In this document: positions 1 to 64,000 of the stretch, in pieces
Layout of the letters: the number at the start of each line of letters is the position of its first letter
How positions within the stretch are numbered: the first letter of the stretch is position 1
Source: Candidatus Omnitrophota bacterium
GTDB lineage: Bacteria > Omnitrophota > Gorgyraeia > Duberdicusellales > 4484-171
Direction: 5' to 3'
Length of the DNA stretch: 64,000 bases
NCBI GenBank assembly: GCA_037146775.1
Contig: JBAWWL010000003.1
Coordinates: 66,334-130,333, forward strand
Position numbers and translations under genes: made by a program
Notes under the pieces: model-generated
Told to the model about the DNA's origin: nothing
What the model saw: the letters and a program-made list of their open reading frames with translations, nothing else
Database searches by the model: none

Positions 1-2
1 AC

Positions 3-338
3 GGAAAAGGTGATCAGACCCGTTCTTTTTGCTATGTTGATGATCTCATAAAAGGTATTTTAGAGACGATGAAGGCTACCTATCAACTTCCGCTTAATTT
101 AGGCAATCCTCGTGAGTTTAGAGTAATCGATTTAGCTAAAATAGTTATCAAGATGACCGGCTCATCCTCAAAGATAAAATTTATGGCTTTGCCGCAAGAT
201 GACCCGCGTAAACGTAAGCCCAGTATTGCCAAAGCCAAAAAACTATTACGGTGGCAGCCGGTGATTACCTTAGAAGAGGGATTGAAGAAAACCATACTAT
301 ATTTTAGAAAGAAAATTCAAACAGTCTCGGTAGATTAA
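3..338 (+). CDS. NAD-dependent epimerase/dehydratase, 3' partial (UDP-glucuronate decarboxylase-like C-terminus)
   Basis: Frame 3 from the window edge reads GKGDQTRSFCYVDDLIKGIL, matching the conserved UXS/dTDP-glucose-dehydratase GxQTRxFxYVxD motif. It continues into the listed 89-aa ORF, so the 5' end lies outside the window. Confidence 0.6.
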   Translation, partial: GKGDQTRSFCYVDDLIKGILETMKATYQLPLNLGNPREFRVIDLAKIVIKMTGSSSKIKFMALPQDDPRKRKPSIAKAKKLLRWQPVITLEEGLKKTILYFRKKIQTVSVD

Positions 339-375
339 ATAGTAATAACATTCAGTTTATTTTGTAGGAGGTACA

Positions 376-1329
376 ATGAAGGTTTTAATTACCGGAATTA
401 CTGGTTTTGTGGGTTCGCATTTTGCGGAGTATCTTCTCAAAAAAGGAGATATAAAGATTTATGGACTAGTCAGGTGGCGTTCAGACATTAAAAATATAAG
501 CCACATTAAAGATAAATTGACTCTCTATGAGGCAGATATACGAGATTTTATGAGCGTAAAGAGCACCATTGAAAAAATTATGCCCGATAAAATTTTTCAT
601 CTGGCTGCCCAATCTTTTGTCGGTACCTCTTTCAATGCTCCGCAGGAAACCCTTACTACCAATATTATCGGCGAGCTGAATATTTTTGAAGCGGTAAAGG
701 CTTTAGGTATCAATCCCCCTATCCAGATTTGCGGTTCTTCCGAAGAGTACGGCCTGGTGCATAAAAACGAATTGCCCATAAAAGAAACTAACCCCTTGCG
801 TCCGCTTTCTCCCTATGCAGTAAGTAAGGTTACTCAAGACTTATTAGGTTACCAATACTTTAAGAGTTATGGATTAAACATAATAGTAACCCGCGCTTTT
901 AATCATACCGGAAGACGCCGCGGGGAACCTTTTGTCTCGTCCAATTTTTCTAAACAAATTGCCATGATTGAGAAAGGTAAGCAGGATCCGGTTATTCACG
1001 TAGGAAACTTAGAAGCAATAAGAGATTTTAATGACGTGAGAGATGTTGTAAGGGCTTACTGGTCATCTTTAGAAAAATGTAGGCCCGGAGAGGTTTATAA
1101 TATTTGTAGTGGCAAAGGCTATAGAATTCAGGAAGTTTTAGACATCCTTCTTTCTTATACAAAAGTGAAAGTTAAAATAAAGCAAGATCCGGAGCGCATG
1201 CGGCCGTCAGATGTTCCGGTTTTAATTGGCGATTGCTCAAAATTTAAAGAAGAAACCGGCTGGAGCCCGGAAATACCCTTTGAAAAGACACTCGAAGATT
1301 TATTGAATTATTGGAGAGAAAACGTTTAA
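376..1329 (+). CDS. SDR-family NDP-sugar dehydratase/reductase (GDP-mannose 4,6-dehydratase / Rmd-like)
   Basis: N-terminal Rossmann motif ITGITGFVGSHFAEYL, a YxxxK catalytic dyad (PYAVSK), and a Gmd-like FNHTGRRRGEPFVSSNFSKQIA segment. Confidence 0.65.
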   Translation: MKVLITGITGFVGSHFAEYLLKKGDIKIYGLVRWRSDIKNISHIKDKLTLYEADIRDFMSVKSTIEKIMPDKIFHLAAQSFVGTSFNAPQETLTTNIIGELNIFEAVKALGINPPIQICGSSEEYGLVHKNELPIKETNPLRPLSPYAVSKVTQDLLGYQYFKSYGLNIIVTRAFNHTGRRRGEPFVSSNFSKQIAMIEKGKQDPVIHVGNLEAIRDFNDVRDVVRAYWSSLEKCRPGEVYNICSGKGYRIQEVLDILLSYTKVKVKIKQDPERMRPSDVPVLIGDCSKFKEETGWSPEIPFEKTLEDLLNYWRENV

Positions 1330-1358
1330 ATCATAATTTGCACAAGAAATTAATTTCT

Positions 1359-2330
1359 ATGCCAATACAAAATATAGCTATGGTCGGCCTGGGCGCGTGG
1401 GGTAAAAATATTCTGCGTAATTTATATGAATTAAAAGCTATACGTGTCGCGTGTGACTGTAATCTTGATACCTTGCGCGAGCGCAAAAAAGAATTTCCTG
1501 ACATAGCTTATACTGCCACGTTTGACGATATCCTGAAAGATAACGCGGTTACGGCGGTATGTATTGCCACTCCTGCCTCAACACATTATAAATTAGCAAA
1601 GATGGCTCTTGATGCGCATAAAGACGTATTTGTGGAAAAGCCGTTGGCGTTTAATGTTAAACATGGCAGAGAGCTGATGCGTATCGCCGAGAAAAAAAAG
1701 AAAATTCTCATGGTTGGTCATATCCTGCAGTATCATCCGGCTATTATTAGACTCAAAAGCCTTCTTGAAGAAGGAGCTCTTGGGCAAGTGCAATATATCT
1801 ATTCCAATAGGTTGAATATAGGTAAATTGCGCGTTGAGGAAAATATTCTATGGAGTTTTGCTCCGCACGACATTTCTGTGCTTTTAATGCTGATTGGCTC
1901 AGAGCCTTTAAGGGTAGATTGTTTCGGTGCTTCTTATATCAATAAGGGTATCAGCGATGTTACTATGACTACCCTTGAATTTAAGAACAATATAAAAGCG
2001 CATATTTTTGTAAGCTGGTTACATCCTTTCAAAGAACACAAATTGATTGTAGTCGGTTCAAAGGCTATGGCAGTTTTTGACGATTTAACAAAAGAGAAAT
2101 TATTTATTTATCCTCACAAAATAGAGTGGCACAACGGTAAAATTCCTGTTGCGCATAAAGCCGAGTATTATTGTCTGCCCATAGAAGAGAAAGAGCCATT
2201 GCGAGAAGAAATATTACATTTTATTGAATGCATTGCTGCGCGTAAAGTTCCCAAGACAGACGTAAAAGAAGGCTTAAAAGTTTTAAAAGTATTGGCGGAA
2301 GCGGAGCGAAAGCTGCGCGCTAGAAAATAG
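1359..2330 (+). CDS. Gfo/Idh/MocA family oxidoreductase (WbpB-like NDP-sugar 3-dehydrogenase)
   Basis: Rossmann motif IAMVGLGAWG followed by the EKP motif (VFVEKPLA). The start is chosen at the in-frame ATG at 1359, after the previous stop; the listed ORF begins at 1311 inside the upstream gene. Confidence 0.65.
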   Translation: MPIQNIAMVGLGAWGKNILRNLYELKAIRVACDCNLDTLRERKKEFPDIAYTATFDDILKDNAVTAVCIATPASTHYKLAKMALDAHKDVFVEKPLAFNVKHGRELMRIAEKKKKILMVGHILQYHPAIIRLKSLLEEGALGQVQYIYSNRLNIGKLRVEENILWSFAPHDISVLLMLIGSEPLRVDCFGASYINKGISDVTMTTLEFKNNIKAHIFVSWLHPFKEHKLIVVGSKAMAVFDDLTKEKLFIYPHKIEWHNGKIPVAHKAEYYCLPIEEKEPLREEILHFIECIAARKVPKTDVKEGLKVLKVLAEAERKLRARK

Positions 2331-2339
2331 TAAAATATC

Positions 2340-2921
2340 ATGTCTAAACTAGCAAAAAAATATTTTATTCACACATCTTCCATTATTGACGAAAATGTGG
2401 AAATAGGAGAAGGAACTAGAGTTTGGCATTTTTCGCATGTGTTGTCTGGTTCGAAAATTGGCAAAAATTGTAATATCGGACAAAACGTGGTTATTGGCCC
2501 CAATGTTGTTATGGGCGATAATTGTAAGATACAAAATAATGTGTCGCTTTACGAAGGCGTTATGCTGGATGACGATGTATTTTGCGGGCCATCCTGTGTT
2601 TTCACGAATGTCATTAATCCCCGCAGCGCAGTTTGTAGAAGAAGCGAGATGCGCAAAACTATAGTCAAAAAGGGAGCCACCATCGGTGCCAATGCAACCA
2701 TTGTGTGCGGCCATACCTTAGGAAAACATTCTTTTGTCGGTGCCGCAGCGGTAGTAACAAAAGATGTGTCTGACTATGCTCTTGTGTATGGCAATCCTGC
2801 CCGTCTCAAGGGGTATATGTGTGAGTGCGGTATAAAACTAGAGTTTAAAAAGGCTAAAGCTATTTGTAAAAGTTGTGCTAAAACATATTGTAAAACTAGC
2901 GCTGGCATTCAAAAAATATAG
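2340..2921 (+). CDS. hexapeptide-repeat N-acetyltransferase (WbpD/WlbB-like)
   Basis: Left-handed beta-helix hexapeptide repeats (IGKNCNIGQNVVIGPNVVMGDNCKIQNNV). It sits next to an oxidoreductase and an aminotransferase, as in 2,3-diacetamido-sugar pathways. Confidence 0.6.
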   Translation: MSKLAKKYFIHTSSIIDENVEIGEGTRVWHFSHVLSGSKIGKNCNIGQNVVIGPNVVMGDNCKIQNNVSLYEGVMLDDDVFCGPSCVFTNVINPRSAVCRRSEMRKTIVKKGATIGANATIVCGHTLGKHSFVGAAAVVTKDVSDYALVYGNPARLKGYMCECGIKLEFKKAKAICKSCAKTYCKTSAGIQKI

Positions 2922-4226
2922 ATGGCAAAGAATTTATCTATACCTCTCTTAGATTTAAAACGCGAATATGCTTTCTTAAAGAAAAGTATCGATCGAGAGC
3001 TCAAAAGCTGCTTTGCTCATCAGGCCTGGATTCTGGGAGAAAAAGTAACCCAATTTGAAAATCAAGTCGCCAAGTATTTGGATACAAAACATGCCATTGG
3101 TGTTGCCTCCGGGACAGACGCTCTAATTTTATCTTTACGGGCTTTAGCTATAAAACTTAAAAATAAAGAGTATTTCGACAAAAACGATGAAATTATCACT
3201 ACACCCTTTACTTTTGTCGCTACTGCCGAAGCAATTGTTCGTAGCGGCGCTACGCCTGTGTTTGTAGATATAAACCCCAACACCTTTAATATTGATCCCC
3301 AAGAAATAAAAAAAGCTATCACTAAAAATACCGTAGGTATTATACCGGTGCATCTTTTTGGTTTAGCCTGCCAAATGAATGAAATTTTAAGTATCGCCCG
3401 GGAAAATAATTTATTTATCGTTGAAGACGTCGCCCAAGCTTTTGGAGCCGAATATAGGTCAGAAGTCAGAGGACAGAGGACAGAAGACAGAAAAAAACTG
3501 GGGACTATCGGTAATTGTGGGGCGTTTAGTTTTTTTCCTTCCAAGAACTTAGGTAGTTACGGTGATGCAGGAATGGTTACCACTAACGATCCTAAACTTG
3601 CCGAGTTAATCAAGGTATTGCGGGCTCATGGTCAAACCAAGCAGTACGATGCTGCGTATATCGGTTACAACTCCCGTCTCGATTCTATGCAGGCAGCCAT
3701 ACTCTTGGCTAAGCTAAAATATATCAATAAATTTAACTCTATCCGTATTGCTACTGCGCATAAATATTATCAGGCCTTAAAAGGTATCAAAAGTATCCAA
3801 CTCCCACCGATATTCGATGTCTCTGGCCATCGACTTCCGACCTCTGACCTCTGTCTTCTGTCTTCTGGTCTCCAGCCTCTGACCTCTGACGTCTGTCCTC
3901 TGTCTTCTGGTCTCCAACCTCTGATCTCTGACGTCTGTCGTCTGACTTCTGAATCCTCCCACGTCTACAACCTCTACACCATCAAAGTTTCTAGCCAGGT
4001 CCGCGATAAACTCCTAAGTTTTTTAAACACCAAAGGTATCGGCGCGCGCGTATATTACCCTGTTGCTCTTCACCAAATGAAAGCCTTCAAAAATGCCAAG
4101 ATTATAGGGAGCCTGCAAAATAGCGAAGAAGCTACCAAACAAGTAATTTCTTTACCCGTCCACCCCTTTTTAAAACCGCAAGAAATAAAATTAGTTATTC
4201 AAACAATAACTGAAGCAAGCCAATAA
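2922..4226 (+). CDS. DegT/DnrJ/EryC1/StrS-family PLP aminotransferase (WbpE-like), carrying two in-frame repeat insertions
   Basis: Conserved DegT blocks (ITTPFTFVATAEAI, IVEDVAQAFGA, FSFFPSKNLGSYGDAG, HVYNLYTI). It is about 40-50 aa longer than usual because of heptamer-repeat-encoded inserts at 3456-3492 and 3836-3952. Confidence 0.75.
   Translation: MAKNLSIPLLDLKREYAFLKKSIDRELKSCFAHQAWILGEKVTQFENQVAKYLDTKHAIGVASGTDALILSLRALAIKLKNKEYFDKNDEIITTPFTFVATAEAIVRSGATPVFVDINPNTFNIDPQEIKKAITKNTVGIIPVHLFGLACQMNEILSIARENNLFIVEDVAQAFGAEYRSEVRGQRTEDRKKLGTIGNCGAFSFFPSKNLGSYGDAGMVTTNDPKLAELIKVLRAHGQTKQYDAAYIGYNSRLDSMQAAILLAKLKYINKFNSIRIATAHKYYQALKGIKSIQLPPIFDVSGHRLPTSDLCLLSSGLQPLTSDVCPLSSGLQPLISDVCRLTSESSHVYNLYTIKVSSQVRDKLLSFLNTKGIGARVYYPVALHQMKAFKNAKIIGSLQNSEEATKQVISLPVHPFLKPQEIKLVIQTITEASQ
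3456..3492 (+). repeat. heptanucleotide tandem repeat (GTCAGAG/GACAGAA units), forward orientation, in frame inside the DegT gene
   Basis: Five consecutive 7-nt units encode SEVRGQRTEDRK. This is the same unit family as 52271-52430. Confidence 0.7.
3836..3952 (-). repeat. heptanucleotide tandem repeat array, inverted copy (CTCTGAC/TTCTGTC units), in frame inside the DegT gene
   Basis: About 16 units that are the reverse complement of GTCAGAG/GACAGAA. Read on the - strand they give the RTEDRGQ-type peptide (antisense ORF 3777..3962). Confidence 0.7.
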
Positions 4227-4255
4227 AGCTACACCAAATTTTCTAACAAATAGCG

Positions 4256-4397
4256 ATGAAAGAAGTTGATATTACTATTATTGGTGCGGGAGTGGTAGGT
4301 TTGGCAATTGCCGCAAGACTTGCCAAAGTAAACCGTTCTCTATACGTGATAGAAAGGCATGATTCTTTTGGCCAGGAGACTAGCTCAGGGAATTGAA
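4256..4397 (+). pseudogene. truncated duplicate of the N-terminus of the FAD-dependent oxidoreductase gene at 5977..7122
   Basis: Encodes MKEVDITIIGAGVVGLAIAARLAKVNRSLYVIERHDSFGQETSSGN then a stop. The first ~55 nt are near-identical to 5983-6037, and the sequence diverges after that. Confidence 0.6.
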
Positions 4398-4504
4398 TAT
4401 ACAGAGGCCGCAGCATTCCCTATCTTACATAATTTACCTTGTATTATAGCCAATATAGCTATATTATATCCTTGGATATTAGCCATATATAAAAAAAATC
4501 TGTT

Positions 4505-5836
4505 ATGAAAAGAGACTTGGAAAGAGATTTATTCAATTGGAAAGAATGCAAAGATAGGCTGCCATTATTATTGCGCGGCGCGCGGCAAGTAGGTAAAAGT
4601 TATATTGTAGAAGAGTTTGGGAAGAAGGCCTTTAAAAATATAGTTATCGTTAATTTTGAATTTAGGCCTGAACTTAAACAATGTTTTACTACACTTGACC
4701 CCGTTGAAATTATTAATAAGCTGCAGCTGCTTACGGGTGAAGTCATAGAAGCAGAAAATACTTTGCTTTTTCTCGATGAGATACAGGAATGCCCCAATGC
4801 AATAATGGCTTTACGGTATTTCAAGGAAAAGCATGATCGGCTTGCCGTTATCGGGGCAGGTTCATTGATGGAATTTGCTCTTAATAATTCAAGTTTTAAA
4901 ATGCCGGTAGGAAGAGTGCAGTTTATATATCTTGAGCCTTTATCGTTTGGCGAGTTTTTGACGGCATCCGGGAATGAACTGTTGCGGAGTCATCTGCGGG
5001 AAATACGATTGAGCAGCGTATTTGAAAACACGGTACACCAGAAGTTGATGGATTTGTTGCGGGTATATCTTATTGTAGGAGGTATGCCGGCAGTGGTTAA
5101 AGAATATCTTGATAACAGAAACTTTTTAAATTGCCAGCGAATTCAAAATTCTTTACTGCAAGCGTATCGGAATGATTTTGGGAAATATGCTAAGACTTCT
5201 GAACAGAAATATTTACAAAAAGTATTAGATGAAGCTCCGCGGCTTGTTGGCGATCGCATTAAGTATTCGAATATCGATGCTGATAGTAAATCAAGAGATA
5301 TTAAACAGGCGCTTAACCTTTTAAAATTAACCGGTATTATTTATCCGGTATATGCAACTAGCGCTTCAGGGCTTCCTTTGGAAGCGCAAGTTAATGAAAT
5401 GAAATTTAAGTTAAATTTTCTTGATGTAGGTCTAATGCAAAATGCATGCGGTTTACAATCAGAACTTACATTAACGAACGATTTTATTCAGATTAATTCC
5501 GGCGCTGTAACGGAGCAGTTTATCGGCCAGGAATTAAGGGCCCATTATGATAGTTATTTAAAGCGAGGCCTTTTTTTCTGGGCGCGTGATAAAAAAAACA
5601 GTTCAGCTGAAGTTGACTATGTTATCGCGGTAGATTCCTTAATACTGCCGGTAGAGGTTAAGGCAGGCAAGACCGGCACGCTTAAGTCACTAAAGCTGTT
5701 TATGGAAGAAAAGAAGTCATTGTTTGGCGTGCGCTTTTCGCAGGAGAAGTTATCTTTGTATGATAAAGTATTAACATTGCCGTTATATATGACAGAGCAG
5801 ATAAAAAGATTAGTTCGGGAAGCAGGCAGCCTATAA
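4505..5836 (+). CDS. AAA-family ATPase (COG1373 / DUF4143-type)
   Basis: Walker A motif GARQVGKS, a Walker B-like LLFLDEIQ, and a length and architecture typical of the predicted ATPase (AAA+) with a C-terminal DUF4143 domain. Confidence 0.65.
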   Translation: MKRDLERDLFNWKECKDRLPLLLRGARQVGKSYIVEEFGKKAFKNIVIVNFEFRPELKQCFTTLDPVEIINKLQLLTGEVIEAENTLLFLDEIQECPNAIMALRYFKEKHDRLAVIGAGSLMEFALNNSSFKMPVGRVQFIYLEPLSFGEFLTASGNELLRSHLREIRLSSVFENTVHQKLMDLLRVYLIVGGMPAVVKEYLDNRNFLNCQRIQNSLLQAYRNDFGKYAKTSEQKYLQKVLDEAPRLVGDRIKYSNIDADSKSRDIKQALNLLKLTGIIYPVYATSASGLPLEAQVNEMKFKLNFLDVGLMQNACGLQSELTLTNDFIQINSGAVTEQFIGQELRAHYDSYLKRGLFFWARDKKNSSAEVDYVIAVDSLILPVEVKAGKTGTLKSLKLFMEEKKSLFGVRFSQEKLSLYDKVLTLPLYMTEQIKRLVREAGSL

Positions 5837-5976
5837 CATAACAATTATTGACAGCATTAAAATCAGTAATTTGTTTGGTCGGATACCATCCTTTACCACG
5901 GAAGAGAGAATTAGTATGAGGGAATTAAAAATTCTCTTTTTGTGTTACATTTCTTATAAATGCTAAAAATAACACT

Positions 5977-7122
5977 TTGTGTATGGAAGAAGTTGATATT
6001 ACTATTATTGGTGCGGGAGTGGTAGGTTTGGCAATCGCTGCACGAATAGCTAAGCCAAATCGTTCTTTATATATTATTGAACGCCATAATACATTTGGCC
6101 AGGAAACCAGCTCAAGAAACAGCGAAGTAATCCATGCCGGCATCTATTACCCCAATGGATCTTTAAAAGCACAATTATGTGTTGAAGGTAATAGAATGCT
6201 TTATGAGATTTGTTCCAAGCATGGTATCAGTCATAAAAGGATAGAGAAGCTTATTGTGTCAACTAATCCGCAAGAAGAAGAGGATTTGCACAAGCTCTTA
6301 GAAAATGGCTGCGCTAACGGTGTTCCTGGTCTAAAACTGTTTTCACAAGAAGAAATACGAAAACTTGAGCCCAATATAAAAACTCGCCTTGCCCTGCATT
6401 CTTCGTCTACCGGAATAATTGATACGCACAGTCTTATGAAATATTTTGAACATACTTGCAAGGCTAATCAAGGAGAGATTGTCTATGGCTGTGCAGTAAC
6501 CGGTTTGCAAAAATCGGCTTTAAGTTACGAAGTTAGCGTTAAGGATGTTTCCGGCGATACTTTTAAATTTAATTCCCGCATTGTGATTAATAGCGCCGGC
6601 CTAGAGTCAGACTATATTGCGCAGATGCTGGGTATAGATATTGATAAGCAAAATTACCGTTTAAAATATTGTAAGGGGCAGTATTTTCGCGTAATAAATT
6701 CAAGGAAATGCAGCCTTATCAACAGGCTTATTTATCCGGTACCGCACGAGAAAGCCTCTGGTTTAGGTGTGCATGCCACGAAAGACTTAGGTGGAGGTTT
6801 GCGTCTTGGTCCGGATACACAGTATGTAGATAGAAATAAATTCGATTACGAAGTCGATGTATCAAGACGTAAACATTTCTTTAAAGCAGCCTCGACTTTT
6901 TTACCTTTTTTAAAAGAGGAAGATTTAATACCTGATACCTCAGGAATGCGGCCAAAACTTCAGGGAGAAGGTGAGGATTTCCGTGATTTCGTAATTAAAG
7001 AGGAAAGTTCTTTAGGTTTTCCAGGTTTCATCAATCTTATCGGAATCGAATCCCCAGGTTTAACCAGCGCCCCGGCGATAGTGGAATACGTAGAAAAGAT
7101 TATAAAACCATTTCTTTTTTAA
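5977..7122 (+). CDS. FAD-dependent oxidoreductase (L-2-hydroxyglutarate oxidase / glycerol-3-P dehydrogenase-like)
   Basis: Dinucleotide-binding motif DITIIGAGVVGLAIA at the N-terminus, and about 380 aa of DAO-family architecture. Confidence 0.65.
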   Translation: MCMEEVDITIIGAGVVGLAIAARIAKPNRSLYIIERHNTFGQETSSRNSEVIHAGIYYPNGSLKAQLCVEGNRMLYEICSKHGISHKRIEKLIVSTNPQEEEDLHKLLENGCANGVPGLKLFSQEEIRKLEPNIKTRLALHSSSTGIIDTHSLMKYFEHTCKANQGEIVYGCAVTGLQKSALSYEVSVKDVSGDTFKFNSRIVINSAGLESDYIAQMLGIDIDKQNYRLKYCKGQYFRVINSRKCSLINRLIYPVPHEKASGLGVHATKDLGGGLRLGPDTQYVDRNKFDYEVDVSRRKHFFKAASTFLPFLKEEDLIPDTSGMRPKLQGEGEDFRDFVIKEESSLGFPGFINLIGIESPGLTSAPAIVEYVEKIIKPFLF

Positions 7123-7290
7123 AGTAAAAAATTTTTATATTTTGACATGTCATTTTGATATTTAATCGACGCGCAGATAACCCTGGCAGAGCCAGAGTTA
7201 AAATGCGCCAAAGATTATCCCGACGAGGTTGCGGGAAATTCTCTTCGACAATTTCCCGCATATTCAGCCGAGTCGGGAATATCCAGAGAA

Positions 7291-7310
7291 ACCACGGGCT
7301 TTGGCCCGTG
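7291..7310. terminator. perfect 8-bp stem hairpin (CCACGGGC-TTTG-GCCCGTGG) between convergent genes; candidate bidirectional terminator
   Basis: The GC-rich perfect inverted repeat lies immediately 3' of the - strand GT2 stop (7316) and about 170 nt 3' of the + strand gene's stop. A second hairpin, TGCGGGAAATT-N10-AATTTCCCGCA, lies at 7238-7270. Confidence 0.5.
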
Positions 7311-7315
7311 GAGGT

Positions 7316-8062
7316 TCATTCTTTGATATTTAATTTAAATAGCTCACGTTTTTGCATTCTTATCTTAACCAAGCCAAGAAAAGACTTTATCCCATCGCGC
7401 AAAGGCTTTACCTTAGAGGTTTCTTTTTTGTCTTTCCAGGTTATCGGCACCTCTTTTATACTAAAAGAAAGCCGAGCTGCTAGATAGATTACTTCACTGT
7501 CAAAACTCCAATCATTTCTCGTGACGCGGGAAAAGATACTTTTTGCTGCTTCTTTTTTAAATAACTTAAAACCACAATTATAGTCTCTAATTTTTGTCCC
7601 AAGAATCACCCCAGAAAGCATTATATAGATATTGCCTAAAATATTTCTATGTAGCGGTTGATAGGTTTCTATGGTTGCTCCGGGCACTCGACGAGAGGCA
7701 ATGGCGATATCGTTTCCATCCATAATTACCGCTATCAGCTTATCAAGTTGGCCAATGCGGGTAGAATTGTCCGCATCCATAAAAAGTATTAGTTCCCCAT
7801 TTGCTGCAAGTATACCTCTTTTGACGGTATAGCCCTTGCCGTGGTTAGTATCGTTTTTCAAAAGGGTAAAAGTATTGAATGCTGGTGCTATTTTGTATGC
7901 AGCCTCAACGGTTTTATCGGTCGAACCATCATCAATCACAATTATCTCGTACTGATAATCCTTCGTTTTAAGATAATCGACAATTTCCTGTAGAGTAGAG
8001 CTGATATTCAACTCTTCGTTGTATGCGGGAATGACTATTGATAAATATATTTTTCTCATCAA
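7316..8062 (-). CDS. GT2 polyprenyl-phosphate sugar synthase (DPM1/GtrB/ArnC-like)
   Basis: LSIVIPAYNEE near the N-terminus, DDGSTD, and the DAD motif (FMDADNS). Confidence 0.8.
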   Translation of the reverse strand: MMRKIYLSIVIPAYNEELNISSTLQEIVDYLKTKDYQYEIIVIDDGSTDKTVEAAYKIAPAFNTFTLLKNDTNHGKGYTVKRGILAANGELILFMDADNSTRIGQLDKLIAVIMDGNDIAIASRRVPGATIETYQPLHRNILGNIYIMLSGVILGTKIRDYNCGFKLFKKEAAKSIFSRVTRNDWSFDSEVIYLAARLSFSIKEVPITWKDKKETSKVKPLRDGIKSFLGLVKIRMQKRELFKLNIKE

Positions 8063-8242
8063 AAATTATTATAGCATAGAGATAACCGCGCTACCAATGA
8101 AAAGCTTCGAAATCGGTAATAAATGTTTCATTGCCGCACGCATGGCAACATGATAATATTATTGCACTACCCTTTGTTTTAAGTATTAGCTTATTAGGCA
8201 TTTTTGTAATAAAATAGATATATAAAATACCAGAAAAACAAT

Positions 8243-8956
8243 ATGTTTCTATCTATTATTATACCCGCATATAATGAGCAAGAACGTCTTAAGGCCACCC
8301 TTGAAAAGGTTAGCTTATATTTAGATATCAAGCAATACGAGTCTGAAGTTATCGTGGTCGACGATGGTTCAACTGATGATACTGTCAAGGTGGCACTTTC
8401 TAGTAAACTCAATACTTCAGGTAGGCTTACTATCTTACAAAATGAAGGTAACCGAGGAAAAGGTTTTTCGGTACGCCGGGCAATATTAGCTGCTCGCGGC
8501 GATTACATATTATTCAGTGATGCGGATTTATCTACGCCAACAGAGGAAGTGGAGAAACTTTTTAAACAAATTGAGGCAGGTGCGGATATTGCAATTGGTT
8601 CCCGTTCTATTGAAGGTGCACAAGTGCAAGTGCATCAGCCTTTTTATAGAGAATGGATGGGCAGGCTTTTTAACTTTTTTGTACAGTTGTTTGTATTGAA
8701 AGGTTTTATAGATACGCAATGCGGTTTCAAATTATTAAGAGCCAGTCCTGCTAAAGATATCGCAACTTTTCTTAAAATAGATGGTTTTTCTTTCGACGTT
8801 GAGCTTATGTATCTGGCAACGAAAAAAAATTACAAGATAAAAGAAACTCCTGTCATCTGGATAAACTCTCCTAATAGCCGCGTTAACCCGCTCATTGATT
8901 CCTACAAAATGCTCAAAGATCTTCTGATTATCAAGCAACTACATCGTGAAGATTAA
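8243..8956 (+). CDS. GT2 polyprenyl-phosphate sugar synthase (DPM1/GtrB-like)
   Basis: LSIIIPAYNEQ, VVDDGSTDDT, and FSDADLS motifs. It is divergently transcribed from the 7316..8062 gene. Confidence 0.8.
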   Translation: MFLSIIIPAYNEQERLKATLEKVSLYLDIKQYESEVIVVDDGSTDDTVKVALSSKLNTSGRLTILQNEGNRGKGFSVRRAILAARGDYILFSDADLSTPTEEVEKLFKQIEAGADIAIGSRSIEGAQVQVHQPFYREWMGRLFNFFVQLFVLKGFIDTQCGFKLLRASPAKDIATFLKIDGFSFDVELMYLATKKNYKIKETPVIWINSPNSRVNPLIDSYKMLKDLLIIKQLHRED

Positions 8957-10634
8957 ACAAGAAAAACTTATTTTAACCGCTATTCTGCTCGTGGGGGTAA
9001 TTCTAAGGTTGTGGGGAGTAAATTTTTCGCCTTATCATCCCGATGAACCATTAGTAGTGAATCAAACTCTTGCTTTTGGCACAGGCCATCTTGTTCCCCA
9101 TGTTTATTATTACCCACCACTTTTTCACTATATACTTTTAATGTTTTATGGGTTTTTCTTTTTACTGGGATGGCTTATGGGGCCATTCAGAAATTTGGAT
9201 AATTTTTTCACACTAGTGCTTACCAACCCCCTACCCTTTTATGTTATAGGCAGAATTTTGGTTGCTTTAATAGGAGCTTGTACGGTACTCCCTGTTTACA
9301 TAATTACAAAAAATTTGTATTCTAAACGCGCAGCATTGATGGCTGCATTATTTATGGCTTGTACTTATTTACACGTGAGCGATTCTCATTATTGCACTGT
9401 TGATATTCCGATGACTTTTCTTTTGATGCTTAGTTATGTATTTATATTGAAACTTACCGAAAAAGAGAATTTAAAAAACTATATCATTTGTGGACTTTTG
9501 GTAGGTTTGGCAATGGCAACAAAGTATAATGCTGGGGTGTTAATTTTTAGTATGGCTACCGCAACTTTTTTAAGCTTGTCACGGAAAAACAGCGTCGTTC
9601 AGAATTTACATATCATCAGAGCCTTAATCGTAGCTTATATGGTAACTACTTTGACTTTTTTTATTTTTTGTTCCTATATAATTTTCGATTTCCCCGGTTC
9701 TTGGAAGGCATGGCAAGTTCTTGTTACACTAGGAAAAAACATGAATGTTGGTATTTGGCATCGTTTTAGCGTTGATTTGTTCTATGGTATTGGTTTACCA
9801 TTGGAAATTTTTGGAATAAGTGGTTTTGTGTATCTAATTCGAAGAAGACGCAAAAAAGACATAGTTTTTATCCTTTTCCCCATTATATACTTGATAGGCA
9901 TTAGAAAGGTTGGCCAGCCTTTTGCCAGATATTCAATGCCTCTGGTTCCGTTTTTTGTAATAGCTGCAGCTCTATTTTTAGAAGTGATATATGATAAAAT
10001 TAAATTAAACCAGTTCTATAAAAAAATATTATTATCCTGCCTGATTGTTGTTATGCTTTTGATGCCTTTGGCAAAATCATTTTATGCGGACTATTTGTTC
10101 AGTAAACCAGATATTCGTAATTTAGCGAAAGAATGGATATATAAAAATATTCCTTATGGCTCCGGAATCGCGGTTGACAATCCTCAATACGCCCCATTTT
10201 TATATGCTACGAAAGCGCAGCTGCAAAATAAGATTAATTTTATTAAGGACAATGATAAGGGGACAGAAGCAAAGCGTAAACGTTTGCAGCTATTGTTAAA
10301 TCTTAAAACTTATCCTATTGAAAACTATCGAGTTTATTATTTCGGAACAACGCCTGCTGAATTTAGCATGCACACCCCCGTGGTTACTTACAGCAAAGAA
10401 GATATTTTTAGTAATGGTATCGAATATATAATTACGAATGATTTTTCAGAGCAGGAAAATAAAACATTTTATGAAAACATAAGAAAAGATATTATTTTAA
10501 TCCATGAATTTAATGCTTTGAAAGATAAAAAGCTCGACTACAGCAAATATCCATATAGCTATTTACCAATAGATGATACTTTGTTTAATTTAAGATATAA
10601 TGGAATAAATATAAAAATTTATAAAGTTAAATAA
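8946..10634 (+). CDS. GT-C fold membrane glycosyltransferase (ArnT/PMT, GT83/GT39-like)
   Basis: Polytopic N-terminal region with an ArnT-like first-loop motif (LRLWGVNFSPYHPDEP), and a large C-terminal soluble domain. Confidence 0.6.
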   Translation: MKIKQEKLILTAILLVGVILRLWGVNFSPYHPDEPLVVNQTLAFGTGHLVPHVYYYPPLFHYILLMFYGFFFLLGWLMGPFRNLDNFFTLVLTNPLPFYVIGRILVALIGACTVLPVYIITKNLYSKRAALMAALFMACTYLHVSDSHYCTVDIPMTFLLMLSYVFILKLTEKENLKNYIICGLLVGLAMATKYNAGVLIFSMATATFLSLSRKNSVVQNLHIIRALIVAYMVTTLTFFIFCSYIIFDFPGSWKAWQVLVTLGKNMNVGIWHRFSVDLFYGIGLPLEIFGISGFVYLIRRRRKKDIVFILFPIIYLIGIRKVGQPFARYSMPLVPFFVIAAALFLEVIYDKIKLNQFYKKILLSCLIVVMLLMPLAKSFYADYLFSKPDIRNLAKEWIYKNIPYGSGIAVDNPQYAPFLYATKAQLQNKINFIKDNDKGTEAKRKRLQLLLNLKTYPIENYRVYYFGTTPAEFSMHTPVVTYSKEDIFSNGIEYIITNDFSEQENKTFYENIRKDIILIHEFNALKDKKLDYSKYPYSYLPIDDTLFNLRYNGINIKIYKVK

Positions 10635-11506
10635 TGATTAAGCCCCAACTATTTTGTAATTTCTGTAATGGTTCGCGGCAGCGATTATTATATAAAACTA
10701 ATCCTCATTTAGTGGTTTGTGGTGATTGCGGTTTAGTATACACAAATTTTCAACCATCTATTAAAAGAATGATGGAATTTTACAATGAAGACTATTTTAT
10801 AAGCAATAATTCTATCGAAAAAGGCTACTCTCATTATGTAGAAGACAAACAAAATCTTATCAATACATTCTCCCGTCGCATGAACATAATAGAAAAATAC
10901 CACTCTGTGCCGGGAAAGATATTAGACGTGGGGTGTGCCGCTGGGTTTTTTTTAAGTGTTGCAAAGCAAAGAAGATGGCATGTGTATGGAGTGGATATAT
11001 CTAAATTTTGTAAAAATTATGCGCAACGAGAACTGAATATTAATATTGAACACGGCTTGTTTCTCAACACAAATTTTGGAGAAGCATTTTTTGATGTCAT
11101 AACAATGTGGGATTATTTAGAGCACTCTATAACTCCCAAGGAAGATGTTTTGAAGGCAAAGACATTATTGAAAGACAAAGGGCTATTGGTAATTGCTACT
11201 CCAGATATTTCAAGCTTCCCGAGCCGCACATTTCGTCAAGATTGGATTGGTATAAAGCTAGAAGAACACTTTTTTTATTTTTCCAAAACTTTTTTAGAGC
11301 AATTTTTAAATAAAAACGGTTTTAGGATAGTGGAATCCGGCTATATTGGTAAATATGTATCATTAAGAATGGTAGCTGACAGATTGATATATTACAACAA
11401 GTTTTTATCTTTTATCGGGGGAAGAGTTTTAACAAAAATTAACTTTTCTTTTTATTGCAACCCATTCGATATCACATATATTATTGCCAAAAAAATTATA
11501 TCTTAA
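10634..11506 (+). CDS. class I SAM-dependent methyltransferase with an N-terminal Cys4 zinc ribbon
   Basis: CNFCNG...CGDCG zinc ribbon, then motif I LDVGCAAGFF. It is a paralogue of the methyltransferases at 25079, 26082 (N-terminal half) and 39879. Confidence 0.7.
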   Translation: MIKPQLFCNFCNGSRQRLLYKTNPHLVVCGDCGLVYTNFQPSIKRMMEFYNEDYFISNNSIEKGYSHYVEDKQNLINTFSRRMNIIEKYHSVPGKILDVGCAAGFFLSVAKQRRWHVYGVDISKFCKNYAQRELNINIEHGLFLNTNFGEAFFDVITMWDYLEHSITPKEDVLKAKTLLKDKGLLVIATPDISSFPSRTFRQDWIGIKLEEHFFYFSKTFLEQFLNKNGFRIVESGYIGKYVSLRMVADRLIYYNKFLSFIGGRVLTKINFSFYCNPFDITYIIAKKIIS

Positions 11507-11534
11507 AAAGTATTTTTCTAATAGCATTACAATA

Positions 11535-13706
11535 ATGAAAAAACATATTGGTTTTGTGTTATTTTTTGCTGCAATCATTTACATTTTCTTGGGCGATCTT
11601 ATTGTAATGAAATCAGCATTTCTGCATGGTGATTATCTACAGCAATTCTATCCTTGGAGTAAGCTTTATAGCCAAGCTATTAAAAATTTCTCTTTTCCTT
11701 TTTGGGTGAGATATTTCGGCTGTGGATTTCCTTTAATGGCAGAAGGCCAGGTTGGAGGATTTTACCCTTTAAATATGATTTTATTTTTTGCACTGCCTTT
11801 TCATATCGCTTATAACTATTCAATAGTTCTACACTTTACTTTAGCAGGATTTTTTACGTATTTATACACTCGTAAGCTCGGTGCTGACCAGTGGGGTGGG
11901 GCACTTGCGGCATTACTTTTCTGTTTTGGTTCCGGCTACGCCGGGTGTTTTTATAATATTGTTACCCTTAAAACTTTGGTGTGGTTTCCTTTTGTACTTT
12001 TCATGTTTGAAAAATATTTCCAGTATAAAAAGATAAAGTATCTTATTATCTCCGGAGTGATTTTAGGAATGCAACTTTTAGCAGGTTTTGCCCAAATGGC
12101 CGCCTACAGCGCGTTATTTTATTTTATATATTTTGTTTACGGATTGATTACTCGCAGAACTTTTAAATTGATGGATCTGGGTAAGTTATTGACAGGGTTA
12201 TTTGTGGCTATGCTTATTTTTTTACCGCAGTTATTGTTGAGTTGGCCGCTCATTAAGCTTTCGGGACGAACAGATTCATCGCTCGGGTTTGCTTTGTGGG
12301 GATCATTCAATCCCTTAAATCTTATTAGCCTATTTTTCCCATCTCTTATATTCTATGGTGCCCAGATTTATATAGGAATTTTTTCGCTTATTTTTTTAAT
12401 AACCGCTTTTGCAAATGTAAGACAAAAGACAAAAATGTGGCCGCTTTTTTCAATACTTTTCTTTAGTCTATTTTTTGCACTCGGTGCTTATAATCCATTC
12501 TATGTACTTTTTTTAAAATTAACAAAATTCTATAGTTTTCGGAATCCATCAAAATTCATATTTTTTACAAGTTTTAGTTTATCCGTTTTAGCCGGTTTGG
12601 GATTTAAAGAATTTTTTTCTAACCAGGATATCCCACGTCGAGCCAAGAATCTTAAGTTTTTTTCGTTATGTATCTGTATAGTGCTGCTTATTTTTTCGCT
12701 TGCCAGGCTCGCACTTTATCTATTCCGGGTGCATATTTTAAACGTAGGAAAATGGTATGTTACCAACTATATTTTTGGTAAAGAATATCATCGCTATGAC
12801 TTGATCAGCTATCTTAATAGAATTAACGGTTTTTATAGCCAACTTTTTGAGCGTATTTCCGTATCGAATATCTTTACTGTTATATCTATTATTTTTTGTA
12901 TTTTCGCGTTATTCGTAGTATTGCGCATTATGAAAAGAGAAAAAAATAACAACCTATCAAAACCTTTTTTCTTTTCATTTATTGCTTTTGAGATATTTAT
13001 TTATAGTTTTTACGGTATTGGTTTTAGGGGCAATATAAGGACATTTAATTATTTACAACCAACTCACCGTATTATTTTAGAAATATTGCAAAAAGATAAG
13101 GAAATTTTCAGGATATTACCTTTTGGTTTAACCGCTGAATTTATGCCGTGGTGGATTAAGCCTAATGCAAATATTATTGTTGGTTTAGACAGCCCGGCAG
13201 TTTATAGTCCATTAGCTCAAAGAAGTTATAGAAAAGAACTCTCAACATTAGAAGTAGTTGATGATTCTCTTGGTCTTATGACGCCTTCAGAACAAGCGTT
13301 GATTGATAAATATCGGTTGCTTAAGGTCCTTAACGTAAAATATATTCTTTCAAACAAAGAGCTCAAGAATAAATTTTTAGAAAAGATTACATTCGAGAAT
13401 GGGATTTTTCTTTACCGATTAAAGGGGTGTTTACCGCGAGTATTTTTTACCGAACATATAATCGGAGATATCAAAATAGACCCACCCCAAGCCTTAAAAG
13501 TCAAAGTATACAAAGATGGTTTTATGGAATTAGAAATAATAGTGCAAAAGAAAGGTTTTGTTGTGTTTTCAGAAAACTATTATCCAGGATGGCAGGCGTA
13601 CATAGATGGTAATAAAAAAGAGATTGTGAAAGTTAAAGATTTAATTCAGGGTGTAGCCGTAAAGAATGGAAAACACAAAGTTATTTTTAAATATAATCCT
13701 TTCTAG
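11535..13706 (+). CDS. large polytopic membrane protein, YfhO/GT-C-like glycosyltransferase candidate
   Basis: More than 12 predicted transmembrane segments followed by a C-terminal soluble domain, in a context of GT-C enzymes. The start is taken at ATG 11535 (MKKHIGFV). Confidence 0.4.
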   Translation: MKKHIGFVLFFAAIIYIFLGDLIVMKSAFLHGDYLQQFYPWSKLYSQAIKNFSFPFWVRYFGCGFPLMAEGQVGGFYPLNMILFFALPFHIAYNYSIVLHFTLAGFFTYLYTRKLGADQWGGALAALLFCFGSGYAGCFYNIVTLKTLVWFPFVLFMFEKYFQYKKIKYLIISGVILGMQLLAGFAQMAAYSALFYFIYFVYGLITRRTFKLMDLGKLLTGLFVAMLIFLPQLLLSWPLIKLSGRTDSSLGFALWGSFNPLNLISLFFPSLIFYGAQIYIGIFSLIFLITAFANVRQKTKMWPLFSILFFSLFFALGAYNPFYVLFLKLTKFYSFRNPSKFIFFTSFSLSVLAGLGFKEFFSNQDIPRRAKNLKFFSLCICIVLLIFSLARLALYLFRVHILNVGKWYVTNYIFGKEYHRYDLISYLNRINGFYSQLFERISVSNIFTVISIIFCIFALFVVLRIMKREKNNNLSKPFFFSFIAFEIFIYSFYGIGFRGNIRTFNYLQPTHRIILEILQKDKEIFRILPFGLTAEFMPWWIKPNANIIVGLDSPAVYSPLAQRSYRKELSTLEVVDDSLGLMTPSEQALIDKYRLLKVLNVKYILSNKELKNKFLEKITFENGIFLYRLKGCLPRVFFTEHIIGDIKIDPPQALKVKVYKDGFMELEIIVQKKGFVVFSENYYPGWQAYIDGNKKEIVKVKDLIQGVAVKNGKHKVIFKYNPF

Positions 13707-13712
13707 CAAATC

Positions 13713-15368
13713 ATGAAAAATATAATTGCAGTCATAATTTTGCTATGCATCTTTGTGGTATTGGTTATTTCAAGCATGCGTGAGAATTCCGGTACTTGCG
13801 ACGAAATTGCGCACCACATACCCGCAGGGGTTATTATGCTTACCAAAGGTGATTTAAAAATGGATACTTCTCAGCCCCCCTTGGCGCGGTATATCATAGC
13901 TCTCCCAGTAGTATTATTTCTTAATCCTGTTGTTCCAACCGAAAAAGAAATATGGAGGGTAGAAGACAGAAGCATTTTTGGTAGAGATTTTTTCTTTAAA
14001 GACAACATTCATCCAAAACGCATATTATTTGCCAGCCGGCTAATGATAGTAATGATTGGCTGTTTGTGTGGTTTGATAATTTTTCTTTGGTCGAAAAGCT
14101 TATTTGGAATAAAAACTGCCGTTTTTGCTTTATTTTTTTATATTTTTTCACCGGACATTATAACTCACGCTCAACTCGCAACCACGGATATGGCAGCTAC
14201 TTTCTTTGTGCTGTTGAGTATTTATTGCTTCTGGCGTTTCTCTAAGAATAAAAATAATCTCAATTTGTTGATTACCGGTATCACCCTTGGCCTTGCTCAG
14301 CTTGCGAAATATTCCGCAATGATTCTTTATCCTATATTTATCTTCTTAATGGTAATCGAATTCATCTTGGCAAAGAGAATAATCTGGAAATCATGTAATT
14401 CGTTAATTTTGATTTTTTTACTATCAATCGTCACAATATGGGCTGGTTATGGCTTTAGCCTAAAACCGATTTTAAAAGATGCAATGAGAGTAGAGGAAAA
14501 ATTACAAGTTGTTGATAGTCAAACGACAAGGCTTCTTCCTTTTTTGAACACAAACAGTAGAAGCAAAGTAAATAATTTTTTATTGCGTATCCCTGTGCCG
14601 CTAGGTGAGCATCTTCTGGGAATATCAGGCATAGCCAAACACGGTAAGGATGGTCACAGGAGCTATTTTTTAGGCCGCTGGTCCAGTGGGGGGAATCTTT
14701 TGTATTTCGTTGTGGCATTCTTTATTAAAACCCCTATTTCGCTTCTTTTGTTACTTATCTGGGGTATTTTTACCTTGCATAAGGATACCTCTTTATTAAA
14801 TAGATATTTTCTTGCTGTGCCGCCATTGATATATTTTATAGTTGCTTCATTTAGCAATTTACAAATAGGCGTGCGGCATTTATTGCCTATGTACCCATTT
14901 TGCTTTATCCTGGCTGCCAGCAGTGTGTACCTATTGGAAGGCAAAATTTTTAAAGCAATATTTGTAATATTATGCATGTGGTATGTTGCGGGTTCGCTTT
15001 TTATTTGGCCGCATTATTTGAGTTATTTCAACGAATTAGCTGGAGGGCCAGATAATGGTTGGAAATATTTGCGCGATTCTAATATTGATTGGGGGCAGGA
15101 TTTGCCGGCGCTAGGGAAATATATTAAAAGAAATAATATTGGTGAGGTTCGTTTGATGTATTTTGGCGAAGATAGCCCCGGCCTGTATGGAATAAATTTT
15201 AAGAAAATAAATAACAAAGAAGTAATAAAGCCAGAAAATAAAGTTTATGCAATCAGTGTTCAATATTTGGATTCAATTAATTGGGCTATAAATTTAAAGC
15301 CCACAACTAAAGCAGGATACTCTATATTTATATACGATTTTCGAGATAGAACAAATGTTCAAAAATAA
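13713..15368 (+). CDS. GT-C fold membrane glycosyltransferase (PMT/ArnT family-like)
   Basis: Polytopic protein with an N-terminal loop bearing acidic/His residues (CDEIAHHIPAG) and a C-terminal soluble domain. Confidence 0.5.
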   Translation: MKNIIAVIILLCIFVVLVISSMRENSGTCDEIAHHIPAGVIMLTKGDLKMDTSQPPLARYIIALPVVLFLNPVVPTEKEIWRVEDRSIFGRDFFFKDNIHPKRILFASRLMIVMIGCLCGLIIFLWSKSLFGIKTAVFALFFYIFSPDIITHAQLATTDMAATFFVLLSIYCFWRFSKNKNNLNLLITGITLGLAQLAKYSAMILYPIFIFLMVIEFILAKRIIWKSCNSLILIFLLSIVTIWAGYGFSLKPILKDAMRVEEKLQVVDSQTTRLLPFLNTNSRSKVNNFLLRIPVPLGEHLLGISGIAKHGKDGHRSYFLGRWSSGGNLLYFVVAFFIKTPISLLLLLIWGIFTLHKDTSLLNRYFLAVPPLIYFIVASFSNLQIGVRHLLPMYPFCFILAASSVYLLEGKIFKAIFVILCMWYVAGSLFIWPHYLSYFNELAGGPDNGWKYLRDSNIDWGQDLPALGKYIKRNNIGEVRLMYFGEDSPGLYGINFKKINNKEVIKPENKVYAISVQYLDSINWAINLKPTTKAGYSIFIYDFRDRTNVQK

Positions 15369-15473
15369 TATAAAAAAAATAGTTCCTTTTCTGTTGGCTA
15401 TCTGGGCTATTTTTGTTATTGTCATGTATACAAAAACTTTTATTATTCCGCGTTTGCTTGACGCAATAAAAAA

Positions 15474-17252
15474 ATGACAAGTATTTTTTATTTTATAATT
15501 ATTATTCTCATTGCCTATGGATTAGGCAAACTACTTTTTAATCTATTCATCAGAAAGCCTAACAGTTTATTAGAGGATTTTACTTTTTCTGTTGGTCTGG
15601 GGCTAGCTTTGCTTGGGTATGTTGTTTATATAATTGGAAGTCTTGGTTTCTTATATCAGAAATATATTTTAACTGCACTTATGTTGTGTGTCTTAGTGGC
15701 TATCTACCCAGCTTATAGATTCATATATGGTTTTAGGCATTATAATATATCTAAAACGATAAAGAGCTTGAATATATTTGAAAAATTTCTTATAGGCATA
15801 ATAATCTTTGTTCCCGTTGTGTGTTTGTTTGGCGCTCTGGCTCCGGAAATAGGCAACGATACCCTTAGTTATCACCTGTATCATCCTAAAATCTTTATCG
15901 AAAATCACAAAATAGGTTATATTCCTTTTACCAGAGAGTCGCTTTGGCCTTATCTTGCTGAAATGCTTTTTACGATGGGGCTTATTTTAAAAAGCGTGAC
16001 AGTGGCAAAGTTGTTTCATTATTTCTTTGGAATTTTATCTGCCATGGCAGTTTTTTCTTTTACACGGAAATTTTTCTCACAAAAAGTAGCCTTATTGGCA
16101 ACAGCATTATTTTTATCCGCTCCGGGAATATTTATGCAAATGGTCTATTCTTATATTGATCTAGCTCAATGTTTTTATTCTTTTCTTGCGTTCTATGTGT
16201 TAATGCTTTGGATGGAAAGTAAGCATATAAGATTGTTGATGCTTTCTGCTGTTTTTGTCGGCTTAACCATTTCGGTAAAGCTTTTAGGCGGCATTACCTT
16301 GCTGGTATTATGTTTGATTATGCTATTAGAGTTTATACGTATAAAAACAAATTATAAAAATATGCTGAAGTATTTTTTTATTTTTGGATTCATCACCTTT
16401 CTTGTATGTTGCGTATGGTATATACGTTCGTATTTTGTACTCGGTAACCCAGTATACCCATTTTTGCATAATATATTTGGAACTGGTTGGGAAACTAATA
16501 TTAATGTGGATGTTGGAACCAAAAAAGACTTTCTTGGATTTTTGATGTTGCCCTGGGATGTGGTTATGCAATTAGATAGTTTTGGTGGCCAGCAGATCGG
16601 TGTTATATTTTTAGCGTTTTTACCATTTTTATTTTTTGTCTCTCTTAAAAATTACCCACAACATTACCTTTTTATTTTTTTAATTTGCCATGCTCTTTTG
16701 TGGTTTGTGGTAGATCCCCAATTGCGTTTTACTTTTGCGAATTTTGCTGTTGCGTTTATATTAATTAGCATAGGATTTTATGGTGCGCTGCGAAAATATA
16801 ATCTTTCTTTTATAAAGATATTACTTTTGATTTGTATTCTATTTAACATGGTTTTGTGTGTTTACTATAATATTGATGCTATAAAACTGAGTTTTGGCCT
16901 AACAAGCAAAGAAAACTATATTTTACACAAGGAAAGGACTTATCCTATCGCTACCTTTGTGAACAAAAATTTTCCTTCAAATAGTGTGGTCATAGCTATA
17001 TGTGAACCCCGTGGTTTTTATTTCGACAGAAAAATTATTTTTTACGATATTTGGGAAAATGTTACAAAAGGAAATATTTATCCATACATCGCCAAGCTTA
17101 AAAAAGATAAAGTTCCTGTTTACCTTCTCTTCCGGGATGATGGTGATCTCGGACAATTTAAGACAACAATTGCTGCTAAAATTCCTATCTATAAGATTGC
17201 CAGAGAAGTTGACGAAGGTAGATTTGCCAGCTATTACTTATTTGAGCTATAA
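15474..17252 (+). CDS. GT-C fold membrane glycosyltransferase (family 39/83-like)
   Basis: Polytopic architecture similar to the two preceding genes, with a C-terminal soluble domain. Confidence 0.45.
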   Translation: MTSIFYFIIIILIAYGLGKLLFNLFIRKPNSLLEDFTFSVGLGLALLGYVVYIIGSLGFLYQKYILTALMLCVLVAIYPAYRFIYGFRHYNISKTIKSLNIFEKFLIGIIIFVPVVCLFGALAPEIGNDTLSYHLYHPKIFIENHKIGYIPFTRESLWPYLAEMLFTMGLILKSVTVAKLFHYFFGILSAMAVFSFTRKFFSQKVALLATALFLSAPGIFMQMVYSYIDLAQCFYSFLAFYVLMLWMESKHIRLLMLSAVFVGLTISVKLLGGITLLVLCLIMLLEFIRIKTNYKNMLKYFFIFGFITFLVCCVWYIRSYFVLGNPVYPFLHNIFGTGWETNINVDVGTKKDFLGFLMLPWDVVMQLDSFGGQQIGVIFLAFLPFLFFVSLKNYPQHYLFIFLICHALLWFVVDPQLRFTFANFAVAFILISIGFYGALRKYNLSFIKILLLICILFNMVLCVYYNIDAIKLSFGLTSKENYILHKERTYPIATFVNKNFPSNSVVIAICEPRGFYFDRKIIFYDIWENVTKGNIYPYIAKLKKDKVPVYLLFRDDGDLGQFKTTIAAKIPIYKIAREVDEGRFASYYLFEL

Positions 17253-17315
17253 AAATTAGTCTTTGCTGTATATTTTGACTATCAATGACTACTAATGACC
17301 ATTGAAGATAATTGT

Positions 17316-17344
17316 TGACAGTCATGGATGTGTTGATATAATGC
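17316..17344 (+). promoter_or_regulatory. sigma70-like promoter (TTGACA-N16-TATAAT)
   Basis: ttgacagtcatggatgtgttgatataat gives a consensus -35 and a consensus -10, upstream of the structured element and the HTH/pse genes. Confidence 0.5.
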
Positions 17345-17462
17345 TTGAAAAATAAGGTATATTATTCCACTAAGTTCAAGTTGCTAATGAAACGCGTTAG
17401 AAACAATATAAGAGTATCGGTTTTCCTGGAAAACTGCTTGCATCAAAATAGTACAAGCAAAA

Positions 17463-17574
17463 TTCGGGATTACCTCGGCAAAATCACGATGAAATCTATC
17501 GATTTCATCTGCCGACCTTTCAGGCAGATTTTTTCTGCCTCGCTTTTGCGAGGCGAACAAAATCTGGGATTATA
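17463..17574 (+). repeat. palindromic hairpin element D (nested inverted repeats, flanked by GGGATTA direct repeats), 5' leader of the HTH gene
   Basis: Outer stem TCGGCA/TGCCGA encloses the perfect palindrome GATGAAATC-TATC-GATTTCATC. A second hairpin GCCTCGC-TTTT-GCGAGGC follows. It is related to element E at 54497-54596. Confidence 0.6.
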
Positions 17575-17813
17575 TGGAAATTAAGCCTAACGAAGTTTAT
17601 ACTACCGAAGAAGCTAGAAAACTGCTTAAAATAAGCCCTTCTACGACTATGCGTCTCATCAAAAAAGGCATTCTTCAGGCTGCAAAAGTTGGGAAACAAT
17701 ACCGCATTATGGGCAAAGAGTTATTGCGTCTTCTATCGCCACAGCTCGAAGATACTGTTGGTAAAGCTTATAATAAAGGCAGACAGTGGTTGCATGAAGA
17801 TGTGGATAAATAA
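17574..17813 (+). CDS. helix-turn-helix DNA-binding protein (excisionase/MerR-type HTH_17-like)
   Basis: TTEEARKLLKISPSTTMRLIKKGILQAAKVGKQYRI is the typical small excisionase-family HTH domain. Confidence 0.55.
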   Translation: MEIKPNEVYTTEEARKLLKISPSTTMRLIKKGILQAAKVGKQYRIMGKELLRLLSPQLEDTVGKAYNKGRQWLHEDVDK

Positions 17814-17853
17814 GCATATTTATGAGATATAGGTTTATAAAGAAAGAAGGAGA

Positions 17854-18843
17854 ATGGTTATGAAAGACTTATTCAAAGATAAAGTAGTACTTATCACCGG
17901 CGGTACCGGTTCGTTTGGTAAGAAATTTACCGAGATTGTCTTAAAAAATTATAAACCCAAGAAACTTATCATTTTCAGTCGTGATGAGATGAAGCAGTAT
18001 GAAATGAGCAAAATTTTTAATCAAGAAAATATCCGTTATTTTGTCGGCGATGTGCGCGATGCAGATAGGCTTCATCGTGCACTTAACAGAGTCAATATTA
18101 TTGTACATGCTGCAGCTTTAAAAATAGTTCCTACCGCAGAGTATAATCCTTTTGAAGCCGTCAAAACAAATGTTATTGGCGCCGAAAACGTTATAAACAT
18201 GGCGATCGATAATGGTATCGAAAAGGTGATTGCTTTAAGCACAGATAAAGCAGCTAACCCCATAAATCTTTATGGAGCCACTAAGCTTTGCGCAGAGAAA
18301 ATGTTTGTTGCCGCTAATAATTATTCTCCACTTGGTACAAAATTTAGCGTGGTGCGTTACGGTAATGTTTTTGGTTCGCGTGGCAGCGTTGTGCCATTTT
18401 TTAAAGAATGTAAAAAGAAAGGTGTAGTACCCATAACTGATAAGCACATGACAAGATTTTGGATAACGCTTGAACAGGGAGTGGATTTTGTGCTTCAATC
18501 ATTGAAAGATATGAATGGTGGTGAGATATTTGTTCCTAAGATATCCAGCATGAAAGTCGTCGATTTAGCAAAAGCAATATGTCCAGAATGTAAGCAGGAA
18601 ATAGTCGGTATTCGCGCGGGAGAAAAACTTCATGAAACTCTGGTGCCTAAGGATGACGGCATACATACTTACGAATATGGCGACAGATTTATTACTTATC
18701 CTTATGTCGTTTTGCATAAAAATAAAAAAGATGGCGGTAAGCCCTTAGGTTTAAATTTTGATGGATACAGAAGCGATAATAATACCAAATGGCTTTCTGT
18801 CGAGCAGTTGAGGCAGATGGTGGAGAACGATGCCAAAACTTGA
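17854..18843 (+). CDS. pseB: UDP-N-acetylglucosamine 4,6-dehydratase (inverting), PseB/CapD-like
   Basis: VLITGGTGSFGKKF...KKLIIFSRDEMKQYEM...FVGDVRD is highly characteristic of PseB/FlaA1. Confidence 0.8.
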   Translation: MVMKDLFKDKVVLITGGTGSFGKKFTEIVLKNYKPKKLIIFSRDEMKQYEMSKIFNQENIRYFVGDVRDADRLHRALNRVNIIVHAAALKIVPTAEYNPFEAVKTNVIGAENVINMAIDNGIEKVIALSTDKAANPINLYGATKLCAEKMFVAANNYSPLGTKFSVVRYGNVFGSRGSVVPFFKECKKKGVVPITDKHMTRFWITLEQGVDFVLQSLKDMNGGEIFVPKISSMKVVDLAKAICPECKQEIVGIRAGEKLHETLVPKDDGIHTYEYGDRFITYPYVVLHKNKKDGGKPLGLNFDGYRSDNNTKWLSVEQLRQMVENDAKT

Positions 18844-20089
18844 AGTTATTCCTTATGGCCGGCAATCCATTGATGAAAAAGATATTAGGGTAGTCATTGA
18901 TGTTTTAAGATCTGATTGGCTCACTCAAGGCCCAAAGATAAAAGAATTTGAATCAGCGCTTTGCCAGTATACAGGCGCTAAGTATGCAGTAGTGGTTTCA
19001 AATGGTACAGCAGCGCTGCATCTTGCTTGCCTTGCCGCTGGTATCGGTAAGGGCGATCGGGTTATTACTTCTCCCATAACCTTTGCCGCTTCGGCAAACT
19101 CTATTCTTTATGCAGGTGGCACGCCGGTTTTTATCGACGTAGACCAAGAGATTGTCAATATCAGTCCAGAAAAGATTCAACATTACATAGAACATACCAA
19201 CATAAAACTTAACAACAAACTTAAGGCCATCATTCCTGTCCATTTTGCCGGTTACCCTTGCGAGATGGAAAAAATTTACCAGATAGCCAAAAAATATAAC
19301 TTAATTATCATTGAAGACGCAGCGCATGCTTTAGGCGCAAAATATAAAATTAACGAATTAACGGGTTCACTGGTTAAAGAATTTAATAAGAAAAACAAAG
19401 AAAAATGGATAAAAATAGGTAGTTGTCAACACTCCAATATGACTATCTTTAGTTTTCATCCGGTAAAATCTATTACTACTGGTGAAGGAGGAGCAGTTTT
19501 AACTAATAATAAAGAATTATATGAAAAACTTCTGATGTTACGTAATCACGGGATTACCCGTAATCATAAGAAATTCGTTAATCCGTTAATGCGCAAATCC
19601 GTTAATCCTTTATGGTATTATGAAATGCAGATGCTCGGGTTTAATTACCGTATCACCGATATTCAGGCGGCATTAGGAATCTCTCAGCTTAAAAAATTAG
19701 ACACATTTATAACAAAACGGCACCATATTGCGCAAGTTTACGATAAGGCCTTTAGATGTAACCCATATTTTACAATTCCTACCGAGCGAGAATATTTGTA
19801 TTCAGCATATCATCTTTATCAAATACGTCTTAATGACAAACTCATGATACAAAAAACAAATATATTTCGCGAACTGATTAAGCAGGGGATACGAACACAA
19901 GTGCACTATATCCCAGTTTATCTGCACCCGTATTATCAGCAACGCAACTTCAAGAAAGGTTTGTGTCTTCAGGCGGAAGATTTTTATAAAAGAGAAATAA
20001 GTTTACCTATTTATCCAACTTTGAATATTAAGCAAACAAAATATATAATTAATAATCTTTTAAGTATATGCAAAAAATATAATGGATAA
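18830..20089 (+). CDS. pseC: UDP-4-amino-4,6-dideoxy-N-acetyl-beta-L-altrosamine transaminase, PseC-like (DegT family)
   Basis: IPYGRQSIDEKDIRVVIDVLRSDWLTQGPK N-terminus typical of PseC, with DegT motifs. It carries an internal ~40-aa insertion relative to typical PseC. Confidence 0.75.
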   Translation: MPKLEVIPYGRQSIDEKDIRVVIDVLRSDWLTQGPKIKEFESALCQYTGAKYAVVVSNGTAALHLACLAAGIGKGDRVITSPITFAASANSILYAGGTPVFIDVDQEIVNISPEKIQHYIEHTNIKLNNKLKAIIPVHFAGYPCEMEKIYQIAKKYNLIIIEDAAHALGAKYKINELTGSLVKEFNKKNKEKWIKIGSCQHSNMTIFSFHPVKSITTGEGGAVLTNNKELYEKLLMLRNHGITRNHKKFVNPLMRKSVNPLWYYEMQMLGFNYRITDIQAALGISQLKKLDTFITKRHHIAQVYDKAFRCNPYFTIPTEREYLYSAYHLYQIRLNDKLMIQKTNIFRELIKQGIRTQVHYIPVYLHPYYQQRNFKKGLCLQAEDFYKREISLPIYPTLNIKQTKYIINNLLSICKKYNG

Positions 20090-21734
20090 AATCGTTTTAG
20101 GAACAGCACAATTTGGCATGAATTATGGCATTAATAATACACGAGGCAAAATTCCGCCCTCCGAGGTTGCTGTAATAATAAAAAAAGCTGTCGAACACAA
20201 TATTAATATACTTGATACCGCTTGGGATTATGGTATAGCTGAGGCAGTTATAGGCAAGATCATAAAACAATATGATCTTAGGCTAAGGATTATATCAAAA
20301 TTTCCTGTCTGTAAACAACCGCAAGTAAAAATGTTTTTGGCCTCTTCTCTAAAGACATTACGGTGCCAGTCTTTGTATGGATATCTGTTGCATGATTTCC
20401 AAGCCTATCAGAAAGATAAAAATATTTGGCAGGAATTGTTACGTCTTAAGCAAAACGGAAAAATAAAAAAAATAGGCTTTTCTCTTTATTACCCTTCTGA
20501 TCTATATAGCATTTTCAAAGACAATATAAAAGTTGATATTATTCAAATTCCTTTCAATGTCTTTGATCAACGATTTAAGCCATATCTAGCAGAGCTTAAA
20601 AAAAGGAACATAGAAATTTATGCCCGGTCTGTATTTTTACAAGGATTAATATTTAAAAAATCTTCTGAATTGAATGATTCTTTCGAACCCTTGCAGAAAA
20701 AAGCAGATGTTTTGTCTGCTCTGTCCGATAAACTGGACATTCCACTTCTTGCAATATGCCTTAATTTTGTAATTGGGCAAAAACTAATTGATAAAGTTAT
20801 AGTGGGTGTTGATAGTTCAGAACATTTGAGTGAGATACTGCTGGCACAGAATTATTTTTCCAAAATAGCAAGTATTACTCCTCAGCTTGAACAATTAGCG
20901 GTAAACGAGGAAAAAATAATACTTCCTGTCAACTGGAAAGATACACATAAGGCCGAACATAAAGAAAAAGTTATTGCTATTATTCAGGCGCGTACGAGTT
21001 CTACGCGTCTTGCAGCAAAAGTACTACTTAATTTGGAAGGCAAAACAGTTTTGGAACACGTAATAGAAAGAGTAGAGCAGGCAAAATTAGTTGATGAAGT
21101 AATTGTAGCTACCACTTTTGACAAGAATGATTTAAAACTAGTTGATGTTTGTTCGCAAAGAGGAACTCGTGTGTTTTGTGGTTCGCGAGACGACGTTTTA
21201 GACCGTTATTATCAAGCTGCCCGGCTAACCAATCCGACTCACGTCGTTAGAATTACGGCAGACTGCCCGATTATAGACCCAAAAGTTATTGATGAAACCA
21301 TTGCTGTACATTTAGCTAAAAAAGTAGATTATACGGGTAACAGAACAGAAAGTATGGGTTTTCCCGACGGCCAAGACGTAGAGGTTTTTAAGTTCGAAGC
21401 CCTAGAGAAAGCCTGGCGAGGTGCGAGGTTATCATCTGAGCGTGAACATGTTACTCCCTACATCAAGAATCATCCGGAATTATTTAAATTCGGATATCAC
21501 AATTGTTTTACCAATCTTTATCATAAGAGATGGACGCTAGATAGAGAAGATGATTTTCTATTTATAAAATTACTATATAAGAAGCTTTACAGGAAAAATA
21601 ATTTTTTTGGTATGAAAGAAATATTAAGTTTACTTAAAGAACATCCAGAATACGAAAAGATCAATGATTGGATATTATTAAATGAGGGATATATTAAATC
21701 TTTACGGGAAGATAAGATTGTAAAGACAGATTAA
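20082..21734 (+). CDS. fusion protein: N-terminal aldo/keto reductase plus C-terminal SpsF/PseF-like cytidylyltransferase (CTP_transf_3)
   Basis: AKR signature LGTAQFGMNYG...LDTAWDYG in residues 1 to ~280. The C-terminal half reads IIQARTSSTRLAAKVLLNLEGKTVLEHVIERV, typical of SpsF/FlmC/PseF cytidylyltransferases. Confidence 0.65.
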   Translation: MDKIVLGTAQFGMNYGINNTRGKIPPSEVAVIIKKAVEHNINILDTAWDYGIAEAVIGKIIKQYDLRLRIISKFPVCKQPQVKMFLASSLKTLRCQSLYGYLLHDFQAYQKDKNIWQELLRLKQNGKIKKIGFSLYYPSDLYSIFKDNIKVDIIQIPFNVFDQRFKPYLAELKKRNIEIYARSVFLQGLIFKKSSELNDSFEPLQKKADVLSALSDKLDIPLLAICLNFVIGQKLIDKVIVGVDSSEHLSEILLAQNYFSKIASITPQLEQLAVNEEKIILPVNWKDTHKAEHKEKVIAIIQARTSSTRLAAKVLLNLEGKTVLEHVIERVEQAKLVDEVIVATTFDKNDLKLVDVCSQRGTRVFCGSRDDVLDRYYQAARLTNPTHVVRITADCPIIDPKVIDETIAVHLAKKVDYTGNRTESMGFPDGQDVEVFKFEALEKAWRGARLSSEREHVTPYIKNHPELFKFGYHNCFTNLYHKRWTLDREDDFLFIKLLYKKLYRKNNFFGMKEILSLLKEHPEYEKINDWILLNEGYIKSLREDKIVKTD

Positions 21735-21737
21735 AAT

Positions 21738-23048
21738 ATGGGGAAAGGCCAGAAATTATATAAAGAAGCAAAAAGAATAATTCCTGGGGGGACACAGCTC
21801 CTTTCCAAGAGGCCGGAAATGTTGTTGCCGGATCTTTGGCCGGCTTATTACAGTAAGGCTCGGGGTTGTGAAGTCTGGGACTTGGATAATAACAAATATA
21901 TAGATATGAGCTATATGGGTATTGGCTCGTGCATATTAGGATATGCCGATAAAGATGTAAATAAAGCGGTTAAGCAAGCCGTTAATAACGGTAGTATGTC
22001 TACCCTCAACGCTCCCGAAGAGGTTGAATTGGCTAAGCTTCTTTGTGGGCTTCATCCCTGGGCTCGTATGGTGCGATACGCGCGTTGTGGTGGTGAATCT
22101 ATGGCTATTGCCGTTAGAATTGCCCGTGCTGCAGCCAAAAAAGACGTGATTTTATTTTGTGGGTATCATGGTTGGCATGATTGGTATTTGGCAGCAAATT
22201 TAGCTTCAAACCAAGCGCTTAATGGCCATCTTATTGCTGGCTTAAACCCTTTAGGTGTACCCAGAAAACTAAAAGGAACATCTTATCCTTTTAAATATAA
22301 TGATACAGAAAGTTTTTTAAGGCTGGTTGATAAGTACAGAAATAAAATTGGCGTTATAATAATGGAGCCCATAAGAAGCCAAGAGCCCGATGAAAAATTT
22401 ATTCAAACTATTAACAAGATTGCCAAAGATTTAAAGGCGGTATTAGTGATAGATGAAATAACCGCCGGGTTTAAGCTTACTACTGGAGGAGCGCATTTAT
22501 TGTTCGGTTTAGAGCCGGACATTGCAGTATTTGCTAAGGCCATGAGTAATGGTTTTCCTATGGCCGCGATAATTGGGAAGGAAAAAATAATGCAAGTAGC
22601 CCAAGAAACTTTTATCAGTAGCACTTATTGGACTGACAGAATCGGTCCGGTAGCGGCTTTGGCGACTATCAAAAAAATACAAAAAAATAAAGTTCCGCAG
22701 TATTTAATAAAAATTGGAAAAGAAATGAGAGAAGGATGGAAAAAGCTTGCGCTTTGTCATGGGCTCAAACTTGAATTCTCCGGAATATTGCCTTTGGGCC
22801 ATTTTTCTTTCCAACACGAAAATCCCATTGTTTTGAAAACTCTTTTTACTCAACTCATGCTTGAAGAGGGTTTTCTTGCTACCACTGCATTTTTTGCTTC
22901 TTATTCCCACAAGGAGGAGCACATGGAGAAATATTTTAATGCTGTTGATAAAGCCTTTAGTTTTCTTAGTAGGGCGATAAAGGAAGGCAACCCCAAAAGA
23001 TATTTAAAAGGTCCCGTTTGTCATAGCGGTTTTCAAAGATTAACCTAA
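21738..23048 (+). CDS. class III PLP aminotransferase (glutamate-1-semialdehyde aminomutase-like)
   Basis: Class-III aminotransferase architecture (LLFGLEPDIAVFAKAMSNGFPMAAIIG lysine region). It is embedded between pse genes. Confidence 0.7.
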   Translation: MGKGQKLYKEAKRIIPGGTQLLSKRPEMLLPDLWPAYYSKARGCEVWDLDNNKYIDMSYMGIGSCILGYADKDVNKAVKQAVNNGSMSTLNAPEEVELAKLLCGLHPWARMVRYARCGGESMAIAVRIARAAAKKDVILFCGYHGWHDWYLAANLASNQALNGHLIAGLNPLGVPRKLKGTSYPFKYNDTESFLRLVDKYRNKIGVIIMEPIRSQEPDEKFIQTINKIAKDLKAVLVIDEITAGFKLTTGGAHLLFGLEPDIAVFAKAMSNGFPMAAIIGKEKIMQVAQETFISSTYWTDRIGPVAALATIKKIQKNKVPQYLIKIGKEMREGWKKLALCHGLKLEFSGILPLGHFSFQHENPIVLKTLFTQLMLEEGFLATTAFFASYSHKEEHMEKYFNAVDKAFSFLSRAIKEGNPKRYLKGPVCHSGFQRLT

Positions 23049-23061
23049 AAAAGTCTAGCAC

Positions 23062-23916
23062 ATGCCAGTTAAATTTATAGCTGAAGTTTCTAGTAACCAC
23101 AACAAAGATTTAAAGCGTTGCCTAAGATTTATTGATGTAGCAGCAAAAATAGGCTGTGATGCGGTAAAATTCCAGTTATTTAAAATAGAAAGGCTTTTTG
23201 CGTCAGAGGTTTTAAAGAAGAATAAAGATATTCAAAAAAGAAAACAATGGGAATTACCTATTGGTTTTTTACCCCGCCTATACAAACGAAGCAAAAAAAT
23301 AGGATTGCAATTTGGCTGCACACCATTTTATATGGAGGCAGTAGACGAGCTAAAGCCGTACGTAGACTTTTACAAGATATCGTCTTATGATTTATTGAGG
23401 CTAGATTTAATCAAAGCGTGTGGATTAACAGGTATTCCGGTAATTCTGTCAACGGGAATGGCAAACATGGCAGAAATAAAAGAAGCTGTTGATGCCTTGC
23501 GTTTAGTTAAAACCAAAGATATTTCGTTGCTCCATTGCGTGTCAAATTACCCCACTTTAGTAAAAGATTGTAATTTAGCTGTGATTAATACCTTAAGGGA
23601 TAAATTTAGATGTAAAGTAGGCTGGTCCGACCATACGGTGTCAGATATTGTTTTATTTCGGGCAGTTTATACATGGAATGCCGAAATTATTGAATTTCAT
23701 TTCGATTTAGATACTAAAGGAAGAGAATTTAATATTGGACATTGTTGGTTGCCTGAGCAAATTTCCTCAGTAATTAAAAAAATAAAAGAAGGACAATTTG
23801 CTGACGGAAAAGGCGTTAAGGAGCCGAAAGTCTGTGAGTTACGAGAAAGAAACTGGCGGGCAGATTATCACGATGGTCTAAGGCCTTTAATGGAAACACG
23901 CAAGAGATTGAAATAA
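23062..23916 (+). CDS. NeuB/PseI/SpsE-family nonulosonic acid synthase (short form lacking the C-terminal SAF domain)
   Basis: FIAEVSSNHNKDLKRCLRFIDVAAKIGCDAVKFQLFK matches the NeuB N-terminal TIM-barrel. At 284 aa it is shorter than the ~340-aa NeuB/PseI, which carry the antifreeze-like domain. Confidence 0.7.
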   Translation: MPVKFIAEVSSNHNKDLKRCLRFIDVAAKIGCDAVKFQLFKIERLFASEVLKKNKDIQKRKQWELPIGFLPRLYKRSKKIGLQFGCTPFYMEAVDELKPYVDFYKISSYDLLRLDLIKACGLTGIPVILSTGMANMAEIKEAVDALRLVKTKDISLLHCVSNYPTLVKDCNLAVINTLRDKFRCKVGWSDHTVSDIVLFRAVYTWNAEIIEFHFDLDTKGREFNIGHCWLPEQISSVIKKIKEGQFADGKGVKEPKVCELRERNWRADYHDGLRPLMETRKRLK

Positions 23917-23924
23917 TAATTAGT

Positions 23925-24050
23925 GGAGTCTCGCGGACTAAAGTCCATGGCTCCCTACTGAGCAGAAATCTCAAAAGAGCATTCATTCCCCGGGTTCGCC
24001 GCCAAAGGCGGCAGGCCCGAGGATTTCTGCGAAGGATTAAAACACCCGCT
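23925..24050. repeat. GC-rich intergenic hairpin region (GCCGCC-AAA-GGCGGC) between the synthase and pseG-like genes
   Basis: A local GC-rich island in an AT-rich genome, with a perfect 6-bp stem and a shared CTGCGAAGG-like motif also seen in elements C and E. Confidence 0.4.
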
Positions 24051-24054
24051 TTTG

Positions 24055-25086
24055 ATGAAAAAAACAATAATTATCCGCTGTGACGGAGATTCGCAAGTTG
24101 GATTGGGGCATATTTATCGCTGTATTGCTCTTGCTGATGAGCTTCGAAAAACCTATAGATGTAAGATAATATTTGCGTTGATAAGAGGAAAAGAGGGTAT
24201 AGATTTAATTAAACAAGCACATTATTTCTTAGAGAAAAAACCTTTAAATATTAATGAAGAAAACTGGCTTAATACAATTATCAAACAATATGCACCCAGC
24301 ATTTTAATCTTTGATATTCGTACAGATCTTTCACGAGCGGCTCTTGAGGGTTGGCGTAATAGCAAAATGTTAACCGTTATTATAGACGATACGAGCTCAC
24401 GGCGTCTTGCTGGCAATTTAGTTTTTTGTCCGCCCGTTAGGCAAATAAAAAAATTAGATTGGAAAAATTTTAAAGGTAAATTATATACAGGCTGGAAATG
24501 GGTAATATTAAGAAAAGAGTTTGCCAAGAATTATCCAAAACGTATTAATAAAATACCACAGGTATTAGTCACTATGGGTGGCAGCGATCCACAGGCAATG
24601 ACACTCAAGACAATTAAAGCATTAGATTTTTTACGAGACAATTTTAATACGGTTGTCGTATTGGGTGCTGGATTCAAGCGCAACAAAGAATTACGCGTAT
24701 TACTATATAAAGCATATCGGCCGTTTGTGATTAGAAGAAATGTAAAAAATATAGCACAAATTATGTCAAAGGTTGATTTAGCCGTTGCTTCTTTTGGGGT
24801 AACGGCGTATGAGCTCGCGGCAATAAAGGTTCCGGCTATATATCTGTGTCTGACAAAAGACCACGCGCAGTCTGCAAAAACTTTTACTAATACCGGTATG
24901 GCCATATCGGTAGGGGTGCATAATAAGGTGCAAGAACAATTATTAGCGAAAAAAGTGCATCTCTTGCTGCGAGAAAAAATAGCTAGAGATAAAATGAAAA
25001 GCCGATGTTATAAAAAGATAGACGCCCAGGGCGCAGAACGTATTGCTGCTGTTATCATAAATGCTGTGGAGGCTACTTATGGGTGA
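24055..25086 (+). CDS. pseG: PseG-like UDP-2,4-diacetamido-2,4,6-trideoxy-hexose hydrolase (GT28-like fold)
   Basis: IIIRCDGDSQVGLGHIYRCIALADEL matches the PseG N-terminal signature (RxDxxxxxGxGHxxR). The C-terminal half is MurG-like. Confidence 0.65.
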   Translation: MKKTIIIRCDGDSQVGLGHIYRCIALADELRKTYRCKIIFALIRGKEGIDLIKQAHYFLEKKPLNINEENWLNTIIKQYAPSILIFDIRTDLSRAALEGWRNSKMLTVIIDDTSSRRLAGNLVFCPPVRQIKKLDWKNFKGKLYTGWKWVILRKEFAKNYPKRINKIPQVLVTMGGSDPQAMTLKTIKALDFLRDNFNTVVVLGAGFKRNKELRVLLYKAYRPFVIRRNVKNIAQIMSKVDLAVASFGVTAYELAAIKVPAIYLCLTKDHAQSAKTFTNTGMAISVGVHNKVQEQLLAKKVHLLLREKIARDKMKSRCYKKIDAQGAERIAAVIINAVEATYG

Positions 25087-25993
25087 TACAAAATCTTGGA
25101 AGAAGCATAAAGGTTGTTTATTGGATTCCGAAAAAGGGTTTGATGTTATAGATTGTTTAACTTGCGGTTTTAAGCACATTATTCCTATACCCACTTTCAA
25201 TGAATTAAAATCTGTTTATCGTCACCAATATTATACTCTTGAAAAACCATTATATTTAGAGCGCCACAGAGAAGACTTAGATTGGTGGAATTTGGTATAT
25301 AGCGAGCGTTACGATATTTTTGAAAAAGAATTATCTCTTAAGCACCGCATGATCTTAGATATAGGTTCAGGTCCGGGTTTTTTTCTTTTACATGGTAAGC
25401 AGCGCGGATGGGAAACGTTAGGTATTGAGCCATCTAAAAAAGCTGCTATGCATAGTAAGGAATTAGGGCTAAACATTCGAGAAGATTTCTTGACAAAAAA
25501 AACTGCTAAACAATTAGGTAAATTTGACGTAGTTCATCTTAGCGAGGTTATTGAGCATATTTCTGATCCTAAGGGGCTTTTGTGTTTAGTAAGAAGCATA
25601 TTGAATCCAGGAGGGCTTATTTGTGTTGTTGCGCCTAACGACTACAATCCCTTTCAGTATGTTTTAAGAAAGGCGTGTGGTTTTAAGCCTTGGTGGGTTG
25701 CCCCACCGCACCATATAAATTATTTTGATTTTGATTCTTTAAGTAAATTATTAAAGAATAGCGGATTTAAAATAATTTCTTGCGAAGCCACCTTTCCTAT
25801 AGATATTTTTCTTTTGATGGGAGATAATTATGTTAATAATGAGGTGCTTGGGAGACAGTGCCATACTAAGCGTAAACAATTTGAGCTAAATTTATGCAAA
25901 GCTGGTATGAAAAGTATTTATAAAAAACTATATCAACGATTAGCGGAAATGAAGATTGGACGCGAAATCGTAGTTTATGGTCGCAAGGTTTGA
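25079..25993 (+). CDS. class I SAM-dependent methyltransferase with a zinc ribbon
   Basis: CLTCGFKH ribbon and motif I LDIGSGPGFF. The ATG at 25079 gives an ATGA overlap with the pseG stop. Confidence 0.7.
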   Translation: MGDTKSWKKHKGCLLDSEKGFDVIDCLTCGFKHIIPIPTFNELKSVYRHQYYTLEKPLYLERHREDLDWWNLVYSERYDIFEKELSLKHRMILDIGSGPGFFLLHGKQRGWETLGIEPSKKAAMHSKELGLNIREDFLTKKTAKQLGKFDVVHLSEVIEHISDPKGLLCLVRSILNPGGLICVVAPNDYNPFQYVLRKACGFKPWWVAPPHHINYFDFDSLSKLLKNSGFKIISCEATFPIDIFLLMGDNYVNNEVLGRQCHTKRKQFELNLCKAGMKSIYKKLYQRLAEMKIGREIVVYGRKV

Positions 25994-26081
25994 AAGAGAC
26001 ATGGGAGTGGTCAAGCTCCATAATTTTTATTCGATTTTTTTCTGATGACAGGGATAGGCGTCGGTAAAGAGGAGAAATAGT

Positions 26082-27293
26082 ATGATGCAAAGTATCCCGC
26101 CAACCAGTAGAGAATGTTTTATCTGCGCGAGTTCTGAGCAAGAAGTAATTGAAGATTTCCTAGGAGCCGCCTTGTTTGTTATGGATGATTTTTATTCAAT
26201 TGATATTAAAAAAGTTCTTTGTAAACAATGTGGACTAATTTATGCGTCACATTATTTAGGTGTTGAGCATCTTGAGCGGTTGTATGTATCTATGAATGCT
26301 GGGCCGGAGAATCTCACCTATCGTTTTAGTGCGGCGCCTGATTATAATCAGTTTTTTGTAGATTCTTTGACAAAAATGTTTCCTAACAGACGAAGAAGGG
26401 TATTAGATGTTGGGTGCGGAAGGTGCCAAACCCTCGATCGTTTTAAATCTCTCGGCTGGGAAACGTACGGTGTCGATATTTCTCCACTTAGCCAGGATTT
26501 AGCTAAGAAGAAAGGACATTCGGTATGGTGTGGGGCATTTCAAGATATAGATTTTGGAGACATCCAATTTGAGGCCATTCTTTTTGAAGAATCACTGGAG
26601 CACATGTTGAATCCTAACTTTGTTTTAGAACGGGTCAATGAGTTATTAACGGATAGCGGGTTGATTGGAGTATCTTTGCCGGAATCGTATACATGTTTGA
26701 AGAGTAAGAATCTTTATGATATCTTACGAGACGATCATTGCAATCATTTCACCCCCGTTACTATTCGTAAATTGCTTACTTCAAAAGGACTGTACCCACT
26801 AGATATGTATTTAGATGTGGACGCGCCACTTCCTGATATGAAAGTAATAGCGTCTAAAAAACCAGTTTTTTCTTTATTAGTGGAAGGTTTTGAGGAAAAG
26901 CGTGATTTCTCACGAGAGGCCATGCAGTTATACTGGAAGATGAAGCAGGGCTTACGCGATGTTTTTTCAAAGGAGACATCCGGTTATAAACGAATCGTCG
27001 TCTATTGCGCCGGATCTTACGCAACGATTGTCTTGCCGGTTATCTGGGGAGATTATTCGAAGCGAGTAACGGCCTTTATTGATAATGATCTGCGAAAGTA
27101 CGGCAAGAGTCTTTACAATAAGCCAGTCTTACCTTCCCGGGATTTGAAAGATTTGAATCCGGACTGTATTGTCATTGCTAGTGAACAGTTTGAGAATGAA
27201 ATTTGTGGCAATATTTCTGAAGACATGCAAAGCGTTAAAATAATTAAAGCGCACCATTTTTTAAAAGACGTATTAAGTCAAATGGTAATTTGA
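26082..27293 (+). CDS. NDP-hexose C-methyltransferase-like protein (TylCIII/NovU architecture: Zn-binding domain, methyltransferase domain, C-methyltransferase C-terminal domain)
   Basis: N-terminal CFIC...CKQCG ribbon and motif I LDVGCGRCQT. C-terminal ~150 aa read RIVVYCAGSYATIVLPV...AFIDNDLRKYGKSLYNKPVLPSRDL...PDCIVIASEQFENEI, matching the pattern of the C-methyltransferase C-terminal domain (G.G..., D.N..K.G, PD..LI..W....EI). Confidence 0.5.
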   Translation: MMQSIPPTSRECFICASSEQEVIEDFLGAALFVMDDFYSIDIKKVLCKQCGLIYASHYLGVEHLERLYVSMNAGPENLTYRFSAAPDYNQFFVDSLTKMFPNRRRRVLDVGCGRCQTLDRFKSLGWETYGVDISPLSQDLAKKKGHSVWCGAFQDIDFGDIQFEAILFEESLEHMLNPNFVLERVNELLTDSGLIGVSLPESYTCLKSKNLYDILRDDHCNHFTPVTIRKLLTSKGLYPLDMYLDVDAPLPDMKVIASKKPVFSLLVEGFEEKRDFSREAMQLYWKMKQGLRDVFSKETSGYKRIVVYCAGSYATIVLPVIWGDYSKRVTAFIDNDLRKYGKSLYNKPVLPSRDLKDLNPDCIVIASEQFENEICGNISEDMQSVKIIKAHHFLKDVLSQMVI

Positions 27294-27316
27294 AGAGTTA
27301 GGGGGAGGCACTAATT

Positions 27317-28480
27317 ATGTTCCATAAATTTTTTTCAGACAATGAACTTGGTTTTTGGCGATTTTATTGCAATACAAAGATTTTTTTCGGGAGAGGCGAG
27401 GTCTTTAAAATATTGAGAGAAATTGTTAACTCTTTCGGTGGAAAAATCGGGGTTTTGACCGACGAGAATGTTAATCGACTGCATTTTACCGAAAATTTTC
27501 TAGCGGCGGTTCAAGACCAAATTAGCTCTGTACATTTTGCGGGGCGTGAAGCGAATTATTCGGATATCGAAAAAGTCGTTACGGCATTTAGGAAGTCGGA
27601 CGTTAAAACGATAATGGCAATCGGTGGTGGCAGCGTTTTAGATTCCGCAAAAGTCGCATCTGTGCTTGTGAACAATCCTATGGATATTACGGCTCTTCAT
27701 AATGTTTCTGAATTGGAGAATCCCAGAGTGCCATTGATAGCCATTCCGACTACGTTTGGAACCGGTTCGGAAGTGAATATGTATGCAGTTGTCAATAATG
27801 AATCGAACACGTTACGGACGTCAATTAAAAATTTTTTTTTAACTCCCGATATTGCGATTATTAATCCAGATGTTGCCAAGGAGACCCCAGTATCTCTAAA
27901 GTATGAGGTTGGCATTGACGCGTTTGTACATGCGCTTGAAGTTTTGACTTTAAAGCGAGAAATTTCTCCAGTTCAAATACCATTGATGAGATCAGCTATG
28001 GACCTATTCTTCCGGCATTTCAAAAATTATGTTGAGAATCCCCACGATGAAGACGAAGAGGCCATAGCCACCGCTTCTATTATAGCGGGAATTGGAGTTA
28101 ATAATTCTCGTTCAGGACTCATCCACTCCCTCGCGAATAAGTTTGCTAAACACCAGTGGTGTTCGCACCCGGTTTCTCTTATTCCTTTCATTTTACCTTG
28201 CTTGAGATTAAACTGGAGCTACGATCGAAAATATTTTCAAGACATGCCCTGGCAGGATTTCTATCGGCAAATGAAGGAAAGGATTTTATTTAGGCCCGCA
28301 GAAGAATTGTCTTGTCTTGCTATCAGTAAAGACATGATAGACGTTATGGCAGAAGAATGTTTAACGGATACTGTGATTCTAAAAGAGAATCCAGTCATTT
28401 TGAGCAAGCAGGTATTCAAGTTACTCTATGAGCAGGCATTATGTCTTGGCGGAAATATAAACTCTTGCCATGAAAGTTAA
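27317..28480 (+). CDS. iron-containing alcohol dehydrogenase family protein (DHQS/Fe-ADH superfamily)
   Basis: MAIGGGSVLDSAKV glycine-rich NAD(P)-binding motif of Fe-ADHs, plus the metal-binding His region. Confidence 0.65.
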   Translation: MFHKFFSDNELGFWRFYCNTKIFFGRGEVFKILREIVNSFGGKIGVLTDENVNRLHFTENFLAAVQDQISSVHFAGREANYSDIEKVVTAFRKSDVKTIMAIGGGSVLDSAKVASVLVNNPMDITALHNVSELENPRVPLIAIPTTFGTGSEVNMYAVVNNESNTLRTSIKNFFLTPDIAIINPDVAKETPVSLKYEVGIDAFVHALEVLTLKREISPVQIPLMRSAMDLFFRHFKNYVENPHDEDEEAIATASIIAGIGVNNSRSGLIHSLANKFAKHQWCSHPVSLIPFILPCLRLNWSYDRKYFQDMPWQDFYRQMKERILFRPAEELSCLAISKDMIDVMAEECLTDTVILKENPVILSKQVFKLLYEQALCLGGNINSCHES

Positions 28481-28727
28481 AAAAATACTTTTATTAGATT
28501 CCCCGTTTGTGCATTTTATGGGCGAAACGCAGCCGAGTGTGCCTTTAGGGCTGGCTTATCTTGCTGCTGTTTTGTTGAAGTTGGATCTTGAGGTAGCGGT
28601 TTACAATACAGATCTTGAACATCGTTCCGTAGTCATTGAAAGTGGCAAAAGATTTTTTGATGAAATATCGGCTTTCAATCAATACAGGGACGCGATCACT
28701 AATACGGAGCACTATTTATATAAATAA
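28470..28727 (+). pseudogene. 85-aa remnant resembling the N-terminal B12-binding region of the downstream radical SAM gene
   Basis: ILLLDSPFVHFMGETQPSVPLGLAYLAAVLLKLDLEV parallels IILIEPPISRPKDETVGIAAEVPMALVSLAATLLKRNHEV of the 28965 gene. It is followed by ~220 bp of non-coding sequence. Confidence 0.4.
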
Positions 28728-28964
28728 GTTTTTTATCGATCAATGTTCAGATGATAATTAAAAACAAAAATATTCCAGATCAAGAAATCAAGATTATAAA
28801 AAATGAGACAAAGAAGGAACTTTTAGATGAATTATCGCAGTATTCTTGCGTGAATTTTTATCAAAAGGCTAGTGACGATCCTAAAGGCCCGGAGATTTTG
28901 TCGAATCCCTGATCATTTTTGACTTATACCGGTCGAAGAATATTTTGTGGAGAAAGTTAACTCG

Positions 28965-30467
28965 ATGAGAATAATATTAATTGAACCGCCAATTAGCCGG
29001 CCTAAAGATGAAACAGTGGGGATCGCAGCGGAGGTTCCTATGGCCCTAGTTTCACTTGCCGCTACGCTTTTAAAAAGAAATCACGAAGTACATATTATCG
29101 ATGCCTTTGCTGAGGGGTATTTCGAGAGGACTATTCGAGATAAGAATAGTATGTATATTGGTCTTACCTTTGAAGACATTTTACAAAGAATTTTAAATTT
29201 CCGTGCAGACATTGTCGGAATTTCTTCAATATTTTTCTTTAATGCGCCAGTCGTCGTTGAGCTTGCTAACTTTCTTAAAGAACGCTGCCCAAATTTACAA
29301 ATTATTTTGGGTGGAATTGTCCCCGGGGTGCTATACCAAAAAATAATGAAGGAGAAAGGTGTGGATTTTATCGTGAGGGGGGAGGGAGACCATATTTTAC
29401 CCGATCTCGCAGAGAACATCAAAAATCCCGCCAAGGTACACGGCATTATTTGGCGCAAGGGGGCAAAAATTATCATAAATGAGGATGTGCCATTGCCTGA
29501 AGATCTGGATCAGTTACCTTTTCCTGCACGCGAACTATCTGATTTAGACCTTTACATCAAACTGGACAAGCCATTTGGATTTGTAAAAGAGAGAAAACGG
29601 TTTACAACGATATTAACTTCAAGGGGATGTCCTTTTTCTTGCGCTTTTTGTTCCGCTCATTTGGTACACGGGAAAAAAATTAGGTATCGCTCACCAGAAA
29701 ATGTTCTCATGGAGATTGATGAGCTGGTACAGAATTACGGAATCAATGAGGTGCATATCATTGATGAAAACTTCTCTTTAGACAAGTCACGCGCCATGAA
29801 AATAATGAACGGTTTAATTATGCGAGGTTATAATAAATTTCTTTCGTGGACCTGTCCAAACGGTCTCTTTGTCAAGTCTTTAGACGAGGAAGTAATAGAT
29901 AAGATGCAAGAAAGCAATTGCATTTCGGTGGCGTTGGCTGTTGAGAGCGGAAATCACGACGTCTGCAAAAATATGGTGAGAAAACCAGTTGATCATAAGC
30001 AAGTCGAAAGGGTTGTCAGGTATTTTAAAGAGCATACGGATATTCTTTTATGTGGATATTTCATTATAGGCTTTCCGGGAGAAACAAAAAAACAGGTAAT
30101 TGAAACATTTAACTTTGCGAATAAATTACAAATGCATAATGCTACAATTAGTATTTTAATGCCGTATCCATTCACGGATATTTACAATATTGCCTTGAGA
30201 GATGGATATCTTATTTTGGATGAAACGGATGAGTATTTTTCAAACCTGATGCCTAAACATGGTGTTATTAAGACCAATGAATTTGACCCATCGTGGCTTA
30301 AGGCAATCCAAGAAACCGATCGTTTCTTGGCACTTTTGAAAAAGAAGAAGAAGACTTTTTGGAGATTATGCTGGGAACTGATTTTTCGAGTCCATTGGAT
30401 GCTACCACGGGTTGCAGTGATGATTATTTATCACGCGATTAAAGGGGATATTTCGGGGAAAAAATGA
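28965..30467 (+). CDS. B12-binding domain radical SAM protein (class B rSAM)
   Basis: N-terminal cobalamin-binding Rossmann-like region, then the CxxxCxxC cluster (SRGCPFSCAFCS). The ATG at 28965 is preferred over the GTG at 28947. Confidence 0.75.
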   Translation: MRIILIEPPISRPKDETVGIAAEVPMALVSLAATLLKRNHEVHIIDAFAEGYFERTIRDKNSMYIGLTFEDILQRILNFRADIVGISSIFFFNAPVVVELANFLKERCPNLQIILGGIVPGVLYQKIMKEKGVDFIVRGEGDHILPDLAENIKNPAKVHGIIWRKGAKIIINEDVPLPEDLDQLPFPARELSDLDLYIKLDKPFGFVKERKRFTTILTSRGCPFSCAFCSAHLVHGKKIRYRSPENVLMEIDELVQNYGINEVHIIDENFSLDKSRAMKIMNGLIMRGYNKFLSWTCPNGLFVKSLDEEVIDKMQESNCISVALAVESGNHDVCKNMVRKPVDHKQVERVVRYFKEHTDILLCGYFIIGFPGETKKQVIETFNFANKLQMHNATISILMPYPFTDIYNIALRDGYLILDETDEYFSNLMPKHGVIKTNEFDPSWLKAIQETDRFLALLKKKKKTFWRLCWELIFRVHWMLPRVAVMIIYHAIKGDISGKK

Positions 30468-30708
30468 ATCTTTTGGCTTTTTCTTTTGACTACAAAATTG
30501 TCAATTTTTTCTTATGAAAAAAGATTATTTCGATGCGGCTGCGTTTATTCTTAGGAAGCAAAAGATGAGTTTATGTTCGTTGTTTGATTGGGAGTGTGCC
30601 TATCTATTGGTGTTATCCATATTAGTTTAATCGATACGCAAAAATCTTTGGTCTTTAGCCCGTGGAAATTCATTTGAAGGAAAGAAAAATTTTGAGATAG
30701 ATATTTAT

Positions 30709-31569
30709 TTGGTGGGTGGAGATAGCGACTTGAATAAAAAACAAATAAAATTCCTGCAAAGACTCGCGTCGGAAATAAGGACATATATTATTCGAATGAA
30801 TTGTTATGCGAATTCCGGACATCCTGGTGGGGCTTTGTCGTCGGCAGAAATCATTACTTATCTTTTTCATAAAGAGCTTAATTTTTCCCTATGTAATTAC
30901 CGGGATCCAGAGCGAGACCGGTTTATTCTGTCCAAGGGGCATTCTTGCATGGTTTTGTATGCGGCTCTGGCGCAGAAGGGTTTTTTTGGAATAGAGGAAT
31001 TTAGGAAATTACGCAAAGTTAATAGTATACTTCAGGGGCATCCTGATCGATTGAAGACCCCGGGCGTTGAGTTTAATTCCGGTTCTTTAGGCCAAGGATT
31101 TTCGTTTGCTCTTGGTTGTGCATTAGGTGGAAAACTTACTATGAAAAAATTTAGGGTTTATGTGCTACTTGGCGATGGGGAGTTAAACGAAGGCCAAGTG
31201 TGGGAAGGTTTTATGTTCGGCGCATTTTATAAATTAGATAATTTAGTTGCTATTGTAGATTATAATAAATATCAAAGCGATGATTTGTGCTCCAATGTTA
31301 CTGCACTTGAGCCCTTGGCTGATAAATTTAAAGCATTTGGTTGGAATGTATTGAGGATTAATGGACATAATTTTAAAGAAATTGCCAGAGCCTTCAGAAA
31401 CGCAAAAAACAGGAAAGGTAAGCCGACGGTTATTTTGGCCGACACCATTAAAGGTAAGGGGATATCTTTTATGGAAAATAATCCAAAATGGCATGGGAGC
31501 CTTGCTCCTCAGGGCGAAGAAAAGAAATGTGCTTTTCAAGAATGCGGTTGCGACGATATTAATCTATGA
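30709..31569 (+). CDS. transketolase, N-terminal (TPP/PP-domain) subunit
   Basis: SGHPGGALS, LGDGELNEGQVWE, and the GxxG TPP-binding motifs. A non-ATG (TTG/GTG) start is needed to retain the conserved N-terminus. Confidence 0.8.
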   Translation: MVGGDSDLNKKQIKFLQRLASEIRTYIIRMNCYANSGHPGGALSSAEIITYLFHKELNFSLCNYRDPERDRFILSKGHSCMVLYAALAQKGFFGIEEFRKLRKVNSILQGHPDRLKTPGVEFNSGSLGQGFSFALGCALGGKLTMKKFRVYVLLGDGELNEGQVWEGFMFGAFYKLDNLVAIVDYNKYQSDDLCSNVTALEPLADKFKAFGWNVLRINGHNFKEIARAFRNAKNRKGKPTVILADTIKGKGISFMENNPKWHGSLAPQGEEKKCAFQECGCDDINL

Positions 31570-32513
31570 TGACAATGCGTGAAGCCTTTGGTAAAGTTTT
31601 GGTTGAGTTAGGAAGCATACGTGATGATTTTGTAGTTCTCGATGCAGATGTGGCTGGTGGCACAGGTACCAATATTTTTAGAGACAAGTTTCCTGATAGA
31701 TTTATACAATGCGGTATTGCCGAGCAGAACATGATGTCTGTAGCCGCTGGTCTTTCAAGTATAGGGATTATACCCATTGTTACTTGTTACGGAGTTTTTG
31801 CTTCAATGCGAGCACTAGAACAAGCAAGAAATTCCATAGCTTATCCTAATTTTAATGTGAAAATTGTAGCGAGCCATTTAGGACTTGATGTTGGGCCGGA
31901 TGGCCCTACGCATCAGGCAATAGAGGATATCGCAATTTTCAGGTCTATTCCCAACTTTCGTATTATTTCTCCAGCTGATCCGTTTGAACTAAAAAAAGCC
32001 TTTACCGTTATGCTTGATATCCAGGGACCTTTTTACTTTCGCACAGGCAGAAGCCCCATACCTTTTATTTTTAATGATGATATAGATTTTAGGTTAGGAA
32101 AAGGAGTGCTTGTCCGAAAAGGCAATGATATTACTATAATAGCGGTGGGGGTAATGGTGAGCAGGGCAATTGAAGCGGCAGAAAAACTTAAAAACAAAAG
32201 GATACATTGTCGGGTAATCAATATGTCTACTCTCAAACCGATTGACAAAAAAATTATTATAAATTCAGCGGTTAAAACTAGAGCATTTGTTACAGCAGAG
32301 GACCACAATGTTAAGGGGGGGTTGGGCAGCGCAGTATCAGAGGTTTTAAGCCAACATTGCCCCTGTCCAATAGAATTTGTGGGTATCAAAGATACGTTCG
32401 CGGAATCCGGAGAGCCAGGATCATTGGCAGAAAAATACGGATTGACTTCTTCACATATTATTAAGGCAGTGGAACGGGTTATAAGACGTAAGAAAAAGGA
32501 GAATATAAAATGA
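31566..32513 (+). CDS. transketolase, C-terminal (Pyr-domain plus C-terminal domain) subunit
   Basis: FIQCGIAEQNMMSVAAGL and the HLGLDVGPDGPTHQAIEDIA motif. The start overlaps the N-terminal subunit gene. Confidence 0.8.
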   Translation: MMTMREAFGKVLVELGSIRDDFVVLDADVAGGTGTNIFRDKFPDRFIQCGIAEQNMMSVAAGLSSIGIIPIVTCYGVFASMRALEQARNSIAYPNFNVKIVASHLGLDVGPDGPTHQAIEDIAIFRSIPNFRIISPADPFELKKAFTVMLDIQGPFYFRTGRSPIPFIFNDDIDFRLGKGVLVRKGNDITIIAVGVMVSRAIEAAEKLKNKRIHCRVINMSTLKPIDKKIIINSAVKTRAFVTAEDHNVKGGLGSAVSEVLSQHCPCPIEFVGIKDTFAESGEPGSLAEKYGLTSSHIIKAVERVIRRKKKENIK

Positions 32514-33256
32514 TTCTTTCCAATAAAGTTACTCTGGTTACAGGCGGTAGTCGAGGTCTTGGGAGAATAATTAGTTTAAATTTAGCTAACGCGGGAGCTT
32601 TGGTGATTTTGACTTATCATACGCGAAGACATCAAGCCGAAAGAGTCGTTCAACAGATTTTGCATGATGGCGGTAAGGCGTTGGCCTTACAAATGGATGT
32701 ATGCGACAGAAGGAGTGTCCGAAAAGTCATTGGATTTATAAAAAAGAAGTATAAAAAACTAGATGTTTTAGTCAATAACGCGGGTATAAATCAGCCGGCC
32801 GATTTCGATAAAATTAAAGACAAAGATTGGGATAAAGTTTTAGCTGTTAATCTTAAGGGTCCGTTTATATGTATTCAAGAATCTTTGTTTTTACTGAAGA
32901 AATCAGCAGCTGGCAGCATAATCAACATTGGTTCGGTCAGTGGTCAATATGGTGGTCCGAGAACAGTCCACTATGCAGTAAGTAAAGCCGGATTGATTTC
33001 TTTAAGCCAAGTTGTAGCTCGTTTTGTTGCAAATTATAATATTCGTTGTAATACCATAGCCGTAGGATTAATAAAATCTGAAATGGCAAATAAGGGTTTA
33101 AAATCTTTAGCTGTATCGAAATTAGCGGAGAATATATTATTAAAAAGATTAGGTACGGCACAAGAAGTGGCGACGGCGGTATTATTTTTAGCAGCGAATG
33201 ACAGTAGCTATATTACTGCGCAAACAATTAATGTTAATGGAGGTTTATACTTTTGA
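32510..33256 (+). CDS. SDR-family oxidoreductase (FabG-like 3-oxoacyl reductase fold)
   Basis: TGGSRGLGR, NNAG, and YxxSK (YAVSKAG) motifs. Confidence 0.8.
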   Translation: MILSNKVTLVTGGSRGLGRIISLNLANAGALVILTYHTRRHQAERVVQQILHDGGKALALQMDVCDRRSVRKVIGFIKKKYKKLDVLVNNAGINQPADFDKIKDKDWDKVLAVNLKGPFICIQESLFLLKKSAAGSIINIGSVSGQYGGPRTVHYAVSKAGLISLSQVVARFVANYNIRCNTIAVGLIKSEMANKGLKSLAVSKLAENILLKRLGTAQEVATAVLFLAANDSSYITAQTINVNGGLYF

Positions 33257-34470
33257 ACAAGACTTTACTTATTATAGGCGCTGGCATAGAACAAATTCCA
33301 GGCATAAAATTAGCCAAAAAAATGGGACTATATGTTTTAGCAACAGATGGTAATCCTTTTGCGCCCGGTTTTAAACATGCGGATGATTATGCCAGGGTAA
33401 GCACTTATAATATTAAAGGGACAGTAGATTTTGCTTCTAGGTATAACCAAAAGAAAAAAATAGACGGCGTAGTGACTTTAGCTAGTGACGTTCCTGTGAC
33501 CGTTTCTTCAGTGGCACATGAATTACGATTATCTGGGAATACTATAACAACAGCAAAATTAGCATCTAACAAATTACTGATGAAAAATAAATTTGCTGCC
33601 GATGGTATTTCTATTCCAGAATTTTGCGAGGTAAAGAATGTGCAAGATATCAAAAGATTTATTAAAAAAAATGGATATCCAGTAGTTATAAAACCAATTG
33701 ATAGTCGCGGAGCAAGGGGAGTTTTGAGAATTACAGAAAATATAGACTTGGAATGGGCATTTGGACGAAGCAAAAAAGAGTCATCTTTGGGGCGGGTTAT
33801 GGTAGAAAAATTTTTAGACGGCCCGCAGATTAGTTCAGAATCTATTATCTATGATGATAATATTTATACCCCGGGATTATCTAATAGAAATTACGAATAT
33901 CTGGAAAGATTCAGTCCTTACATAATAGAAAATGGAGGAGATCTTCCTGTTTCGTTGAACGACAGCCAAAAAAAATCTTTAGATGAAGTTTTGCTTAAAG
34001 CTGCAAATTCAATAGGGATTAAGCGAGGCTCGATCAAGGGAGATATCGTTTGGACGCGTAATGGACCAAAAGTGATAGAGGTGGCCGCGCGTTTAAGTGG
34101 CGGTTGGTTTTGCACTGATGAAATCCCACTTTCAACCGGGGTCAATGTTGTAAAAACGGTTATTGATATGGCTTTGGGGATAAAGCCTAATTTTACGGAA
34201 CTTATACCAAAATATCATAGAGGAGTGGCATTAAGGTATATTTTCGCAAATAAAGGTAAAATAACTGGAATTTCCGGAGTCAATGTTGTCAAGGGTAACC
34301 CAAATGTCGTAAAGGTTGGGATAAATATTAAGCCAGGTAGCATTATAGATGAAATAAGCGACCATACGAAGAGGTTAGGTTATGTTATAACACGAGCTGA
34401 CACAAGAGAAAAAGCTATAAAAGCTGCCCAAAAAGCTATATCCTCAATAAAAATACACATTTCTAAATGA
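33253..34470 (+). CDS. ATP-grasp domain protein
   Basis: Pre-ATP-grasp Rossmann region (LLIIGAGIEQI) followed by the ATP-grasp core (YPVVIKPIDSRGARGV...VEKFLDGPQISSE). The start is a TTG overlapping the upstream stop. Confidence 0.6.
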   Translation: MNKTLLIIGAGIEQIPGIKLAKKMGLYVLATDGNPFAPGFKHADDYARVSTYNIKGTVDFASRYNQKKKIDGVVTLASDVPVTVSSVAHELRLSGNTITTAKLASNKLLMKNKFAADGISIPEFCEVKNVQDIKRFIKKNGYPVVIKPIDSRGARGVLRITENIDLEWAFGRSKKESSLGRVMVEKFLDGPQISSESIIYDDNIYTPGLSNRNYEYLERFSPYIIENGGDLPVSLNDSQKKSLDEVLLKAANSIGIKRGSIKGDIVWTRNGPKVIEVAARLSGGWFCTDEIPLSTGVNVVKTVIDMALGIKPNFTELIPKYHRGVALRYIFANKGKITGISGVNVVKGNPNVVKVGINIKPGSIIDEISDHTKRLGYVITRADTREKAIKAAQKAISSIKIHISK

Positions 34471-36470
34471 ACAAGCTAAATTTATACATTGTATTTCATT
34501 TAAATATCAATTATTCATCTATTGCCAAGAAGCAGAGACCTCTTGTTATGGAAAAATGTTACTGGCCAATATTAGATTTTGTTGATTTATTCAACATTCC
34601 GTTGGGTATAGAATTGTCAGGATATACATTAGAGCAAATTAACAAACTTTCTCCTGATTGGACTAAAAAAATTCGCTCATTATTGAAGCAGAATAAAATT
34701 GAGATAATCGGATCCGGTTATTCTCAAGTAATAGGACCACTAGTTCCGGCTGAAGTTAATCAATATAATCAAAAAATTGGTATAGAAACTTATCAAAAAA
34801 TCTTAGGGGTAAGGCCAATAATTGCCTTGGTCAACGAACAAGCCTATTCCGTTGGCTTACTATCTCATTATAAAAAAGCAGGTTACCAGGCTATTGTGAC
34901 GGAATGGGATAATCCTTATCGTTTTCATCAAAATTGGAATAAGTTATGGAAGTATTATCCACAGATAGCTTGCGATGATTATGGTAATCGTATTAATCTT
35001 ATTTGGAATAAAGCAATCGCTTTTCAAAAATTCCAGCGCTACGCCCATGCGGAAATAGAATTTGATGAGTATCTTGAATATTTAAAAAGCCATATAGCAA
35101 AAGAAGAAAGAACTCTTGCTTTGTACGGAAATGATGCTGAGATTTTTGATTTCCGACCAGGCCGTTTTCTTACTGAGGCAAAGATATATAAGAATGGTGA
35201 ATGGAATAGGATTAAAGAACTATTTAAAAGACTAAAGGAAGATAGAAATTTTGACTTTATACTTCCCTCGGACGTTCTTAAATTATTAAAGCATCCTTTA
35301 GCTGGAAACAAACTGCATTTAGAGTCGAGCGAGCAGCCGATACCAGTAAAAAAACAGGAGAAATACAATATTACCAGATGGGCAGTTACTGGTAAAAATG
35401 ATACAGAAATTAACACTAAATGTTATCAAATTTATTATCGCTTGATAAATTGTAAAATAATAGTAAAGAATCAGATGAAACTTAAGCAATTATGGAAAAA
35501 ATTATGCTATCTATGGAGCAGTGATTTCCGAACCCACATAGAACAGAAGCGGTGGCTAATTTTTCAAAAGGAGCTGGAAACCACGCTGCGTATAGCTAAT
35601 AAACTGCCAAGCAAAGAAGTAGCAAAGCGTAAAACTAATGTATGTTGCCATAAAAGTAACTATTTTCCCAAGGTAAATGTAAGAAATGTAAATACTAAGA
35701 TTGAAATTGAAACAAAAAGAGCTGAAATAACGCTTAACCGCGCCAAGGGATTAGCAATAGATTCGCTGATATTTAAAAATATTTCTGCCAAACCACTAAT
35801 TGGAACAATTCCGCACGGCTATTACGATGACATAAGTTTTGGCGCAGATTTTTTTACAGGGCATACTATTATAGAGGAGAGTGGTAAGAAAAAGATAACT
35901 GACTTAGAAGAAGCCCACCCAGTTATAGATAAAAATTGTCATAAAAATAAAGAATATTTAACCATAAAAGCTTTACTACAAACAAGGCTTGGTAAGATAC
36001 AAAAAGAAATTTTTATCTATCTTTTCAAAGATAGAATTGATATTAGTTATGATTTTGACATTTTTCTTGAAAATCTAGCTTCATTACGTACTGGCATTAT
36101 TACTTTATTGCCGGAATCTTTTGACAAAAAGACGCTTTATTATAAGACAATGAACGGCGGCTATAATCCTGAAAAGTTTTCGGTTGGTAAAAATTCTATA
36201 CGCCATACCAATTCTGTCGATAGGCTTATATCAGCGTGCCATTGTTTGGGTTCAACCAGTGGATGGGTTGAAATGGGAGATAAAGATAAACATATCACTG
36301 TTCATACCGATAAATCAAAGATGTATAGCGTTCCAATGATAGAATATGAAAATGTATCAAAATCTTATTTCTTTAGGTGTTCCAACTCGGTCTTAGAAAG
36401 CGATGAAACATCTGTTGAAAATAAAATAATTAAAGGAAAGATAACACTCTCTATAACAGCATCTAGATGA
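34467..36470 (+). CDS. hypothetical protein with an N-terminal GH57-like (glycoside hydrolase family 57 fold) domain
   Basis: The first ~190 aa are collinear with the GH57 N-terminal barrel (block pattern FHLN.., Y.P.LD.., KIEIIGSGYSQVIGPL.., ALVNEQAYS, VTEWDNPY). The canonical HQP motif is replaced by HLN, and the remaining ~450 aa are unrecognised. Confidence 0.35.
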   Translation: MNKLNLYIVFHLNINYSSIAKKQRPLVMEKCYWPILDFVDLFNIPLGIELSGYTLEQINKLSPDWTKKIRSLLKQNKIEIIGSGYSQVIGPLVPAEVNQYNQKIGIETYQKILGVRPIIALVNEQAYSVGLLSHYKKAGYQAIVTEWDNPYRFHQNWNKLWKYYPQIACDDYGNRINLIWNKAIAFQKFQRYAHAEIEFDEYLEYLKSHIAKEERTLALYGNDAEIFDFRPGRFLTEAKIYKNGEWNRIKELFKRLKEDRNFDFILPSDVLKLLKHPLAGNKLHLESSEQPIPVKKQEKYNITRWAVTGKNDTEINTKCYQIYYRLINCKIIVKNQMKLKQLWKKLCYLWSSDFRTHIEQKRWLIFQKELETTLRIANKLPSKEVAKRKTNVCCHKSNYFPKVNVRNVNTKIEIETKRAEITLNRAKGLAIDSLIFKNISAKPLIGTIPHGYYDDISFGADFFTGHTIIEESGKKKITDLEEAHPVIDKNCHKNKEYLTIKALLQTRLGKIQKEIFIYLFKDRIDISYDFDIFLENLASLRTGIITLLPESFDKKTLYYKTMNGGYNPEKFSVGKNSIRHTNSVDRLISACHCLGSTSGWVEMGDKDKHITVHTDKSKMYSVPMIEYENVSKSYFFRCSNSVLESDETSVENKIIKGKITLSITASR

Positions 36471-36482
36471 GTTTAATTTATC

Positions 36483-38006
36483 ATGGACATTAAAAGCAAT
36501 AATATGTTCGCCATGAGCAATGATGTTTTTTATGCACTATATTCTTGGATAGATAAACATAGTCGAGAGAAACAATTTATTTATGAAGGAATAGATATTC
36601 TTCAAGCATATGGAGAGAGGCTATATTATTTTTTATTTACCATTGTTCAGGAAGAAACAGTAAAAAATTCCACTAAAAACACATATTCTACTATAACTTC
36701 GGAAATGGAACTAAGCTATAAAAATGATAATTTTTCCGCTCGGGAACTTTTAGATTCTTTTTTAAACACAATACGTAAAACAACAAATTTTTTAAGACCT
36801 ATTAAAAATAAAAAAATTCTTATATATTCTGATTTAAATCGGGTAGAAGTAATCACAGAGCTGCTAAAGAAAGAAGTTATCTTTTTAAGAGACTCACTGC
36901 CAACATCATTATTTTTTCCGTTATTGTCTAAGGGAATTATTATAAAGTTAACTTCAGACTATAGAATATCTCTCAAACAAAAGGAAAATCTCTCACGAGT
37001 TGCAGATGAAATGATAAATAAAATGGAAAAATCATCCGAAGTCTTATATCTCAGCAATAATAATTTTTCTTGTTATGTCAAAAAATATCTTTTATTGATA
37101 TGGCAAAAAGAATTAGCACACGTTTTTCAAAGGATAGAGCAGTTTCATTCTTTATTCAAGACCGTACCAATTGTGGCTTTGTTGGTTGATGAGGATAGGA
37201 CTGTTGATAAAAATTTATTGGTTCAGGTGTCTAAGCAATATTCTTGTAAATCTTATGTAAATTGTCATGGTGAACCATTCTTAAAAATAGGATATATTCC
37301 CCTGGTTGCTGATTATATATTTGTGTGGGGAGAGCACCAAAAAACAATATTGATTCAAGCAGGCTTAGAGGCCAATAAAATTATCGTAAATGGCAGTTCC
37401 AAGCACGACCTCTATGTGAATGTTGATACCGCTGTAATTAAAAGAAAGATTTGTAAAGATTTACAATTATCACAATCCAAGACGATATTATTGATTGCTC
37501 CTCATCCTATCTTTGATAAAAGAACAGTTTGGAAACGTATATTATGGCCTCAAAATGAGGCGATAATAAGGACAGCCAGCACTTTTAAGGAATTACAAAT
37601 TGTCGTAAAACTTCATCCTGGTGACGTGTGTGGTCCCGAAATACGTTTTTTGGCAAAAAGTTTAGGTATTAGGGAAGAAAGCATTCTAATAAAATACGAT
37701 TCTCTTGTATTAGCCAAGGGGGTAGACCTGTTAATTGTTAACAAATCTACTTTTGCTATTGATGGGTTGGCATACCAGAAACCAGTGGTTCTAGCCGATG
37801 AAGAAAGTGTAGAAAGGTATAAAAACCTGAATGTATTTTATGATGGAACAACAGAAGAAAAATTAAAAGATTCTATCGAGGGCATTTTATCCGGCAAGTA
37901 TAAAAACCATCTTGTTAATTGGCAGACAGCTGCTAATTATTTGTTTAATGGTGTGGATGGTAAGGCTTCGGAAAGGATTGTCAAGAGGTTACTTGAAAAT
38001 GAATAG
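36483..38006 (+). CDS. hypothetical protein, weak resemblance to TagB/TagF-type CDP-glycerol glycerophosphotransferase / capsule-synthesis C-terminal domain
   Basis: The C-terminal region LLIAPHP...IVVKLHPGD...LLIVNKSTFAIDGLAYQKPVV resembles the HP-motif region of TagF-like enzymes. This is a low-confidence call. Confidence 0.3.
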   Translation: MDIKSNNMFAMSNDVFYALYSWIDKHSREKQFIYEGIDILQAYGERLYYFLFTIVQEETVKNSTKNTYSTITSEMELSYKNDNFSARELLDSFLNTIRKTTNFLRPIKNKKILIYSDLNRVEVITELLKKEVIFLRDSLPTSLFFPLLSKGIIIKLTSDYRISLKQKENLSRVADEMINKMEKSSEVLYLSNNNFSCYVKKYLLLIWQKELAHVFQRIEQFHSLFKTVPIVALLVDEDRTVDKNLLVQVSKQYSCKSYVNCHGEPFLKIGYIPLVADYIFVWGEHQKTILIQAGLEANKIIVNGSSKHDLYVNVDTAVIKRKICKDLQLSQSKTILLIAPHPIFDKRTVWKRILWPQNEAIIRTASTFKELQIVVKLHPGDVCGPEIRFLAKSLGIREESILIKYDSLVLAKGVDLLIVNKSTFAIDGLAYQKPVVLADEESVERYKNLNVFYDGTTEEKLKDSIEGILSGKYKNHLVNWQTAANYLFNGVDGKASERIVKRLLENE

Positions 38007-39480
38007 CCAAGATAGGAAGGCGGTAATAATTAAAGATACAAGCAAATATTCTTTAGCGCAATATGCGGCGCAGGCAATCGGTTTTCTTACCGCATTTTTT
38101 ATGCGTAAGTTTTTGGGGCCTTATCAGATGGGTATATGGAGTTTGCTTAAAGTAGCGCAAGGATATTTAGGCTATTTGCAGCTTGGGGTTGAATCTGCCG
38201 CGGTGTATCGTATCCCGTTTTATAAAGGGAAAAGCGACGTCGCCGCTGAAACTGAAACAAAAGATACTGCTTTTAGCTTCATGTTTTTGATGTCTGTATT
38301 TTCATCAATAGCTTTGGCAATCGCCGCATTGTTGGTAAGAAAGCATTATCCATTAGAAGTTATTGTCGGCCTTTTATCTTTAGCGTTGTATGTTATCCTG
38401 CAGCGTTTATATTCTTTCTATATCATTACGCTAAGAGCTTACAGAAATTTTTCAGTGCTTACTAAGTCGTTACTTTTTGACGCTATAGTTAACCTTATAT
38501 TGGTGGTTTTATTAGTTAAGTTTTTTAAAATTTACGGGCTTTATATTACCATAAGCATACTTGCTGTCTTAAATACGTTGTTTGTAGGCCGTCTGTCCGG
38601 ATATAAATTAAATTTTAAGTTTGTATTCAAGCGGTTTAAGGAGCTGACTGTTTATGGTTTTCCGCTTTTGATTGGAGGCTTTTTGGGGGAGATATTAAGC
38701 ACCATAGACAGCATTATGATTGCAAAAATGATGGGTGTGGTTTTTGTGGGTTATTACAGCGTTGCTCTTATGACAAAAAATTGTATTTATGGTTTATCTA
38801 ACAATTTAGGGATTGTAACTATACCTCATATGCAGGAAGTGTATGGCAAAAGCGGGGATATGGAAGAAATAAAGAAATTTGTAACTCATTCTGTAAAAGT
38901 AATTTCATATCTTTTGTCGCCCATCTTAGGTATAACTTATTTTATCGCACCTTTTTTTGTAACAATTTTTCTGCCCAAATATATCCCAGGTATAGCTGCC
39001 TTGCAAATACTTCTTCTTAATACATTTTTTCTTTCTTGTTCTGCGCAATCAGGGCAATTTCTAGTTACTATCGGGAAACAGTCTCGTTTAATAATTATTA
39101 GTGTGGCCGCGATTATACTAAATATATTTTTCAACTTTTATTTTATTAAAATCGGATTAGGAATTTCAGGCGTTGCGTTGGGTACTTCGTTTTCTTCTTT
39201 TTTTGTTTTTACAGCCATGCTTATATATGCGATGAAACACTTTGCGAATTTTCGTGACATATTTAAATTCATTGTTAATATTCTGCTCGCCCCATTTTAT
39301 ATGATATCCATAATCTATTTTTGTGACTCTTTAAAAATCACAGGACTTTCCTCGATATCATTGCTTACTTTTCAATTAATTGTTATGGCTTTTGCTTCAT
39401 TGCCTTTAGTTATCTATATAAATAAAGAAACAGGAGTATTACATTTAATATTCGAAGCGATAGTAAAACGTTTTAAGTAA
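37999..39480 (+). CDS. oligosaccharide/polysaccharide flippase (Wzx-like, MOP superfamily)
   Basis: About 12-14 transmembrane segments with MATE-like flippase architecture. The ATG at 37999 gives an 8-nt overlap with the upstream stop. Confidence 0.65.
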   Translation: MNSQDRKAVIIKDTSKYSLAQYAAQAIGFLTAFFMRKFLGPYQMGIWSLLKVAQGYLGYLQLGVESAAVYRIPFYKGKSDVAAETETKDTAFSFMFLMSVFSSIALAIAALLVRKHYPLEVIVGLLSLALYVILQRLYSFYIITLRAYRNFSVLTKSLLFDAIVNLILVVLLVKFFKIYGLYITISILAVLNTLFVGRLSGYKLNFKFVFKRFKELTVYGFPLLIGGFLGEILSTIDSIMIAKMMGVVFVGYYSVALMTKNCIYGLSNNLGIVTIPHMQEVYGKSGDMEEIKKFVTHSVKVISYLLSPILGITYFIAPFFVTIFLPKYIPGIAALQILLLNTFFLSCSAQSGQFLVTIGKQSRLIIISVAAIILNIFFNFYFIKIGLGISGVALGTSFSSFFVFTAMLIYAMKHFANFRDIFKFIVNILLAPFYMISIIYFCDSLKITGLSSISLLTFQLIVMAFASLPLVIYINKETGVLHLIFEAIVKRFK

Positions 39481-39528
39481 TTATGCCGAAAATTAATATT
39501 GCAGTTTTAAATTATATTTTTACCAAAA

Positions 39529-39873
39529 AAGGATGGGGGGATAACTGGTGTAGCCATCACAACACTATTGTCTTCTTTTTTTATTTTTATTGTTACGCTA
39601 GTATGTACTACGCGCCATTTTTCTAAGCAACATGAAATTATACAGTTTATTTTAAAAATTTTGTTTCCTCTAGTCTATGTTATATGTATTGTGATGGGGG
39701 TGTACTTATTTTATAAGAATTTTAAATCCCGACATTAGATTATTTGTAAATCTCGCAGTAATGAGCGTAGCCTCGATGCCTTTATTATTTTATATTGACA
39801 AAAAAACACATGTTTTGCGGTTAATATTTAAGTATTTAAAAAATAAAATTATATTCATGAAGAGGAGGATGGT
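39529..39873 (+). pseudogene. degenerate duplicate of the 3' end of the flippase gene (two frames, internal stop)
   Basis: GITGVAITTLLSSFFIFIVTLVCTTRHFSKQHEIIQFILKILFPLVYVICIVMGVYLF parallels flippase residues GISGVALGTSFSSFFVFTAMLIYAMKHFANFRDIFKFIVNILLAPFYMISIIYF. LFVNLAVMSVASMPLLFYIDKKTHVLRLIF parallels LIVMAFASLPLVIYINKETGVLHLIF. Confidence 0.5.
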
Positions 39874-39878
39874 GAACA

Positions 39879-40580
39879 ATGGAAAGCGATCATCGTTATA
39901 GTAGAGTAGCTAAATATGATGAATATTCTATGGATCTTTCTAAAGTATACTATCGAAAGATAATAAGGGAAGTAACTCAATTCTTAAAGAAAGGAACTAT
40001 TTTAGATGTTGGATGCTATGATGGTAGTCTTGGGGAAATTTTTTTGAATAAAGGTTACGAGGTTTATGGTATAGAAGCGCATGATGGGGCTTGTACTAAG
40101 GCTTGTCAAAAAGGTATAAGGGTGATCAAGAAAAATATTGAAGAAGGAATGCCATGGGAACAAGATTCCTTTGATTGTGTTATAGCCGCAGAAATAATAG
40201 AGCATCTATATGATACCGATCGATTCCTCAATGATATAAAAAGAGTGCTTAAGAAAGACGGTATTCTTGTGATGTCAATTCCAAATGTAGCATGTTTTAC
40301 AAATCGTTTAAAATTATTATTGGGTAGTTACCCAAGATATTGTGAGTATCAGGCTGGTGAGGGTGGAGGGCACATAAGAGTATATACGCTTAAAGCGATA
40401 AAAGATCAGCTTGTACAACGCGGGTTTGAGGTGTTGGCGGCGAGCGGAGCTAATTTTCCTCTTCCTATGCATGTAAAAGCTATACCACTTTTTATAAAAA
40501 AAATTGCTATTGGTTTAGGAGACTATACTCCGGGGCTCGCTGGGCAGATTATAATAACTGCACGTAACCGTAAGGTATGA
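39879..40580 (+). CDS. class I SAM-dependent methyltransferase
   Basis: Motif I LDVGCYDGSLG. It is a paralogue of the 10634 and 25079 genes, and has a strong RBS GAGGAGG. Confidence 0.7.
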   Translation: MESDHRYSRVAKYDEYSMDLSKVYYRKIIREVTQFLKKGTILDVGCYDGSLGEIFLNKGYEVYGIEAHDGACTKACQKGIRVIKKNIEEGMPWEQDSFDCVIAAEIIEHLYDTDRFLNDIKRVLKKDGILVMSIPNVACFTNRLKLLLGSYPRYCEYQAGEGGGHIRVYTLKAIKDQLVQRGFEVLAASGANFPLPMHVKAIPLFIKKIAIGLGDYTPGLAGQIIITARNRKV

Positions 40581-40622
40581 GATAGGTTCTTTTTGTAGAT
40601 AGAAAAACTCATAATAGGTGAT

Positions 40623-41555
40623 ATGAAAGTTAATATCGCGATACTTAATTATAACGGTATAAACCTTTTAAAAGAATGTTTGCCGAGCATTATTGCTGCA
40701 CGCCGGGTGAGTAAACAGGAATGTGCAGTGACAGTTTTAGATAATCAAAGTACTGACGCAAGCGTAAATTTCTTAAAAGACAATTTTTCAGAAATTGGTA
40801 TATATATTGCCAAAGAGAACAAAGTACTTTGCTCGTTTAATGAATTTGCCAGTAAATCCGATGCAGACATACTAATTTTATTGAATAATGATATTAAAGT
40901 TGATGAACATTTTGTTGATCCTCTCGCAGATATTTTTCAAAAACATAGCGATGCGTTCTTAGTGGGGCCAAAATGTTTAATGTTCGATAATAAAACTTAC
41001 GATGGTTCTAGGTCTTTATGGTGGATAGATAAAGGTATATTTAAAGCAAGTTCGCGTTATAAGGGTTTCGAAAAAGATATAGATATTGAAGGGTACACAA
41101 TGCAATCAGGTTTTGGCGCTTTTGACAGGAAGAAATTTCTGGAGTTAGGCGGATATGACGATCTTTATCTGCCTGGAATTATGGAAGACGCAGATTTGTG
41201 TTATAGGGCATGGAAAGCAGGACACAAGAGTTATTATCAGCCGAAAAGCTTGGTTTTTCATATGGGGCAAGCAAGTTTTAAAAAGGAATTTGGTTCGCGA
41301 AAAATTATGGAATTAGCCCACAGAAACACATTTTTGTTTATGTGGAAAAATATAAGAGATGTACGTGTTTGGGCGTCGCATTTTTTTTGGCTACCACTGA
41401 GGATTTTTTATTCGGTACTTACCAACAAAAGAGAATTTGTGACGGGTTTTATGAAAGCTTTACCTAAGTTTAAGCAAGCTTTTCAAAAAGGCAATATTTC
41501 CACAAAGTACCTATTGAATGACCAGGAATTATTTAAAATTTCAAAAAATATATAA
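40623..41555 (+). CDS. GT2-family glycosyltransferase
   Basis: IAILNYNG N-terminus and a DxD-like NNDIKVD motif, with GT-A fold length. Confidence 0.65.
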   Translation: MKVNIAILNYNGINLLKECLPSIIAARRVSKQECAVTVLDNQSTDASVNFLKDNFSEIGIYIAKENKVLCSFNEFASKSDADILILLNNDIKVDEHFVDPLADIFQKHSDAFLVGPKCLMFDNKTYDGSRSLWWIDKGIFKASSRYKGFEKDIDIEGYTMQSGFGAFDRKKFLELGGYDDLYLPGIMEDADLCYRAWKAGHKSYYQPKSLVFHMGQASFKKEFGSRKIMELAHRNTFLFMWKNIRDVRVWASHFFWLPLRIFYSVLTNKREFVTGFMKALPKFKQAFQKGNISTKYLLNDQELFKISKNI

Positions 41556-42868
41556 TGGCAAAGATATCTACAATAACACTAACATATAATGAAGAAGCTG
41601 ACATAGAAAGATGTTTACGGTCATTACAGTGGGTTGACGAAACAATTGTGATTGATTGTTTTAGTTCAGACAAAACAGTAATAAAAGCAAAGCCGTTATG
41701 TACGCGGATTATCCAGCAAAATATGACAGATTTTTCTGCCTTAAGGAATTTTGGAATTCAAGAAGCCAAAAATACATGGGTTTTGATGGTAGACGCAGAC
41801 GAGATCGTCCCTCCGGAATTAGCAAAAGAAATTAGAGAAGCCATTAATATCGACGCATTTAATGGTTATTATTTGCGTAGAATCAATTATATGTATGGAA
41901 AAGAGTTGTGCTATGATCAGCCTGATTATCATCTACGGCTTTTTAGAAAGGAGGAGGCAAGTTACTTATATAAAGTACACGAAGTAGCCGTAGTTACAGG
42001 TAAAGTGTGTCGACTAAAAAATAATTTTTTGCATTATTCTATGAAAAACATAAACGAACATGTGCAGAAAATGAATACTTATACTACTTTAGCCGCCGCA
42101 CAAAGGCACGGTGCAAACATTAGTTTATTTATAAAACCTTTTTATAGATTCGCTCAGCATTTTTTTTTAAAAAGAGCCTGCCGAGATGGCATGTTAGGGC
42201 TCATCTTAAGTTTAAAAGCGTTTTTTTATGAATTTTTAGTTTTATTCAAAATATGGGAAAGAAAAGTTTTATCAAGAACCTGGCCTGAGTTCTATGAAAA
42301 TGTAAATATTGAACAGGAAATAATCCAACAAGCGAATGTTCATAAAGAATTTATCAAGACTCTTCTCTCTGACAGGCCAAGAAAATTTTTAGAAGTAGGT
42401 AGTGGTGCCGCGTCCATTTCGTTTTCTATCTTAAAACAAAATCGCATAAATCTCATAACAGTAGATAACCGATTGGAAATACTGAAAAGTATTGTTAATA
42501 ATGCCCAGAAATTAGGCCTACATATTGCAGTGGTGTGTGCAGATGCATTCAGGTTGCCTTTTAAGAAAGATAGCGTTAACGTTACTTTTTCTCAAGGATT
42601 ACTCGAGCATTTTGATGATTCCGATATCTGCAAAATACTAGATGAACAATTAAGAATTAGTGATTCTAGTGTTGTGTTTAGTGTTCCTAATAACCATTAT
42701 CGGAGAAAAGATTTTGGTAATGAACGACTTTTGTCAAAAATACAATGGGAGTTCCTGCTTAAGAACTACAAGTTATTAGAAAGTAGAAATTATTATTATC
42801 TTTCCACGAAAAGAAATTTTTTATTTAAGCTTCCTTTGATGTATATGTGCAAACTAAAAAAAAGATGA
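41555..42868 (+). CDS. bifunctional GT2 glycosyltransferase (KdtX/WaaE-like N-terminal half) fused to a class I SAM methyltransferase (C-terminal half)
   Basis: The N-terminal half is paralogous to the 51512 and 54614 GT2s (ITLTYNEEADIERCL, WVLMVDADE). The C-terminal half has MTase motif I LEVGSGAASIS and the post-I acidic motif VVCADAFRLPF. Confidence 0.6.
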   Translation: MAKISTITLTYNEEADIERCLRSLQWVDETIVIDCFSSDKTVIKAKPLCTRIIQQNMTDFSALRNFGIQEAKNTWVLMVDADEIVPPELAKEIREAINIDAFNGYYLRRINYMYGKELCYDQPDYHLRLFRKEEASYLYKVHEVAVVTGKVCRLKNNFLHYSMKNINEHVQKMNTYTTLAAAQRHGANISLFIKPFYRFAQHFFLKRACRDGMLGLILSLKAFFYEFLVLFKIWERKVLSRTWPEFYENVNIEQEIIQQANVHKEFIKTLLSDRPRKFLEVGSGAASISFSILKQNRINLITVDNRLEILKSIVNNAQKLGLHIAVVCADAFRLPFKKDSVNVTFSQGLLEHFDDSDICKILDEQLRISDSSVVFSVPNNHYRRKDFGNERLLSKIQWEFLLKNYKLLESRNYYYLSTKRNFLFKLPLMYMCKLKKR

Positions 42869-43950
42869 TAAAAGTTGGTATCGACATACAATCAACCTTA
42901 GGCAAAAAAACGGGAATCGGCTATTATACAAAAAATTTGGTGGAACACATAAAAGATTATAAAGACCTTGAACTCTATTTTTATCAAGACCCCGTGAAGC
43001 ATGATTATAATACATTGCAGAGAATGCTGTGGGAAAATATCCGTGTTTCTAGGTATGCAAGGAATAGCAAAATCGACTTGCTGCACGTTCCTGGGTTTGC
43101 TGGGCCATTAGCGAAAGGAAAATATCAAAAAATTACTACCGTTCATGATCTAATCGGAATGATTTACCCTGATAATCTTGGTTACGCCAGCCGTTTTTAT
43201 TGGCAAAAGTGGCTCCCGTGTTGCATTAAAAATTCGGATTGTATTATCGCTGATTCACAGAATACCAAGGCGGATATTATAAAATTTTTGGATATTGTAC
43301 CCGATAAAATAAGAGTAATTCCGCTTGCTGTAGATTCTTACTTTAAGTCAATAGAGAAGTCCGATAATTATCGAACATTACTAAAAAAATATGGCATAAC
43401 CGGAAAATATATTTTGAATGTCGGTACCATCGAGCCACGTAAAAATATACCTATGCTTATAGAGTCTTTTTCTGACTGTCTGAAAGAAACGAACTTGGAT
43501 GGCATTGTTCTTGTTATTGTCGGCAAGAAAGGGTGGGATTATAAGCGATGCTACCAGAAAGTATTAGATTTAAATCTTAAGGATAGAATTGTGTTTTGTG
43601 ATTATATTTCCGAAGAACACCTTTCCATATTATATAACTTTGCCGAAGCATTTGTTTACCCATCTTTATATGAAGGGTTTGGTTTACCTGTGTTAGAGGC
43701 CATGAGTTGTGCTGTGCCCGTAATATGCTCTGAAACTTCTTCGTTGCCGGAGATAACCGGTAAATCCGCGATACTTATCGACCCGAATAATCGAGATATG
43801 CTTAAAAATGCGCTATTGAAACTGTTGACTGATGAAAAACTAAAGAATGAAATGTCATGTAAAGCGCTTGAGGAATCAAAAAAATTTTCTTGGAAGAAAA
43901 CAGCACTAGAAACCATTAAAATATACCGAGAGGTATATAATGAAGCTTAG
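42865..43950 (+). CDS. GT4-family glycosyltransferase (GT-B, glycosyl transferases group 1)
   Basis: EGFGLPVLEAMSCAVPVICSETSSLPEI is the canonical GT4 EX7E region. The ATG at 42865 gives an ATGA overlap with the upstream stop. Confidence 0.8.
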   Translation: MIKVGIDIQSTLGKKTGIGYYTKNLVEHIKDYKDLELYFYQDPVKHDYNTLQRMLWENIRVSRYARNSKIDLLHVPGFAGPLAKGKYQKITTVHDLIGMIYPDNLGYASRFYWQKWLPCCIKNSDCIIADSQNTKADIIKFLDIVPDKIRVIPLAVDSYFKSIEKSDNYRTLLKKYGITGKYILNVGTIEPRKNIPMLIESFSDCLKETNLDGIVLVIVGKKGWDYKRCYQKVLDLNLKDRIVFCDYISEEHLSILYNFAEAFVYPSLYEGFGLPVLEAMSCAVPVICSETSSLPEITGKSAILIDPNNRDMLKNALLKLLTDEKLKNEMSCKALEESKKFSWKKTALETIKIYREVYNEA

Positions 43951-44626
43951 CATTTTAATACCGGTATATAATGAACGCGAAACTATCCTTCCCATATTAA
44001 AGATTATTAAAGATGTTTGTGTGGACAAGGAAATAATTATCGTTGATGATTGTTCTAGCGACGGAACGAGGGAGTTACTTTTAAAAAACTTTGGAAATGG
44101 TCGAGAAAATTTAAAAATAATATATCAAGACGTAAATCAAGGCAAAGGATCAGCGATTAAGGCGGCGCTTGCTCAAGCGAAAGGAGAATACGCTATTATT
44201 CAAGACGCCGACATGGAATACGATCCTAACGACTATATACTTCTTATGGAGGCAATTACAAAAAATAATACCGACGTTGTTTACGGCTCAAGATTTAAAA
44301 AAACATGGAAGAATACTTCTTGGTGGCATTTTCTAGGCAATATTTTTTTAACAGCTGTTACAAATATATTGTATGGTTCCAGGCTTACAGACATGGAAAC
44401 TTGCTATAAGTTGATACGTGCAGATATTTTTAGAGATCTTAACATACAGTCAAAACGCTTTGAAATTGAGCCGGAAATTACCGCAAAATTAATTAAAAAA
44501 GGTTATAAAATTATTGAGGTTCCGATTTCATATAGGGGTAGAGGATATCATGAAGGGAAAAAGATTGGCTGGAAAGATGGTTTTGCTACTATAGCCACTC
44601 TTTTTAAGTACAAATTCAAGCAATGA
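43940..44626 (+). CDS. GT2 polyprenyl-phosphate sugar synthase (DPM1-like)
   Basis: LSILIPVYNERE, VDDCSSDGT, and QDADMEYDP motifs. Confidence 0.8.
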   Translation: MKLSILIPVYNERETILPILKIIKDVCVDKEIIIVDDCSSDGTRELLLKNFGNGRENLKIIYQDVNQGKGSAIKAALAQAKGEYAIIQDADMEYDPNDYILLMEAITKNNTDVVYGSRFKKTWKNTSWWHFLGNIFLTAVTNILYGSRLTDMETCYKLIRADIFRDLNIQSKRFEIEPEITAKLIKKGYKIIEVPISYRGRGYHEGKKIGWKDGFATIATLFKYKFKQ

Positions 44627-44627
44627 G

Positions 44628-45752
44628 ATGAGGTATGTTTTTAAAAAAGTTAGATATAAATTTCTTGTATTTATAATAGATTCTTTAGGCTACGTCATTT
44701 TTTTCTTCCCTCGTTTCTTCAAAAAAAATACCCCATTATCACCCAAGAAAATACTTGTGGTACGCGTGGATCACATAGGTGATTTTGTGTGCACACTACC
44801 TGTTTTTGAGAATCTAAAATTAAACTTTCCTCAGAGCAAAATCAGTGTTTTAATCAACTCTTCCTCAGTATCCTTAGCAAAACTTAGTCCGCATATTGAC
44901 GAAATAATTTCGGTTAACCCATTTTGGATGCAAAGGGGTAACAAACGCCTTTCTTTTAGGGAGATATTTAAAGTAATACGTGAACTGCGTGAACAAAATT
45001 TTGATTTAGGTTTTGATATGCGCGGAGATTTTTTCTCAATTGCGCTTATGTTTTTAGGCAGAGTAAGGTATAGGGTGGGGTATGCGGTTACTGGGGGAGG
45101 GTTCTTATTAGGTAAGAATGTTTTATATACTAAGAATATAAATACGGTCGAGCGTAATTTTAATCTATTAAGAAATATCGGCGTTCCGATAAAAAAATCG
45201 AGCATCGAACTTAAATTTAGCGATGAAGATAAAAATATAGTTATGTGTATGTTGCAAGACCTATCACTTAAAGAGCAAAAATCCGTTATTTTACATCCTT
45301 TTGCCGGTACTAAAGCAAAACAATGGAGTGTAAGTAAATTTCAAGAGTTAATTGATCAGCTGCGAAAAGCAAATTTTAATATTTTTGTTATTGGTACCAA
45401 AACCGATACAGAACATTATGATGGAGTATGTGATGTGCGAGGTAGATTTGCCTTATCGCAACTAGCATTTTTTATAAAACATGTAGGGTTTTTTATCGGG
45501 CTTGATTCCGGCCCAGCAAATATCGCTGCCGTACTTGATGTACCGACAATAGTAATTTGTTCCGGCACGAATATCCCAGAGCGCTGGATATTTATCGGCA
45601 AAAATGTTAAGCTGGTTTATCGTGATACCGATTGTAAGCCTTGTGAGCTTAAGATTTGCCCTAAAAACAAGCATTATTGTATGGAGGATATTGGGGTGGG
45701 GGAGGTCATGGGTGAGGTGGATAGGTTGATAGGTGGGTATGTTGATAAGTGA
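44628..45752 (+). CDS. GT9-family glycosyltransferase (ADP-heptose:LPS heptosyltransferase-like)
   Basis: KILVVRVDHIGDFVCTLPVF N-terminal GT9 signature and the C-terminal GLDSGPANIAA region. Confidence 0.7.
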   Translation: MRYVFKKVRYKFLVFIIDSLGYVIFFFPRFFKKNTPLSPKKILVVRVDHIGDFVCTLPVFENLKLNFPQSKISVLINSSSVSLAKLSPHIDEIISVNPFWMQRGNKRLSFREIFKVIRELREQNFDLGFDMRGDFFSIALMFLGRVRYRVGYAVTGGGFLLGKNVLYTKNINTVERNFNLLRNIGVPIKKSSIELKFSDEDKNIVMCMLQDLSLKEQKSVILHPFAGTKAKQWSVSKFQELIDQLRKANFNIFVIGTKTDTEHYDGVCDVRGRFALSQLAFFIKHVGFFIGLDSGPANIAAVLDVPTIVICSGTNIPERWIFIGKNVKLVYRDTDCKPCELKICPKNKHYCMEDIGVGEVMGEVDRLIGGYVDK

Positions 45753-45786
45753 TTAAGTTAGTAGGTGGGTGAATAAGGAGAGTGTC

Positions 45787-46143
45787 ATGGGCGGGAGTTG
45801 GAAAGATTTGGATGTTTGGCGGGAGAGTCATTCTTTAGTTTTACAATTGTACAAATTGGTGAGTACTTTTCCGGCCACAGAAAGATATGCCTTGGTCGAT
45901 CAAATAAAACGGGCGGCATATTCTATACCAGCAAATATTGTTGAAGGCCACTCAAGAAACAGTAAGAAGGAATTTCAACGTTATCTTTATATCTCTAGAG
46001 GTTCCCTAGAGGAGTTAAGGTATTTCTTGTTGTTGGCGAAAGACTTGCATTATATCGATGATGTAATCCATAAAGAATATGAAGATAAATTATCGCGGGT
46101 AAGTAAAATGTTGAATGGTTTGATAAGGTCTTTAACATACTAA
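45787..46143 (+). CDS. four-helix-bundle protein (family formerly called 23S rRNA intervening-sequence protein, TIGR02436)
   Basis: WRESHSLVLQLYKLVSTFPATERYALVDQIKRAAYSIPANIVEGHSR...ISRGSLEELRYFLLLAKDL is the hallmark sequence of this family. An RBS AAGGAGAG precedes the ATG. Confidence 0.8.
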   Translation: MGGSWKDLDVWRESHSLVLQLYKLVSTFPATERYALVDQIKRAAYSIPANIVEGHSRNSKKEFQRYLYISRGSLEELRYFLLLAKDLHYIDDVIHKEYEDKLSRVSKMLNGLIRSLTY

Positions 46144-46175
46144 CATAATAACCTATTAACATAACAACTAAGCCA

Positions 46176-47249
46176 ATGAAAATATTCTTTGATGCTAGAA
46201 TGATTGCGCATGCCGGAATCGGTAGGTATATTCGGGGAATATTGCCGGAGATTGCCAAAGATAAGTCTATTGAATTGTGCTTATTAGGTAACCGAATCCT
46301 TATTGAAAAATTCTTTGATGCACAAAATAGAGTTATTGATTTTAATTATCCTATCTATTCTATCCAAGAACAAATAGGTTTCAAAAAGCTAAAAAGTACC
46401 ATTGGCGACAATCTTCTTCATGTCCCTCACTACAACATTCCGGTTTTTGCACCGTACAATTTGGTTGTAACCATCCATGATCTAATCCATATTCTCTATC
46501 CACAAGGAGCAAGCAGCTATTTTGCGCGTTTCTATATGAATTTTATGATTAGAAAGGTTTTGAGTATGGCAAAAAAAGTGATATGTGTTTCTGGTCACAC
46601 TAAAGAAGCTATTTGTCATAATTATCATGTAGCCGGCACAAATTTGGAGGTAGTTGGGGAAGGCGTTGATGGTAGTTTTTCAAAGATAACAGACGAGGGC
46701 TTTCTGGACGCCATTAAACAGAAATATCACTTACCGGGTAAATTTATTCTGTATGTCGGCAGCATCCGTAAGCACAAGAATATTACAATGCTTTTAGAAG
46801 TATTTTCAAAAATCAGAAAAGAAATGCCCGAGGTATCTTTAGTTCTTGTTGGTAAACTTTCTCAATCCTTTGATTTGAAGCTCGATGGCGTGCATTATCT
46901 GGGCGAGGTCCCTGACGACAAGGAATTAGCAGCAATATATAATCTTTCTTCTGTATTTTGTAATCTCTCGCTTTTTGAGGGTTTTGGCTTAACTATTCTG
47001 GAAGCACAGGCTTGTGGCGTGCCAATAGTTTGTAGCGATATAGCGGTACATCGGGAGACTGGAGGAAACGGTATTCTGGCGGTTCCTCCAAGTAATGTTG
47101 ACCAGATAGCACAAGCTCTATATAATGTTTTAACTAAACAAACCTTTCAAGACATTCTTATCAAGAATGGGCTTGAGAATGTGCAGCGATTCAGCTGGCA
47201 GAAAGCATCCGAAAGGGTGGTAGAGTTATATAGGTTGGTAGGTGGATAG
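46176..47249 (+). CDS. GT4-family glycosyltransferase
   Basis: EGFGLTILEAQACGVPIVCSDIAVHRETGG. Confidence 0.8.
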   Translation: MKIFFDARMIAHAGIGRYIRGILPEIAKDKSIELCLLGNRILIEKFFDAQNRVIDFNYPIYSIQEQIGFKKLKSTIGDNLLHVPHYNIPVFAPYNLVVTIHDLIHILYPQGASSYFARFYMNFMIRKVLSMAKKVICVSGHTKEAICHNYHVAGTNLEVVGEGVDGSFSKITDEGFLDAIKQKYHLPGKFILYVGSIRKHKNITMLLEVFSKIRKEMPEVSLVLVGKLSQSFDLKLDGVHYLGEVPDDKELAAIYNLSSVFCNLSLFEGFGLTILEAQACGVPIVCSDIAVHRETGGNGILAVPPSNVDQIAQALYNVLTKQTFQDILIKNGLENVQRFSWQKASERVVELYRLVGG

Positions 47250-47347
47250 GTTGGCATGTTAGTAGGTTATGGCATTACCAACGTTAAATTTTTACGTATC
47301 AACATAACAACTTAACAACATATTAATCTAACAATATAACAACCAAA

Positions 47348-48484
47348 ATGAAAATAGCGATAGTCCATGATTGGTTAACCGGTATGCGCGGCGGAGAAAA
47401 ATGTTTGGAGGTATTTTGTGAACTTTTTCCGCAGGCTACCATATTTACCCTTTTACACAACAAAGGTTCTGTTTCTAGAATTATTGAAAGTATGAAAATT
47501 AAAACTTCTTTTATGCAGCATTTACCAAAAGCAAACATGCATTACAGAAATTACCTTCCTTTGTTTCCAAGGGCGGTTGAGAGTTTTGATTTAAAAGAAT
47601 TTGATTTCGTTTTGAGCTCAAGTCACTGTGTTGCTAAGGGTGCGCGAAAACCACCGCAGGCAAAACATCTTTGTTACTGTTATACCCCGATGCGTTATGC
47701 CTGGTTTTTTTTTGAACAATATTTTGGCTCGTATCCTTCTTGGAAGAAGAAAATTGTGCAAGCTACTACCGAATACCTGAAAAAATGGGATTTGGCGACT
47801 CTTAATAGAGTGGATGAATTTATGGCTATATCAGAGACAGTCAAGGAAAGGATACATACGATATATAACCGGGGGGCAGAAGTGATTTATCCACCCGTTG
47901 ACATTGAAAACTTTCAGGCAGATTCTCGTAGTGCACAAGATTTTTACTTATGTGTATCTTCGTTAGTCCCGTACAAGCGGATAGACGTTATTATTGAAGC
48001 GTTTAATCAAATGCCCGATAAAAAACTCATTATTGTCGGCGATGGTCATCTGCGCAAGGATCTCGAACAAAGAAAAATATCCAAGAATATAAACCTCTTG
48101 GGATGGCTTCCTCAAAAAGATTTAGTCTCTCTCTACCGCCAAGCATGCTGTTTCGTATATGCGGCTGAGGAAGATTTTGGCATCGCACCAGTAGAGGCTC
48201 AAGCCTCTGGCGTGCCTGTCGTAGCTTATGGTAAAGGCGGAGTAACCGAAACAGTTGTTGCGCTAAATGCTACCGCTGCGAAACAACATCCTACGGGATT
48301 ATTCTTTGATAAACAGACTAGTAGCTCCTTGATTGCGGCGATAGAACTGTTTGAAAAAATGAAACAGGAGTTTAGTTCGGAAACGATAAGACAGCACGCG
48401 TTGCAATTCTCACGGCAGCATTTTAAAGAAAGAATACAGGAATATATACACCAAAAAATAGGCAGTTATTGCTATGTTAACTAA
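47348..48484 (+). CDS. GT4-family glycosyltransferase
   Basis: IAIVHDWLTGMRGGEKCLE N-terminus and an EDFGIAPVEAQASGVPVV GT-B C-terminal motif. It contains a T9 homopolymer at 47705-47713. Confidence 0.75.
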   Translation: MKIAIVHDWLTGMRGGEKCLEVFCELFPQATIFTLLHNKGSVSRIIESMKIKTSFMQHLPKANMHYRNYLPLFPRAVESFDLKEFDFVLSSSHCVAKGARKPPQAKHLCYCYTPMRYAWFFFEQYFGSYPSWKKKIVQATTEYLKKWDLATLNRVDEFMAISETVKERIHTIYNRGAEVIYPPVDIENFQADSRSAQDFYLCVSSLVPYKRIDVIIEAFNQMPDKKLIIVGDGHLRKDLEQRKISKNINLLGWLPQKDLVSLYRQACCFVYAAEEDFGIAPVEAQASGVPVVAYGKGGVTETVVALNATAAKQHPTGLFFDKQTSSSLIAAIELFEKMKQEFSSETIRQHALQFSRQHFKERIQEYIHQKIGSYCYVN

Positions 48485-49874
48485 GCTTAGAAAGAAAAGA
48501 AAAAATATTTATTTTTCCGGTTTGCTAATGTTTAGTGATTTCCTGGCAGTTATTATAGCTTTTATCTTCTCTTATCTTTTCCGTTTTTATTCAAGGCTTT
48601 TTTCTGTTCCCTTCGGTGTGCCGCGCTGGCAAGATTATATTGTGCCTGTATTATTCATAGCAGGACTGCTTATTTATTTTATCAACAGCCGAGGCCTTTA
48701 TAAGCCCGATCCGGCAAAGAAATTTATCGATCAGGCTTTCCCGCTTATTAAATGCACCTGTATTACTATGCTTATTGTGTTCGCCGGAACATTTTTTTAC
48801 CGCGAGGTGAGCTACTCACGGCTTTTACTTTTTATTATCTGGTTTAGCATAGGAGTACTTCTGGTGTTTTTCCGCTATTTACTGAACATTTTTTATCTTC
48901 AGAATATATTGCCGAGGATCCGAAAGAAAATCATTATTGTTTGTAAACCGGAAAGTGTTGAACATATCCAAAAATATAATACTTATTTTACACATTATGG
49001 GACTATCGCAGGTTTTGTTTCTATTCGTAAACAGGTGCAGGAAAAAACGGAAATACCATGCCTGGGCCACATAGATGAATTTGAACACATTTTGGATAGT
49101 TTGAAGCCGGATGAGGTAATACTCGCCGATTTGGAATTGCCACGGAAGCGTATTACTACTCTCATTGTGGAATCAGAAAAACGGCTGATTAAATTTAAGA
49201 TTGTTGCTGATTTATTAGATATTATGATACAGCAATTTGAGCTTGAAAATATAGATGGTTTAAATCTGATTAAAATAAAAGAATCGCCGCTTACTCTTGC
49301 TTCTAATAGATTTATCAAAAGGCTTATAGATATCTGCGGTTCTTTTTTTGGTATAGTCTTGCTTTCGCCGTTTCTTTTGGCAGTTGCTGTACTGGTAAAA
49401 TTAGGTTCAAGAGGGCCAGTATTCTTTTCTCAAGAACGAGTAGGCGAAGATGGCCGGATTTTTAAAATTTATAAATTCCGCACCATGCAACAAGACGCAG
49501 AGGCACATACCGGGCCTGTATTCGTCAAGAAAGATGATGAGCGCTGTACAAGCTTAGGAAAAACCTTGCGCAAATATAACATAGATGAATTACCCCAGCT
49601 TTTTAATGTATTGAGGGGAGAGATGAGCTTAGTTGGTCCCCGGCCAGAGCGGCCATATTTTGTAGAGCAATTTAAAGACGATATTCCGCGCTACATGAGC
49701 CGGCACCACATCAAATCCGGTATCACCGGCTGGGCGCAAGTGCATGGCCTGCGGCAGGGTACTGCTATTGACGAACGTGTGAAATACGATCTCTATTACG
49801 TCGAAAATTGGTCGGCATGGCTGGATATAAAAATTATATTTTTATCATTTTTTGCATTAAAGAATGCTTACTAG
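48474..49874 (+). CDS. polyprenyl-phosphate hexose-1-phosphate transferase (WbaP/CpsE-like bacterial sugar transferase)
   Basis: RLIDICGSFFGIVLLSPFLL...KIYKFRTM...DELPQLFNVLRGEMSLVGPRPERP is the canonical bacterial sugar transferase C-terminal domain, following 4-5 transmembrane segments. Confidence 0.85.
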   Translation: MLTKLRKKRKNIYFSGLLMFSDFLAVIIAFIFSYLFRFYSRLFSVPFGVPRWQDYIVPVLFIAGLLIYFINSRGLYKPDPAKKFIDQAFPLIKCTCITMLIVFAGTFFYREVSYSRLLLFIIWFSIGVLLVFFRYLLNIFYLQNILPRIRKKIIIVCKPESVEHIQKYNTYFTHYGTIAGFVSIRKQVQEKTEIPCLGHIDEFEHILDSLKPDEVILADLELPRKRITTLIVESEKRLIKFKIVADLLDIMIQQFELENIDGLNLIKIKESPLTLASNRFIKRLIDICGSFFGIVLLSPFLLAVAVLVKLGSRGPVFFSQERVGEDGRIFKIYKFRTMQQDAEAHTGPVFVKKDDERCTSLGKTLRKYNIDELPQLFNVLRGEMSLVGPRPERPYFVEQFKDDIPRYMSRHHIKSGITGWAQVHGLRQGTAIDERVKYDLYYVENWSAWLDIKIIFLSFFALKNAY

Positions 49875-49877
49875 TAA

Positions 49878-50175
49878 AAAGATTACAGTGATTATTAAAT
49901 GATTACAATGATGACGAAAAAGATTGCAGTGATTTGAGGTGTGGTTCTCCAGTATTTCGGTAACGGTAACGATGCCTGTATCGGTTACGTTTTATGGTAA
50001 AGGCTTATATTATAAAAGACGAATTACGTAACCCTTAGACGAAACGAGCATCGTAACCGTAGCCGGTTTCCATTATTATGAAGCGTTGTGCGGCAGGCAG
50101 GGATTATGGTGATTATGAGAAAGATTACGGTGATTAAAGAATCTCTGTAATCTATATTTAATCTTTGTAATCAAC
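49878..50175. repeat. iteron-like array: five direct and two inverted copies of AAGATTAC(A/G)GTGATTA flanking a ~160-bp core rich in long-range inverted repeats
   Basis: Direct copies start at 49878, 49898, 49919, 50100 and 50120. Inverted copies are at 50137-50153 and 50159-50175. The core contains CGGTAACGGTAACGATGC ... GCATCGTAACCGTAGCCG. Confidence 0.6.
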
Positions 50176-50184
50176 CTACATAAA

Positions 50185-51519
50185 ATGATTATTAAAAGAT
50201 TAGACTACATCAGCGAGTTTTTCCTTTTTGTGCTCATGGTGGGTATTACCGTTAACAACGCTCCCACGGAAGTGGCATCTTATCTTCTTATTTTTATTTT
50301 TTTACTGAAACATATTATTCGTCGCGACATCAAACTGCCCAGCTCCCCAATAAATATATTTTTATGCATGTATTCTGTCGTAGTGCTGGTTACGCTCATA
50401 CACAGTAGTTATTTTGGTGAAAGTATAAAAGGTTTTTCGCGGGTTCCTAAATATATATTTTTATATCTTGCCCTGGTTGAACTTTTTAAAAATGATCTGA
50501 AGCGATTAAATCGTTTTTTTTGGATAATAATGGTTGTTTCTGCGGTTACTTTTATAAATGGTGTATTCCAGAGTATTTTTGGTTTTGATTTTTTCAGGCA
50601 TAACGCCATAGATGGGCCGACATCGTTATGCCGTATCAGCTCATCATTTGTTCATTCTAACGACTTCGGATCTTACATAATTACAGTATTGCCTTTGACA
50701 TTCTTGATATTTTCTTCGCTTATCAGCAAAAGAAAAAGGTTAGCATTATTACCCGTAAGTCTTTTGGGTTTTTATTGCCTTTTAAGAACATCTTCTCGGG
50801 GGGCCTGGCTCGGTTTTCTTATAGCAATAATCATATATTTTTTTATGTATAAGAAAAAAATCGCTATACTTATACCTATTATTTTCATAATTTTGATTAT
50901 GTTTTTGCCTTACGGATTCGAACGCGTAACAAGTATTTTTAAGACTAACCAAGGGACTGTCTGGGAAAGAACCAAGCTTTGGCAGGGTGCGTGGGGTATG
51001 ATAAAAGAACATCCTGTTTTAGGCCTTGGCGTAAACACCTTTTCTAAAAATTTTCCTCAATATAAACCCGCAGATTATCCGGACTTAAGATATGCGCATA
51101 ATTCTTATCTACAGATGTGGGCAGAAATAGGATTGTTAGGGTTAATTATATTTTTAGCTATGCCTTTGACTATTTTGGCTAAAGCTTTCAAGGGTATAAA
51201 AAATGAAATTCCATATACTTCCCGCGGCAAGCTCGCCTCGCTTGAGCTTCGGCGAAGCGGGCCGCGGGGTATTCAGTTCATTCCTCCGAAGCCGAATTCC
51301 CTGCGACAAACTACAGGGTGTTCGGCGGAGGAGAATAAAATAAAAGCTGGTCCCCAAGGTTTAATCCTTTTGGGAGCTGTGTGTGGTTATGTGGGGTTTT
51401 TAGTGCAGAGTGGTATGGATAACAACTTATTTTCTCTTGTCCTTACTACTCTTTTTTGGGTATTCAGTGCTTACATTGTTTCCTGGAATAGTTATCTTGA
51501 AAATAAAAACCATGCCTAA
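50185..51519 (+). CDS. O-antigen ligase / Wzy_C-family membrane protein (WaaL-like), carrying an in-frame repeat-element insertion
   Basis: Polytopic protein with the Wzy_C periplasmic-loop motif YAHNSYLQMWAEIGLLGLIIF. Codons ~347-385 are encoded by GC-rich element A (51222-51337). Confidence 0.65.
   Translation: MIIKRLDYISEFFLFVLMVGITVNNAPTEVASYLLIFIFLLKHIIRRDIKLPSSPINIFLCMYSVVVLVTLIHSSYFGESIKGFSRVPKYIFLYLALVELFKNDLKRLNRFFWIIMVVSAVTFINGVFQSIFGFDFFRHNAIDGPTSLCRISSSFVHSNDFGSYIITVLPLTFLIFSSLISKRKRLALLPVSLLGFYCLLRTSSRGAWLGFLIAIIIYFFMYKKKIAILIPIIFIILIMFLPYGFERVTSIFKTNQGTVWERTKLWQGAWGMIKEHPVLGLGVNTFSKNFPQYKPADYPDLRYAHNSYLQMWAEIGLLGLIIFLAMPLTILAKAFKGIKNEIPYTSRGKLASLELRRSGPRGIQFIPPKPNSLRQTTGCSAEENKIKAGPQGLILLGAVCGYVGFLVQSGMDNNLFSLVLTTLFWVFSAYIVSWNSYLENKNHA
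51222..51337 (+). repeat. GC-rich palindromic MITE-like element A (module 1 plus module 2), in frame within the ligase gene
   Basis: Module 1 CCCGCGGC-AAGCTCGCCTCGCTTGAGCTTCGGCGAAGCGGGC-CGCGGGG is homologous to 60064-60098. Module 2 TCAGTTCATTCCTCCGAAGCCGAATTCC...GTTCGGCGGAGGAGAAT is homologous to the reverse complement of 56694-56783. Confidence 0.65.
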
Positions 51520-52402
51520 AAATTACTCTTTAGCGGCAGTCATACTTACTTGCAATTCGGAAAAGAAACTAGAGCAATGTTTAGCTTCTCTGTCTGGGTG
51601 GGTAGACGAAATTATATTGGTTGATGGTCAAAGTCATGACCGCACCATTGCGATTGCTGAACGTTTTGGGGCCAAAATATATTCGCACGCATTTTTAGGG
51701 GCTTTTTCGAAAGAAAGGAATTTTGGAATAGAAAAAGCAAATAGCCAATGGGTTTTGCAGTTAGATAGTGACGAAGTGGTAACTCAGGACTTTAAGAACA
51801 CCTGTGATGAGGCCTTGCCAAGCACTTTATGCGTTTCGTTTAAGTTTCTGCGCAAGAACAACTTTTTGGGGCATTTTTTCCAGTATGGCGGCTGGCATCA
51901 TTGGTCGCAGCACTTACTTAAAAAAGGTTATGCTCATTATGAGGGCAGAGTCCATGAGCGCATGGTGGTAGACGGTGAGGTGGGGTTGATTGAGGCGGAT
52001 ATATTGCATTTTCCGTTCGACAGCCTTACAGAATTCATCGAGCGGCAAAATCGTTACACGACTTTACAAGCCCAAGATATCCTGGATGGCGAAAAAGACC
52101 TCACCATGAAAAAAATTAAATATAATATTATCTGGAAACCGCTGAAACTTTTTAAAAAAATGTACCTGAATAAAAAAGGCTATAAAGAAGGAATGTATGG
52201 ATTTGTTTTTTCGGTATTATTTGCCTGGGTACATTTTGTAAAATGGGCGAAGGTGTGGGAAGTGTACAGTAAGACAGAAGTCAGAGGTCAGAAGACAGAA
52301 GTTAGGGACAGAGGTCAGAGAACAGAAGACAGAGGACAGGGGTCAGAGGACAGAGGTCAGAGAACAGAAGACAGAAAACAGAGGGCGGAAGACAGAGGAT
52401 AG
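51512..52402 (+). CDS. GT2-family glycosyltransferase (KdtX/WaaE-like) with a heptamer-repeat-encoded C-terminal tail
   Basis: AAVILTCNSEKKLEQCL...LQLDSDE GT-A motifs. The last ~45 aa (SKTEVRGQKTEVRDRGQRTEDRGQGSEDRGQRTEDRKQRAEDRG) are encoded by the heptamer array. Confidence 0.65.
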   Translation: MPKNYSLAAVILTCNSEKKLEQCLASLSGWVDEIILVDGQSHDRTIAIAERFGAKIYSHAFLGAFSKERNFGIEKANSQWVLQLDSDEVVTQDFKNTCDEALPSTLCVSFKFLRKNNFLGHFFQYGGWHHWSQHLLKKGYAHYEGRVHERMVVDGEVGLIEADILHFPFDSLTEFIERQNRYTTLQAQDILDGEKDLTMKKIKYNIIWKPLKLFKKMYLNKKGYKEGMYGFVFSVLFAWVHFVKWAKVWEVYSKTEVRGQKTEVRDRGQRTEDRGQGSEDRGQRTEDRKQRAEDRG

Positions 52403-52430
52403 AGGGCAGAAGGCAGAGATCTGGCATCTG
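52271..52430 (+). repeat. heptanucleotide tandem repeat array (~23 units of GACAGAG/GTCAGAG/AACAGAA)
   Basis: A 7-nt periodicity visible by eye. It runs through the stop codon (52400-52402) of the GT2 gene and ~28 nt beyond, and is the same family as 3456-3492 and 3836-3952. Confidence 0.75.
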
Positions 52431-52452
52431 TGTCAAATCTTAGTTTTAAACT

Positions 52453-53514
52453 ATGTTTAAGAAAATATTAATTGTACGCATTGGGAATATTGGGGATGTG
52501 TTATTTACTACTCCGCTGATTCGTATTTTAAGAAAGAATCTTCCTCACACGTATATCGACATGCTAACGTCAGCGCAGGCAAGTGTGGTGGTTGAAAAAA
52601 ATCCTTACTTAAACCGGGTTTTTATCTACAAAAAATTCCATCGACTGGAGCGCTGGATACGTCGCAAAATATTATTGCAAAAACTTATTTCTCAAAATTA
52701 TGATTTATGTATTGTGCTTGAGTCTAATCCTGAATATACCAACTTTTCTTACCAGGCAGCCAAACGAGCTTTCCGTGCAGGTATTAGCGCAGAATTAAGC
52801 AACAAATTTCTTAACCGTTCGGTAGTATTTTCTCGAGATCATCATGCTATAGAAAACTATTTACGTATTATTCCTGAATTATTTAAAATAAAGATTACTG
52901 CCGACGATTACCAAATGGATTTTTTTATGGACGAGCCTCCTGAGGCGCTTAAAAATGAACTGGAAGGTTATCGTAAAAACGGTTACGTAGTGCTGCACCC
53001 TTCTTGTAGCTGCGGCCTTCCTTATCGAGGTTGGCCTATCGAGAAGTTTGTTGAGGTGGTTCGGTATCTTACAGAGAAGCAGATAGCGGTTTTTATTACC
53101 GGCATACCAGCTGATGAAGAAACGCAAAATCTTCTAAAGCAGCTATCGGCTGAACCGAACGTACATGCTTTTATCGGTCGCAGCATTAACGAAGTAGGTT
53201 ATTTATTAAAGCATTCAAAAGGGTTACTATGTTTAGATACCGGGATCTTGCATTTAGCCAGGGCCTTAGATGTTCCTTTGGTAAGCCTTTTTGGGCCGTC
53301 AGCGAAACATCATACCGGCCCCATTGGTAATGGCCGATACAAAGTTATCAGTAAAGATTTCGCCTGCAGTCCCTGTCAGTATTTTCCTGAACATCGTAAA
53401 GAAGAAAAGGCTAAGTGTATGGATGGTAACGTGCCAGCTTGTATGATAGAGATTACTCCAGTGGAAGTTTTAGCGGCAATAGATGAAATAATATTGAAAG
53501 GCAATGATAAATAA
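52453..53514 (+). CDS. GT9-family glycosyltransferase (heptosyltransferase-like)
   Basis: ILIVRIGNIGDVLFTTPLIRIL N-terminal GT9 signature and the LCLDTGILHLA C-terminal region. Confidence 0.7.
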   Translation: MFKKILIVRIGNIGDVLFTTPLIRILRKNLPHTYIDMLTSAQASVVVEKNPYLNRVFIYKKFHRLERWIRRKILLQKLISQNYDLCIVLESNPEYTNFSYQAAKRAFRAGISAELSNKFLNRSVVFSRDHHAIENYLRIIPELFKIKITADDYQMDFFMDEPPEALKNELEGYRKNGYVVLHPSCSCGLPYRGWPIEKFVEVVRYLTEKQIAVFITGIPADEETQNLLKQLSAEPNVHAFIGRSINEVGYLLKHSKGLLCLDTGILHLARALDVPLVSLFGPSAKHHTGPIGNGRYKVISKDFACSPCQYFPEHRKEEKAKCMDGNVPACMIEITPVEVLAAIDEIILKGNDK

Positions 53515-54460
53515 GATTCTTTTTATTCGTTCGGATAGGTTCGGAGAATTTCTTTTGAGTTTACCTGCCATAAAGCTTGCAAAAATAAATTATCCCAAAG
53601 CCCGTATTTATCTCTTAGCTCAGCAAGACAATATAGAATTGATTCGCGGAGTTGATTTTATTGATAATTTTGTAACATATAGCGAAGCGCATTATAGTGG
53701 TTATCAGGGCGCGTGGCGTTTATCGCGCTTGTTGCGAAAAGAGCAGATAGATTGTGTGGTAGCGCTTAATCCCAAAAAGGAATTCCATTTTGCGTCTTAT
53801 TTAGCCGCGACGAAATTACGGGTCGGTTATGACCGTAAATGGGGTTGGTGCCTGAACAAAAAAATAGAGGACAAGAAGTACGAAGGCGAAAAGCACGAAA
53901 TAGAATACAACGTTGATTTAGTAAGTGTATTTTGCGAGCAGAGCTCTATCCTGCCATTTGAATTTCCCGCTGACGGTTCAGCCACGCTCGCTTTTTTGAA
54001 CGAGATGGTTGTTCCCACAAAAAAGTATATCGTCATACACCCCTTTAGTTCGCATCCGGCAAAAAAAGTTGGTACTGAATTCTGGACTGCTTTGATTGGA
54101 AAAATAAAGAATGAATTTACCAGAGATATTATTGTAATCGGCGCAGAGGAAGATCGTTTCGAGGCTGAGCAGTTAGCGCAAGAAGCAGCGGTTACTAATC
54201 TCGCAGGAAAATTAAGTTTACGTAACCTGGCAACTCTTCTTAAGCACCACTGCTCTTTTTTTATTGGCTTAGATTCGGGGCCGATGCACTTGGCATCGTT
54301 AATGCATGTTCCTGTGGTGGGGTTATTTACCATATCTAACCCAAAACGCTGGGGACCTTTTTGCAGTGATTCGCTGGTTATCCATTGCGTTGCCAACAAA
54401 TGGTTTATAGAAAAAATCGACAATATCATATCTTTCATTTCAAAACTCTACGAGAATTGA
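53504..54460 (+). CDS. GT9-family glycosyltransferase (heptosyltransferase-like)
   Basis: ILFIRSDRFGEFLLSLPAI and FIGLDSGPMHLAS regions. It is a tandem paralogue of 52453..53514. Confidence 0.7.
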   Translation: MINKILFIRSDRFGEFLLSLPAIKLAKINYPKARIYLLAQQDNIELIRGVDFIDNFVTYSEAHYSGYQGAWRLSRLLRKEQIDCVVALNPKKEFHFASYLAATKLRVGYDRKWGWCLNKKIEDKKYEGEKHEIEYNVDLVSVFCEQSSILPFEFPADGSATLAFLNEMVVPTKKYIVIHPFSSHPAKKVGTEFWTALIGKIKNEFTRDIIVIGAEEDRFEAEQLAQEAAVTNLAGKLSLRNLATLLKHHCSFFIGLDSGPMHLASLMHVPVVGLFTISNPKRWGPFCSDSLVIHCVANKWFIEKIDNIISFISKLYEN

Positions 54461-54496
54461 TCAGTTGTGTATGGCAGGTAAAAATTTAAACTACTT

Positions 54497-54596
54497 AAGG
54501 GGTGTTTAGTTATAACCTCGACGTTATCCAAAATTTCTATGAAATTTTGGCGTCGACCCCTGTGCTTTAGCCTGCGAAGCGTGCATTTTTTAGGTT
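54497..54596 (+). repeat. palindromic hairpin element E, 5' leader of a GT2 gene (related to element D)
   Basis: Outer stem TCGACG/CGTCGA encloses the perfect palindrome CCAAAATTTC-TATG-AAATTTTGG. A downstream GC segment reads GCCTGCGAAGCGTGC, and TTAAGG direct repeats flank the element. Confidence 0.6.
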
Positions 54597-54613
54597 AAGG
54601 AGGTTTATCTATT

Positions 54614-55399
54614 ATGGCTAGATCTGCGTTGTCGGTGATTGTGTTAGCAAAAAACGAATCCCAAAGGATTAAGGGTTGCCTTGATTCAGTACGGGAGTGG
54701 GTAGATGAAATTATTGTGGTGGATGATGAAAGCAGCGATAATACTCCAGAGATAGCTAAGGCCCTTGGTGCAAACGTGTTTATCAGGAAGATGGAAATCG
54801 AAGGGCAGCATCGTAATTGGGCTTATGCGCAGGCCAAAAACGAGTGGGTGTTAAGTTTAGACGCCGACGAACGGGTGACCGAAGAGCTCAAAGAAGAGCT
54901 AGCGATCTTATTGACCACAAAACCGAAAGAGAATGCTTTTACCATACCGCGGCGTAACTTTATCGGCAATTATTGGATACGTTGGGGAGGCCAATACCCT
55001 TCTGCCCAGATAAAGTTATTTCGAAAAGACAAATTTAAATGGGAAGAAGTAGAGGTTCACCCAAGAGCATTTTTGGAAGGTGTTTGTGGCCACCTGCAAA
55101 AAGATCTCATTCATTATACCTACCGTGACTGGGCTGATTTCTTAAAGAAACTTAACAACCAGACAACGCTAGAAGCAAAGAAATGGTATAAACTTTCTTT
55201 GGAAAACCCCAAGAAGGCCCGCTATAAAATGAATTTTTTTCATGCGAGTTGGCGAACCTTGGATAGGTTTATCCGGACTTTTTTTGCGAAAAAGGGGTAT
55301 CGCGACGGCTTTATCGGATTTATGATCGCCTATTTTGCATCTCTTTATCAGATAGTAAGCTATGCGAAGTATAGAGAACTTAAACAAAATAACAAATAA
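54614..55399 (+). CDS. GT2-family glycosyltransferase (KdtX/WaaE-like)
   Basis: LSVIVLAKNESQRIKGCL...VVDDESSDNT...LSLDADE. It is paralogous to 51512 and the N-terminal half of 41555, and has a strong RBS AAGGAGG. Confidence 0.7.
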   Translation: MARSALSVIVLAKNESQRIKGCLDSVREWVDEIIVVDDESSDNTPEIAKALGANVFIRKMEIEGQHRNWAYAQAKNEWVLSLDADERVTEELKEELAILLTTKPKENAFTIPRRNFIGNYWIRWGGQYPSAQIKLFRKDKFKWEEVEVHPRAFLEGVCGHLQKDLIHYTYRDWADFLKKLNNQTTLEAKKWYKLSLENPKKARYKMNFFHASWRTLDRFIRTFFAKKGYRDGFIGFMIAYFASLYQIVSYAKYRELKQNNK

Positions 55400-55416
55400 C
55401 AAAATCCAAATGGCAA

Positions 55417-56643
55417 ATGAAGATAGCAGCACATAAAAGAAAGATTATTTTTGTTTTCTTAGCAATTTTGTTTATAAGTTTATTCTTTCGTTATGCTCAG
55501 CGTGCGCCTAAAAGAAAATACTGTGATTTCAGGGTTTATTATGCCACGGCCGAGCGTTTCTTGGCTAAAGACGATATTTATTCCCGGCCGGACGAGGCAA
55601 TAACACCTTTTAAGTACTCACCCATGTTTGCATTGCTGGTTGCGCCGCTTGCTTTTGTGTCTCAGAAGTGCGCAAGCCTTATTTTTTTTACGATAAGTTT
55701 TTTTTCTCTTCTTGCCGTTTTTATCTTGTCCAAAAAGTTAATTGTAAAGGAGCCGGTTACATTTAAGCAAAGATTATTGTTATATATTGTGCCGGCAGTT
55801 TTTACTTCACGTTTTATTTTTGCTGTTTTAGACTCAGGCCAGGTAACCAATATAATATTTTTCTTGGTAGTTCTTGGCCTTTATTTGTTAGAAAAGAAGA
55901 AAGAAGTGTTATCTGCGGCCAGTATCGGACTTTCGACTATGTTCAAATATACTTCAGGCTTGTTTCTTCCATACTTTGTGTTTCGAAAAAAAATAAAGGT
56001 AGTACTATTTGTAATTTTCTCCGCCGCACTCTATTGTATATTGCCAGCCCTGCATGTCGGTATCAGCCAGGAGGCAACTTATTTAAAGAAATGGTTACCA
56101 TTTATCAGCGAAACGTCTTTAGATAAAGGCTCATGGTATGATCCAAAAAACCAGTCGCTATATTCTTTTGTTTTGCGTATCGCAGGGATGGATTCTCCTT
56201 TCCGGTTAATAGCCAAGCTGACTCTTTGGCAGGGCTTAGCGGTAGCGTTCTTGATAGGTGCATTTATATATCTTTTAATTCTTATTAAGGCAAAGAAACA
56301 AAATAGTAGTAATCGAATAGATTATGCGTTGTTGTTTCTTTGTATGGCTCTTTTTAATCCTAATGCCTGGCTAGCGAATTTCGTGGTTTTCGTCTTCGCT
56401 TATATGGTTATTTTGTATCACATAATATTAACTCGGTATAAGGACAGGCTTAGCCTGGCGCTTATGATACTTTCCTTCATGATTGCAAGCTGGTTTAGCG
56501 AATCAATGGTTGGAGATAATTTGCAGAAATTCTTCGAAAGTTTATCCACCGTTACTATTGGTGCGCTATTATTGGTTTTTGTCCTGTTACGCTTAAAATT
56601 CAGCTCAAAAACAGCAGCATTATTACCTTCAAATCAAACATAA
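55417..56643 (+). CDS. polytopic membrane protein (DUF2029/GT87-like glycosyltransferase candidate)
   Basis: About 11 transmembrane segments with no soluble domain, similar to small GT-C mannosyltransferase-like proteins. The call is from architecture only. Confidence 0.35.
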   Translation: MKIAAHKRKIIFVFLAILFISLFFRYAQRAPKRKYCDFRVYYATAERFLAKDDIYSRPDEAITPFKYSPMFALLVAPLAFVSQKCASLIFFTISFFSLLAVFILSKKLIVKEPVTFKQRLLLYIVPAVFTSRFIFAVLDSGQVTNIIFFLVVLGLYLLEKKKEVLSAASIGLSTMFKYTSGLFLPYFVFRKKIKVVLFVIFSAALYCILPALHVGISQEATYLKKWLPFISETSLDKGSWYDPKNQSLYSFVLRIAGMDSPFRLIAKLTLWQGLAVAFLIGAFIYLLILIKAKKQNSSNRIDYALLFLCMALFNPNAWLANFVVFVFAYMVILYHIILTRYKDRLSLALMILSFMIASWFSESMVGDNLQKFFESLSTVTIGALLLVFVLLRLKFSSKTAALLPSNQT

Positions 56644-56693
56644 TCCTAACATTCTTTTCTGTCGATTTTCTGATATAATAAAAAGATACAATT

Positions 56694-56783
56694 TATTCTC
56701 CTCCGCCGAATATCCTGTGGCAAGCTACAGAGAATTCAGCTTCGGAGAAATGAACTGGATATCCTTCAGAGTTCATAGGGGGA
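56694..56783 (-). repeat. GC-rich MITE-like element B (module 2, inverted relative to element A)
   Basis: Its reverse complement, CCAGTTCATTTCTCCGAAGCTGAATTCTCTGTAGCTTGCCACAGGATATTCGGCGGAGGAGAAT, aligns to 51270-51337. Confidence 0.65.
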
Positions 56784-56799
56784 GTATGTGGAGTTTCAT

Positions 56800-57900
56800 A
56801 TGATGGATAAAAACAAAAAAAGCACAATATTTTTAACAGGCGCCACTGGACTGTTGGGTTCTTATTTATTAAAAATTCTCCTTGAAAATGATAATAAAGT
56901 TTATGCGCTCGTAAGAAGCAGAAAGAATAAAAGTGGCTACCAACGAGTTATTGATCTTTTGAAATTTTGGGACGATTCAATATCAGCCACTACATTAAAA
57001 AATCTTATAGCCATAGAAGGAGATATTACCTTAGACGATTTTGGATTTGAACAAAAAGATACACTAAAAGTGATTAGTTCAGAGGTTGAAGTAATTTTTC
57101 ACTGCGCAGCGTTAACAAGTTTTATAGCTCCCCTAGCTATACTTAAAAAAATAAATATAGAAGGAACGAAAAAAGTTTTTGACTTTGCATTAGGCTGCAA
57201 GAAAATTAAAAAAATAAATCATATAAGCACAGCTTTTGTGGTAGGAAATAAAAACGATATTAATTTTAACGAAGGGATGTTGAAGCTAGGACAAGGTTTT
57301 TATAATGATTATGAGCGAACTAAATACGAAGCAGAAGAGTTAATGGATGGTTATAGGAAAAAAGGAATAAATATATCAGTCTTTCGTCCAAGCCTAATTA
57401 TAGGAGAATCTAAGGATGGTAAAACTAATAATTTTAACTTTTTCTATGAGCCACATCGTTTCTTCTCGCAAGAACTTTATGCAGATTTCCCCATGAATTT
57501 AGAGTGCTCGCTAAACCTTATTAATATAGATACTGCAACTAAAGCAATTTTTTTACTTGGTTGTAGAGATGAGTCAGCAACGTATCATATAGTTTCACCG
57601 GATGACACAAATAATTATTTTTTTGCAAAGTTGTCATCAGAATATTTTGGATTCAAAATGCCAAAATTTACGCCTTTAGAAAAATTTGACTTTACGAAAT
57701 GGACATTTACACAAAAAGTGTTAGCCACCCCTTTCATTCCTTATTGCAACTATAAAAATAAGTTTATTTCTTCCTATGCCTCAAACATTCTAAAAGAATA
57801 CAAATTTGAATATCCAAAAATAGATAGTAAAAATCTGATTAGGACATTTGAGTATTGTGATAGAGTAGGATTCATTAAAAAGAAAACATACAAAATATGA
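56800..57900 (+). CDS. SDR-family NAD-dependent epimerase/dehydratase or thioester-reductase-like protein (NAD_binding_4-like)
   Basis: IFLTGATGLLGSYLL Rossmann motif, and YxxxK (YERTKYEAE). The in-frame ATG at 56800 is preferred over the GTG at 56788. Confidence 0.55.
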   Translation: MMDKNKKSTIFLTGATGLLGSYLLKILLENDNKVYALVRSRKNKSGYQRVIDLLKFWDDSISATTLKNLIAIEGDITLDDFGFEQKDTLKVISSEVEVIFHCAALTSFIAPLAILKKINIEGTKKVFDFALGCKKIKKINHISTAFVVGNKNDINFNEGMLKLGQGFYNDYERTKYEAEELMDGYRKKGINISVFRPSLIIGESKDGKTNNFNFFYEPHRFFSQELYADFPMNLECSLNLINIDTATKAIFLLGCRDESATYHIVSPDDTNNYFFAKLSSEYFGFKMPKFTPLEKFDFTKWTFTQKVLATPFIPYCNYKNKFISSYASNILKEYKFEYPKIDSKNLIRTFEYCDRVGFIKKKTYKI

Positions 57901-59981
57901 ATGTCTTTCTAGTAATTAGTTGTTTAGTCGCGGTTAATAACGTAATAATGGCATTCTTTTTGATATTAAAGGGGAGCCACAAATCTATAAATAAGATTTT
58001 CAGTGCAATGTCTATCGCAATAGCCATATGGGGTTTTGCTGGGGTAATGATTTCTCTCACACCAAAATCTCAATATAATTCGGCATTATTCTGGTGGCAA
58101 TTTGCATATACAGGGATAATTTTCATCCCTGTATTTTATGTGCACTTCATCTTTACATTTCTAAATTTAAGGAGAAGATTTTTCATTATTTCTATGTATT
58201 TGATAGGGCTAATTTTATTATTTTTTAATTGGTATGATCATTCAAGGCTATTTTTAGGAGATTTTACATTTACGTTCAATCAATTCTATTGGCACGATTG
58301 GACAAAGTCACGAAGCGCTATATATTTAACTTTTTATATCAGTTTTTATTGGTTATTACTTACATATGGATTTGTATATCTTTTATTTAGCTTTATTAAG
58401 ACACGAATTGTTGTACGTAACCAATTCAAATATATCATAATAGGTTCAATCGTTGGTTTGATCGGAGGGCAGTCTAACTTTTTTCCAGATTTTGATTTAA
58501 AAATATACCCTTATCTTAATTTCTTGACCGCCTTTTACGTTCCTATTCTTGCCTATGGTATACTGCGGTATCGTGTGATGGATATTCGTGTTGCTCTTTC
58601 TCGCGCGGGGATATTTATTTTTATTTATGCTTTCATCCTGGGATCACCGCTATGGTTTGGAGCAAAAACAGGCCTTTGGGTTTGGGCAGTATTAATGATG
58701 GGCGTTTTATCCACTATAGGCCCATTTATATACAGCTATTTACGCCAGCAAATAGAAAATGCTCTTTTCAAAGAACAGCAGCGTTATCAAAAGGCGATAC
58801 GCGAGCTGGCTAAGCGAATGACCCAGATAAGAGAATTAGATAAGCTCTTTGTGGAAATCGTAGCGGAAGTTTATGCTGTTGTTCAACCGCAATTTATCGC
58901 TCTTTATACTTTTTCTAGCGCAGAAAAGGTATATACGTTGAGCCGTCATCATCTGCCGATTGATTATGCTTTTGACAAACAAATTTTGCTTAACTCTCAG
59001 CTTATTGCAGTATTTTCTAAACACAAGCGTCCGATGTTGGCGGAGAGCGCCAGTACCGCGAATTTTCCTCTGGAAACATTACTTGTGCCTTATTTTAGTG
59101 AGGGTCGTCTTTTTGGTTTTTTAGTGTTGGGCCAGAAGTCAACCAAATTGATGTATACAGATTCTGATTTTGTTACTTTTGATATACTTTCTTCGCAGGT
59201 TTCTTTAGCTATTGAAAACTGCCTTTTTTGGCAGGAAGAGAAAACCCGGCTCGCTAAAGAAGAGCAAATCAGGCGCCAGCGGGCGATGGATCATTTTAGC
59301 GCTTCATTGGCTCACGAAATAGATAATCCCATTTTTGCGGTAACCGGAATAGCAGAAGTGGTGAAGGTGGTTATAATGGAGGATTTAAAAAGTTATATTC
59401 CGCAAGATAAATTAGATTATCTTTCCGATAGGCTCAGCCGCATCAACCATGACCTTTTAAGAATCTCTAAAATGATAAAGGCAATCAGGGAATTTTCTTC
59501 ACAAACTAAAGGTGAGCAGGTGATTTTGGATTTGGACGAGGTCTTAAGCGGTTTTTTTAGTATTGTTGAGCCGCAGTTTAAGTATGAGGGTATTGTTTTC
59601 GAGAAAGAAGTAGAAACAGGCATAAAGATAAAGGGAAATAAAATCCACCTGGAAGAAGTTTTGGTAAATTTTTCCACCAACTCTATCCACGCGGTAAAAT
59701 ATAACAATAAAAAAGAAAAAAGAATATCACTCACCGTACGTAAAAACAGCCCCGCGACATTTTTGGTAGAATTTAAAGATAATGGATATGGGATAAAACA
59801 GGAATTATTAGAAGATATTTTTCTTGATTTTGTTACCACTAAGGCTTCGAGTGAAGGTAGTGGTATCGGGCTTGGGAGAGTGAGAAAGATAATTGAAGAT
59901 CACGGCGGTAAAGTTTGGGCGTCTTCGCAAGGAGAAAACACCGGTTCCGCTTTTTTTATCGAAATGCCGGCGCAGTTATAA
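57897..59981 (+). CDS. sensor histidine kinase with an N-terminal multi-pass membrane sensor domain
   Basis: About 8 transmembrane segments in the N-terminal ~300 aa, an H-box (FSASLAHEIDNPI), and a HATPase_c with G-boxes (DNGYGI, GSGIGLGRV). Confidence 0.8.
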   Translation: MNVFLVISCLVAVNNVIMAFFLILKGSHKSINKIFSAMSIAIAIWGFAGVMISLTPKSQYNSALFWWQFAYTGIIFIPVFYVHFIFTFLNLRRRFFIISMYLIGLILLFFNWYDHSRLFLGDFTFTFNQFYWHDWTKSRSAIYLTFYISFYWLLLTYGFVYLLFSFIKTRIVVRNQFKYIIIGSIVGLIGGQSNFFPDFDLKIYPYLNFLTAFYVPILAYGILRYRVMDIRVALSRAGIFIFIYAFILGSPLWFGAKTGLWVWAVLMMGVLSTIGPFIYSYLRQQIENALFKEQQRYQKAIRELAKRMTQIRELDKLFVEIVAEVYAVVQPQFIALYTFSSAEKVYTLSRHHLPIDYAFDKQILLNSQLIAVFSKHKRPMLAESASTANFPLETLLVPYFSEGRLFGFLVLGQKSTKLMYTDSDFVTFDILSSQVSLAIENCLFWQEEKTRLAKEEQIRRQRAMDHFSASLAHEIDNPIFAVTGIAEVVKVVIMEDLKSYIPQDKLDYLSDRLSRINHDLLRISKMIKAIREFSSQTKGEQVILDLDEVLSGFFSIVEPQFKYEGIVFEKEVETGIKIKGNKIHLEEVLVNFSTNSIHAVKYNNKKEKRISLTVRKNSPATFLVEFKDNGYGIKQELLEDIFLDFVTTKASSEGSGIGLGRVRKIIEDHGGKVWASSQGENTGSAFFIEMPAQL

Positions 59982-60039
59982 ACAATAAGTTCTAAATAAT
60001 TGTACTATTCATGAGTCAAGTTTACACTTTATGTATTAC

Positions 60040-60215
60040 TAATTTCGTTTATCGTCTATCGGGTGCTCGCCTCGCTAAAGCTTCAGCGAAGCGGGCGCGA
60101 CTCGTTTCGGTTGCGTTAATCGTCAACCGGCTTTGTTTCTTATGATATTTCTGACTCAACCGTTATACGATAGACGATACGAGCTGCGCCTGCCTCGCCG
60201 GCAAGGCGGGCAACC
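60040..60215. repeat. structured GC-rich repeat region C (module 1 copy nested inside an ATCGTCTATCG / CGATAGACGAT inverted repeat)
   Basis: 60047-60060 pairs with 60168-60183. Module 1 at 60064-60098 is homologous to 51231-51268, and a further hairpin GCCTGCCTCGCC-GGCAAGGCGGGC lies at 60189-60212. Confidence 0.55.
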
Positions 60216-60318
60216 GTTTAACGCATAACGAGACAGAAAGCTGTAAACACATCTATCGAATTATACACACAACTTAAAACTTATAACTTACAATTAGCAT
60301 TCTTGCGAGGAGGTAACT

Positions 60319-60705
60319 ATGGAGAAAAGAAGGATTCTTGTGGTTGATGACGAAGAAGATATTTGTATTTTTCTCAAAGACATATTAGCCCGCGTCGGAT
60401 TTGAGGTTTATACTGCGTTAAGCGGGCAACAGGCTATGGAGATTTTTAAGAAGTATAAGCCGCATGCGTGCATTATTGACGTGCATATGCCATTTTCCGA
60501 ATATGACGGTATAGAAGTCTTGAGGCGCATTAAAGAGCTCGATAAAAAAACCAACTGTGTTATGATAACGCGTATTGATGATGATGAAAAAATAACCGAA
60601 GCAGCGTCTTTGGGGGCGCAAGAGTATTTAATAAAACCTGTGCGCTTGGAAAAGCTAAAAGAATTGGCAGAATCTTTGAAGGCTGACACCCCTTCGAAAA
60701 AATAA
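60319..60705 (+). CDS. single-domain response regulator (CheY-like receiver)
   Basis: ILVVDDEEDI with the conserved Asp pocket, and a phospho-acceptor Asp in IIDVHMP. There is no output domain, and the RBS is GAGGAGG. Confidence 0.8.
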   Translation: MEKRRILVVDDEEDICIFLKDILARVGFEVYTALSGQQAMEIFKKYKPHACIIDVHMPFSEYDGIEVLRRIKELDKKTNCVMITRIDDDEKITEAASLGAQEYLIKPVRLEKLKELAESLKADTPSKK

Positions 60706-60706
60706 T

Positions 60707-62059
60707 ATGAATAATCTTTTCAATACAGATAAAATTTATTCTGTTTCGGAGCTGAATAATACCGTCAAACAGCTGATTAGGCAAGAGTTTCCCAGTCACG
60801 TCTGGGTATGCGGAGAAATCCAGGATTTGAGAGATCGTGGTATTATCAATTTAAACCTGGTTCAGAAACATGCTGCGTTTGATGAAATCGTTGCCCAGGT
60901 AAAAGCGGTCATTTTTGAGAACGTAAAACCGCAGATTATCAGGCGGATTAAAGAAACCGAGGGCAGTTTTGAGTTAAAGAAAGATATTGAAGTAAAATTA
61001 CTCTGTAAAGTTGATTTATATGTCAAGACCGGCCAATTCAGTTTAACGGTTGTCGACATTGACCCTGTCTATACGATTGGGAAAATTGCCCAAGGCCGGC
61101 AAAAAATTATCGAGGAGTTACGCACGAAGGGCCTCTTAGAAAGGAATAAGCAACTGCGTATGCCCAGCCTACCTTTACGCATAGGCCTGATTACTTCGAG
61201 CGACTCAGCCGCTTATCACGATTTTATCGATGAGTTGAAAAAAAGTAGCTACGGTTTTAAGGTTTTTTTATACGATAGCTACATGCAAGGAGCGCAAAGC
61301 GAACAGAGCGTTCTTGCCGGTTTAAGTATTTTTAATAGTTTAACCGAAGAAGAGCTGGATATTATTTTGATTGCTCGCGGCGGAGGCTCTACCGCGGATT
61401 TAAGCTGGTTTGATAATAAAAAGATCGCTGAGGCAGTTGCTCTTTCGCGCTTTCCGGTTCTTTCCGCTCTTGGCCATCAAATAAACACTACTATTACCGA
61501 TATGGTCGCGCATACGTCGGTCAAAACTCCCACTAAAGGTGCACAAGTATTAGTGGAAGCAGTACAAATATTCTTGCAACAGGTCACGGACCTTGAAAAA
61601 GAAATTTGTTTTCAAGCCGAGAATTTTGTTGAACGCAAGAAAAAAGCTCTAGAAAACGCAGTGCTGAAAATTGATTCCGGCCTTTTGCGGTATTTTCGCC
61701 TGCATAGAGACCAGCTGCGCGACGGCCAACTACAAGTGAATAACTTTGCGCAACGTTTTTTGACAGCTCAGAAGCAGCAACTTTGTGCTAATTTTGATAT
61801 GTTAAAACTACGCGCGGATACGTTATTTAAAAACTGTCGCGACGAGATACAGTTTAGGCAAGATAAAGTCCGTTTGCTTGACCCCAGGCATATTCTCAAG
61901 CGAGGCTATTCTGTAACCCTTCAAAATGGTAAGGCATTGAAATCCGTTGACAATGTTACAGAAAATGATATTATTAAAACTCTTCTTTTTGATGGGATGC
62001 TGGAGTCCAGGGTGACAGAAAAGGCAAGAGAACATGAGCAAGAAAACGATAAAATATAG
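60707..62059 (+). CDS. xseA: exodeoxyribonuclease VII large subunit
   Basis: N-terminal OB-fold signature YSVSELNNTVKQLIRQEFPSHVWVCGEIQD, and a length of ~450 aa. Confidence 0.85.
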   Translation: MNNLFNTDKIYSVSELNNTVKQLIRQEFPSHVWVCGEIQDLRDRGIINLNLVQKHAAFDEIVAQVKAVIFENVKPQIIRRIKETEGSFELKKDIEVKLLCKVDLYVKTGQFSLTVVDIDPVYTIGKIAQGRQKIIEELRTKGLLERNKQLRMPSLPLRIGLITSSDSAAYHDFIDELKKSSYGFKVFLYDSYMQGAQSEQSVLAGLSIFNSLTEEELDIILIARGGGSTADLSWFDNKKIAEAVALSRFPVLSALGHQINTTITDMVAHTSVKTPTKGAQVLVEAVQIFLQQVTDLEKEICFQAENFVERKKKALENAVLKIDSGLLRYFRLHRDQLRDGQLQVNNFAQRFLTAQKQQLCANFDMLKLRADTLFKNCRDEIQFRQDKVRLLDPRHILKRGYSVTLQNGKALKSVDNVTENDIIKTLLFDGMLESRVTEKAREHEQENDKI

Positions 62060-62261
62060 CGAAGCCGTCAGCGAATTAAACACTATTTTAGACGGTTTGG
62101 AGGCTGAGCAGGTAGATGTTGATGAGGTTTCGGTTAAGGTGAAACGGGCCATCGAACTGATCAAGTTTTGCCGGGAAAAAATCGAGCATACCGAACTAGA
62201 AGTGCGTAAGATCGTAAAGGAATTCGAAAAAGATCCCAGTAAGGATCAAGAGCATACGTAA
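62034..62261 (+). CDS. xseB: exodeoxyribonuclease VII small subunit
   Basis: A 75-aa coiled-coil protein overlapping the xseA 3' end, with the typical LEELE...LE pattern. Confidence 0.75.
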   Translation: MSKKTIKYSEAVSELNTILDGLEAEQVDVDEVSVKVKRAIELIKFCREKIEHTELEVRKIVKEFEKDPSKDQEHT

Positions 62262-62283
62262 ACACGGTTAAGGAGGAAGTATC

Positions 62284-63261
62284 ATGTTTTCCCTGAATAT
62301 GCGAATGTCTATCTTGGTAATTATTCTCTTTAGCATTCTTTATGCAGTCGGCTCATTAATCATGTACTATGGTTTTGGGGTAAGCGGTTTTGCTCCCCAG
62401 ATAGTGCTGGCCTTGGCAATTGCACTTATTCAATATCTCGTTGGCCCAAAAATCGTAGAAATGGTTATGCAGGTAAAATATATCAACAAGGCTGATGCCC
62501 CGTGGCTGTTTGAAATGGTCGAAGAGCTCGCGCGTAAAGCTAACCTTCCTACCCCGAAAATAGGCATATCGTATATAAATGTCCCCAACGCTTTTGCCTT
62601 CGGCCGCGGCGTAAAAGACGGCCGAGTTTGTGTTACCAAGGGGATTATGGATTTGTTGAACCATGAAGAATTGAGAGCGGTGCTGGGCCATGAGTTGTCC
62701 CATATTAAGAACCGCGATGTTTTGTTTATTACTTTTCTCTCGGTTATCCCGTTGATTCTTTATCGGTTATTTTTCCAGCTGACCTTTTTTGGCGGTTATT
62801 CGCGCAGGCGCGAGAATGGAGGGTATGCCGCATTATTAGGGATAGCGGCTTTCCTTTTTTATTTTATCACTAATTTGCTGGTTCTCTATGCTTCGCGCAT
62901 TCGGGAATACTTTGCCGACAAGGGTTCGATAATGCTGGGCAATTCCCCCGCGGTTATGGCCACTGCCCTTTATAAGCTGGTATATGGGGCGGCTAAAACT
63001 CCGAAAGAGGAATTGAAACAGGTGGAAGGAGTAAAAGCATTTTTCTTGAATGATTTATCCAAGGCTAGACAGGAAATAAACGAATTAGCCGAGCTAGACT
63101 TAGATAGAAGCGGTACCATAGATCCCTATGAGCTGAGAAGCCTTAGGGAGAAGCCGATACATTTAGGTTTTGCGGATAGGGCGATGGAATTGCTGAGCAC
63201 GCACCCGAATATGCTAAAAAGGATCAAGCATCTTTCGCAGTATACTCGGACCGGTGCCTAA
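62284..63261 (+). CDS. htpX: M48-family zinc metalloprotease HtpX homologue, with an EF-hand-like insertion near the C-terminus
   Basis: HELSHIKNRD (HExxH) zinc site, N-terminal transmembrane helices, and a C-terminal STHPNMLKRI motif. The insert DLDRSGTIDPYE fits the canonical EF-hand loop pattern. Confidence 0.75.
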   Translation: MFSLNMRMSILVIILFSILYAVGSLIMYYGFGVSGFAPQIVLALAIALIQYLVGPKIVEMVMQVKYINKADAPWLFEMVEELARKANLPTPKIGISYINVPNAFAFGRGVKDGRVCVTKGIMDLLNHEELRAVLGHELSHIKNRDVLFITFLSVIPLILYRLFFQLTFFGGYSRRRENGGYAALLGIAAFLFYFITNLLVLYASRIREYFADKGSIMLGNSPAVMATALYKLVYGAAKTPKEELKQVEGVKAFFLNDLSKARQEINELAELDLDRSGTIDPYELRSLREKPIHLGFADRAMELLSTHPNMLKRIKHLSQYTRTGA

Positions 63262-63363
63262 ATATAGCCTTTTGATACAATTCATAACATATTGTCCTGC
63301 AATAAGTTAACCTTGAAGTGTCGCCAAACAACAATTTTATTTTTATTATCTATTAAATTGGGG

Positions 63364-63398
63364 TTGACAGAAAGGGGACAAAAAGGTATTATATAATA
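63364..63398 (+). promoter_or_regulatory. sigma70-like promoter for rpsO (TTGACA-N17-TATTAT/TATAAT)
   Basis: ttgacagaaaggggacaaaaaggtattatataat lies immediately upstream of rpsO. Confidence 0.55.
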
Positions 63399-63400
63399 CC

Positions 63401-63664
63401 ATGTTAGCAAAAGATAAAAAGAAAAATTTAATTGAGAAATTCAAGGAGCACACGCAGGACACTGGTTCTTCTTCCGTGCAGATCGCATTGCTTACTCAGA
63501 GAATCAGCGATTTGACCGAGCACCTTAAAAAACACAAAAAAGACTTCCATTCACGCCGGGGTCTTTTGATGCTGGTAGGAAGACGTCGGCGTCTAATCAC
63601 TTATCTCAAGAAAAAAGATCCACAGGCCTATAATGAAGTCGTAAAGGATCTTAACCTCAAATAA
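63401..63664 (+). CDS. rpsO: 30S ribosomal protein S15
   Basis: An 87-aa protein with the conserved S15 motif [23 protein letters not shown], followed by pnp as in most bacteria. Confidence 0.9.
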
Positions 63665-63665
63665 A

Positions 63666-64000
63666 ATGAGCTTTTCTCTTACCCTTTCTAATTTAGGAAA
63701 AGACCCTCTTACCTTTTCTACGGGAGAGTGGGCTAAGCAAGCCAACGGCAGCGTAAATGCTTCTTATGGCGATACCGTTGTTCTTGCCACTGTCTGCATG
63801 GCTCAAGAGCCTAAAGAAGCGAGAAATTTCCTACCTTTAACTGTCGAATACCAGGAAAAAACCTATGCGATGGGCAAAATTCCCGGAGGCTTTCTCAAGC
63901 GGGAAGGCCGGCCCAAAGACGAAGAAATATTGAATGCCCGCCTTATCGACCGTCCCCTAAGGCCACTTTTTCCTAAGGGATTAGTCAATGAAATCCAGAT
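63666..64000 (+). CDS. pnp: polyribonucleotide nucleotidyltransferase (PNPase), 5' partial at window end
   Basis: GDTVVLATV...[25 protein letters not shown]...[13 protein letters not shown] are the conserved PNPase N-terminal RNase PH-like domain motifs. Confidence 0.85.

Follow-up and report, generated by a model that had tools for sequence, protein, structure and literature searches.

The DNA analysed here (the window) is a 64-kb stretch of a Candidatus Omnitrophota genome. At 2922..4226 on the plus strand it carries an intact gene of 434 aa for a DegT/DnrJ/EryC1 (WbpE-like) PLP-dependent sugar aminotransferase, in which two arrays of heptanucleotide repeats are embedded. The product matches PF01041 (Pfam, E = 6.7e-110), its nearest solved structures are 7b0d and WbpE 3nyu, and its AlphaFold model reaches a target-normalised TM of 0.92 against both 7b0d_A and 3nyu_B. 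With the PF01041 match, the type-I aminotransferase fold of the model and the lysine motif, the product qualifies as a DegT/DnrJ/EryC1/StrS sugar aminotransferase as far as a predicted fold can tell. The same protein is found as MEI8349151.1 in a Candidatus Omnitrophota MAG (100% identity). Upstream lie a GFO/IDH/MocA oxidoreductase gene (1311..2330, plus strand; PF01408/PF22725) and a hexapeptide acetyltransferase gene (2340..2921, plus strand; PF00132). By analogy, these two genes and the aminotransferase gene would be counterparts of WbpB, WbpD and WbpE in the making of a diacetamido sugar, an assignment for which we take the Pseudomonas aeruginosa Wbp pathway, as generally known, to be the guide.

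The three heptamer arrays of the window belong to one heptanucleotide family, GNCAGAR. Array 1 (site 1; 3456..3492, plus strand) consists of about 5 units, GTCAGAA, GTCAGAG, GACAGAG, GACAGAA and GACAGAA, and is returned by Tandem Repeats Finder at 3456/3460-3492 with period 7, 4.7 copies and 88% matches. Array 2 (site 2; 3836..3952, minus strand) stands before HVYNLYT and has about 16-17 units of the family; the same program places it at 3839-3952 with period 7, 16.3 copies and 71% matches, and adds a higher-order period of 42 nt (6 units, 14 codons) with 2.7 copies at 91%. The longest tract of perfect 42-nt periodicity in array 2 is 60 nt, and the perfect 7-nt periodic tracts of the three arrays in the window are at most 18, 18 and 13 nt long, 18 nt being 2.6 units. 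Autocorrelation over lags 4-12 gave segments at lag 7 alone, confined to the arrays, and none in shuffled sequence. At up to 3 mismatches, GACAGAGGACAGAG has 30 matches in the window (1.5 expected; shuffle maximum 5), all in three places: 3458-3492 (plus), 3842-3946 (minus) and 52273-52418 (plus). The preliminary description had reported about 5 forward and about 16 reverse units of one family, mutually inverted and in frame within 2922..4226; Tandem Repeats Finder and the pattern scan bear this out and add the third array at 52273-52418.

Array 1 codes for RSEVRGQRTEDR, directly past AQAFGAEY, and is an in-frame insertion of 10 aa relative to 7b0d and QdtB. In the model its loop comprises residues 181-188, the turn of a beta-hairpin that joins strands 177-180 and 189-192, with a pLDDT of about 62. 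Array 2 is also in frame and adds about 44 aa relative to 7b0d. Its plus-strand translation is PTSDLCLLSSGLQPLTSDVCPLSSGLQPLISDVCRLTSE, with about 40 residues of the LTSDLCLLSSGLQP type, and the predicted array-encoded stretches include LTSDVCPLSSGLQP as well as RSEVRGQRTEDR. The array 2 segment (residues 299-348) is modelled at a pLDDT below 50 with no secondary structure and is, by this prediction, a disordered linker between domains. Both placements agree with the loop positions proposed earlier. The claim that the conserved blocks are unbroken likewise holds: in the orthologue alignment they are whole, the catalytic SFFPSK lysine included, with K208 unchanged in 33/33 aligned orthologues and the catalytic Lys208, Asp169 and Gln172 as invariant columns.

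The third array (52273..52418, plus strand) has 21 units of the GNCAGAR family and again a 42-nt higher-order period. It forms the 3' end of a GT2 glycosyltransferase gene (PF00535; maximal ORF 51410..52402, plus strand) whose database protein, P0196, has 301 aa and is 100% identical. The 43-aa C-terminal tail of this glycosyltransferase is the translation of array 3; its stop codon TAG sits within a GATAGAG unit, and the array extends 16 nt beyond the stop. GT2 orthologues have 254-265 aa and end 3-20 aa past KWAKVWE. The 64-kb window holds three GNCAGAR arrays, two forward and one reverse; 3/3 overlap ORFs, all of them glycan-synthesis genes, and none is intergenic.

An antisense ORF of 61 aa (3777..3962, minus strand), listed among the ORFs and pointed out in the preliminary description, is indeed present across array 2. 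It exists because the reverse complement of the array is without a stop in any frame, and it was dismissed as a gene, being a by-product of the stop-free repeat. When the repeat peptide was searched for, just tiny unannotated ORFs of 36-77 aa were returned, few of them with a named source, one being a hypothetical protein of Leptospira inadai, which is a sign that heptamer arrays are miscalled as genes elsewhere. Freedom from stops on both strands was dropped as a mark of GACAGAG, since about 50% of all heptamers share this property.

In its coding direction, array 2 contains 7 TGA codons, all in the two unused frames and 0 in the reading frame. The units that carry a TGA all have an index of 0 or 1 modulo 3, and none of the 5-6 units of the third phase has a TGA. 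A hand calculation, in which the duplicated 42-nt blocks are left uncorrected, gives C(11,7)/C(17,7) = 0.017 for this phasing. A related locus, L088, has the unit GACTTAG, which would put TAG in frame, and there precisely every third unit reads GACTATT. As for length, among strains of the relative P0017 with 98-100% identity the difference is exactly 7 aa, that is, 21 nt or three AACCATC units; this in-frame difference is the sole natural length variant found among the assembled relatives. The contig of P0122, from the P0017 population, breaks within its array. Array-linked frameshift truncations were sought among the cluster members and none was found; the truncated members are partial or end far from the arrays.

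Orthologue DNA was gathered via exact-protein matches. It was found that orthologues at 57-78% identity bear heptamer arrays at exactly both positions of the aminotransferase, and many Omnitrophota orthologues share both codon positions with different units (AACTTAC, ACTCACG, AACCATC, GACTTAG and AACCAGA). At site 1 the DNA reads RGWCAGA in the window, L081 and L082, AACCAGA in L085, AACTCCA/AACTACA in L086 and ACTCACG in L084. At site 2 it reads AACTTAC in L081, L085 and L086, ACTCACG in L084, AACCATC in 8 copies in L087 and GACTTAG in L088. The sister orthologue L084 has ACTCACG at both sites, in direct orientation, and in L081, L085 and L086 the units of the two sites are unrelated. Some of the arrays are near-perfect, namely AACCATC of L087 (7.4 copies, 95% matches) and ACTCACG of L084 (3.4 copies, 100%). 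The GNCAGAR family itself is seen again in the related loci L081, L082, L085 and L086.

The survey covered 120 orthologues, about 80 of them measurable at both sites. In most of the 120, site 1 either has the base length or is 10 residues longer, and 12 of the roughly 80 share the 10 extra residues of array 1. Site 2 has length peaks at 31, 33 and 38 aa, and many of its inserts across the 120 orthologues have a 7-aa period. One clade holds the site-1 insert, with several full or partial losses. Since the orthologues share the sites and the site-1 insert maps to one clade, the sites are old and the content of the arrays is turning over. The earlier view of the two segments as insertions stands with respect to the extra residues, about 10 and about 44 aa relative to 7b0d, but they are not peculiar to this gene. 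Among the matches listed in a contig scan for relatives there was one Omnitrophota locus, which is without the insert.

Heptamer arrays of the relatives also occur between genes and at gene ends. The same two loops can be filled by another element, a GC-rich palindrome, which occupies site 1 in L087 and site 2 in L081; a search of the window for this palindrome found none. In the lineage, short-unit arrays also stand in inverted pairs that enclose short loops or PF05635 genes, namely 45712-45766 with 46134-46168 in the window and 7346-7372 with 7776-7802 in L081, and in L085 and L086 a forward array lies beside a reverse one. Outside the lineage, the GNCAGAR family turns up on numerous unrelated metagenome contigs, whose GC ranges from 0.32 to 0.72, and in metagenomes it lies in frame in unrelated housekeeping genes (AspRS, PriA, RecG and a Rce1-like protease). 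The segment between the two arrays was also considered as an exchangeable cassette, an idea that was dropped when each of the three segments proved closest to P0002 (84, 85 and 81%). P0003 looks like a closer relative only as far as about site 1.

The STRR1-3 repeats of heterocystous cyanobacteria have the units CCCCAGT, TTGGTCA and CAACAGT. As PMC4692102 summarises them, Mazel in 1990 and Mrazek in 2007 described such cyanobacterial STRR heptamers and the over-representation of heptamers in bacteria. The likeness to STRR drawn in the preliminary description points to the right family of ideas. The GNCAGAR arrays have at least 3 head-to-tail copies at several loci on either strand, as heptamer simple-sequence repeats do. 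They resemble STRR in their 7-nt units set head-to-tail in few to about 20 copies at dispersed loci, in the several families per genome, in the arrays that at times form inverted pairs, and in having no established mechanism of spread. However, the three arrays of the window all lie within ORFs and are predicted to be translated, and the unit sequence and the phylum differ; with GNCAGAR as the unit and Candidatus Omnitrophota as the host, a strict cyanobacterial STRR is ruled out. The predominantly intergenic location reported for STRR, GGGAATC and TAACTGA repeats is not that of the arrays in the 64-kb window. According to PMC4692102, bacterial simple-sequence repeats include more heptamers than expected; most of these lie between genes, and coding regions have too few of them.

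The TAACTGA direct repeats are known from Beggiatoaceae, cyanobacteria and Bacteroidetes, and Cyanothece strains differ in them by indels in 7-nt steps (PMC4679880). They carry stop codons in the forward orientation, lie mainly just upstream of start codons, and a translational role was proposed for them; 10 sets in Beggiatoaceae are interior to ORFs, one of these at the place where an RpoC-like protein has a variable surface loop (PMC4679880). The arrays described here are like the minority of TAACTGA sets that are ORF-interior in the stop-free orientation, or that overlap ORF ends. They differ in that the forward orientation of GNCAGAR is stop-free and in that they lie in genes for conserved enzymes, at positions where orthologues have arrays too. 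In Geobacter metallireducens, GC-rich GGGACCG elements of a fixed four copies lie within genes and have been read as elements of regulatory RNA (PMC2700814). Two arrays in one gene are common to both cases, but the window has degenerate units in 5 to 21 copies. In-gene heptamers have thus been reported in Geobacter and in Beggiatoaceae (PMC4679880), and the statement that they are not described was too strong. Fast-evolving tandem repeats inside the ORFs of Borgs create intrinsically disordered regions, with homologues that bear repeats at similar places, and the unit lengths of these ORF-internal repeats are all divisible by three (PMC9879509). The arrays of the window likewise add disordered low-complexity segments inside ORFs. 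In contrast, their unit is 7 nt, the frame is held per 3 units, and stops are avoided via phase-locked unit variants.

Contingency loci, as known from Haemophilus, Neisseria and Campylobacter, are non-triplet repeats inside surface and glycan genes or close to them, with tracts that are long, perfect and variable within populations. Heptanucleotide repeats occur at the HMW1A locus of H. influenzae, according to PMC8262952. As in such loci, a non-triplet repeat lies here in a glycan-synthesis ORF and a slip of one unit would break the frame; unlike them, the window has degenerate units at evolutionarily stable sites, and the only variant, seen in a relative, is in frame. Ogata et al. in 2000 reportedly described Rickettsia palindromic elements as palindromes of about 100-150 bp, inserted in frame at surface positions. 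The likeness to them drawn earlier extends to in-frame tolerance only: in both cases repetitive DNA stands in frame in conserved proteins with the fold, here as modelled, probably undisturbed. The arrays are direct tandem heptamers of variable length, that is, simple-sequence repeats and not palindromes of defined length, and the GC-rich palindrome of L087 and L081 is the closer analogue.

We next weigh other explanations of the arrays. Gain or loss of 1-2 heptamers would frameshift the aminotransferase or the GT2 gene and turn a diacetamido-sugar glycan on or off in the population, in the manner known for simple-sequence repeats at glycan and surface-protein loci of host-adapted pathogens. 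Such a switch would suit a heptamer, whose length is not a multiple of 3, within the ORF of a glycan gene, and it could draw on the length difference between the near-identical P0017 strains, the break of the P0122 contig and the nearly perfect arrays of L087 and L084. The location of all three window arrays in glycan-biosynthesis genes fits this idea and chance alike in a window made up almost wholly of such genes. We nevertheless consider it quite unlikely: the window arrays are degenerate (71-88% matches), an 18-nt perfect tract is ill suited to slippage by single units, it is the frame-keeping 42-nt period that is clean, the sole variant found is in frame, no truncated cluster member goes back to a frameshift in an array, and an equal site-1 insert in 12 diverged orthologues does not resemble a hypermutable tract. 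An even smaller chance is given to the idea that a small mobile repeat made of heptamers, similar to a Rickettsia palindromic element or a MITE, has recently inserted in frame. The arrays lack defined ends, a target-site duplication and a constant length; they occupy orthologous sites common to a clade, and their length shifts by multiples of the unit. In its favour are the presence of GNCAGAR at three loci in 64 kb and on many unrelated metagenome contigs, the tendency of the sites of one genome toward one unit family, and the GC-rich palindrome that does occupy both loops in L087 and L081 but is missing from the window.

The inverted arrangement could also matter as nucleic-acid structure, with mRNA pairing or a DNA cruciform that regulates translation or stability, or mediates inversion or deletion of 3493-3835. 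Arrays 1 and 2 provide arms of 35 nt with 83% complementarity, the predicted minimum-free-energy structure of 3440-3970 pairs the two arrays (z = -4.5 against shuffles), and inverted pairs of short-unit arrays recur in the lineage (window, L081, L085, L086). But the complementarity of the two sites is not conserved, the arrays of L084 being direct and the units of L081, L085 and L086 unrelated; inversion of 3493-3835 would flip the segment of the catalytic lysine and destroy the gene; the orientation is equal in both assemblies; and Rfam at gathering thresholds gave no family match in the entire window. The functional stem and the inversion switch suggested in the preliminary description are accordingly very improbable; neither of them, nor phase variation, finds support. 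Repeats are notorious for misassembly, and one relative's contig does stop within its array. Still, an artefact or a chimera at the repeat, which had been raised earlier, has a negligible probability: in an independent assembly (Logan, SRR12676968, 17.7-kb contig) the 1305-nt aminotransferase gene is identical at all nucleotides, the frame is kept through both arrays, and the two sites are also filled by arrays in orthologues that stem from many samples and assemblers.

The explanation that we prefer, with a probability of about 0.68, is that the GNCAGAR arrays are STRR-like heptamer repeats at permissive sites, with a turnover limited by frame and stop codons, carried as passengers that the enzyme tolerates. 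Heptamer arrays of Omnitrophota would occupy gene junctions, gene 3' ends and flexible surface loops, where they would expand, contract and homogenise via replication slippage or unequal exchange. Within ORFs the survivors would be arrays with a total length that is a multiple of 3 and without an in-frame stop, so that visible change would come in 21-nt (3-unit) or 42-nt steps, and units placing a stop in frame would be substituted at every third position. Both aminotransferase sites would have borne arrays since before the split of several Omnitrophota lineages; site 1 would have retained its 30-nt insert, and site 2 would have grown here through 42-nt duplications. The products would be a longer hairpin loop and a disordered interdomain linker, tolerated by the PLP enzyme as passengers and not as functional modules. 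What was observed is the anatomy of the arrays, the constraints of frame and stops, the sites that orthologues share, the strain polymorphism of 21 nt and the placement in loops; from this we infer that slippage is the mechanism, that the arrays are nearly neutral and that the enzyme stays active. Neutrality is an assumption, and the long retention at both sites could instead mean that a longer loop is selected for.

Site 1, fixed at 30 nt in 12 orthologues where several units bear the same substitutions at an unchanged length, is hard to explain by slippage alone. Nor does slippage account for the tendency of the unit family to match across both sites in one genome, GNCAGAG here and ACTCACG in L084. 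Arrays may exchange some sequence with one another, or be written in a different way. A bolder idea, which we regard as unlikely, is that the heptamer arrays of Omnitrophota are actively rewritten and not merely slipping; such rewriting could be copy-paste between arrays genome-wide, by ectopic conversion or by a dedicated enzyme. We note in this regard that sister genomes differ in unit family at the same two codon positions, with a mixed outgroup, and that the site-1 units change in concert with the length held at exactly 30 nt. The arrays might also act as recombination joints, as a possible breakpoint near site 1 relative to L081 suggests.

Under the preferred reading of tolerated STRR-like repeats, the heptamer runs at both loops are a lineage habit of a known repeat type, neither a one-off insertion nor a demonstrated switch. 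The aminotransferase gene is a clean natural case of a non-triplet repeat that persists in an essential-type enzyme, the route being a frame kept per three units, stops removed in phase, and two loops that the fold tolerates. The orthologue set can be used for measuring repeat turnover, and at such arrays annotation has to reckon with low-complexity loops, spurious antisense ORFs and broken contigs. Omnitrophota, an uncultured phylum of very small cells, joins the lineages rich in heptamer repeats. If single units did slip, the arrays would be a surface-glycan switch in an environmental bacterium; if rewriting were true, there would be a process that continually supplies enzymes of glycan synthesis and housekeeping with low-complexity loops, translatable and variable in length.

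Two heptamer arrays lie within the aminotransferase gene 2922..4226 (+), as described in the preliminary description, and both are in frame in its 434-aa ORF. Tandem Repeats Finder reported a period-7 array of 4.7 copies (88% matches) at 3456/3460-3492 and another of 16.3 copies (71% matches) at 3839-3952, the latter with an extra higher-order period of 42 nt (2.7 copies, 91%). In register, array 1 (site 1, 3456-3492, plus strand) consists of GTCAGAA, GTCAGAG, GACAGAG, GACAGAA and GACAGAA, while array 2 (site 2, 3836-3952, minus strand) has 17 units of the GWCAGAR type, with GYTGGAG and ACCAGAA variants. A two-unit pattern of this family with at most 3 mismatches was matched 30 times in the window (shuffle mean 1.5, maximum 5), and all the matches are confined to 3458-3492 (+), 3842-3946 (-) and a third array at 52273-52418 (+). 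When lags 4-12 were scanned, segments were found at lag 7 only, restricted to these arrays.

The protein belongs to the DegT/DnrJ/EryC1 family (PF01041, E = 6.7e-110) and is matched exactly by MEI8349151.1, from a 200-kb contig of a Candidatus Omnitrophota MAG. The solved structures closest to it are 7b0d (an Archaeoglobus sugar transaminase), QdtB and WbpE. Upstream of the gene are a GFO/IDH/MocA oxidoreductase and then a hexapeptide acetyltransferase, and from the known Pseudomonas pathway we take the trio to be the WbpB/WbpD/WbpE arrangement for a diacetamido sugar. The window has a GC content of 37% and is made up almost entirely of plus-strand ORFs; all of those compared with Pfam encode glycan-synthesis enzymes. 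Within 4256-5836, only 46 N-terminal residues of a DAO-type FAD oxidoreductase are encoded (PF01266 positions 1-42 of 353), up to 4396; next come a stretch rich in AT and the gene for an AAA_14/DUF4143 ATPase (4505..5836). This stub looks like a gene truncated by insertion. Three AAA_14/DUF4143 genes also surround the orthologue at locus L088.

Aligned with 7b0d, site 1 corresponds to a 10-residue gap after AEY, and at site 2 query residues 288-344 stand against 13 structure residues. An AlphaFold2 model was built on 33 orthologues (mean pLDDT 81.5); for superposition of its core on 7b0d_A and on WbpE 3nyu_B, the target-normalised TM is 0.92. In the model, site 1 is a hairpin loop (residues 181-188, pLDDT about 62) between strands 177-180 and 189-192, and site 2 (residues 299-348, pLDDT <50) lacks secondary structure and joins the large domain, at its last helix, to the C-terminal domain, at its first strand. 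No variation occurs in the alignment at the catalytic lysine K208 (SFFPSK), D169 or Q172. Because of these gaps, loop positions and invariant residues, both array segments are predicted to be extra loops in an otherwise intact enzyme, in agreement with the earlier claims that the arrays occupy loop positions and leave the conserved blocks unbroken.

Most of the best 120 homologues come from Omnitrophota and are 373-416 aa long; about 80 of the 120 are measurable at both sites. Among these, site 1 has the base length in 61 and exactly 10 more residues in 12; site-2 lengths peak at 31, 33 and 38 aa, with a maximum of 77 aa in the window protein. Many inserts are 7-aa periodic (LNTQYSILNT, STINQQPSTIN, IDLGLRTIDLGLRT). 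Eight orthologues were fetched and their DNA was read at both sites. RGWCAGA units occupy site 1 in the window, the outgroup L081 and L082, with site 2 holding reverse GNCAGAG (16 units), an AACTTAC array interrupted by a GC-rich palindrome, and no heptamer array, respectively. L085 and L086 share about 5 AACTTAC units at site 2 and have AACCAGA and AACTCCA/AACTACA at site 1. The sister L084 has ACTCACG at both sites, L087 has the palindrome in place of an array at site 1 and eight AACCATC units at site 2, and L088 has no site-1 insert and 5.6 units of GACTTAG at site 2. The insertions are therefore not peculiar to the window gene, since orthologues carry heptamer arrays at the same sites. In a neighbour-joining tree of conserved columns the site-1 insert is restricted to one clade, in which several members are of base or intermediate length, a pattern compatible with a single old gain and later losses. 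From the occupancy of the sites and this clade distribution, both sites appear to be old, their occupying sequence turning over with the 7-nt periodicity kept.

One unit family tends to occupy both sites of a genome (GNCAGAG in the window, ACTCACG in L084); in L081 the two sites have different families. Site 1 stays at 30 nt while 3 of the 5 units in L085 bear the same substitutions and the units in L086 have changed together to another type, which points to exchange between arrays, beyond in-place slippage. Over 2922-3551, DNA identity to L081 (10001-10630) is 70-83%, about as high as to L084; beyond ~3551 it falls to the distant-orthologue level of 56-72%, with L084 at 75-92% outside the array regions. 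An old recombination joint may perhaps lie near site 1.

The 90% cluster of P0017, the orthologue protein of L087, includes 412-aa and 405-aa members. Variants that are 98-100% identical differ at site 2, in protein and DNA, by exactly 7 residues, or 21 nt, or three AACCATC units. Of the 7 TGA codons in array 2 of the window, one unused frame has 4 and the other 3; the reading frame has none. Units with a TGA stand only where the unit index is 0 or 1 modulo 3, and each of the 5-6 units in the third phase is a TGA-free variant; a hand calculation, with no correction for the duplication of 42-nt blocks, gives C(11,7)/C(17,7) = 0.017. Selection on the reading frame thus seems visible in array 2. 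In L088, GACTTAG would place TAG in frame, and exactly every third unit is GACTATT; the result is a higher-order repeat with a perfect 21-nt period. In the window arrays, perfect 7-nt periodicity runs for at most 18, 18 and 13 nt, whereas perfect 42-nt periodic tracts reach 60 nt in array 2 and 70 nt in array 3, which suggests recent growth by frame-keeping 42-nt duplications.

Array 3 lies at the 3' end of a GT2 glycosyltransferase gene (51410..52402) and adds a 43-residue tail (KTEVRGQ...RAEDRG); GT2 orthologues have 254-265 aa and terminate 3-20 residues past KWAKVWE. The stop codon is a TAG within a mutated array-3 unit. Heptamer arrays were also found at gene junctions and gene ends of related loci, often as forward/reverse pairs. 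Metagenome contigs scanned for four GWCAGAR units gave at least 120 stretches, and the matches listed comprise 80 loci with GC of 0.32-0.72, so the family extends beyond Omnitrophota. Among the matches listed, four or more units are in frame in AspRS (GAD domain; L125), PriA (L144), RecG (L136) and an Rce1-like protease (L138). A search with the repeat peptide retrieved tiny ORFs only, and therefore such arrays are often miscalled as genes. A short AACTTAA/AACTTAT array (60271-60290, 2.9 units), just upstream of ORF 60319..60705, has a unit resembling the AACTTAC of site 2 in L081, L085 and L086.

Other repeats and passengers were observed in these clusters. The GC-rich palindrome GCCTGCCTGCCGGCCAGGCAGGGATCC, absent from the window, was seen in L087 (9942-9968), L091 and L081 (10898-10918). 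At site 1 of P0017 it forms part of the reading frame; a 98%-identical strain has it in the opposite orientation at that place with the frame kept, ACLPARQGS becoming GSLPCRQAG. The L081 copy lies within the site-2 array. Two inverted arrays with an 8-nt unit, at 45712-45766 and 46134-46168 (34 nt, 79% complementary), stand on either side of a gene (45769..46143) for a '23S rRNA intervening sequence protein' (PF05635, E = 8e-39); the first of them also encodes the final codons of the GT9 gene 44628..45752. L081 has a matching layout of heptamer arrays (7346-7372, 7776-7802) around the IVP gene 7400..7795; the arrangement has the look of a hairpin built from repeat arrays, with the small PF05635 gene in its loop. 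Between the GT4 genes 46176..47249 and 47348..48484 are 8-nt-unit arrays, TAGGTTGG at 47231-47268 and CAACATAA at 47300-47344; no inverted-repeat pair above the tool thresholds was found in 47231-47344. Adjoining the orthologues are a GDP-mannose-dehydratase-like protein with Intein_splicing (L081 3333-5411) and a UDP-glucose/GDP-mannose dehydrogenase with intein and LAGLIDADG (L085 4600-7365). The glycan clusters of these relatives gather several kinds of in-frame passenger.

We give a probability of about 0.68 to the reading that the arrays are heptamer simple-sequence repeats, like the STRR of cyanobacteria, at permissive sites. Such arrays would persist where sites are permissive and turn over via slippage or unequal exchange; within ORFs they would be filtered to multiple-of-3 lengths and phase-compatible units, and the encoded loops would be passengers that the enzyme tolerates. 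The array observation of the preliminary description is confirmed, and its interpretation is supported in part. Phase variation is unlikely, as the units are degenerate, site-1 length is constant in 12 diverged orthologues, the sole length variant seen is in frame, and cluster members have no array-linked truncations. A mobile-element origin is still less probable, the arrays having neither defined ends nor constant length. We give slightly less credit again to a functional mRNA stem or inversion. Pairing of array 1 with array 2 is indeed predicted for this mRNA (35-nt arms, 83% complementary, z = -4.5), but the complementarity is not conserved, with direct repeats in L084 and unrelated units in L081, L085 and L086; the proposed inversion would destroy the catalytic segment. 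An erroneous or chimeric assembly at the arrays is hardly credible, because the gene is base-for-base identical in the independent Logan assembly of run SRR12676968, whose contig stops 63 nt past it.

Bacterial simple-sequence repeats show an excess of heptamers, which are mostly intergenic and at times in inverted pairs (PMC4692102). Intragenic heptamer arrays are on record for Geobacter (PMC2700814). For TAACTGA in Beggiatoaceae, 10 sets lie inside ORFs, oriented so that no stop codon arises; one of these falls in a surface loop of an RpoC-like protein. That study (PMC4679880) also describes indels in 7-nt steps between Cyanothece strains. Borg tandem repeats likewise lie in proteins and create disordered regions, but their ORF-interior unit lengths are always divisible by three (PMC9879509), unlike the heptamer. 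Heptamer arrays inside genes had therefore already been reported before this case; a full-text literature search found no report linking Omnitrophota to heptamer or tandem repeats. The new details are the occupancy of orthologous sites with unit turnover, the 21-nt strain polymorphism and the phase-locked avoidance of stop codons.

Follow-up and report, generated by a model that had tools for sequence, protein, structure and literature searches.

Organization of the locus

The window analysed was a 64-kb stretch of a Candidatus Omnitrophota MAG holding a glycan locus of 50 kb that is rich in unrelated sugar genes, including a WbpB/D/E-like trio and GT2, GT4, GT9 and GT-C genes. This LPS or surface-glycan locus also encoded Wzx, a Wzy_C/WaaL-like protein, three GT9 enzymes, an initiating transferase and many further glycosyltransferases. 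Within it lay a module organized as one co-directional unit (about nt 17315–36470), with all genes on the + strand and start/stop overlaps at seven junctions; the region 17854–30467, treated as the module in the initial annotation, was the first two-thirds of this unit. The unit had a single perfect sigma-70-type promoter-like site (TTGACA-16-TATAAT with TG; nt 17315–17342, + strand), located in the 600-nt gap upstream of the module and being the only 12/12 match in nt 17000–36900. The total count of promoter-like sites did not exceed that in shuffled sequences, only this perfect site being notable, and it is likely to mark the start of the transcription unit. Between it and the first cassette gene, nt 17574–17813 (+) encoded a 79-aa HTH_17 (excisionase/MerR-like) protein (PF12728, 50.1 bits; also a gene call on a Logan contig), a possible local regulator.

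Core cassette genes

The first six genes, all on the + strand, formed a cassette for PseB, PseC, an aldo/keto reductase (AKR)-cytidylyltransferase (CT), a class III aminotransferase (AT), a NeuB-family synthase without SAF domain and a PseG-like protein. PseB (UDP-GlcNAc 4,6-dehydratase, inverting; nt 17854–18843; Pfam Polysacc_synt_2) and PseC (UDP-4-keto-6-deoxy-AltNAc 4-aminotransferase; nt 18830–20089) scored above the TIGRFAM cutoffs, as the initial annotation had predicted (TIGR03589, 495.8 bits, cutoff 407.75; TIGR03588, 509.6 bits, cutoff 423.5). The predicted reductase-cytidylyltransferase fusion was also borne out: nt 20082–21734 form one ORF of 550 aa that joins an aldo/keto reductase (residues 3–255; tetrad D45/Y50/K73/H104 readable) to an SpsF-type CTP_transf_3 cytidylyltransferase (residues 298–478). 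The CT half, whose best PDB match was 6oew (122.9 bits), belonged to the KdsB/NeuA/PseF/SpsF family rather than the IspD or TagD type, and scored 30.5 bits with PseF (TIGR03584, cutoff 205.7). Nt 21738–23048 encoded the embedded class III (GSA-aminomutase-like) PLP aminotransferase (PF00202), the marker gene of the cassette, with more than 8000 relatives, the top 120 sharing 65–77% identity and a conserved length of 436 aa.

The 284-aa synthase (nt 23062–23916) possessed the NeuB domain (PF03102) only, and a frameshifted SAF domain was ruled out with only 136 nt to the next gene, in agreement with the earlier claim. Its best PDB match was the 290-aa 6ncs, and its top 120 homologues were all 279–308 aa, indicating a large SAF-less family. 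The family call thus held at the domain level; the NeuB and PseI scores were both under cutoff, and the synthase is not placeable by sequence among PseI, NeuB and LegI (178.9 bits for NeuB versus 170.5 for PseI). Similarly, the PseG-like GT-B protein (nt 24052–25086), a presumed UDP-sugar hydrolase, matched TIGR03590 over model positions 2–278 of 280 but narrowly missed its cutoff (135.1 versus 153.55 bits), and shared 57% and 44% identity with its counterparts in the metagenomic loci L082 and L073. Hence PseI, PseF and PseG assignments were all under curated cutoffs. No PseH-like GNAT was found when an HMM of 37 cassette GNATs was searched against the six-frame translation of the 64-kb window, and without PseH the known route to plain Pse5Ac7Ac is closed. 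The conclusion that this Pse-type module cannot make plain Pse5Ac7Ac canonically was thus upheld, given no PseH, no SAF and extra enzymes.

Distribution of the core cassette

At least 584 genome loci, from both bacterial and archaeal phyla, carried the cassette aminotransferase. Among 40 loci flanked on each side by 6 kb or more, PseB was present in 29, PseC in 28, NeuB in 29 and CT in 27, while the recurrent redox partner of the aminotransferase, AKR or Gfo/Idh/MocA (GFO), was present in 30; a GNAT occurred in 20 of the 40 and two GNATs in 7. The AKR-CT fusion was also seen in loci L003 and L005, and Pseudosulfitobacter plasmid pSMR1-1 carried a 677-aa CT-aminotransferase fusion between PGAP-named pseB/pseC and pseG/pseI. 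In five or more other phyla, B12-binding radical SAM (B12-rSAM) genes were embedded in cassettes of this kind; they separated pseC from the AKR/GFO-CT-AT genes in L002, L009 and L080, adjoined the aminotransferase gene in L046, and followed NeuB in L005.

The arrangement pseB-pseC-AKR-pseF-class III AT-pseG-pseI has already been published, without biochemistry, for Aeromonas FGI group I, and flagellins of group I islands bear a Pse derivative (PMC7874193). In Vibrio, a similar fused AKR-cytidylyltransferase gene follows pseC (PMC7371886), and the gene list of the Legionella Sg6/12 O-antigen cluster includes PseG together with a GSA-type aminotransferase and a cytidylyltransferase (PMC3694923). 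These findings indicate that the core cassette is a widespread, biochemically unstudied variant, not unique to this genome. The pathway is non-canonical, as had been stated, but with these precedents the label "atypical" was overstated for its core.

Tailoring genes

The genes that followed encoded, on the + strand, two methyltransferases (MT1 and MT2), an Fe-dependent alcohol dehydrogenase (Fe-ADH) family enzyme, a B12-rSAM enzyme, a split transketolase, an SDR, an ATP-grasp ligase and a GH57-like protein. MT1 (nt 25061–25993), a class I SAM methyltransferase (Methyltransf_23) conserved beside the PseG-like gene, shared 72%, 55% and 49% identity with orthologues in L082, L084 and L086. Three Zn-ribbon methyltransferases plus a TylCIII-type enzyme had been proposed for 17854–30467; only MT1 and MT2 were found there, two instead of four, and the Zn-ribbon of MT1 was not supported, since a single CxxC is conserved among its orthologues.

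MT2 (nt 26082–27293) had only four full-length homologues (46–53% identity) besides itself among 5.8 billion proteins. Its AF2 model (pLDDT 72.5) displayed a three-domain TylCIII/TcaB9 fold, with four-Cys N-terminal, SAM and C-terminal Rossmann-like domains; the top 18 Foldseek PDB matches were MtmC, KijD1 and TcaB9 over about 410 columns (E 1e-20 to 1e-18), with the next matches at 1e-10. The proposed TylCIII likeness therefore held at the level of fold and was weaker by sequence, where PF08484 scored 19 bits (cutoff 23.5) and PF08421 was undetected in the Pfam search.

The Fe-ADH (nt 27317–28480; PF00465/PF25137) and the B12-rSAM enzyme had both been correctly assigned. The former, 51% identical to the L086 orthologue in the same position, scored 47.6 bits with KdnB versus 109.5 bits with 1,3-propanediol dehydrogenase. 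It lay between MT2 and rSAM, away from the aminotransferase, and all 80 sampled aminotransferase loci lacked this Fe-ADH. The Kdo8N-type pairing of the two enzymes was therefore not supported: the Fe-ADH is not the aminotransferase's partner, its gene is not nearby and KdnB is a weak match. A T9 tract in this gene (nt 27832–27840), to which attention had been drawn, was present but unremarkable, with 22 A/T runs of at least 8 bases and three T9 runs in the AT-rich window.

Downstream, nt 28464–28721 (+) held the 5' remnant (86 codons) of a second B12-rSAM gene (rSAM-A), with 51% identity (E 2e-22) to residues 1–86 of a 561-aa rSAM that follows Fe-ADH in L086. The rest of rSAM-A and the 435-aa methyltransferase after it, which in L086 is a third methyltransferase between rSAM and transketolase, were missing from the window; the relic is a recombination scar. 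The intact rSAM-B (nt 28947–30467; PF02310 and PF04055, CxxxCxxC motif) shared 40% identity with the L082 rSAM and 28% with rSAM-A of L086. All its NCBIfam matches were under cutoff, the best being the Sden_1168 P-methyltransferase family (228.8 versus 575), and its best PDB match was the diol dehydratase AprD4.

The remaining genes encoded the ThDP-binding N-terminal subunit of the transketolase (nt 30709–31569; PF00456; NF004559, 303.9 bits; 69–71% identity in L086 and L073) and its Pyr/C-terminal subunit (nt 31566–32513; PF02779, PF02780; 70–71%); a FabG-like SDR (nt 32510–33256; 53% in L086, 45% in L073); an ATP-grasp carboxylate-amine ligase of the L-amino-acid-ligase type (nt 33253–34470; LAL_C2; 44–47% in L086, L084, L073 and L027); and a 667-aa GH57-like protein (nt 34467–36470; PF03065, 67 bits, residues 29–275; no NCBIfam matches), which ends the conserved block here and in L082 (54%), L084 (44%) and L086 (38%). 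These last products and the rSAM-A relic had been overlooked in the initial annotation.

Conservation of the tailoring block

The tailoring block was rare, yet its order was kept beside such cassettes in other metagenomic loci. L086 carried PseB, PseC, GFO, NeuB, CT, AT, GFO and PseG-like genes and then the block in the same order as in the window, i.e., MT1 (49%), MT2 (49%), Fe-ADH (51%), rSAM, methyltransferase, transketolase N- (69%) and C-terminal (70%) subunits, SDR (53%), ATP-grasp (44%) and GH57-like protein (38%). Variants were present in L084, L082, L073 and L027, where a transaldolase plus Zn-ADHs, or else an ALS-like ThDP enzyme, took the place of the transketolase; in L084 the Zn-ADHs beside the transaldolase stood in place of Fe-ADH. 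The block adjoined Pse-type cassette genes in L086, L082, L073 and L027, in different lineages, while in L084 it accompanied an aminotransferase, a GFO and a PseG-like gene, with no PseB, PseC, NeuB or CT within its 21 kb. Thus, synteny in L086 and the variants in L084, L082 and L073 support the earlier assignment of the tailoring genes to the pse module and its sugar pathway.

No GNAT was found in six ATP-grasp-bearing loci, versus 20 of 40 in the general cassette. Likewise, none was called in L087 and L089, which possess a SAF-less NeuB with PseB/PseC/CT/AT/AKR and ATP-grasp; L088, with the same core and no ATP-grasp called, carried a hexapeptide-repeat acetyltransferase. The lack of a GNAT is associated with a SAF-less NeuB and an ATP-grasp ligase.

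Similarity to the sfm operon of Shewanella oneidensis

By gene content, the nearest studied relative is the flagellin-sugar operon sfmABCDE of S. oneidensis. It encodes SfmA, a NeuB-domain protein of 290 aa (the gene deleted as pseI in 10.1101/2023.12.03.569772); SfmB, a 581-aa ThDP enzyme; SfmC, a 255-aa SDR; SfmD, a 395-aa SAM methyltransferase; and SfmE, a 412-aa ATP-grasp protein, and the Shewanella cytidylyltransferase SO_3269 is "much larger than canonical" (PMC3765264; 10.1101/2023.12.03.569772). The window likewise combines a short NeuB-domain synthase with a ThDP enzyme, an SDR, a SAM methyltransferase and an ATP-grasp protein. MS and NMR gave the composition of the sfm product as a mono-N-acetyl Pse of 274 Da to which an O-methylated C9–C11 moiety of 236, 250 or 264 Da is attached (PMC3765264; 10.1101/2023.12.03.569772). 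In-source loss of the 264-Da part occurs readily, and the behaviour of the 274-Da part suggests a free amine (PMC3765264).

Proposed pathway and alternatives

Judging only from enzyme families and synteny, the module probably joins a Pse-type nonulosonic acid (NulO) pathway to rare tailoring enzymes, and the unit as a whole probably makes a CMP-activated, heavily modified pseudaminic-acid-type NulO. By family-level homology, PseB and PseC would convert UDP-GlcNAc to UDP-4-amino-4,6-dideoxy-L-AltNAc, followed by release by the PseG-like protein, PEP condensation by the SAF-less NeuB and CMP activation by the SpsF-type CT. Since AKR and CT are fused here and CT and aminotransferase in Pseudosulfitobacter, AKR, CT and aminotransferase may act as one functional unit at the activation step, where the redox enzyme (AKR here, Gfo/Idh/MocA elsewhere) and the transaminase would most likely convert a hydroxyl of the (CMP-)sugar to an amine or carry out an epimerisation. 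Because PseH is absent, the amine installed by PseC would stay un-acetylated; instead, the ATP-grasp ligase would join a carboxylate to the amine, with the split transketolase, SDR and Fe-ADH building a polyhydroxylated carbon unit for that substituent. By analogy with sfm, the ATP-grasp/ThDP/SDR genes suggest ligation of a side chain to the sugar no less strongly than they suggest modification of the skeleton. MT1 may methylate the substituent or the sugar, and B12-rSAM may perform a further radical modification, methylation or dehydration. The TcaB9-like fold of MT2 and its retained C-terminal nucleotide-sugar-binding domain make it plausible that a UDP- or CMP-linked intermediate is C-methylated next to its keto group, the obvious candidate substrate being the 4-keto product of PseB. 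Against this reading as a whole stand the L084 block lacking PseB, PseC, NeuB and CT within its 21 kb, the only 34% identity of the L084 and L086 aminotransferases to that of the window, and the best solved relative of rSAM-B, a dehydratase and not a methylase. The ATP-grasp role in particular may be wrong, since in the Shewanella glycan the easy loss of the 264-Da part and the apparent free amine of the 274-Da part are more readily explained by a glycosidic or ester link than by an amide. That glycan contains no more than two nitrogens, which would also speak against a third amine that persists, if Shewanella possesses the class III aminotransferase. With one block gene decayed to a relic, the pathway here may also differ from that of L086.

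The initial annotation had placed all decorations on the NulO skeleton, namely a Kdo8N-style amine by Fe-ADH and aminotransferase, C-methyls by the TylCIII-like and class B rSAM enzymes, and O-methyls by the other methyltransferases. The fold and sugar-binding domain of MT2 agree with this, as do the B12-rSAM genes inside the cassettes of L002, L009, L080, L046 and L005; the oxidoreductase and aminotransferase are the most conserved accessory pair, two GNATs in 7 of 40 cassettes would be expected were a third amine acetylated, and a C10 CMP-ulosonic acid has recently been reported in Magnetospirillum (bioRxiv 10.64898/2026.04.20.719630). However, the Fe-ADH, with its weak KdnB match, its position between MT2 and rSAM and its absence from sampled aminotransferase loci, is replaced in L084, and the transketolase, SDR, ATP-grasp and missing PseH are left unexplained. 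We consider decoration confined to the skeleton rather unlikely, though it shares skeleton C-methylation by MT2 with the preferred ligated side chain and the two are not exclusive.

Synthesis of ordinary Pse or a simple derivative of it by the pse genes, with the downstream enzymes as mere neighbours modifying another sugar of the polysaccharide, would suit a locus so rich in unrelated sugar genes and the L084 block. It appears quite improbable when the block adjoins Pse-type cassette genes in four loci from different lineages, the known route to plain Pse5Ac7Ac is blocked, SAF-less NeuB, lack of GNAT and ATP-grasp co-occur, and sfm mutants of Shewanella lose the flagellin NulO glycan (PMC3765264). 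The activation step itself could be read otherwise. Among CT homologies, the score far under the PseF cutoff invites this, and a fused reductase-cytidylyltransferase is the architecture of the CDP-ribitol synthases (Bcs1/TarIJ). On that analogy, AKR-CT and aminotransferase would make a CDP/CMP-linked (amino)alditol or similar small unit for the glycan instead of activating a NulO. This is highly improbable: the CT belongs to CTP_transf_3 and not to the IspD or TagD types, and it is the sole cytidylyltransferase found in the window, as in the described Aeromonas group I islands (PMC7874193), so that no CMP-NulO donor would be left if it acted elsewhere.

Immediately downstream of the unit, nt 36483–38006 (+) encoded a 507-aa GT-B/Epimerase_2-like protein with weak matches (PF02350, 28 bits; TIGR04396, 33.8 bits), which was not conserved in the related loci compared. 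It is at most a tentative member of the module and a candidate transferase for the finished sugar.

Core genes of the module

On the + strand, the region 17854-25086 carries seven functions, that is, pseB, pseC, an aldo/keto reductase (AKR), an SpsF-like cytidylyltransferase (CT), a class III aminotransferase, a PseG-like protein and a NeuB-family synthase. The gene at 17854 encoded PseB, the inverting UDP-GlcNAc 4,6-dehydratase (TIGR03589, 495.8 bits, cutoff 407.75), and that at 18830 encoded PseC, the DegT-type 4-aminotransferase (TIGR03588, 509.6 bits, cutoff 423.5), so that both names given in the initial annotation stand above the curated cutoffs. Pfam/NCBIfam scans assigned a 550-aa fusion of AKR and CTP_transf_3 cytidylyltransferase to the gene at 20082, a class III, GSA-like aminotransferase to that at 21738, and a 284-aa NeuB-family synthase with the NeuB domain only to that at 23062; the synthase without SAF, the fusion and the embedded aminotransferase had all been proposed before and were confirmed by the domain scans. 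The calls of a NeuB/PseI-family synthase and a pseG-like hydrolase held at the level of family domains but not at that of the curated cutoffs. The PseG-like protein encoded at 24052 scored 135.1 bits with TIGR03590 (cutoff 153.55), with model positions 2–278 of 280 aligned, whereas the synthase reached 170.5 of the 340.25 bits set for PseI (TIGR03586) and, being without SAF, does not qualify as PseI; its NCBIfam scores for PseI and NeuB were nearly equal. The CT scored 30.5 bits with the PseF model TIGR03584 (cutoff 205.7) and 109 bits with CTP_transf_3, which belongs to the same superfamily. The reported absence of PseH was borne out: no PseH-type GNAT was detected in Pfam scans of window ORFs of at least 150 aa, and an HMM of 37 GNATs from related cassettes matched nothing at E ≤0.01 in the six-frame translation of the window.

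Compared with the canonical CMP-Pse5Ac7Ac pathway of H. pylori and C. jejuni (PseB-C-H-G-I-F), the window shares PseB and PseC at equivalog scores and assigns the later steps to members of the same superfamilies (GT-B PseG-like, NeuB family, CTP_transf_3). However, it has no PseH, its synthase has no SAF domain, its CT is SpsF-type and fused to AKR, and it carries in addition about ten tailoring genes and a class III aminotransferase.

A widespread cassette around the class III aminotransferase

The same seven functions were found together in loci L003, L005, L041, L050, L051, L063, L064, L082, L087, L089 and L090 of other genomes and metagenomes. The window aminotransferase is identical to a protein annotated in a Ca. 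Omnitrophota MAG and was also present on a Logan contig; its relatives number thousands, and the top 120 share 65–77% identity and a fixed length of 436 aa. A genome scan returned at least 584 aminotransferase loci, from Campylobacterota, Patescibacteria and Chloroflexota to Methanosarcinales, DPANN and Asgard archaea. Co-occurrence was scored in the best 80 loci by tblastn and clustering of all ORFs, and cassette counts were taken over the 40 loci flanked by 6 kb or more on either side. Among these 40, PseB was present in 29, PseC in 28, a NeuB-family synthase in 29 and an SpsF-type CT in 27, while AKR or a Gfo/Idh/MocA oxidoreductase (GFO) occurred in 30 (10 with AKR only, 15 with GFO only and 5 with both). 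A PseH-like GNAT was found in 20/40, seven of which had two.

Such clusters are already in print. The Aeromonas group I flagellin glycosylation islands have the order pseB-pseC-AKR-pseF-class III aminotransferase-pseG-(pseH)-pseI (PMC7874193), the Pse cluster of Vibrio B9-25K2 has a fused AKR-SpsF-like gene after pseC (PMC7371886), and PseG, a "glutamate-1-semialdehyde aminomutase" and a cytidylyltransferase are grouped in the O-antigen clusters of L. pneumophila Sg6/Sg12 (PMC3694923); in none of these three papers were the AKR and the aminotransferase given a function. The likeness to the window lies in the clustering of pseB, pseC, AKR, an SpsF-like "pseF", the class III aminotransferase, pseG and pseI in Aeromonas, in the AKR-CT fusion in Vibrio, and in PseG, GSA-type aminotransferase and cytidylyltransferase, all three listed together, in Legionella. 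The published clusters are nevertheless small (7.5–9.5 kb), some possess PseH, the order of their synthase and PseG-like genes is unlike that of the window, and they lack the block of MT2, Fe-ADH, radical SAM, transketolase and ATP-grasp genes described below. Thus, the core, initially described as atypical, is a known and very widespread variant with unstudied enzymology.

Fusions of AKR to CT were observed in the window, L003 and L005 as well as in the Vibrio cluster. On plasmid pSMR1-1 of the cultured Pseudosulfitobacter pseudonitzschiae (NZ_CP022416.1), where PGAP named pseB, pseC, pseG and pseI, the CT (residues 3–240) and the aminotransferase (residues 243–676) form one 677-aa protein (L090, 9275–11308). 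These two kinds of fusion tie AKR, CT and aminotransferase into one unit around CMP-activation. Among solved structures, the aminotransferase is related to GSA aminomutases and to amine-forming transaminases/epimerases of aminoglycoside and polyketide pathways, and the oxidoreductase and transaminase may jointly turn a hydroxyl of the (CMP-)sugar into an amine, or epimerise it. A 403-Da Pse derivative occurs in A. hydrophila AH-1 (PMC4691044); since its nominal mass is odd, the number of its nitrogens should be odd too, and its being a product of the Aeromonas AKR/aminotransferase islands is a lead only. Linked by two independent fusions, with its aminotransferase in hundreds of genomes as far apart as SAR11 and DPANN archaea, the AKR (or GFO)-CT-class III aminotransferase trio represents a large, well-defined and uncharacterised step in nonulosonic-acid chemistry.

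The SAF-less synthase, the missing GNAT and the ATP-grasp ligase

The synthase of 284 aa is not a truncated form: its top 120 homologues were all 279–308 aa long with PF03102 only (57–75% identity). The best solved match, 6ncs, is a structural-genomics protein of 290 aa, and alignment with it showed that the SDH and HF metal-site motifs are retained. The SAF-less NeuB synthases of about 285 aa make up a large, conserved and separate subfamily. In the three contexts of such homologues (L087, L088 and L089, the last from a complete Pelagibacter genome), PseB, PseC, CT, aminotransferase and AKR were all present, and a GNAT was called in 0/3; L087 and L089 possess an ATP-grasp gene, and L088 has instead a hexapeptide-repeat acetyltransferase.

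An ATP-grasp gene accompanied the SAF-less NeuB in 5/6 loci (the window, L082, L073, L087 and L089; none was called in L088), and the HMM of 37 cassette GNATs detected no cassette-type GNAT in the window and six other ATP-grasp-bearing loci. Full-length PseI-type synthases of the same cassette family go with GNATs in the contexts seen. There seem therefore to be two flavours of the cassette, GNAT with full-length PseI versus ATP-grasp with SAF-less NeuB, with the window belonging to the second. The SAF domain of structurally solved NeuB contributes to holding the N-acetyl group of the substrate, and its loss would fit a different N-substituent. SAF-less NeuB, absence of PseH and presence of ATP-grasp together form a testable rule predicting non-acetyl substituents.

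The tailoring block and its relatives

The tightly packed gene run goes on past 30467, where the initial annotation had stopped, and the most informative genes lay outside the range 17854-30467. Pfam/NCBIfam scans identified, all on the + strand, two SAM methyltransferases, MT1 at 25061 and MT2 at 26082, an iron-dependent alcohol dehydrogenase family gene (Fe-ADH) at 27317 and a B12-binding radical SAM gene (rSAM-B) at 28947, and domain scans identified a split transketolase (TK_N at 30709 and TK_C at 31566), a FabG-like SDR at 32510 and an ATP-grasp ligase of the L-amino-acid-ligase type at 33253; a GH57-like protein encoded at 34467-36470 closes the block. Instead of three Zn-ribbon methyltransferases plus one of TylCIII type, as had been listed for 17854-30467, this range contained only MT1 and MT2. 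The MT1 orthologues keep a single CxxC.

A counterpart of the whole block was found in locus L086, where a fliW gene is followed by PseB, PseC, GFO, NeuB with SAF, CT, aminotransferase, GFO and PseG-like genes, then by MT1 (49% identity), MT2 (49%), Fe-ADH (51%), a 561-aa B12-rSAM and a 435-aa methyltransferase, and then by TK_N (69%), TK_C (70%), SDR (53%), ATP-grasp (44%) and GH57-like (38%) genes, the order of the block being that of the window. In L084, aminotransferase, GFO and PseG-like genes precede MT1 (55%), MT2 (48%), another methyltransferase, a Zn-ADH, a transaldolase/FSA, a second Zn-ADH, ATP-grasp (45%), B12-rSAM (31%) and GH57-like (44%) genes; PseB, PseC and NeuB were not found in its 21 kb. 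L082 possesses the closest cassette (aminotransferase 76% and SAF-less NeuB 75% identical) along with PseG-like (57%), MT1 (72%), ATP-grasp-like, two SDR and GH57-like (54%) genes and a B12-rSAM (40%) upstream. L073 has a SAF-less NeuB (53%), two ATP-grasp genes, TK_N/TK_C (71%) and an SDR, while the Saccharibacteria locus L027 combines an ALS-like ThDP enzyme with an MT1-like gene, an SDR and an ATP-grasp (44%).

A C-C-bond enzyme (ThDP enzyme or aldolase), dehydrogenases, ATP-grasp ligases and methyltransferases are thus a recurring theme on Pse-type cassettes. What is new in the window is a rare syntenic block in which a TcaB9-fold C-methyltransferase, Fe-ADH and B12-rSAM are joined to a ThDP/SDR/ATP-grasp set like that of Shewanella sfm (see below). 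Conservation of the tailoring genes elsewhere without pse genes would have spoken against their role in this pathway; they were in no case found apart from cassette genes, with the caveat that in L084 the cassette is represented without PseB, PseC and NeuB in 21 kb. The GH57-like protein, about 650–690 aa, always closes the block (window, L082, L084 and L086); it had no NCBIfam match and matched in the PDB only weakly, to a 4-alpha-glucanotransferase (32 bits). In L082 its gene is followed by one for a protein of the Leptospira LIC12162 family.

MT2 as a candidate sugar C-methyltransferase

Among 5.8 billion proteins, MT2 had four full-length homologues (46–53% identity), and the readable contigs carrying them were two, L084 and L086. 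Alignment of the five family members revealed invariant C12, C15, C47 and C50 as well as a DHCNHF motif, of which D218-H219-x-x-H222-F223 resembles the E-H motif of the TylCIII/TcaB9 family. The TylCIII architecture earlier ascribed to this gene is upheld by fold but not by signature. An AF2 model (pLDDT 72.5, pTM 0.72) searched with Foldseek gave the sugar C-3 methyltransferases MtmC, KijD1 and TcaB9 as all of the top 18 PDB matches, over about 410 columns (E 1e-20 to 1e-18, TM 0.55–0.60), with single-domain methyltransferases ranking next at 1e-10. Identity to TylCIII, TcaB9, KijD1 and MtmC is only 15–18%, PF08421 was absent from MT2, PF08484 scored 19.0 bits (cutoff 23.5), and phmmer against the PDB matched no TcaB9/TylCIII-type entries, the relation being visible only by fold comparison; one homologue, P0124, carries a precomputed weak PF08484 hit.

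MT2 shares with TylCIII, TcaB9, KijD1 and MtmC the three domains, a four-Cys N-terminal, a SAM and a Rossmann-like C-terminal domain, but those enzymes serve antibiotic pathways whereas MT2 sits in a nonulosonic-acid locus. Enzymes of the TylCIII/TcaB9 type act on dTDP-4-keto-6-deoxyhexoses, methylating the carbon beside the 4-keto group, and the PseB product, a nucleotide-linked 4-keto-6-deoxyhexose, is exactly this type of compound and would be a candidate substrate of MT2. C-methylation at the UDP-4-keto stage would lead to a C10 skeleton.

Radical SAM genes and Fe-ADH

The gene for rSAM-B (28947-30467) had been assigned to class B radical SAM enzymes. It possesses the B12-binding (PF02310, 64.4 bits) and radical SAM (PF04055, 83.6 bits) domains with a readable CPFSCAFC motif (CxxxCxxC), which fits the class, but it reached no characterised methylase subfamily: it fell below every NCBIfam cutoff (best 228.8 bits against 575), and its best solved relative was the diol dehydratase AprD4 (85.6 bits), with TokK at 39.7 bits. 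Directly after Fe-ADH lies an 86-codon radical SAM relic at 28464-28721 (and 28751-28912), 51% identical to the start of the 561-aa radical SAM protein of L086, which likewise comes after Fe-ADH. As rSAM-B itself is 28% identical to the L086 protein (and 40% to that of L082), the original radical SAM gene and the methyltransferase gene next to it were replaced by a paralogue, and 28464-28721 is a recombination scar inside the module. An 85-aa ORF at 28470 was considered as a small gene and rejected, since it corresponds to the N-terminus of the lost radical SAM protein.

Another cluster of B12-rSAM genes (about 430–500 aa) was observed inside or beside the cassette in L002, L005, L009, L046 and L080, whose hosts are Margulisiibacteriota, Planctomycetia, Syntrophaceae, Thermodesulfobacteriota and Falkowbacteria. 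The gene lies between pseC and the AKR/GFO-CT-aminotransferase genes in L002, L009 and L080, adjoins the aminotransferase in L046, and comes after NeuB in L005. Its presence in or beside five cassettes makes a radical step a recurrent option in this pathway family.

Fe-ADH had been proposed to install, with the aminotransferase, an extra amine in the manner of the Kdo8N pathway, whose enzymes in Shewanella are KdnB (an oxidase of the Fe-ADH type) and KdnA (an aminotransferase). This pairing was rejected: Fe-ADH is by sequence a generic group III ADH, scoring 47.6 bits against KdnB (5k8c) and 109.5 bits against 1,3-propanediol dehydrogenase, and it was absent from 80/80 sampled aminotransferase loci, so that it is unlinked to the aminotransferase in other genomes, without any adjacency found between the two genes, and only weakly KdnB-like. 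The logic of oxidising a hydroxyl and then transaminating it may instead fit AKR/GFO with the class III aminotransferase. A scan of metagenome contigs with Fe-ADH gave 53 pattern matches and 0 relatives, which leaves L086 as the sole source for its context; in L084, Zn-ADHs beside the aldolase take its place. Its absence from the aminotransferase loci and this replacement group it with the enzymes building carbon units. In V. cholerae O1, an Fe-ADH participates in the synthesis of the tetronate N-acyl group that perosamine carries, which would be a precedent. The T9 tract noted in the Fe-ADH gene exists but is unremarkable, and was rejected as a signal of phase variation because it is one of 22 A/T homopolymer runs of at least 8 bases in the window, three of which are T9.

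Comparison with the Shewanella sfm genes and the predicted product

On the surfaces and flagella of bacteria and archaea, nonulosonic acids serve as caps and govern phage and immune recognition; to our knowledge, their enzymology is almost all on Pse5Ac7Ac, Leg5Ac7Ac and Neu5Ac. The sfmABCDE genes of S. oneidensis MR-1 encode a 290-aa NeuB-domain, a 581-aa ThDP, a 255-aa SDR, a 395-aa SAM methyltransferase and a 412-aa ATP-grasp protein; the flagellin glycan depends on all of them, and the strain has PseB and PseC and is missing clear PseH, G, I and F (PMC3765264). The glycan is a mono-N-acetyl Pse-like residue (C11H18N2O6, 274 Da) that bears a moiety of C9-C11H16-20O7 (236, 250 or 264 Da) with O-methyl groups (PMC3765264); the 264-Da part is easily lost in source, which cautions against assuming an amide link. 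SO_3261 has been used as pseI, and the cytidylyltransferase SO_3269 is much larger than canonical (bioRxiv 10.1101/2023.12.03.569772).

By domain content and published sizes, the window contains the sfm set of parts in one operon beside pseB/pseC. Judged from the published description the match is close: both sets have a SAF-less NeuB (about 290 aa versus 284 here), a ThDP enzyme, PseB/PseC and an unusually large CT, together with a FabG-like SDR, a SAM methyltransferase and an ATP-grasp of about 250, 400 and 410 aa, and canonical PseH, PseI and PseF are lacking in either, with PseG below its cutoff here. The ThDP enzyme of the window is, however, a split transketolase rather than ALS-like as SfmB (the ALS-like form is in L027), and the window adds Fe-ADH, B12-rSAM, MT1 and the GH57-like protein. 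Furthermore, sfm belongs to a flagellar island, whereas the window is an LPS/surface-glycan locus with Wzx and WaaL-like genes. The sugar that Shewanella makes is a Pse derivative, hypermodified and O-methylated.

The gist of the initial annotation, a gene set for a hypermodified Pse-type sugar, is retained, with the chemistry predicted. Taken jointly, the genes could specify an enlarged, re-functionalised ulosonic skeleton, that is, a higher-carbon, triamino, branched acid of a structurally undescribed kind, a reading that we consider rather unlikely. In this reading, MT2 would C-methylate the UDP-4-keto intermediate, with a 6-C-methyl, C10 ulosonic acid as the result, B12-rSAM would contribute further radical methylation, the transketolase/SDR pair would contribute a two-carbon branch in the manner of YerE/YerF, and AKR and the class III aminotransferase would bring in a third amino group once the sugar is CMP-linked. 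A C10 CMP-ulosonic acid was detected by MS in Magnetospirillum in 2026 (bioRxiv 10.64898/2026.04.20.719630), and such a skeleton, if true, would supply the missing genetics for it. The rare block of TcaB9-fold C-methyltransferase, B12-rSAM and ThDP enzyme provides gene candidates for the C-methylation or chain extension of ulosonic acids and also for the unsolved 236–264 Da moiety of the Shewanella flagellin glycan. The trio, the substituent rule and the block are all approachable by heterologous expression, for which the uncultured host is not required.

Surroundings of the module

The window is a single long + strand gene run. Upstream of the module there are three GT-C enzymes, YfhO and a WbpB/D/E-like trio; downstream, the GH57-like gene is followed by those for a GT-B-like protein and then Wzx, and there are many glycosyltransferases, an initiating transferase, a Wzy_C/WaaL-like protein and three GT9 enzymes. 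By this gene content, the module lies in a locus for LPS or a surface glycan.

In the 600-nt gap before the module, 17315-17342 holds a promoter-like site of the extended -10 sigma-70 type (a perfect TTGACA-16-TATAAT with TG), and a 79-aa HTH_17 (excisionase/MerR-like) ORF at 17574-17813 lies between it and pseB; the two may represent a local regulator or a mobile-element junction. In a search for terminators or promoters that would split the block, no strong terminator was found in the intergenic gaps, and terminator-like sites were not enriched (17 against 13.7 ± 3.7 in shuffles). The 507-aa GT-B-like ORF (36483-38006) and the Wzx ORF (37912-39480) overlap as listed by 95 nt, and the true Wzx start probably lies downstream of 37912.

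At 376-4226, genes for a GDP_Man_Dehyd-family dehydratase/epimerase, a Gfo/Idh/MocA protein, a hexapeptide acetyltransferase and a DegT aminotransferase are grouped and are predicted to be a WbpB/WbpD/WbpE-like set for a second, di-N-acetylated sugar of the same glycan locus. An AAA_14/DUF4143 ATPase gene (4505-5836) lies amid the sugar genes. The region 8946-17252 encodes four large membrane proteins in a row, three PMT_2/ArnT-like GT-C enzymes and a YfhO-family protein, as well as a four-Cys methyltransferase at 10634, and has the lowest G+C of the window (0.32–0.34) with negative AT skew; in L083, similar GT-C genes adjoin the aminotransferase.

Follow-up and report, generated by a model that had tools for sequence, protein, structure and literature searches.

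A split transketolase, SDR, ATP-grasp and GH57-like cassette in a pseudaminic-acid-type nonulosonic acid locus of Candidatus Omnitrophota

Gene content of the nonulosonic acid locus

The stretch analyzed here (the window) comprises 64,000 nucleotides of a Candidatus Omnitrophota metagenome-assembled genome. Seven genes in it (30709-39480) are the 3' half of a pseudaminic acid (Pse)-type nonulosonic acid (NulO) locus of ~22 kb (17854-39480), which encodes PseB, PseC, a PseG-like protein, a short NeuB and a cytidylyltransferase, albeit no PseH. The NulO locus is nested in an LPS/O-antigen-type locus of ~57 kb, the glycan machinery of which includes Wzx, Wzy_C and Bac_transf but no Maf. A sequence-only reading of the window had proposed a separate pathway for a branched-sugar polymer, having missed the Pse genes directly upstream. 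The seven-gene block is not a stand-alone pathway. The upstream PseB and PseC pass the NCBIfam equivalog cut-offs. A decorated NulO in a polysaccharide is a likelier product than a separate branched-sugar polymer.

The 5' part of the locus (17854-25086), with all genes on the plus strand, opens with PseB, the inverting UDP-GlcNAc 4,6-dehydratase of the first Pse-type step (17854..18843; TIGR03589, 495.8 bits against a cut-off of 407.75; Pfam Polysacc_synt_2, 1e-99), and the aminotransferase PseC (18830..20089; TIGR03588, 509.6 bits against 423.5). From these scores, the product of the pair is firmly predicted to be UDP-4-amino-4,6-dideoxy-AltNAc. Next to them lie a fusion of an aldo-keto reductase (Aldo_ket_red, 1.3e-33) with a CTP_transf_3 cytidylyltransferase (3.5e-31; 20082..21734), which scores just 30 bits on the PseF model, below the cut-off, and presumably activates the NulO with CMP, and a class-III (GSA-like) aminotransferase (21738..23048; Aminotran_3, 5.9e-42), which is conserved alongside the NulO core. 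The NeuB-family synthase (284 aa; 23062..23916; NeuB, 2.2e-58) lacks a SAF domain and falls under both the PseI and NeuB equivalog cut-offs; it presumably forms the NulO by condensation with PEP. A PseG-like UDP-sugar hydrolase (24052..25086; TIGR03590, 135.1 bits, below the cut-off of 153.55) closes this part. We infer that the hydrolase, the short NeuB and the cytidylyltransferase complete the sugar and activate it with CMP. ORF and Pfam searches found no acetyltransferase within 17854-39480, and the ORFs leave no space for an extra gene in 17854-25086. Without an encoded PseH, the 4-amine (future N7) would not be acetylated by this cluster.

Four putative tailoring genes, also on the plus strand, lie between the core and the seven-gene block (25061-30467). 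They code for the SAM methyltransferases MT1 (25061..25993; Methyltransf_23, 5.6e-23) and MT2 (26082..27293; 403 aa, C2185-like_N), an iron-containing alcohol dehydrogenase (27317..28480; Fe-ADH, 4.7e-34) and a B12-binding radical SAM enzyme (28947..30467; Pfam B12-binding and Radical_SAM), the last probably acting in C-methylation or a related modification.

The block itself starts with the two subunits of a split transketolase. The N-terminal (PP-domain) subunit, TktN (30709..31569; Transketolase_N, 1.8e-51), aligns with the N-terminal chain of the Carboxydothermus hydrogenoformans split transketolase (6YAK, 6.5e-87), including both the ThDP motif (GDG...N) and the catalytic His residues, and the C-terminal (Pyr and TKC) subunit, TktC (31566..32513; Transket_pyr, 1.8e-41; Transketolase_C, 1.5e-34), aligns with 6YAJ of the same enzyme (1.9e-98). 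TktC keeps the cofactor Glu as well as R318, H416 and R474 of human transketolase, and has Gly at S345; we take these four to be phosphate-binding residues, three of which are kept. A FabG-like classical SDR ketoreductase (32510..33256; adh_short_C2, 6.3e-57) and an ATP-grasp carboxylate-amine ligase of the L-amino-acid-ligase type (33253..34470; ATP-grasp with LAL_C2, 5.2e-20) follow, the nearest solved structure to the latter being the L-amino acid ligase 3VOT (2e-18).

The fifth gene (34467..36470) encodes a two-domain protein of 667 aa with an N-terminal alpha/beta barrel and a C-terminal beta-sandwich. Glyco_hydro_57 (PF03065) matches its residues 29-275 above the Pfam threshold (1.7e-18), and an AlphaFold2 model (pLDDT 84.8) retrieved 1K1X as the best Foldseek match (7e-27), followed by GH38 enzymes. 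This two-domain fold is common to the GH57 4-alpha-glucanotransferase of Thermococcus litoralis (1K1W/1K1X) and GH38 alpha-mannosidases. In a profile alignment, the nucleophile E123 and the acid/base D214 of 1K1W correspond to E124 and D223, both invariant in the GH57-like family. As this catalytic pair is kept, the protein probably performs glycosidic-bond chemistry. It differs from the T. litoralis enzyme in sequence (~12% identity), in its context, which is NulO tailoring rather than alpha-glucan metabolism, and in an HLN motif in place of HQP, which is present in its N-terminus (MNKLNLYIVFHLNINYSS).

The sixth gene (36483..38006) encodes a 507-aa GT-B-fold protein, probably the transferase of the CMP-activated NulO. 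Its sequence yields sub-threshold matches only (Epimerase_2, Capsule_synth and TIGR04396, the last at 33.8 bits against a cut-off of 125), and its Foldseek matches are WecB/NeuC-type epimerases (3e-10), TarL (7e-9) and TagF (1e-7), with Cps3D also among them. The protein had been called a TagF-like glycerophosphotransferase; Pfam found no PF04464 (Glyphos_transf) domain in it and the fold is generic GT-B; the label is not confirmed. Homologues occur at the same position in one related locus (L089) and in a NulO locus (L090) which shares the aldo-keto reductase/CTP_transf_3 fusion with the window but has no tkt, ATP-grasp or GH57-like genes. The occurrence in this cassette-free locus fits a NulO transferase better than TagF. 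The last gene encodes a Wzx-type flippase (Polysacc_synt_3, 4.9e-16; Polysacc_synt, 1.2e-13), starting at an ATG (37999..39480), as in the public annotation, or at a TTG (37912).

All seven ORFs lie on the plus strand where the sequence-only reading had placed them. The four junctions from tktN to the GH57-like gene (tktN/tktC, tktC/SDR, SDR/ATP-grasp and ATP-grasp/GH57-like) are each 4-bp ATGA/TTGA overlaps, the 507-aa gene follows the GH57-like gene after a 12-bp gap, and it overlaps the flippase gene by 8 bp (ATG start) or 95 bp (TTG start). The overlaps at five of the six junctions, confirmed in the ORF list and by junction inspection, support the earlier claim of one translationally coupled unit. 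Pfam agreed with the domain calls for the split transketolase, SDR, ATP-grasp, GH57-like protein and flippase; the GH57 fold and the HLN substitution were confirmed as well.

Recurrence of the cassette in other genomes

More than 3180 matches were obtained for the GH57-like family, which has relatives in 377 GTDB species; its archaeal members include Thermoplasmata, Methanothrix, Methanocalculus and Aenigmatarchaeota. We counted co-occurrence in 55 GH57-like loci with long flanks, each of at least 17 kb. The ATP-grasp gene accompanied the GH57-like gene in 47 of the 55 loci, an SDR was found in 27 and a ThDP enzyme of any kind in 32, being a split transketolase in 17, an acetolactate-synthase-like enzyme in 11 and a DXS-like enzyme in 7. 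Next to the SDR and ATP-grasp genes, these three and an E1 alpha/beta pair appeared to be interchangeable. They are not strict alternatives, as three loci have two kinds of ThDP enzyme and one has two tkt pairs; L088 additionally carries an E1 alpha/beta and SDR pair. Of the 17 loci with a split transketolase, 15 contain the SDR gene, 11 of them directly 3' of the tktC orthologue.

Core and tailoring genes recur in the same 55 loci: the PseG-like gene in 27, orthologues of MT1 in 25, of the short NeuB (~350 bits) in 19-22 and of the class-III aminotransferase (480-600 bits) in 13-14. B12-binding radical SAM enzymes are found next to tkt pairs in L004, L086, L088 and L089, and an Fe-ADH gene adjoins the pair in L086. 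The contigs of the nearest TktC homologues also bear GH57-like homologues, and the cassette was present in all three independent nearest-homologue contexts. The gene order of L089 (tktN, tktC, SDR, ATP-grasp, GH57-like, 507-aa and Wzx) is that of the window. The repetition of one gene order in different phyla puts the arrangement well outside what chance would produce. These data show that the split transketolase, SDR, ATP-grasp and GH57-like genes are a recurrent accessory tailoring cassette of NulO loci, with hundreds of species among bacteria and archaea carrying it. Some GH57-like copies in cyanobacteria lie outside NulO contexts, which counts against the function proposed below.

Likeness to known systems

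By analogy, the closest studied system is sfmABCDE (SO_3261-3265), the flagellin modification operon of Shewanella oneidensis MR-1, encoding a short NeuB, a ThDP enzyme, an SDR, a methyltransferase and an ATP-grasp protein (Bubendorfer et al. 2013, PMC3765264). The gene combination in the window, formerly not recognised as a characterised pathway, thus has a partly characterised relative. The likeness is one of gene content and protein sizes: the short NeuB (SfmA) has 290 aa in Shewanella and 284 aa in the window, the FabG-type SDR 255 and 248 aa, the SAM methyltransferase (SfmD, of the same size class as MT2) 395 and 403 aa, and the ATP-grasp protein 412 and 405 aa. Both systems have PseB, PseC and an oversized cytidylyltransferase without clear orthologues of PseH, PseG, PseI or PseF. 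The product predicted for the window also resembles that of Shewanella, a Pse-like sugar with one N-acetyl group and an additional moiety of varying methylation. On the other hand, the ThDP enzyme is IlvB-like in Shewanella but a split transketolase here, a GH57-like gene is not known to have been reported for Shewanella, and its target is flagellin via Maf proteins, whereas the window has Wzx, Wzy_C and Bac_transf instead of Maf.

The operon is required for a mono-N-acetyl Pse-like sugar of 274 Da with a moiety of 236, 250 or 264 Da (PMC3765264). The ATP-grasp mutant lost only part of the glycan mass, while mutants of the ThDP enzyme, SDR and methyltransferase lost the whole glycan rather than just the extra moiety (PMC3765264). 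The latter result is at odds with a simple scheme of building the side chain on its own and attaching it in a final ligation step. The flagellin Pse derivative bears a C9H16O7 moiety, for which there was no structure as of 2023.

Compared with the canonical CMP-Pse pathway of Campylobacter and Helicobacter (PseB, C, H, G, I and F), PseB and PseC of the window are true equivalogs, and the PseG-like hydrolase, NeuB-family synthase and CTP_transf_3 enzyme take the expected roles. The differences are the missing PseH, the SAF-less synthase below the PseI cut-off, the fused cytidylyltransferase with 30 bits on PseF, and the additional class-III aminotransferase and tailoring cassette. The C. hydrogenoformans transketolase has the same two-chain architecture and shares the ThDP motif, cofactor Glu and catalytic His with the pair in the window, but differs at the position of Ser345 (human numbering; Gly in the window). 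It is that organism's only transketolase and hence housekeeping (PMC7661550), whereas the pair in the window belongs to a cassette for glycan tailoring, with which it is translationally coupled.

Proposed function of the cassette and alternative explanations

That the tkt pair is an ordinary pentose-phosphate transketolase, placed in a glycan locus by accident or merely for co-expression, we regard as highly improbable, in spite of its closeness to the C. hydrogenoformans enzyme and the intactness of every catalytic residue. The pair is coupled to the SDR gene by 4-bp overlaps, it stands beside SDR and ATP-grasp genes in 17 of the 55 GH57-like loci, from many phyla, and in all three nearest-homologue contexts, and other ThDP enzymes fill the same slot elsewhere. 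This recurrence bears out the earlier view that the pair is dedicated to the cluster. A transketolase acting on ordinary sugar phosphates is also part of an unlikely alternative, a teichoic-acid-like decoration with polyol or ketose phosphate, in which a ketose phosphate would be reduced by the SDR, and the resulting alditol phosphate would be activated by a nucleotidyltransferase and joined to the glycan through a phosphodiester by the 507-aa protein, acting as a TagF-like GT-B enzyme. With R318, H416 and R474 kept, the transketolase looks canonical and is more likely to use ordinary sugar phosphates than an exotic acceptor; this counts against the reading we prefer. The DXS-like enzymes in the same slot score above the DXS equivalog cut-offs, and the product of DXS is a sugar phosphate. 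Besides, L082/L034, L086 and L087 encode PF04464 proteins, that of L086 being 28% identical to the 507-aa protein (E 4e-11); the fold matches of the latter include TarL, TagF and Cps3D; and DHBP synthase, NTP-transferase and CDP-OH_P_transf-like genes lie downstream in L089. Nevertheless, PF04464 did not match the 507-aa protein. The family of this protein is found without tkt and SDR genes in L090 and, at the threshold applied, is missing from every one of the 55 GH57-like loci. Acetolactate-synthase-like enzymes give no phosphorylated products, the window has a single cytidylyltransferase, and this model does not account for the ATP-grasp and GH57-like pair, the conservation of which is far stronger.

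YerE and YerF, a ThDP enzyme and a reductase, form C2 branches on NDP-4-ketosugars (yersiniose), and in the avilamycin pathway this role falls to an E1 alpha/beta pair. The sequence-only reading had considered such branching. In this alternative, the ThDP enzyme would attach C2 directly at the 4-keto position of either the PseB product or another NDP-ketosugar, and the SDR would reduce the branch carbonyl to give a branched-chain sugar. The window resembles YerE/YerF by description in having a ThDP carboligase and a reductase in a glycan locus, and acetolactate-synthase-like enzymes take the same slot in sister loci. Pairs of an SDR with an E1 alpha/beta or acetolactate-synthase-like enzyme in related loci, and the nitrogen-free, sugar-like Shewanella moiety, which by arithmetic could be, for example, a methyl-octose, agree with this route. 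We find it more doubtful still than the polyol-phosphate decoration. The enzyme in the window is a transketolase, not an acetolactate-synthase-type flavoenzyme; transketolase and DXS accept aldehydes, not ketones; and the kept phosphate pocket argues against a bulky NDP-sugar acceptor. Moreover, PseC requires the same 4-keto group, genes for a CDP-3,6-dideoxyhexose are lacking in the window, and no second NDP-hexose pathway adjoins the cassette.

We lean towards the explanation that the seven genes form the distal portion of a Pse-type NulO locus, in which the cassette tailors the NulO through ThDP, SDR and ATP-grasp chemistry. The ThDP enzyme would move an activated C2 unit onto a carbonyl acceptor to give an alpha-hydroxyketone, which the FabG-like SDR would reduce to a vicinal diol. 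Carboligation followed by reduction, as proposed earlier, is supported as the most economical reading, several types of ThDP enzyme filling the slot by the SDR and ATP-grasp genes. The unit may be varied further by the methyltransferases, the radical SAM enzyme and Fe-ADH, and the ATP-grasp ligase would form an amide between a carboxylate and the free amine on the NulO or on a precursor of it. The GT-B protein would then transfer the CMP-sugar to a lipid-linked repeat unit, to be flipped by Wzx. The cassette serves several routes of export: Desulfospira and Geobacter have flagellin together with Maf, a locus from Chloroflexi has Wzt, and the window has Wzx.

The seven-gene block and the locus around it

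The seven open reading frames that the sequence-only reading had placed at 30709-39480 (tktN, tktC, SDR, ATP-grasp, a GH57-like gene encoding 667 aa, a gene encoding 507 aa and a Wzx flippase gene) were all found on the plus strand with unchanged coordinates, and five of their six junctions overlap as had been described. Overlaps of 4 bp (ATGA or TTGA) join tktN/tktC, tktC/SDR, SDR/ATP-grasp and ATP-grasp/GH57-like, a 12-bp gap lies between the GH57-like and 507-aa genes, and the overlap into the flippase gene measures 8 bp from ATG 37999, the start in the public annotation, or 95 bp from TTG 37912. Promoter and terminator scans stayed at chance level, and thus the operon limits are not definable from them. 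The Pfam searches bore out the split transketolase, with Transketolase_N on one chain (PF00456, 175.5 bits) and Transket_pyr and Transketolase_C on the next (PF02779, 142.1 bits; PF02780, 119 bits), all above the thresholds; NF004559 scored 303.9 and 279.6 bits on the two halves. The FabG-like protein was found to be a classical SDR by Pfam, the Pfam ATP-grasp protein bears an L-amino-acid-ligase C-terminal domain, and the flippase exceeded the Pfam thresholds of Polysacc_synt and Polysacc_synt_3 (59.3 and 51.6 bits). In the 398-bp 'intergenic' stretch 3' of the flippase gene (39481-39878), the flippase frame resumes past two in-frame stops and encodes a transmembrane-looking peptide (DGGITGVAITTLLSSFFIFIVTLV...). 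This stretch is identical between the NCBI MAG and the independent Logan assembly, and may represent a split or truncated tail of Wzx.

The block had been regarded as a separate unit, but it continues a gapless upstream gene run from 17854 that had been left unconnected. The run starts with PseB (17854) and PseC (18830), both above their NCBIfam equivalog cut-offs (495.8 and 509.6 bits; cut-offs, 407.75 and 423.5, respectively). The following genes were assigned by Pfam to an aldo-keto-reductase/cytidylyltransferase fusion (20082), a class-III aminotransferase (21738), a NeuB of 284 aa without the SAF domain (23062), two SAM methyltransferases (MT1 and MT2; 25061 and 26082), an Fe-ADH (27317) and a B12-radical-SAM enzyme (28947), and a PseG-like hydrolase that fell below the equivalog cut-off is encoded from 24052. 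The matches to the PseG, PseI and PseF models did not reach the equivalog cut-offs (135.1 against 153.55, 170.5 against 340.25 and 30.5 against 205.7, respectively), and the proteins concerned are, as judged from these scores, family members rather than equivalogs. No acetyltransferase, of the PseH type or otherwise, was detected among the ORFs or by the profile searches in the interval 17854-39480, which encodes the first two steps of pseudaminic acid (Pse) biosynthesis without PseH; such an enzyme may be encoded in another part of the genome. On the 3' side, the block is followed by glycosyltransferases, three GT9 genes, Bac_transf and Wzy_C, and we thus regard the region from approximately 0.4 to 58 kb as a single LPS/O-antigen-type locus.

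The fusion gene and the class-III (GSA-like) aminotransferase gene (20082-23048) stay together in many loci (L011, L018, L023, L090 and others), where they accompany short NeuB and PseG-like genes. An 85-aa ORF overlapping the end of the Fe-ADH gene (28470-28727) was seen solely in two assemblies of one organism, and its candidate assignment as an acyl carrier protein was rejected as it matched neither Pfam nor any family. MT1 and MT2 were also considered as sugar C-methyltransferases, but their similarity to TcaB9 is confined to the SAM core and uninformative.

Recurrence of the cassette and the status of the transketolase

We fetched 80 homologous loci, scored their ORFs against the window proteins and based all counts on the 55 loci of at least 17 kb. 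As the sequence-only reading had suggested be checked, the split transketolase, the ATP-grasp and the SDR were found to recur together in glycan and nonulosonic acid (NulO) loci. The ATP-grasp gene was present in 47 of the 55 loci, usually directly upstream of the GH57-like gene, followed in frequency by SDR and PseG-like genes (27 each), MT1 (25), short NeuB (19-22) and the tktN-tktC pair (17). The two transketolase genes were never found apart from each other or without ATP-grasp, and 15 of the 17 loci possess the SDR as well. In the loci lacking the split transketolase, the slot beside SDR and ATP-grasp is often filled by another ThDP enzyme, namely an acetolactate-synthase-like enzyme in 11 loci (TIGR00118, 386-521 bits, slightly below the cut-off) or a DXS-like enzyme in seven (the L036 copy exceeds the DXS equivalog cut-offs), and locus L088 further encodes an E1 alpha/beta plus SDR pair. 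Altogether, a ThDP enzyme lies within 10 kb in 32/55 loci, against a roughly estimated chance expectation of a few per cent. Three loci hold two kinds of ThDP enzyme and one of the 55 holds two tkt pairs; thus, these enzymes are not strict alternatives, and the idea of strict non-orthologous displacement among them is weakened. The cassette of split transketolase, SDR, ATP-grasp and GH57-like genes is a conserved accessory of Pse-type loci, with a variable ThDP slot. The export route that it feeds differs between loci: in Desulfospira and Geobacter the cassette is associated with Maf and flagellin, in a Chloroflexi locus with Wzt, and in the window with Wzx. L026 and L086 each contain two separate tktN-tktC pairs, which suggests that C2 transfer takes place more than once in some variants.

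The recurrence bears on whether the transketolase is dedicated to the glycan cluster. The pair matched the split transketolase of Carboxydothermus hydrogenoformans, the sole transketolase of that organism, at 6.5e-87 and 1.9e-98. In the alignment to 6YAK/6YAJ and human transketolase, LLGDGE...DYN, IAEQNM, SGHPGG, SKGH, QGHP and WHG are conserved; these comprise the ThDP/Mg motif (GDG...N), the cofactor-activating Glu and the catalytic His residues. Among the human residues R318, S345, H416 and R474, which bind the phosphate of sugar-phosphate substrates, the three other than S345 are kept as R5, H104 and R162, and S345 is replaced by G32. This pattern could fit a substrate that is either phosphorylated or carboxylated. 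With the ThDP motif, the cofactor Glu, the catalytic His and these residues kept, the pair is predicted to be a competent, canonical-looking transketolase. Its nearest homologues in a large protein collection are on contigs also bearing GH57-like homologues, and tktN-tktC-SDR with ATP-grasp was found in all three independent contexts, namely in Alkalispirochaeta odontotermitis, in Maridesulfovibrio ferrireducens and on a long metagenomic contig; the GH57-like gene and NulO genes are likewise present in two of the three. The same arrangement in 17/55 loci, in these three contexts and in L089, which shows the strongest synteny with the window, excludes chance placement, and the transketolase appears dedicated as had been claimed. 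We therefore consider it very improbable that a housekeeping pentose-phosphate transketolase sits in the glycan locus by accident or for co-expression only, albeit the window enzyme may serve both the cassette and housekeeping.

The GH57-like and 507-aa proteins

The GH57 assignment of the 667-aa protein was upheld by PF03065 (67.4 bits over residues 29-275; cut-off, 21.2). The protein begins MNKLNLYIVFHLNINYSS, and, as had been noticed, the HQP motif of GH57 conserved region 1 is absent, with H11, L12 and N13 in its place; H11 and N13 are almost invariant in an 18-member sample of the family. The family comprises more than 3180 matches, is conserved over the full length (mean column identity of 53% in the 18 members) and has relatives in 377 GTDB species, which span several lineages of archaea besides bacteria. 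The AlphaFold2 model (pLDDT 84.8, pTM 0.88) comprises an N-terminal (beta/alpha)7-type barrel and a C-terminal beta domain, and Foldseek agreed with GH57: the first match was the 4-alpha-glucanotransferase of T. litoralis (1K1X, 7e-27), followed by GH38 mannosidases (TM 0.6-0.68). When the family profile was aligned to the T. litoralis enzyme, its nucleophile E123 and acid/base D214 fell on E124 and D223, respectively, and these two are invariant in the 18 members. Judging from the model and the retained Glu/Asp pair, the protein probably performs glycosidic-bond chemistry, being neither a dead scaffold nor a deacetylase, and the context argues for a substrate other than alpha-glucans. The GH57 fold is akin to the folds of carbohydrate esterases and deacetylases; a de-N-acetylase role was dropped, as the Glu/Asp pair is kept and a separate PIG-L deacetylase adjoins in some loci.

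Not all members of the family are tied to NulO loci. The copies in the cyanobacterial L074 and L065 adjoin a sugar-binding ABC protein together with a hybrid histidine kinase, and no NulO genes were found in their 10-kb flanks. In the gammaproteobacterial L082 (8051-14207) and the Patescibacteria L034, the GH57-like gene is preceded first by a glycerate-kinase-like gene (DUF4147 and MOFRL) and then by the gene of a KduI-like cupin, and it is followed by a CDP-alcohol transferase-like gene and then by a TagF-like gene with PF04464; neither locus contains ATP-grasp.

The 507-aa protein had been labelled a TagF-like glycerophosphotransferase, but no PF04464 (Glyphos_transf) match was obtained at an E-value of 0.01. 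Epimerase_2 (28.3 bits, cut-off 30.6), Capsule_synth (16.1 bits) and TIGR04396 matched below threshold only, and no PDB sequence matched. The model adopts a GT-B fold, for which Foldseek ranked UDP-GlcNAc 2-epimerases first (3e-10), ahead of TarL (7e-9) and TagF (1e-7), and the C-terminal half shares 28% identity with a PF04464-bearing protein of L086, a remote link; on this basis, 'TagF-like' would hold at the level of the GT-B fold alone. The family is small (19 matches), with homologues of approximately 580 aa, and the window copy is shorter by approximately 70 N-terminal residues. In L090, an Omnitrophota NulO locus with no tkt, ATP-grasp or GH57-like gene, the homologue accompanies the aldo-keto-reductase/cytidylyltransferase fusion, the class-III aminotransferase and NeuB. 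In a Chloroflexi locus, the cassette is followed by a related glycosyltransferase of the TIGR04396/BFO_1060 type. The 507-aa protein is a probable transferase of a CMP-activated sugar.

Proposed chemistry and its alternatives

NulOs decorate flagella, S-layers, capsules and LPS, and affect motility, phage attack and immune recognition. Beyond a paper on Shewanella oneidensis (PMC3765264), we found no literature linking transketolase, ATP-grasp or GH57 to NulO. Sited between two Maf genes, its flagellin-modification operon sfmABCDE encodes NeuB (290 aa), an IlvB-like ThDP enzyme, an SDR resembling FabG, a methyltransferase (395 aa) and ATP-grasp (412 aa), in an organism with PseB and PseC but no clear orthologues of PseH/G/I/F (PMC3765264). 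Its flagellin is modified with a 274-Da mono-N-acetyl Pse-like sugar (C11H18N2O6), to which a 236-Da moiety (C9H16O7) with zero to two further methyl groups is attached; the whole glycan is gone in the sfmA-D mutants but only part of it in the ATP-grasp mutant (PMC3765264). A 2023 preprint still terms the product an 'atypical Pse derivative' and notes an oversized cytidylyltransferase. The window likewise combines a short NeuB, a ThDP enzyme, a FabG-like SDR, a SAM methyltransferase and ATP-grasp with PseB/PseC, and in a comparison made against the published description the sizes and domain content match (PMC3765264). In contrast, its ThDP enzyme is a split transketolase instead of the IlvB type, and its setting is Wzx/Wzy_C/Bac_transf instead of flagellin/Maf, although acetolactate-synthase-like enzymes and Maf are present in sister loci.

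We propose that the ThDP enzyme would transfer a C2 unit to yield an alpha-hydroxyketone, which the SDR would reduce; the methyltransferases, the radical-SAM enzyme and Fe-ADH would diversify the unit, ATP-grasp would amidate the amine left free without PseH, and the GT-B protein and Wzx would finish the transfer and then the export. The earlier interpretation is thus partly supported: a dedicated cassette with SDR, ATP-grasp, flippase and probable C2 transfer stands, but the TagF label does not, and the Pse genes upstream had been missed. In its fullest form, our reading is that the cassette makes a new surface-glycan block, a higher-carbon, polyhydroxylated and variably methylated unit built by at least one round of ThDP-dependent C2 extension and ketoreduction and joined by ATP-grasp to an amino-NulO; that the GH57-like protein is a non-Leloir transglycosylase or a unit-specific processing glycosidase; and that the same chemistry lies behind the 236-264 Da Shewanella moiety and is common to bacteria and archaea in their flagellin, S-layer and LPS glycans. 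We hold this combination to be unlikely in its entirety. The mechanism proposed above is weakened by the canonical look of the transketolase and by the loss of all glycan in the Shewanella ThDP, SDR and methyltransferase mutants. A decoration with a polyol- or ketose-phosphate is a rather unlikely alternative. L089 repeats the window order through the 507-aa protein and Wzx, and its genes 3' of Wzx (15269-17425; a CDP-OH_P_transf-like gene, a RibB-like DHBP synthase and an NTP-transferase) hint at decoration with a C4 ketol-phosphate or a polyol-phosphate in nucleotide-activated form. That an NDP-ketosugar is branched in the manner of yersiniose we regard as quite unlikely.

Pse-tailoring systems of this kind were known; the split transketolase, the GH57-like partner and the LPS context are new. 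sfmABCDE is the only studied relative of the cassette, and the extra moiety of its Pse derivative has been unresolved since 2013. The same gene logic is widespread in bacteria and archaea (377 species), at least three enzyme families occupy the ThDP step, with a fourth (E1 alpha/beta plus SDR) in one related locus, and the most constant partner is a GH57-like protein, as yet uncharacterised, whose catalytic pair is intact. Cultured carriers are offered for glycan analysis, enzyme pairs for reconstitution, and a marker gene for such modified sugars in genomes.

Several other genes were observed in the polysaccharide locus. A small ORF with precomputed Pfam matches to the bAvd/23S_rRNA_IVP four-helix bundle (45787-46143) lies between glycosyltransferase genes, and an AAA_14/DUF4143 ATPase gene (4505-5836) breaks up the sugar-biosynthesis genes; a short way downstream is a GT2 gene (7316-8062), the only one in the locus that lies on the minus strand. 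Large membrane proteins of 562, 740, 551 and 592 aa are encoded in a row at 8946-17252. Among them are a glycosyltransferase of the PMT_2 type and proteins weakly matching the Agl23-like and LIC_10190 families, and they may be periplasmic glycan-modifying enzymes.
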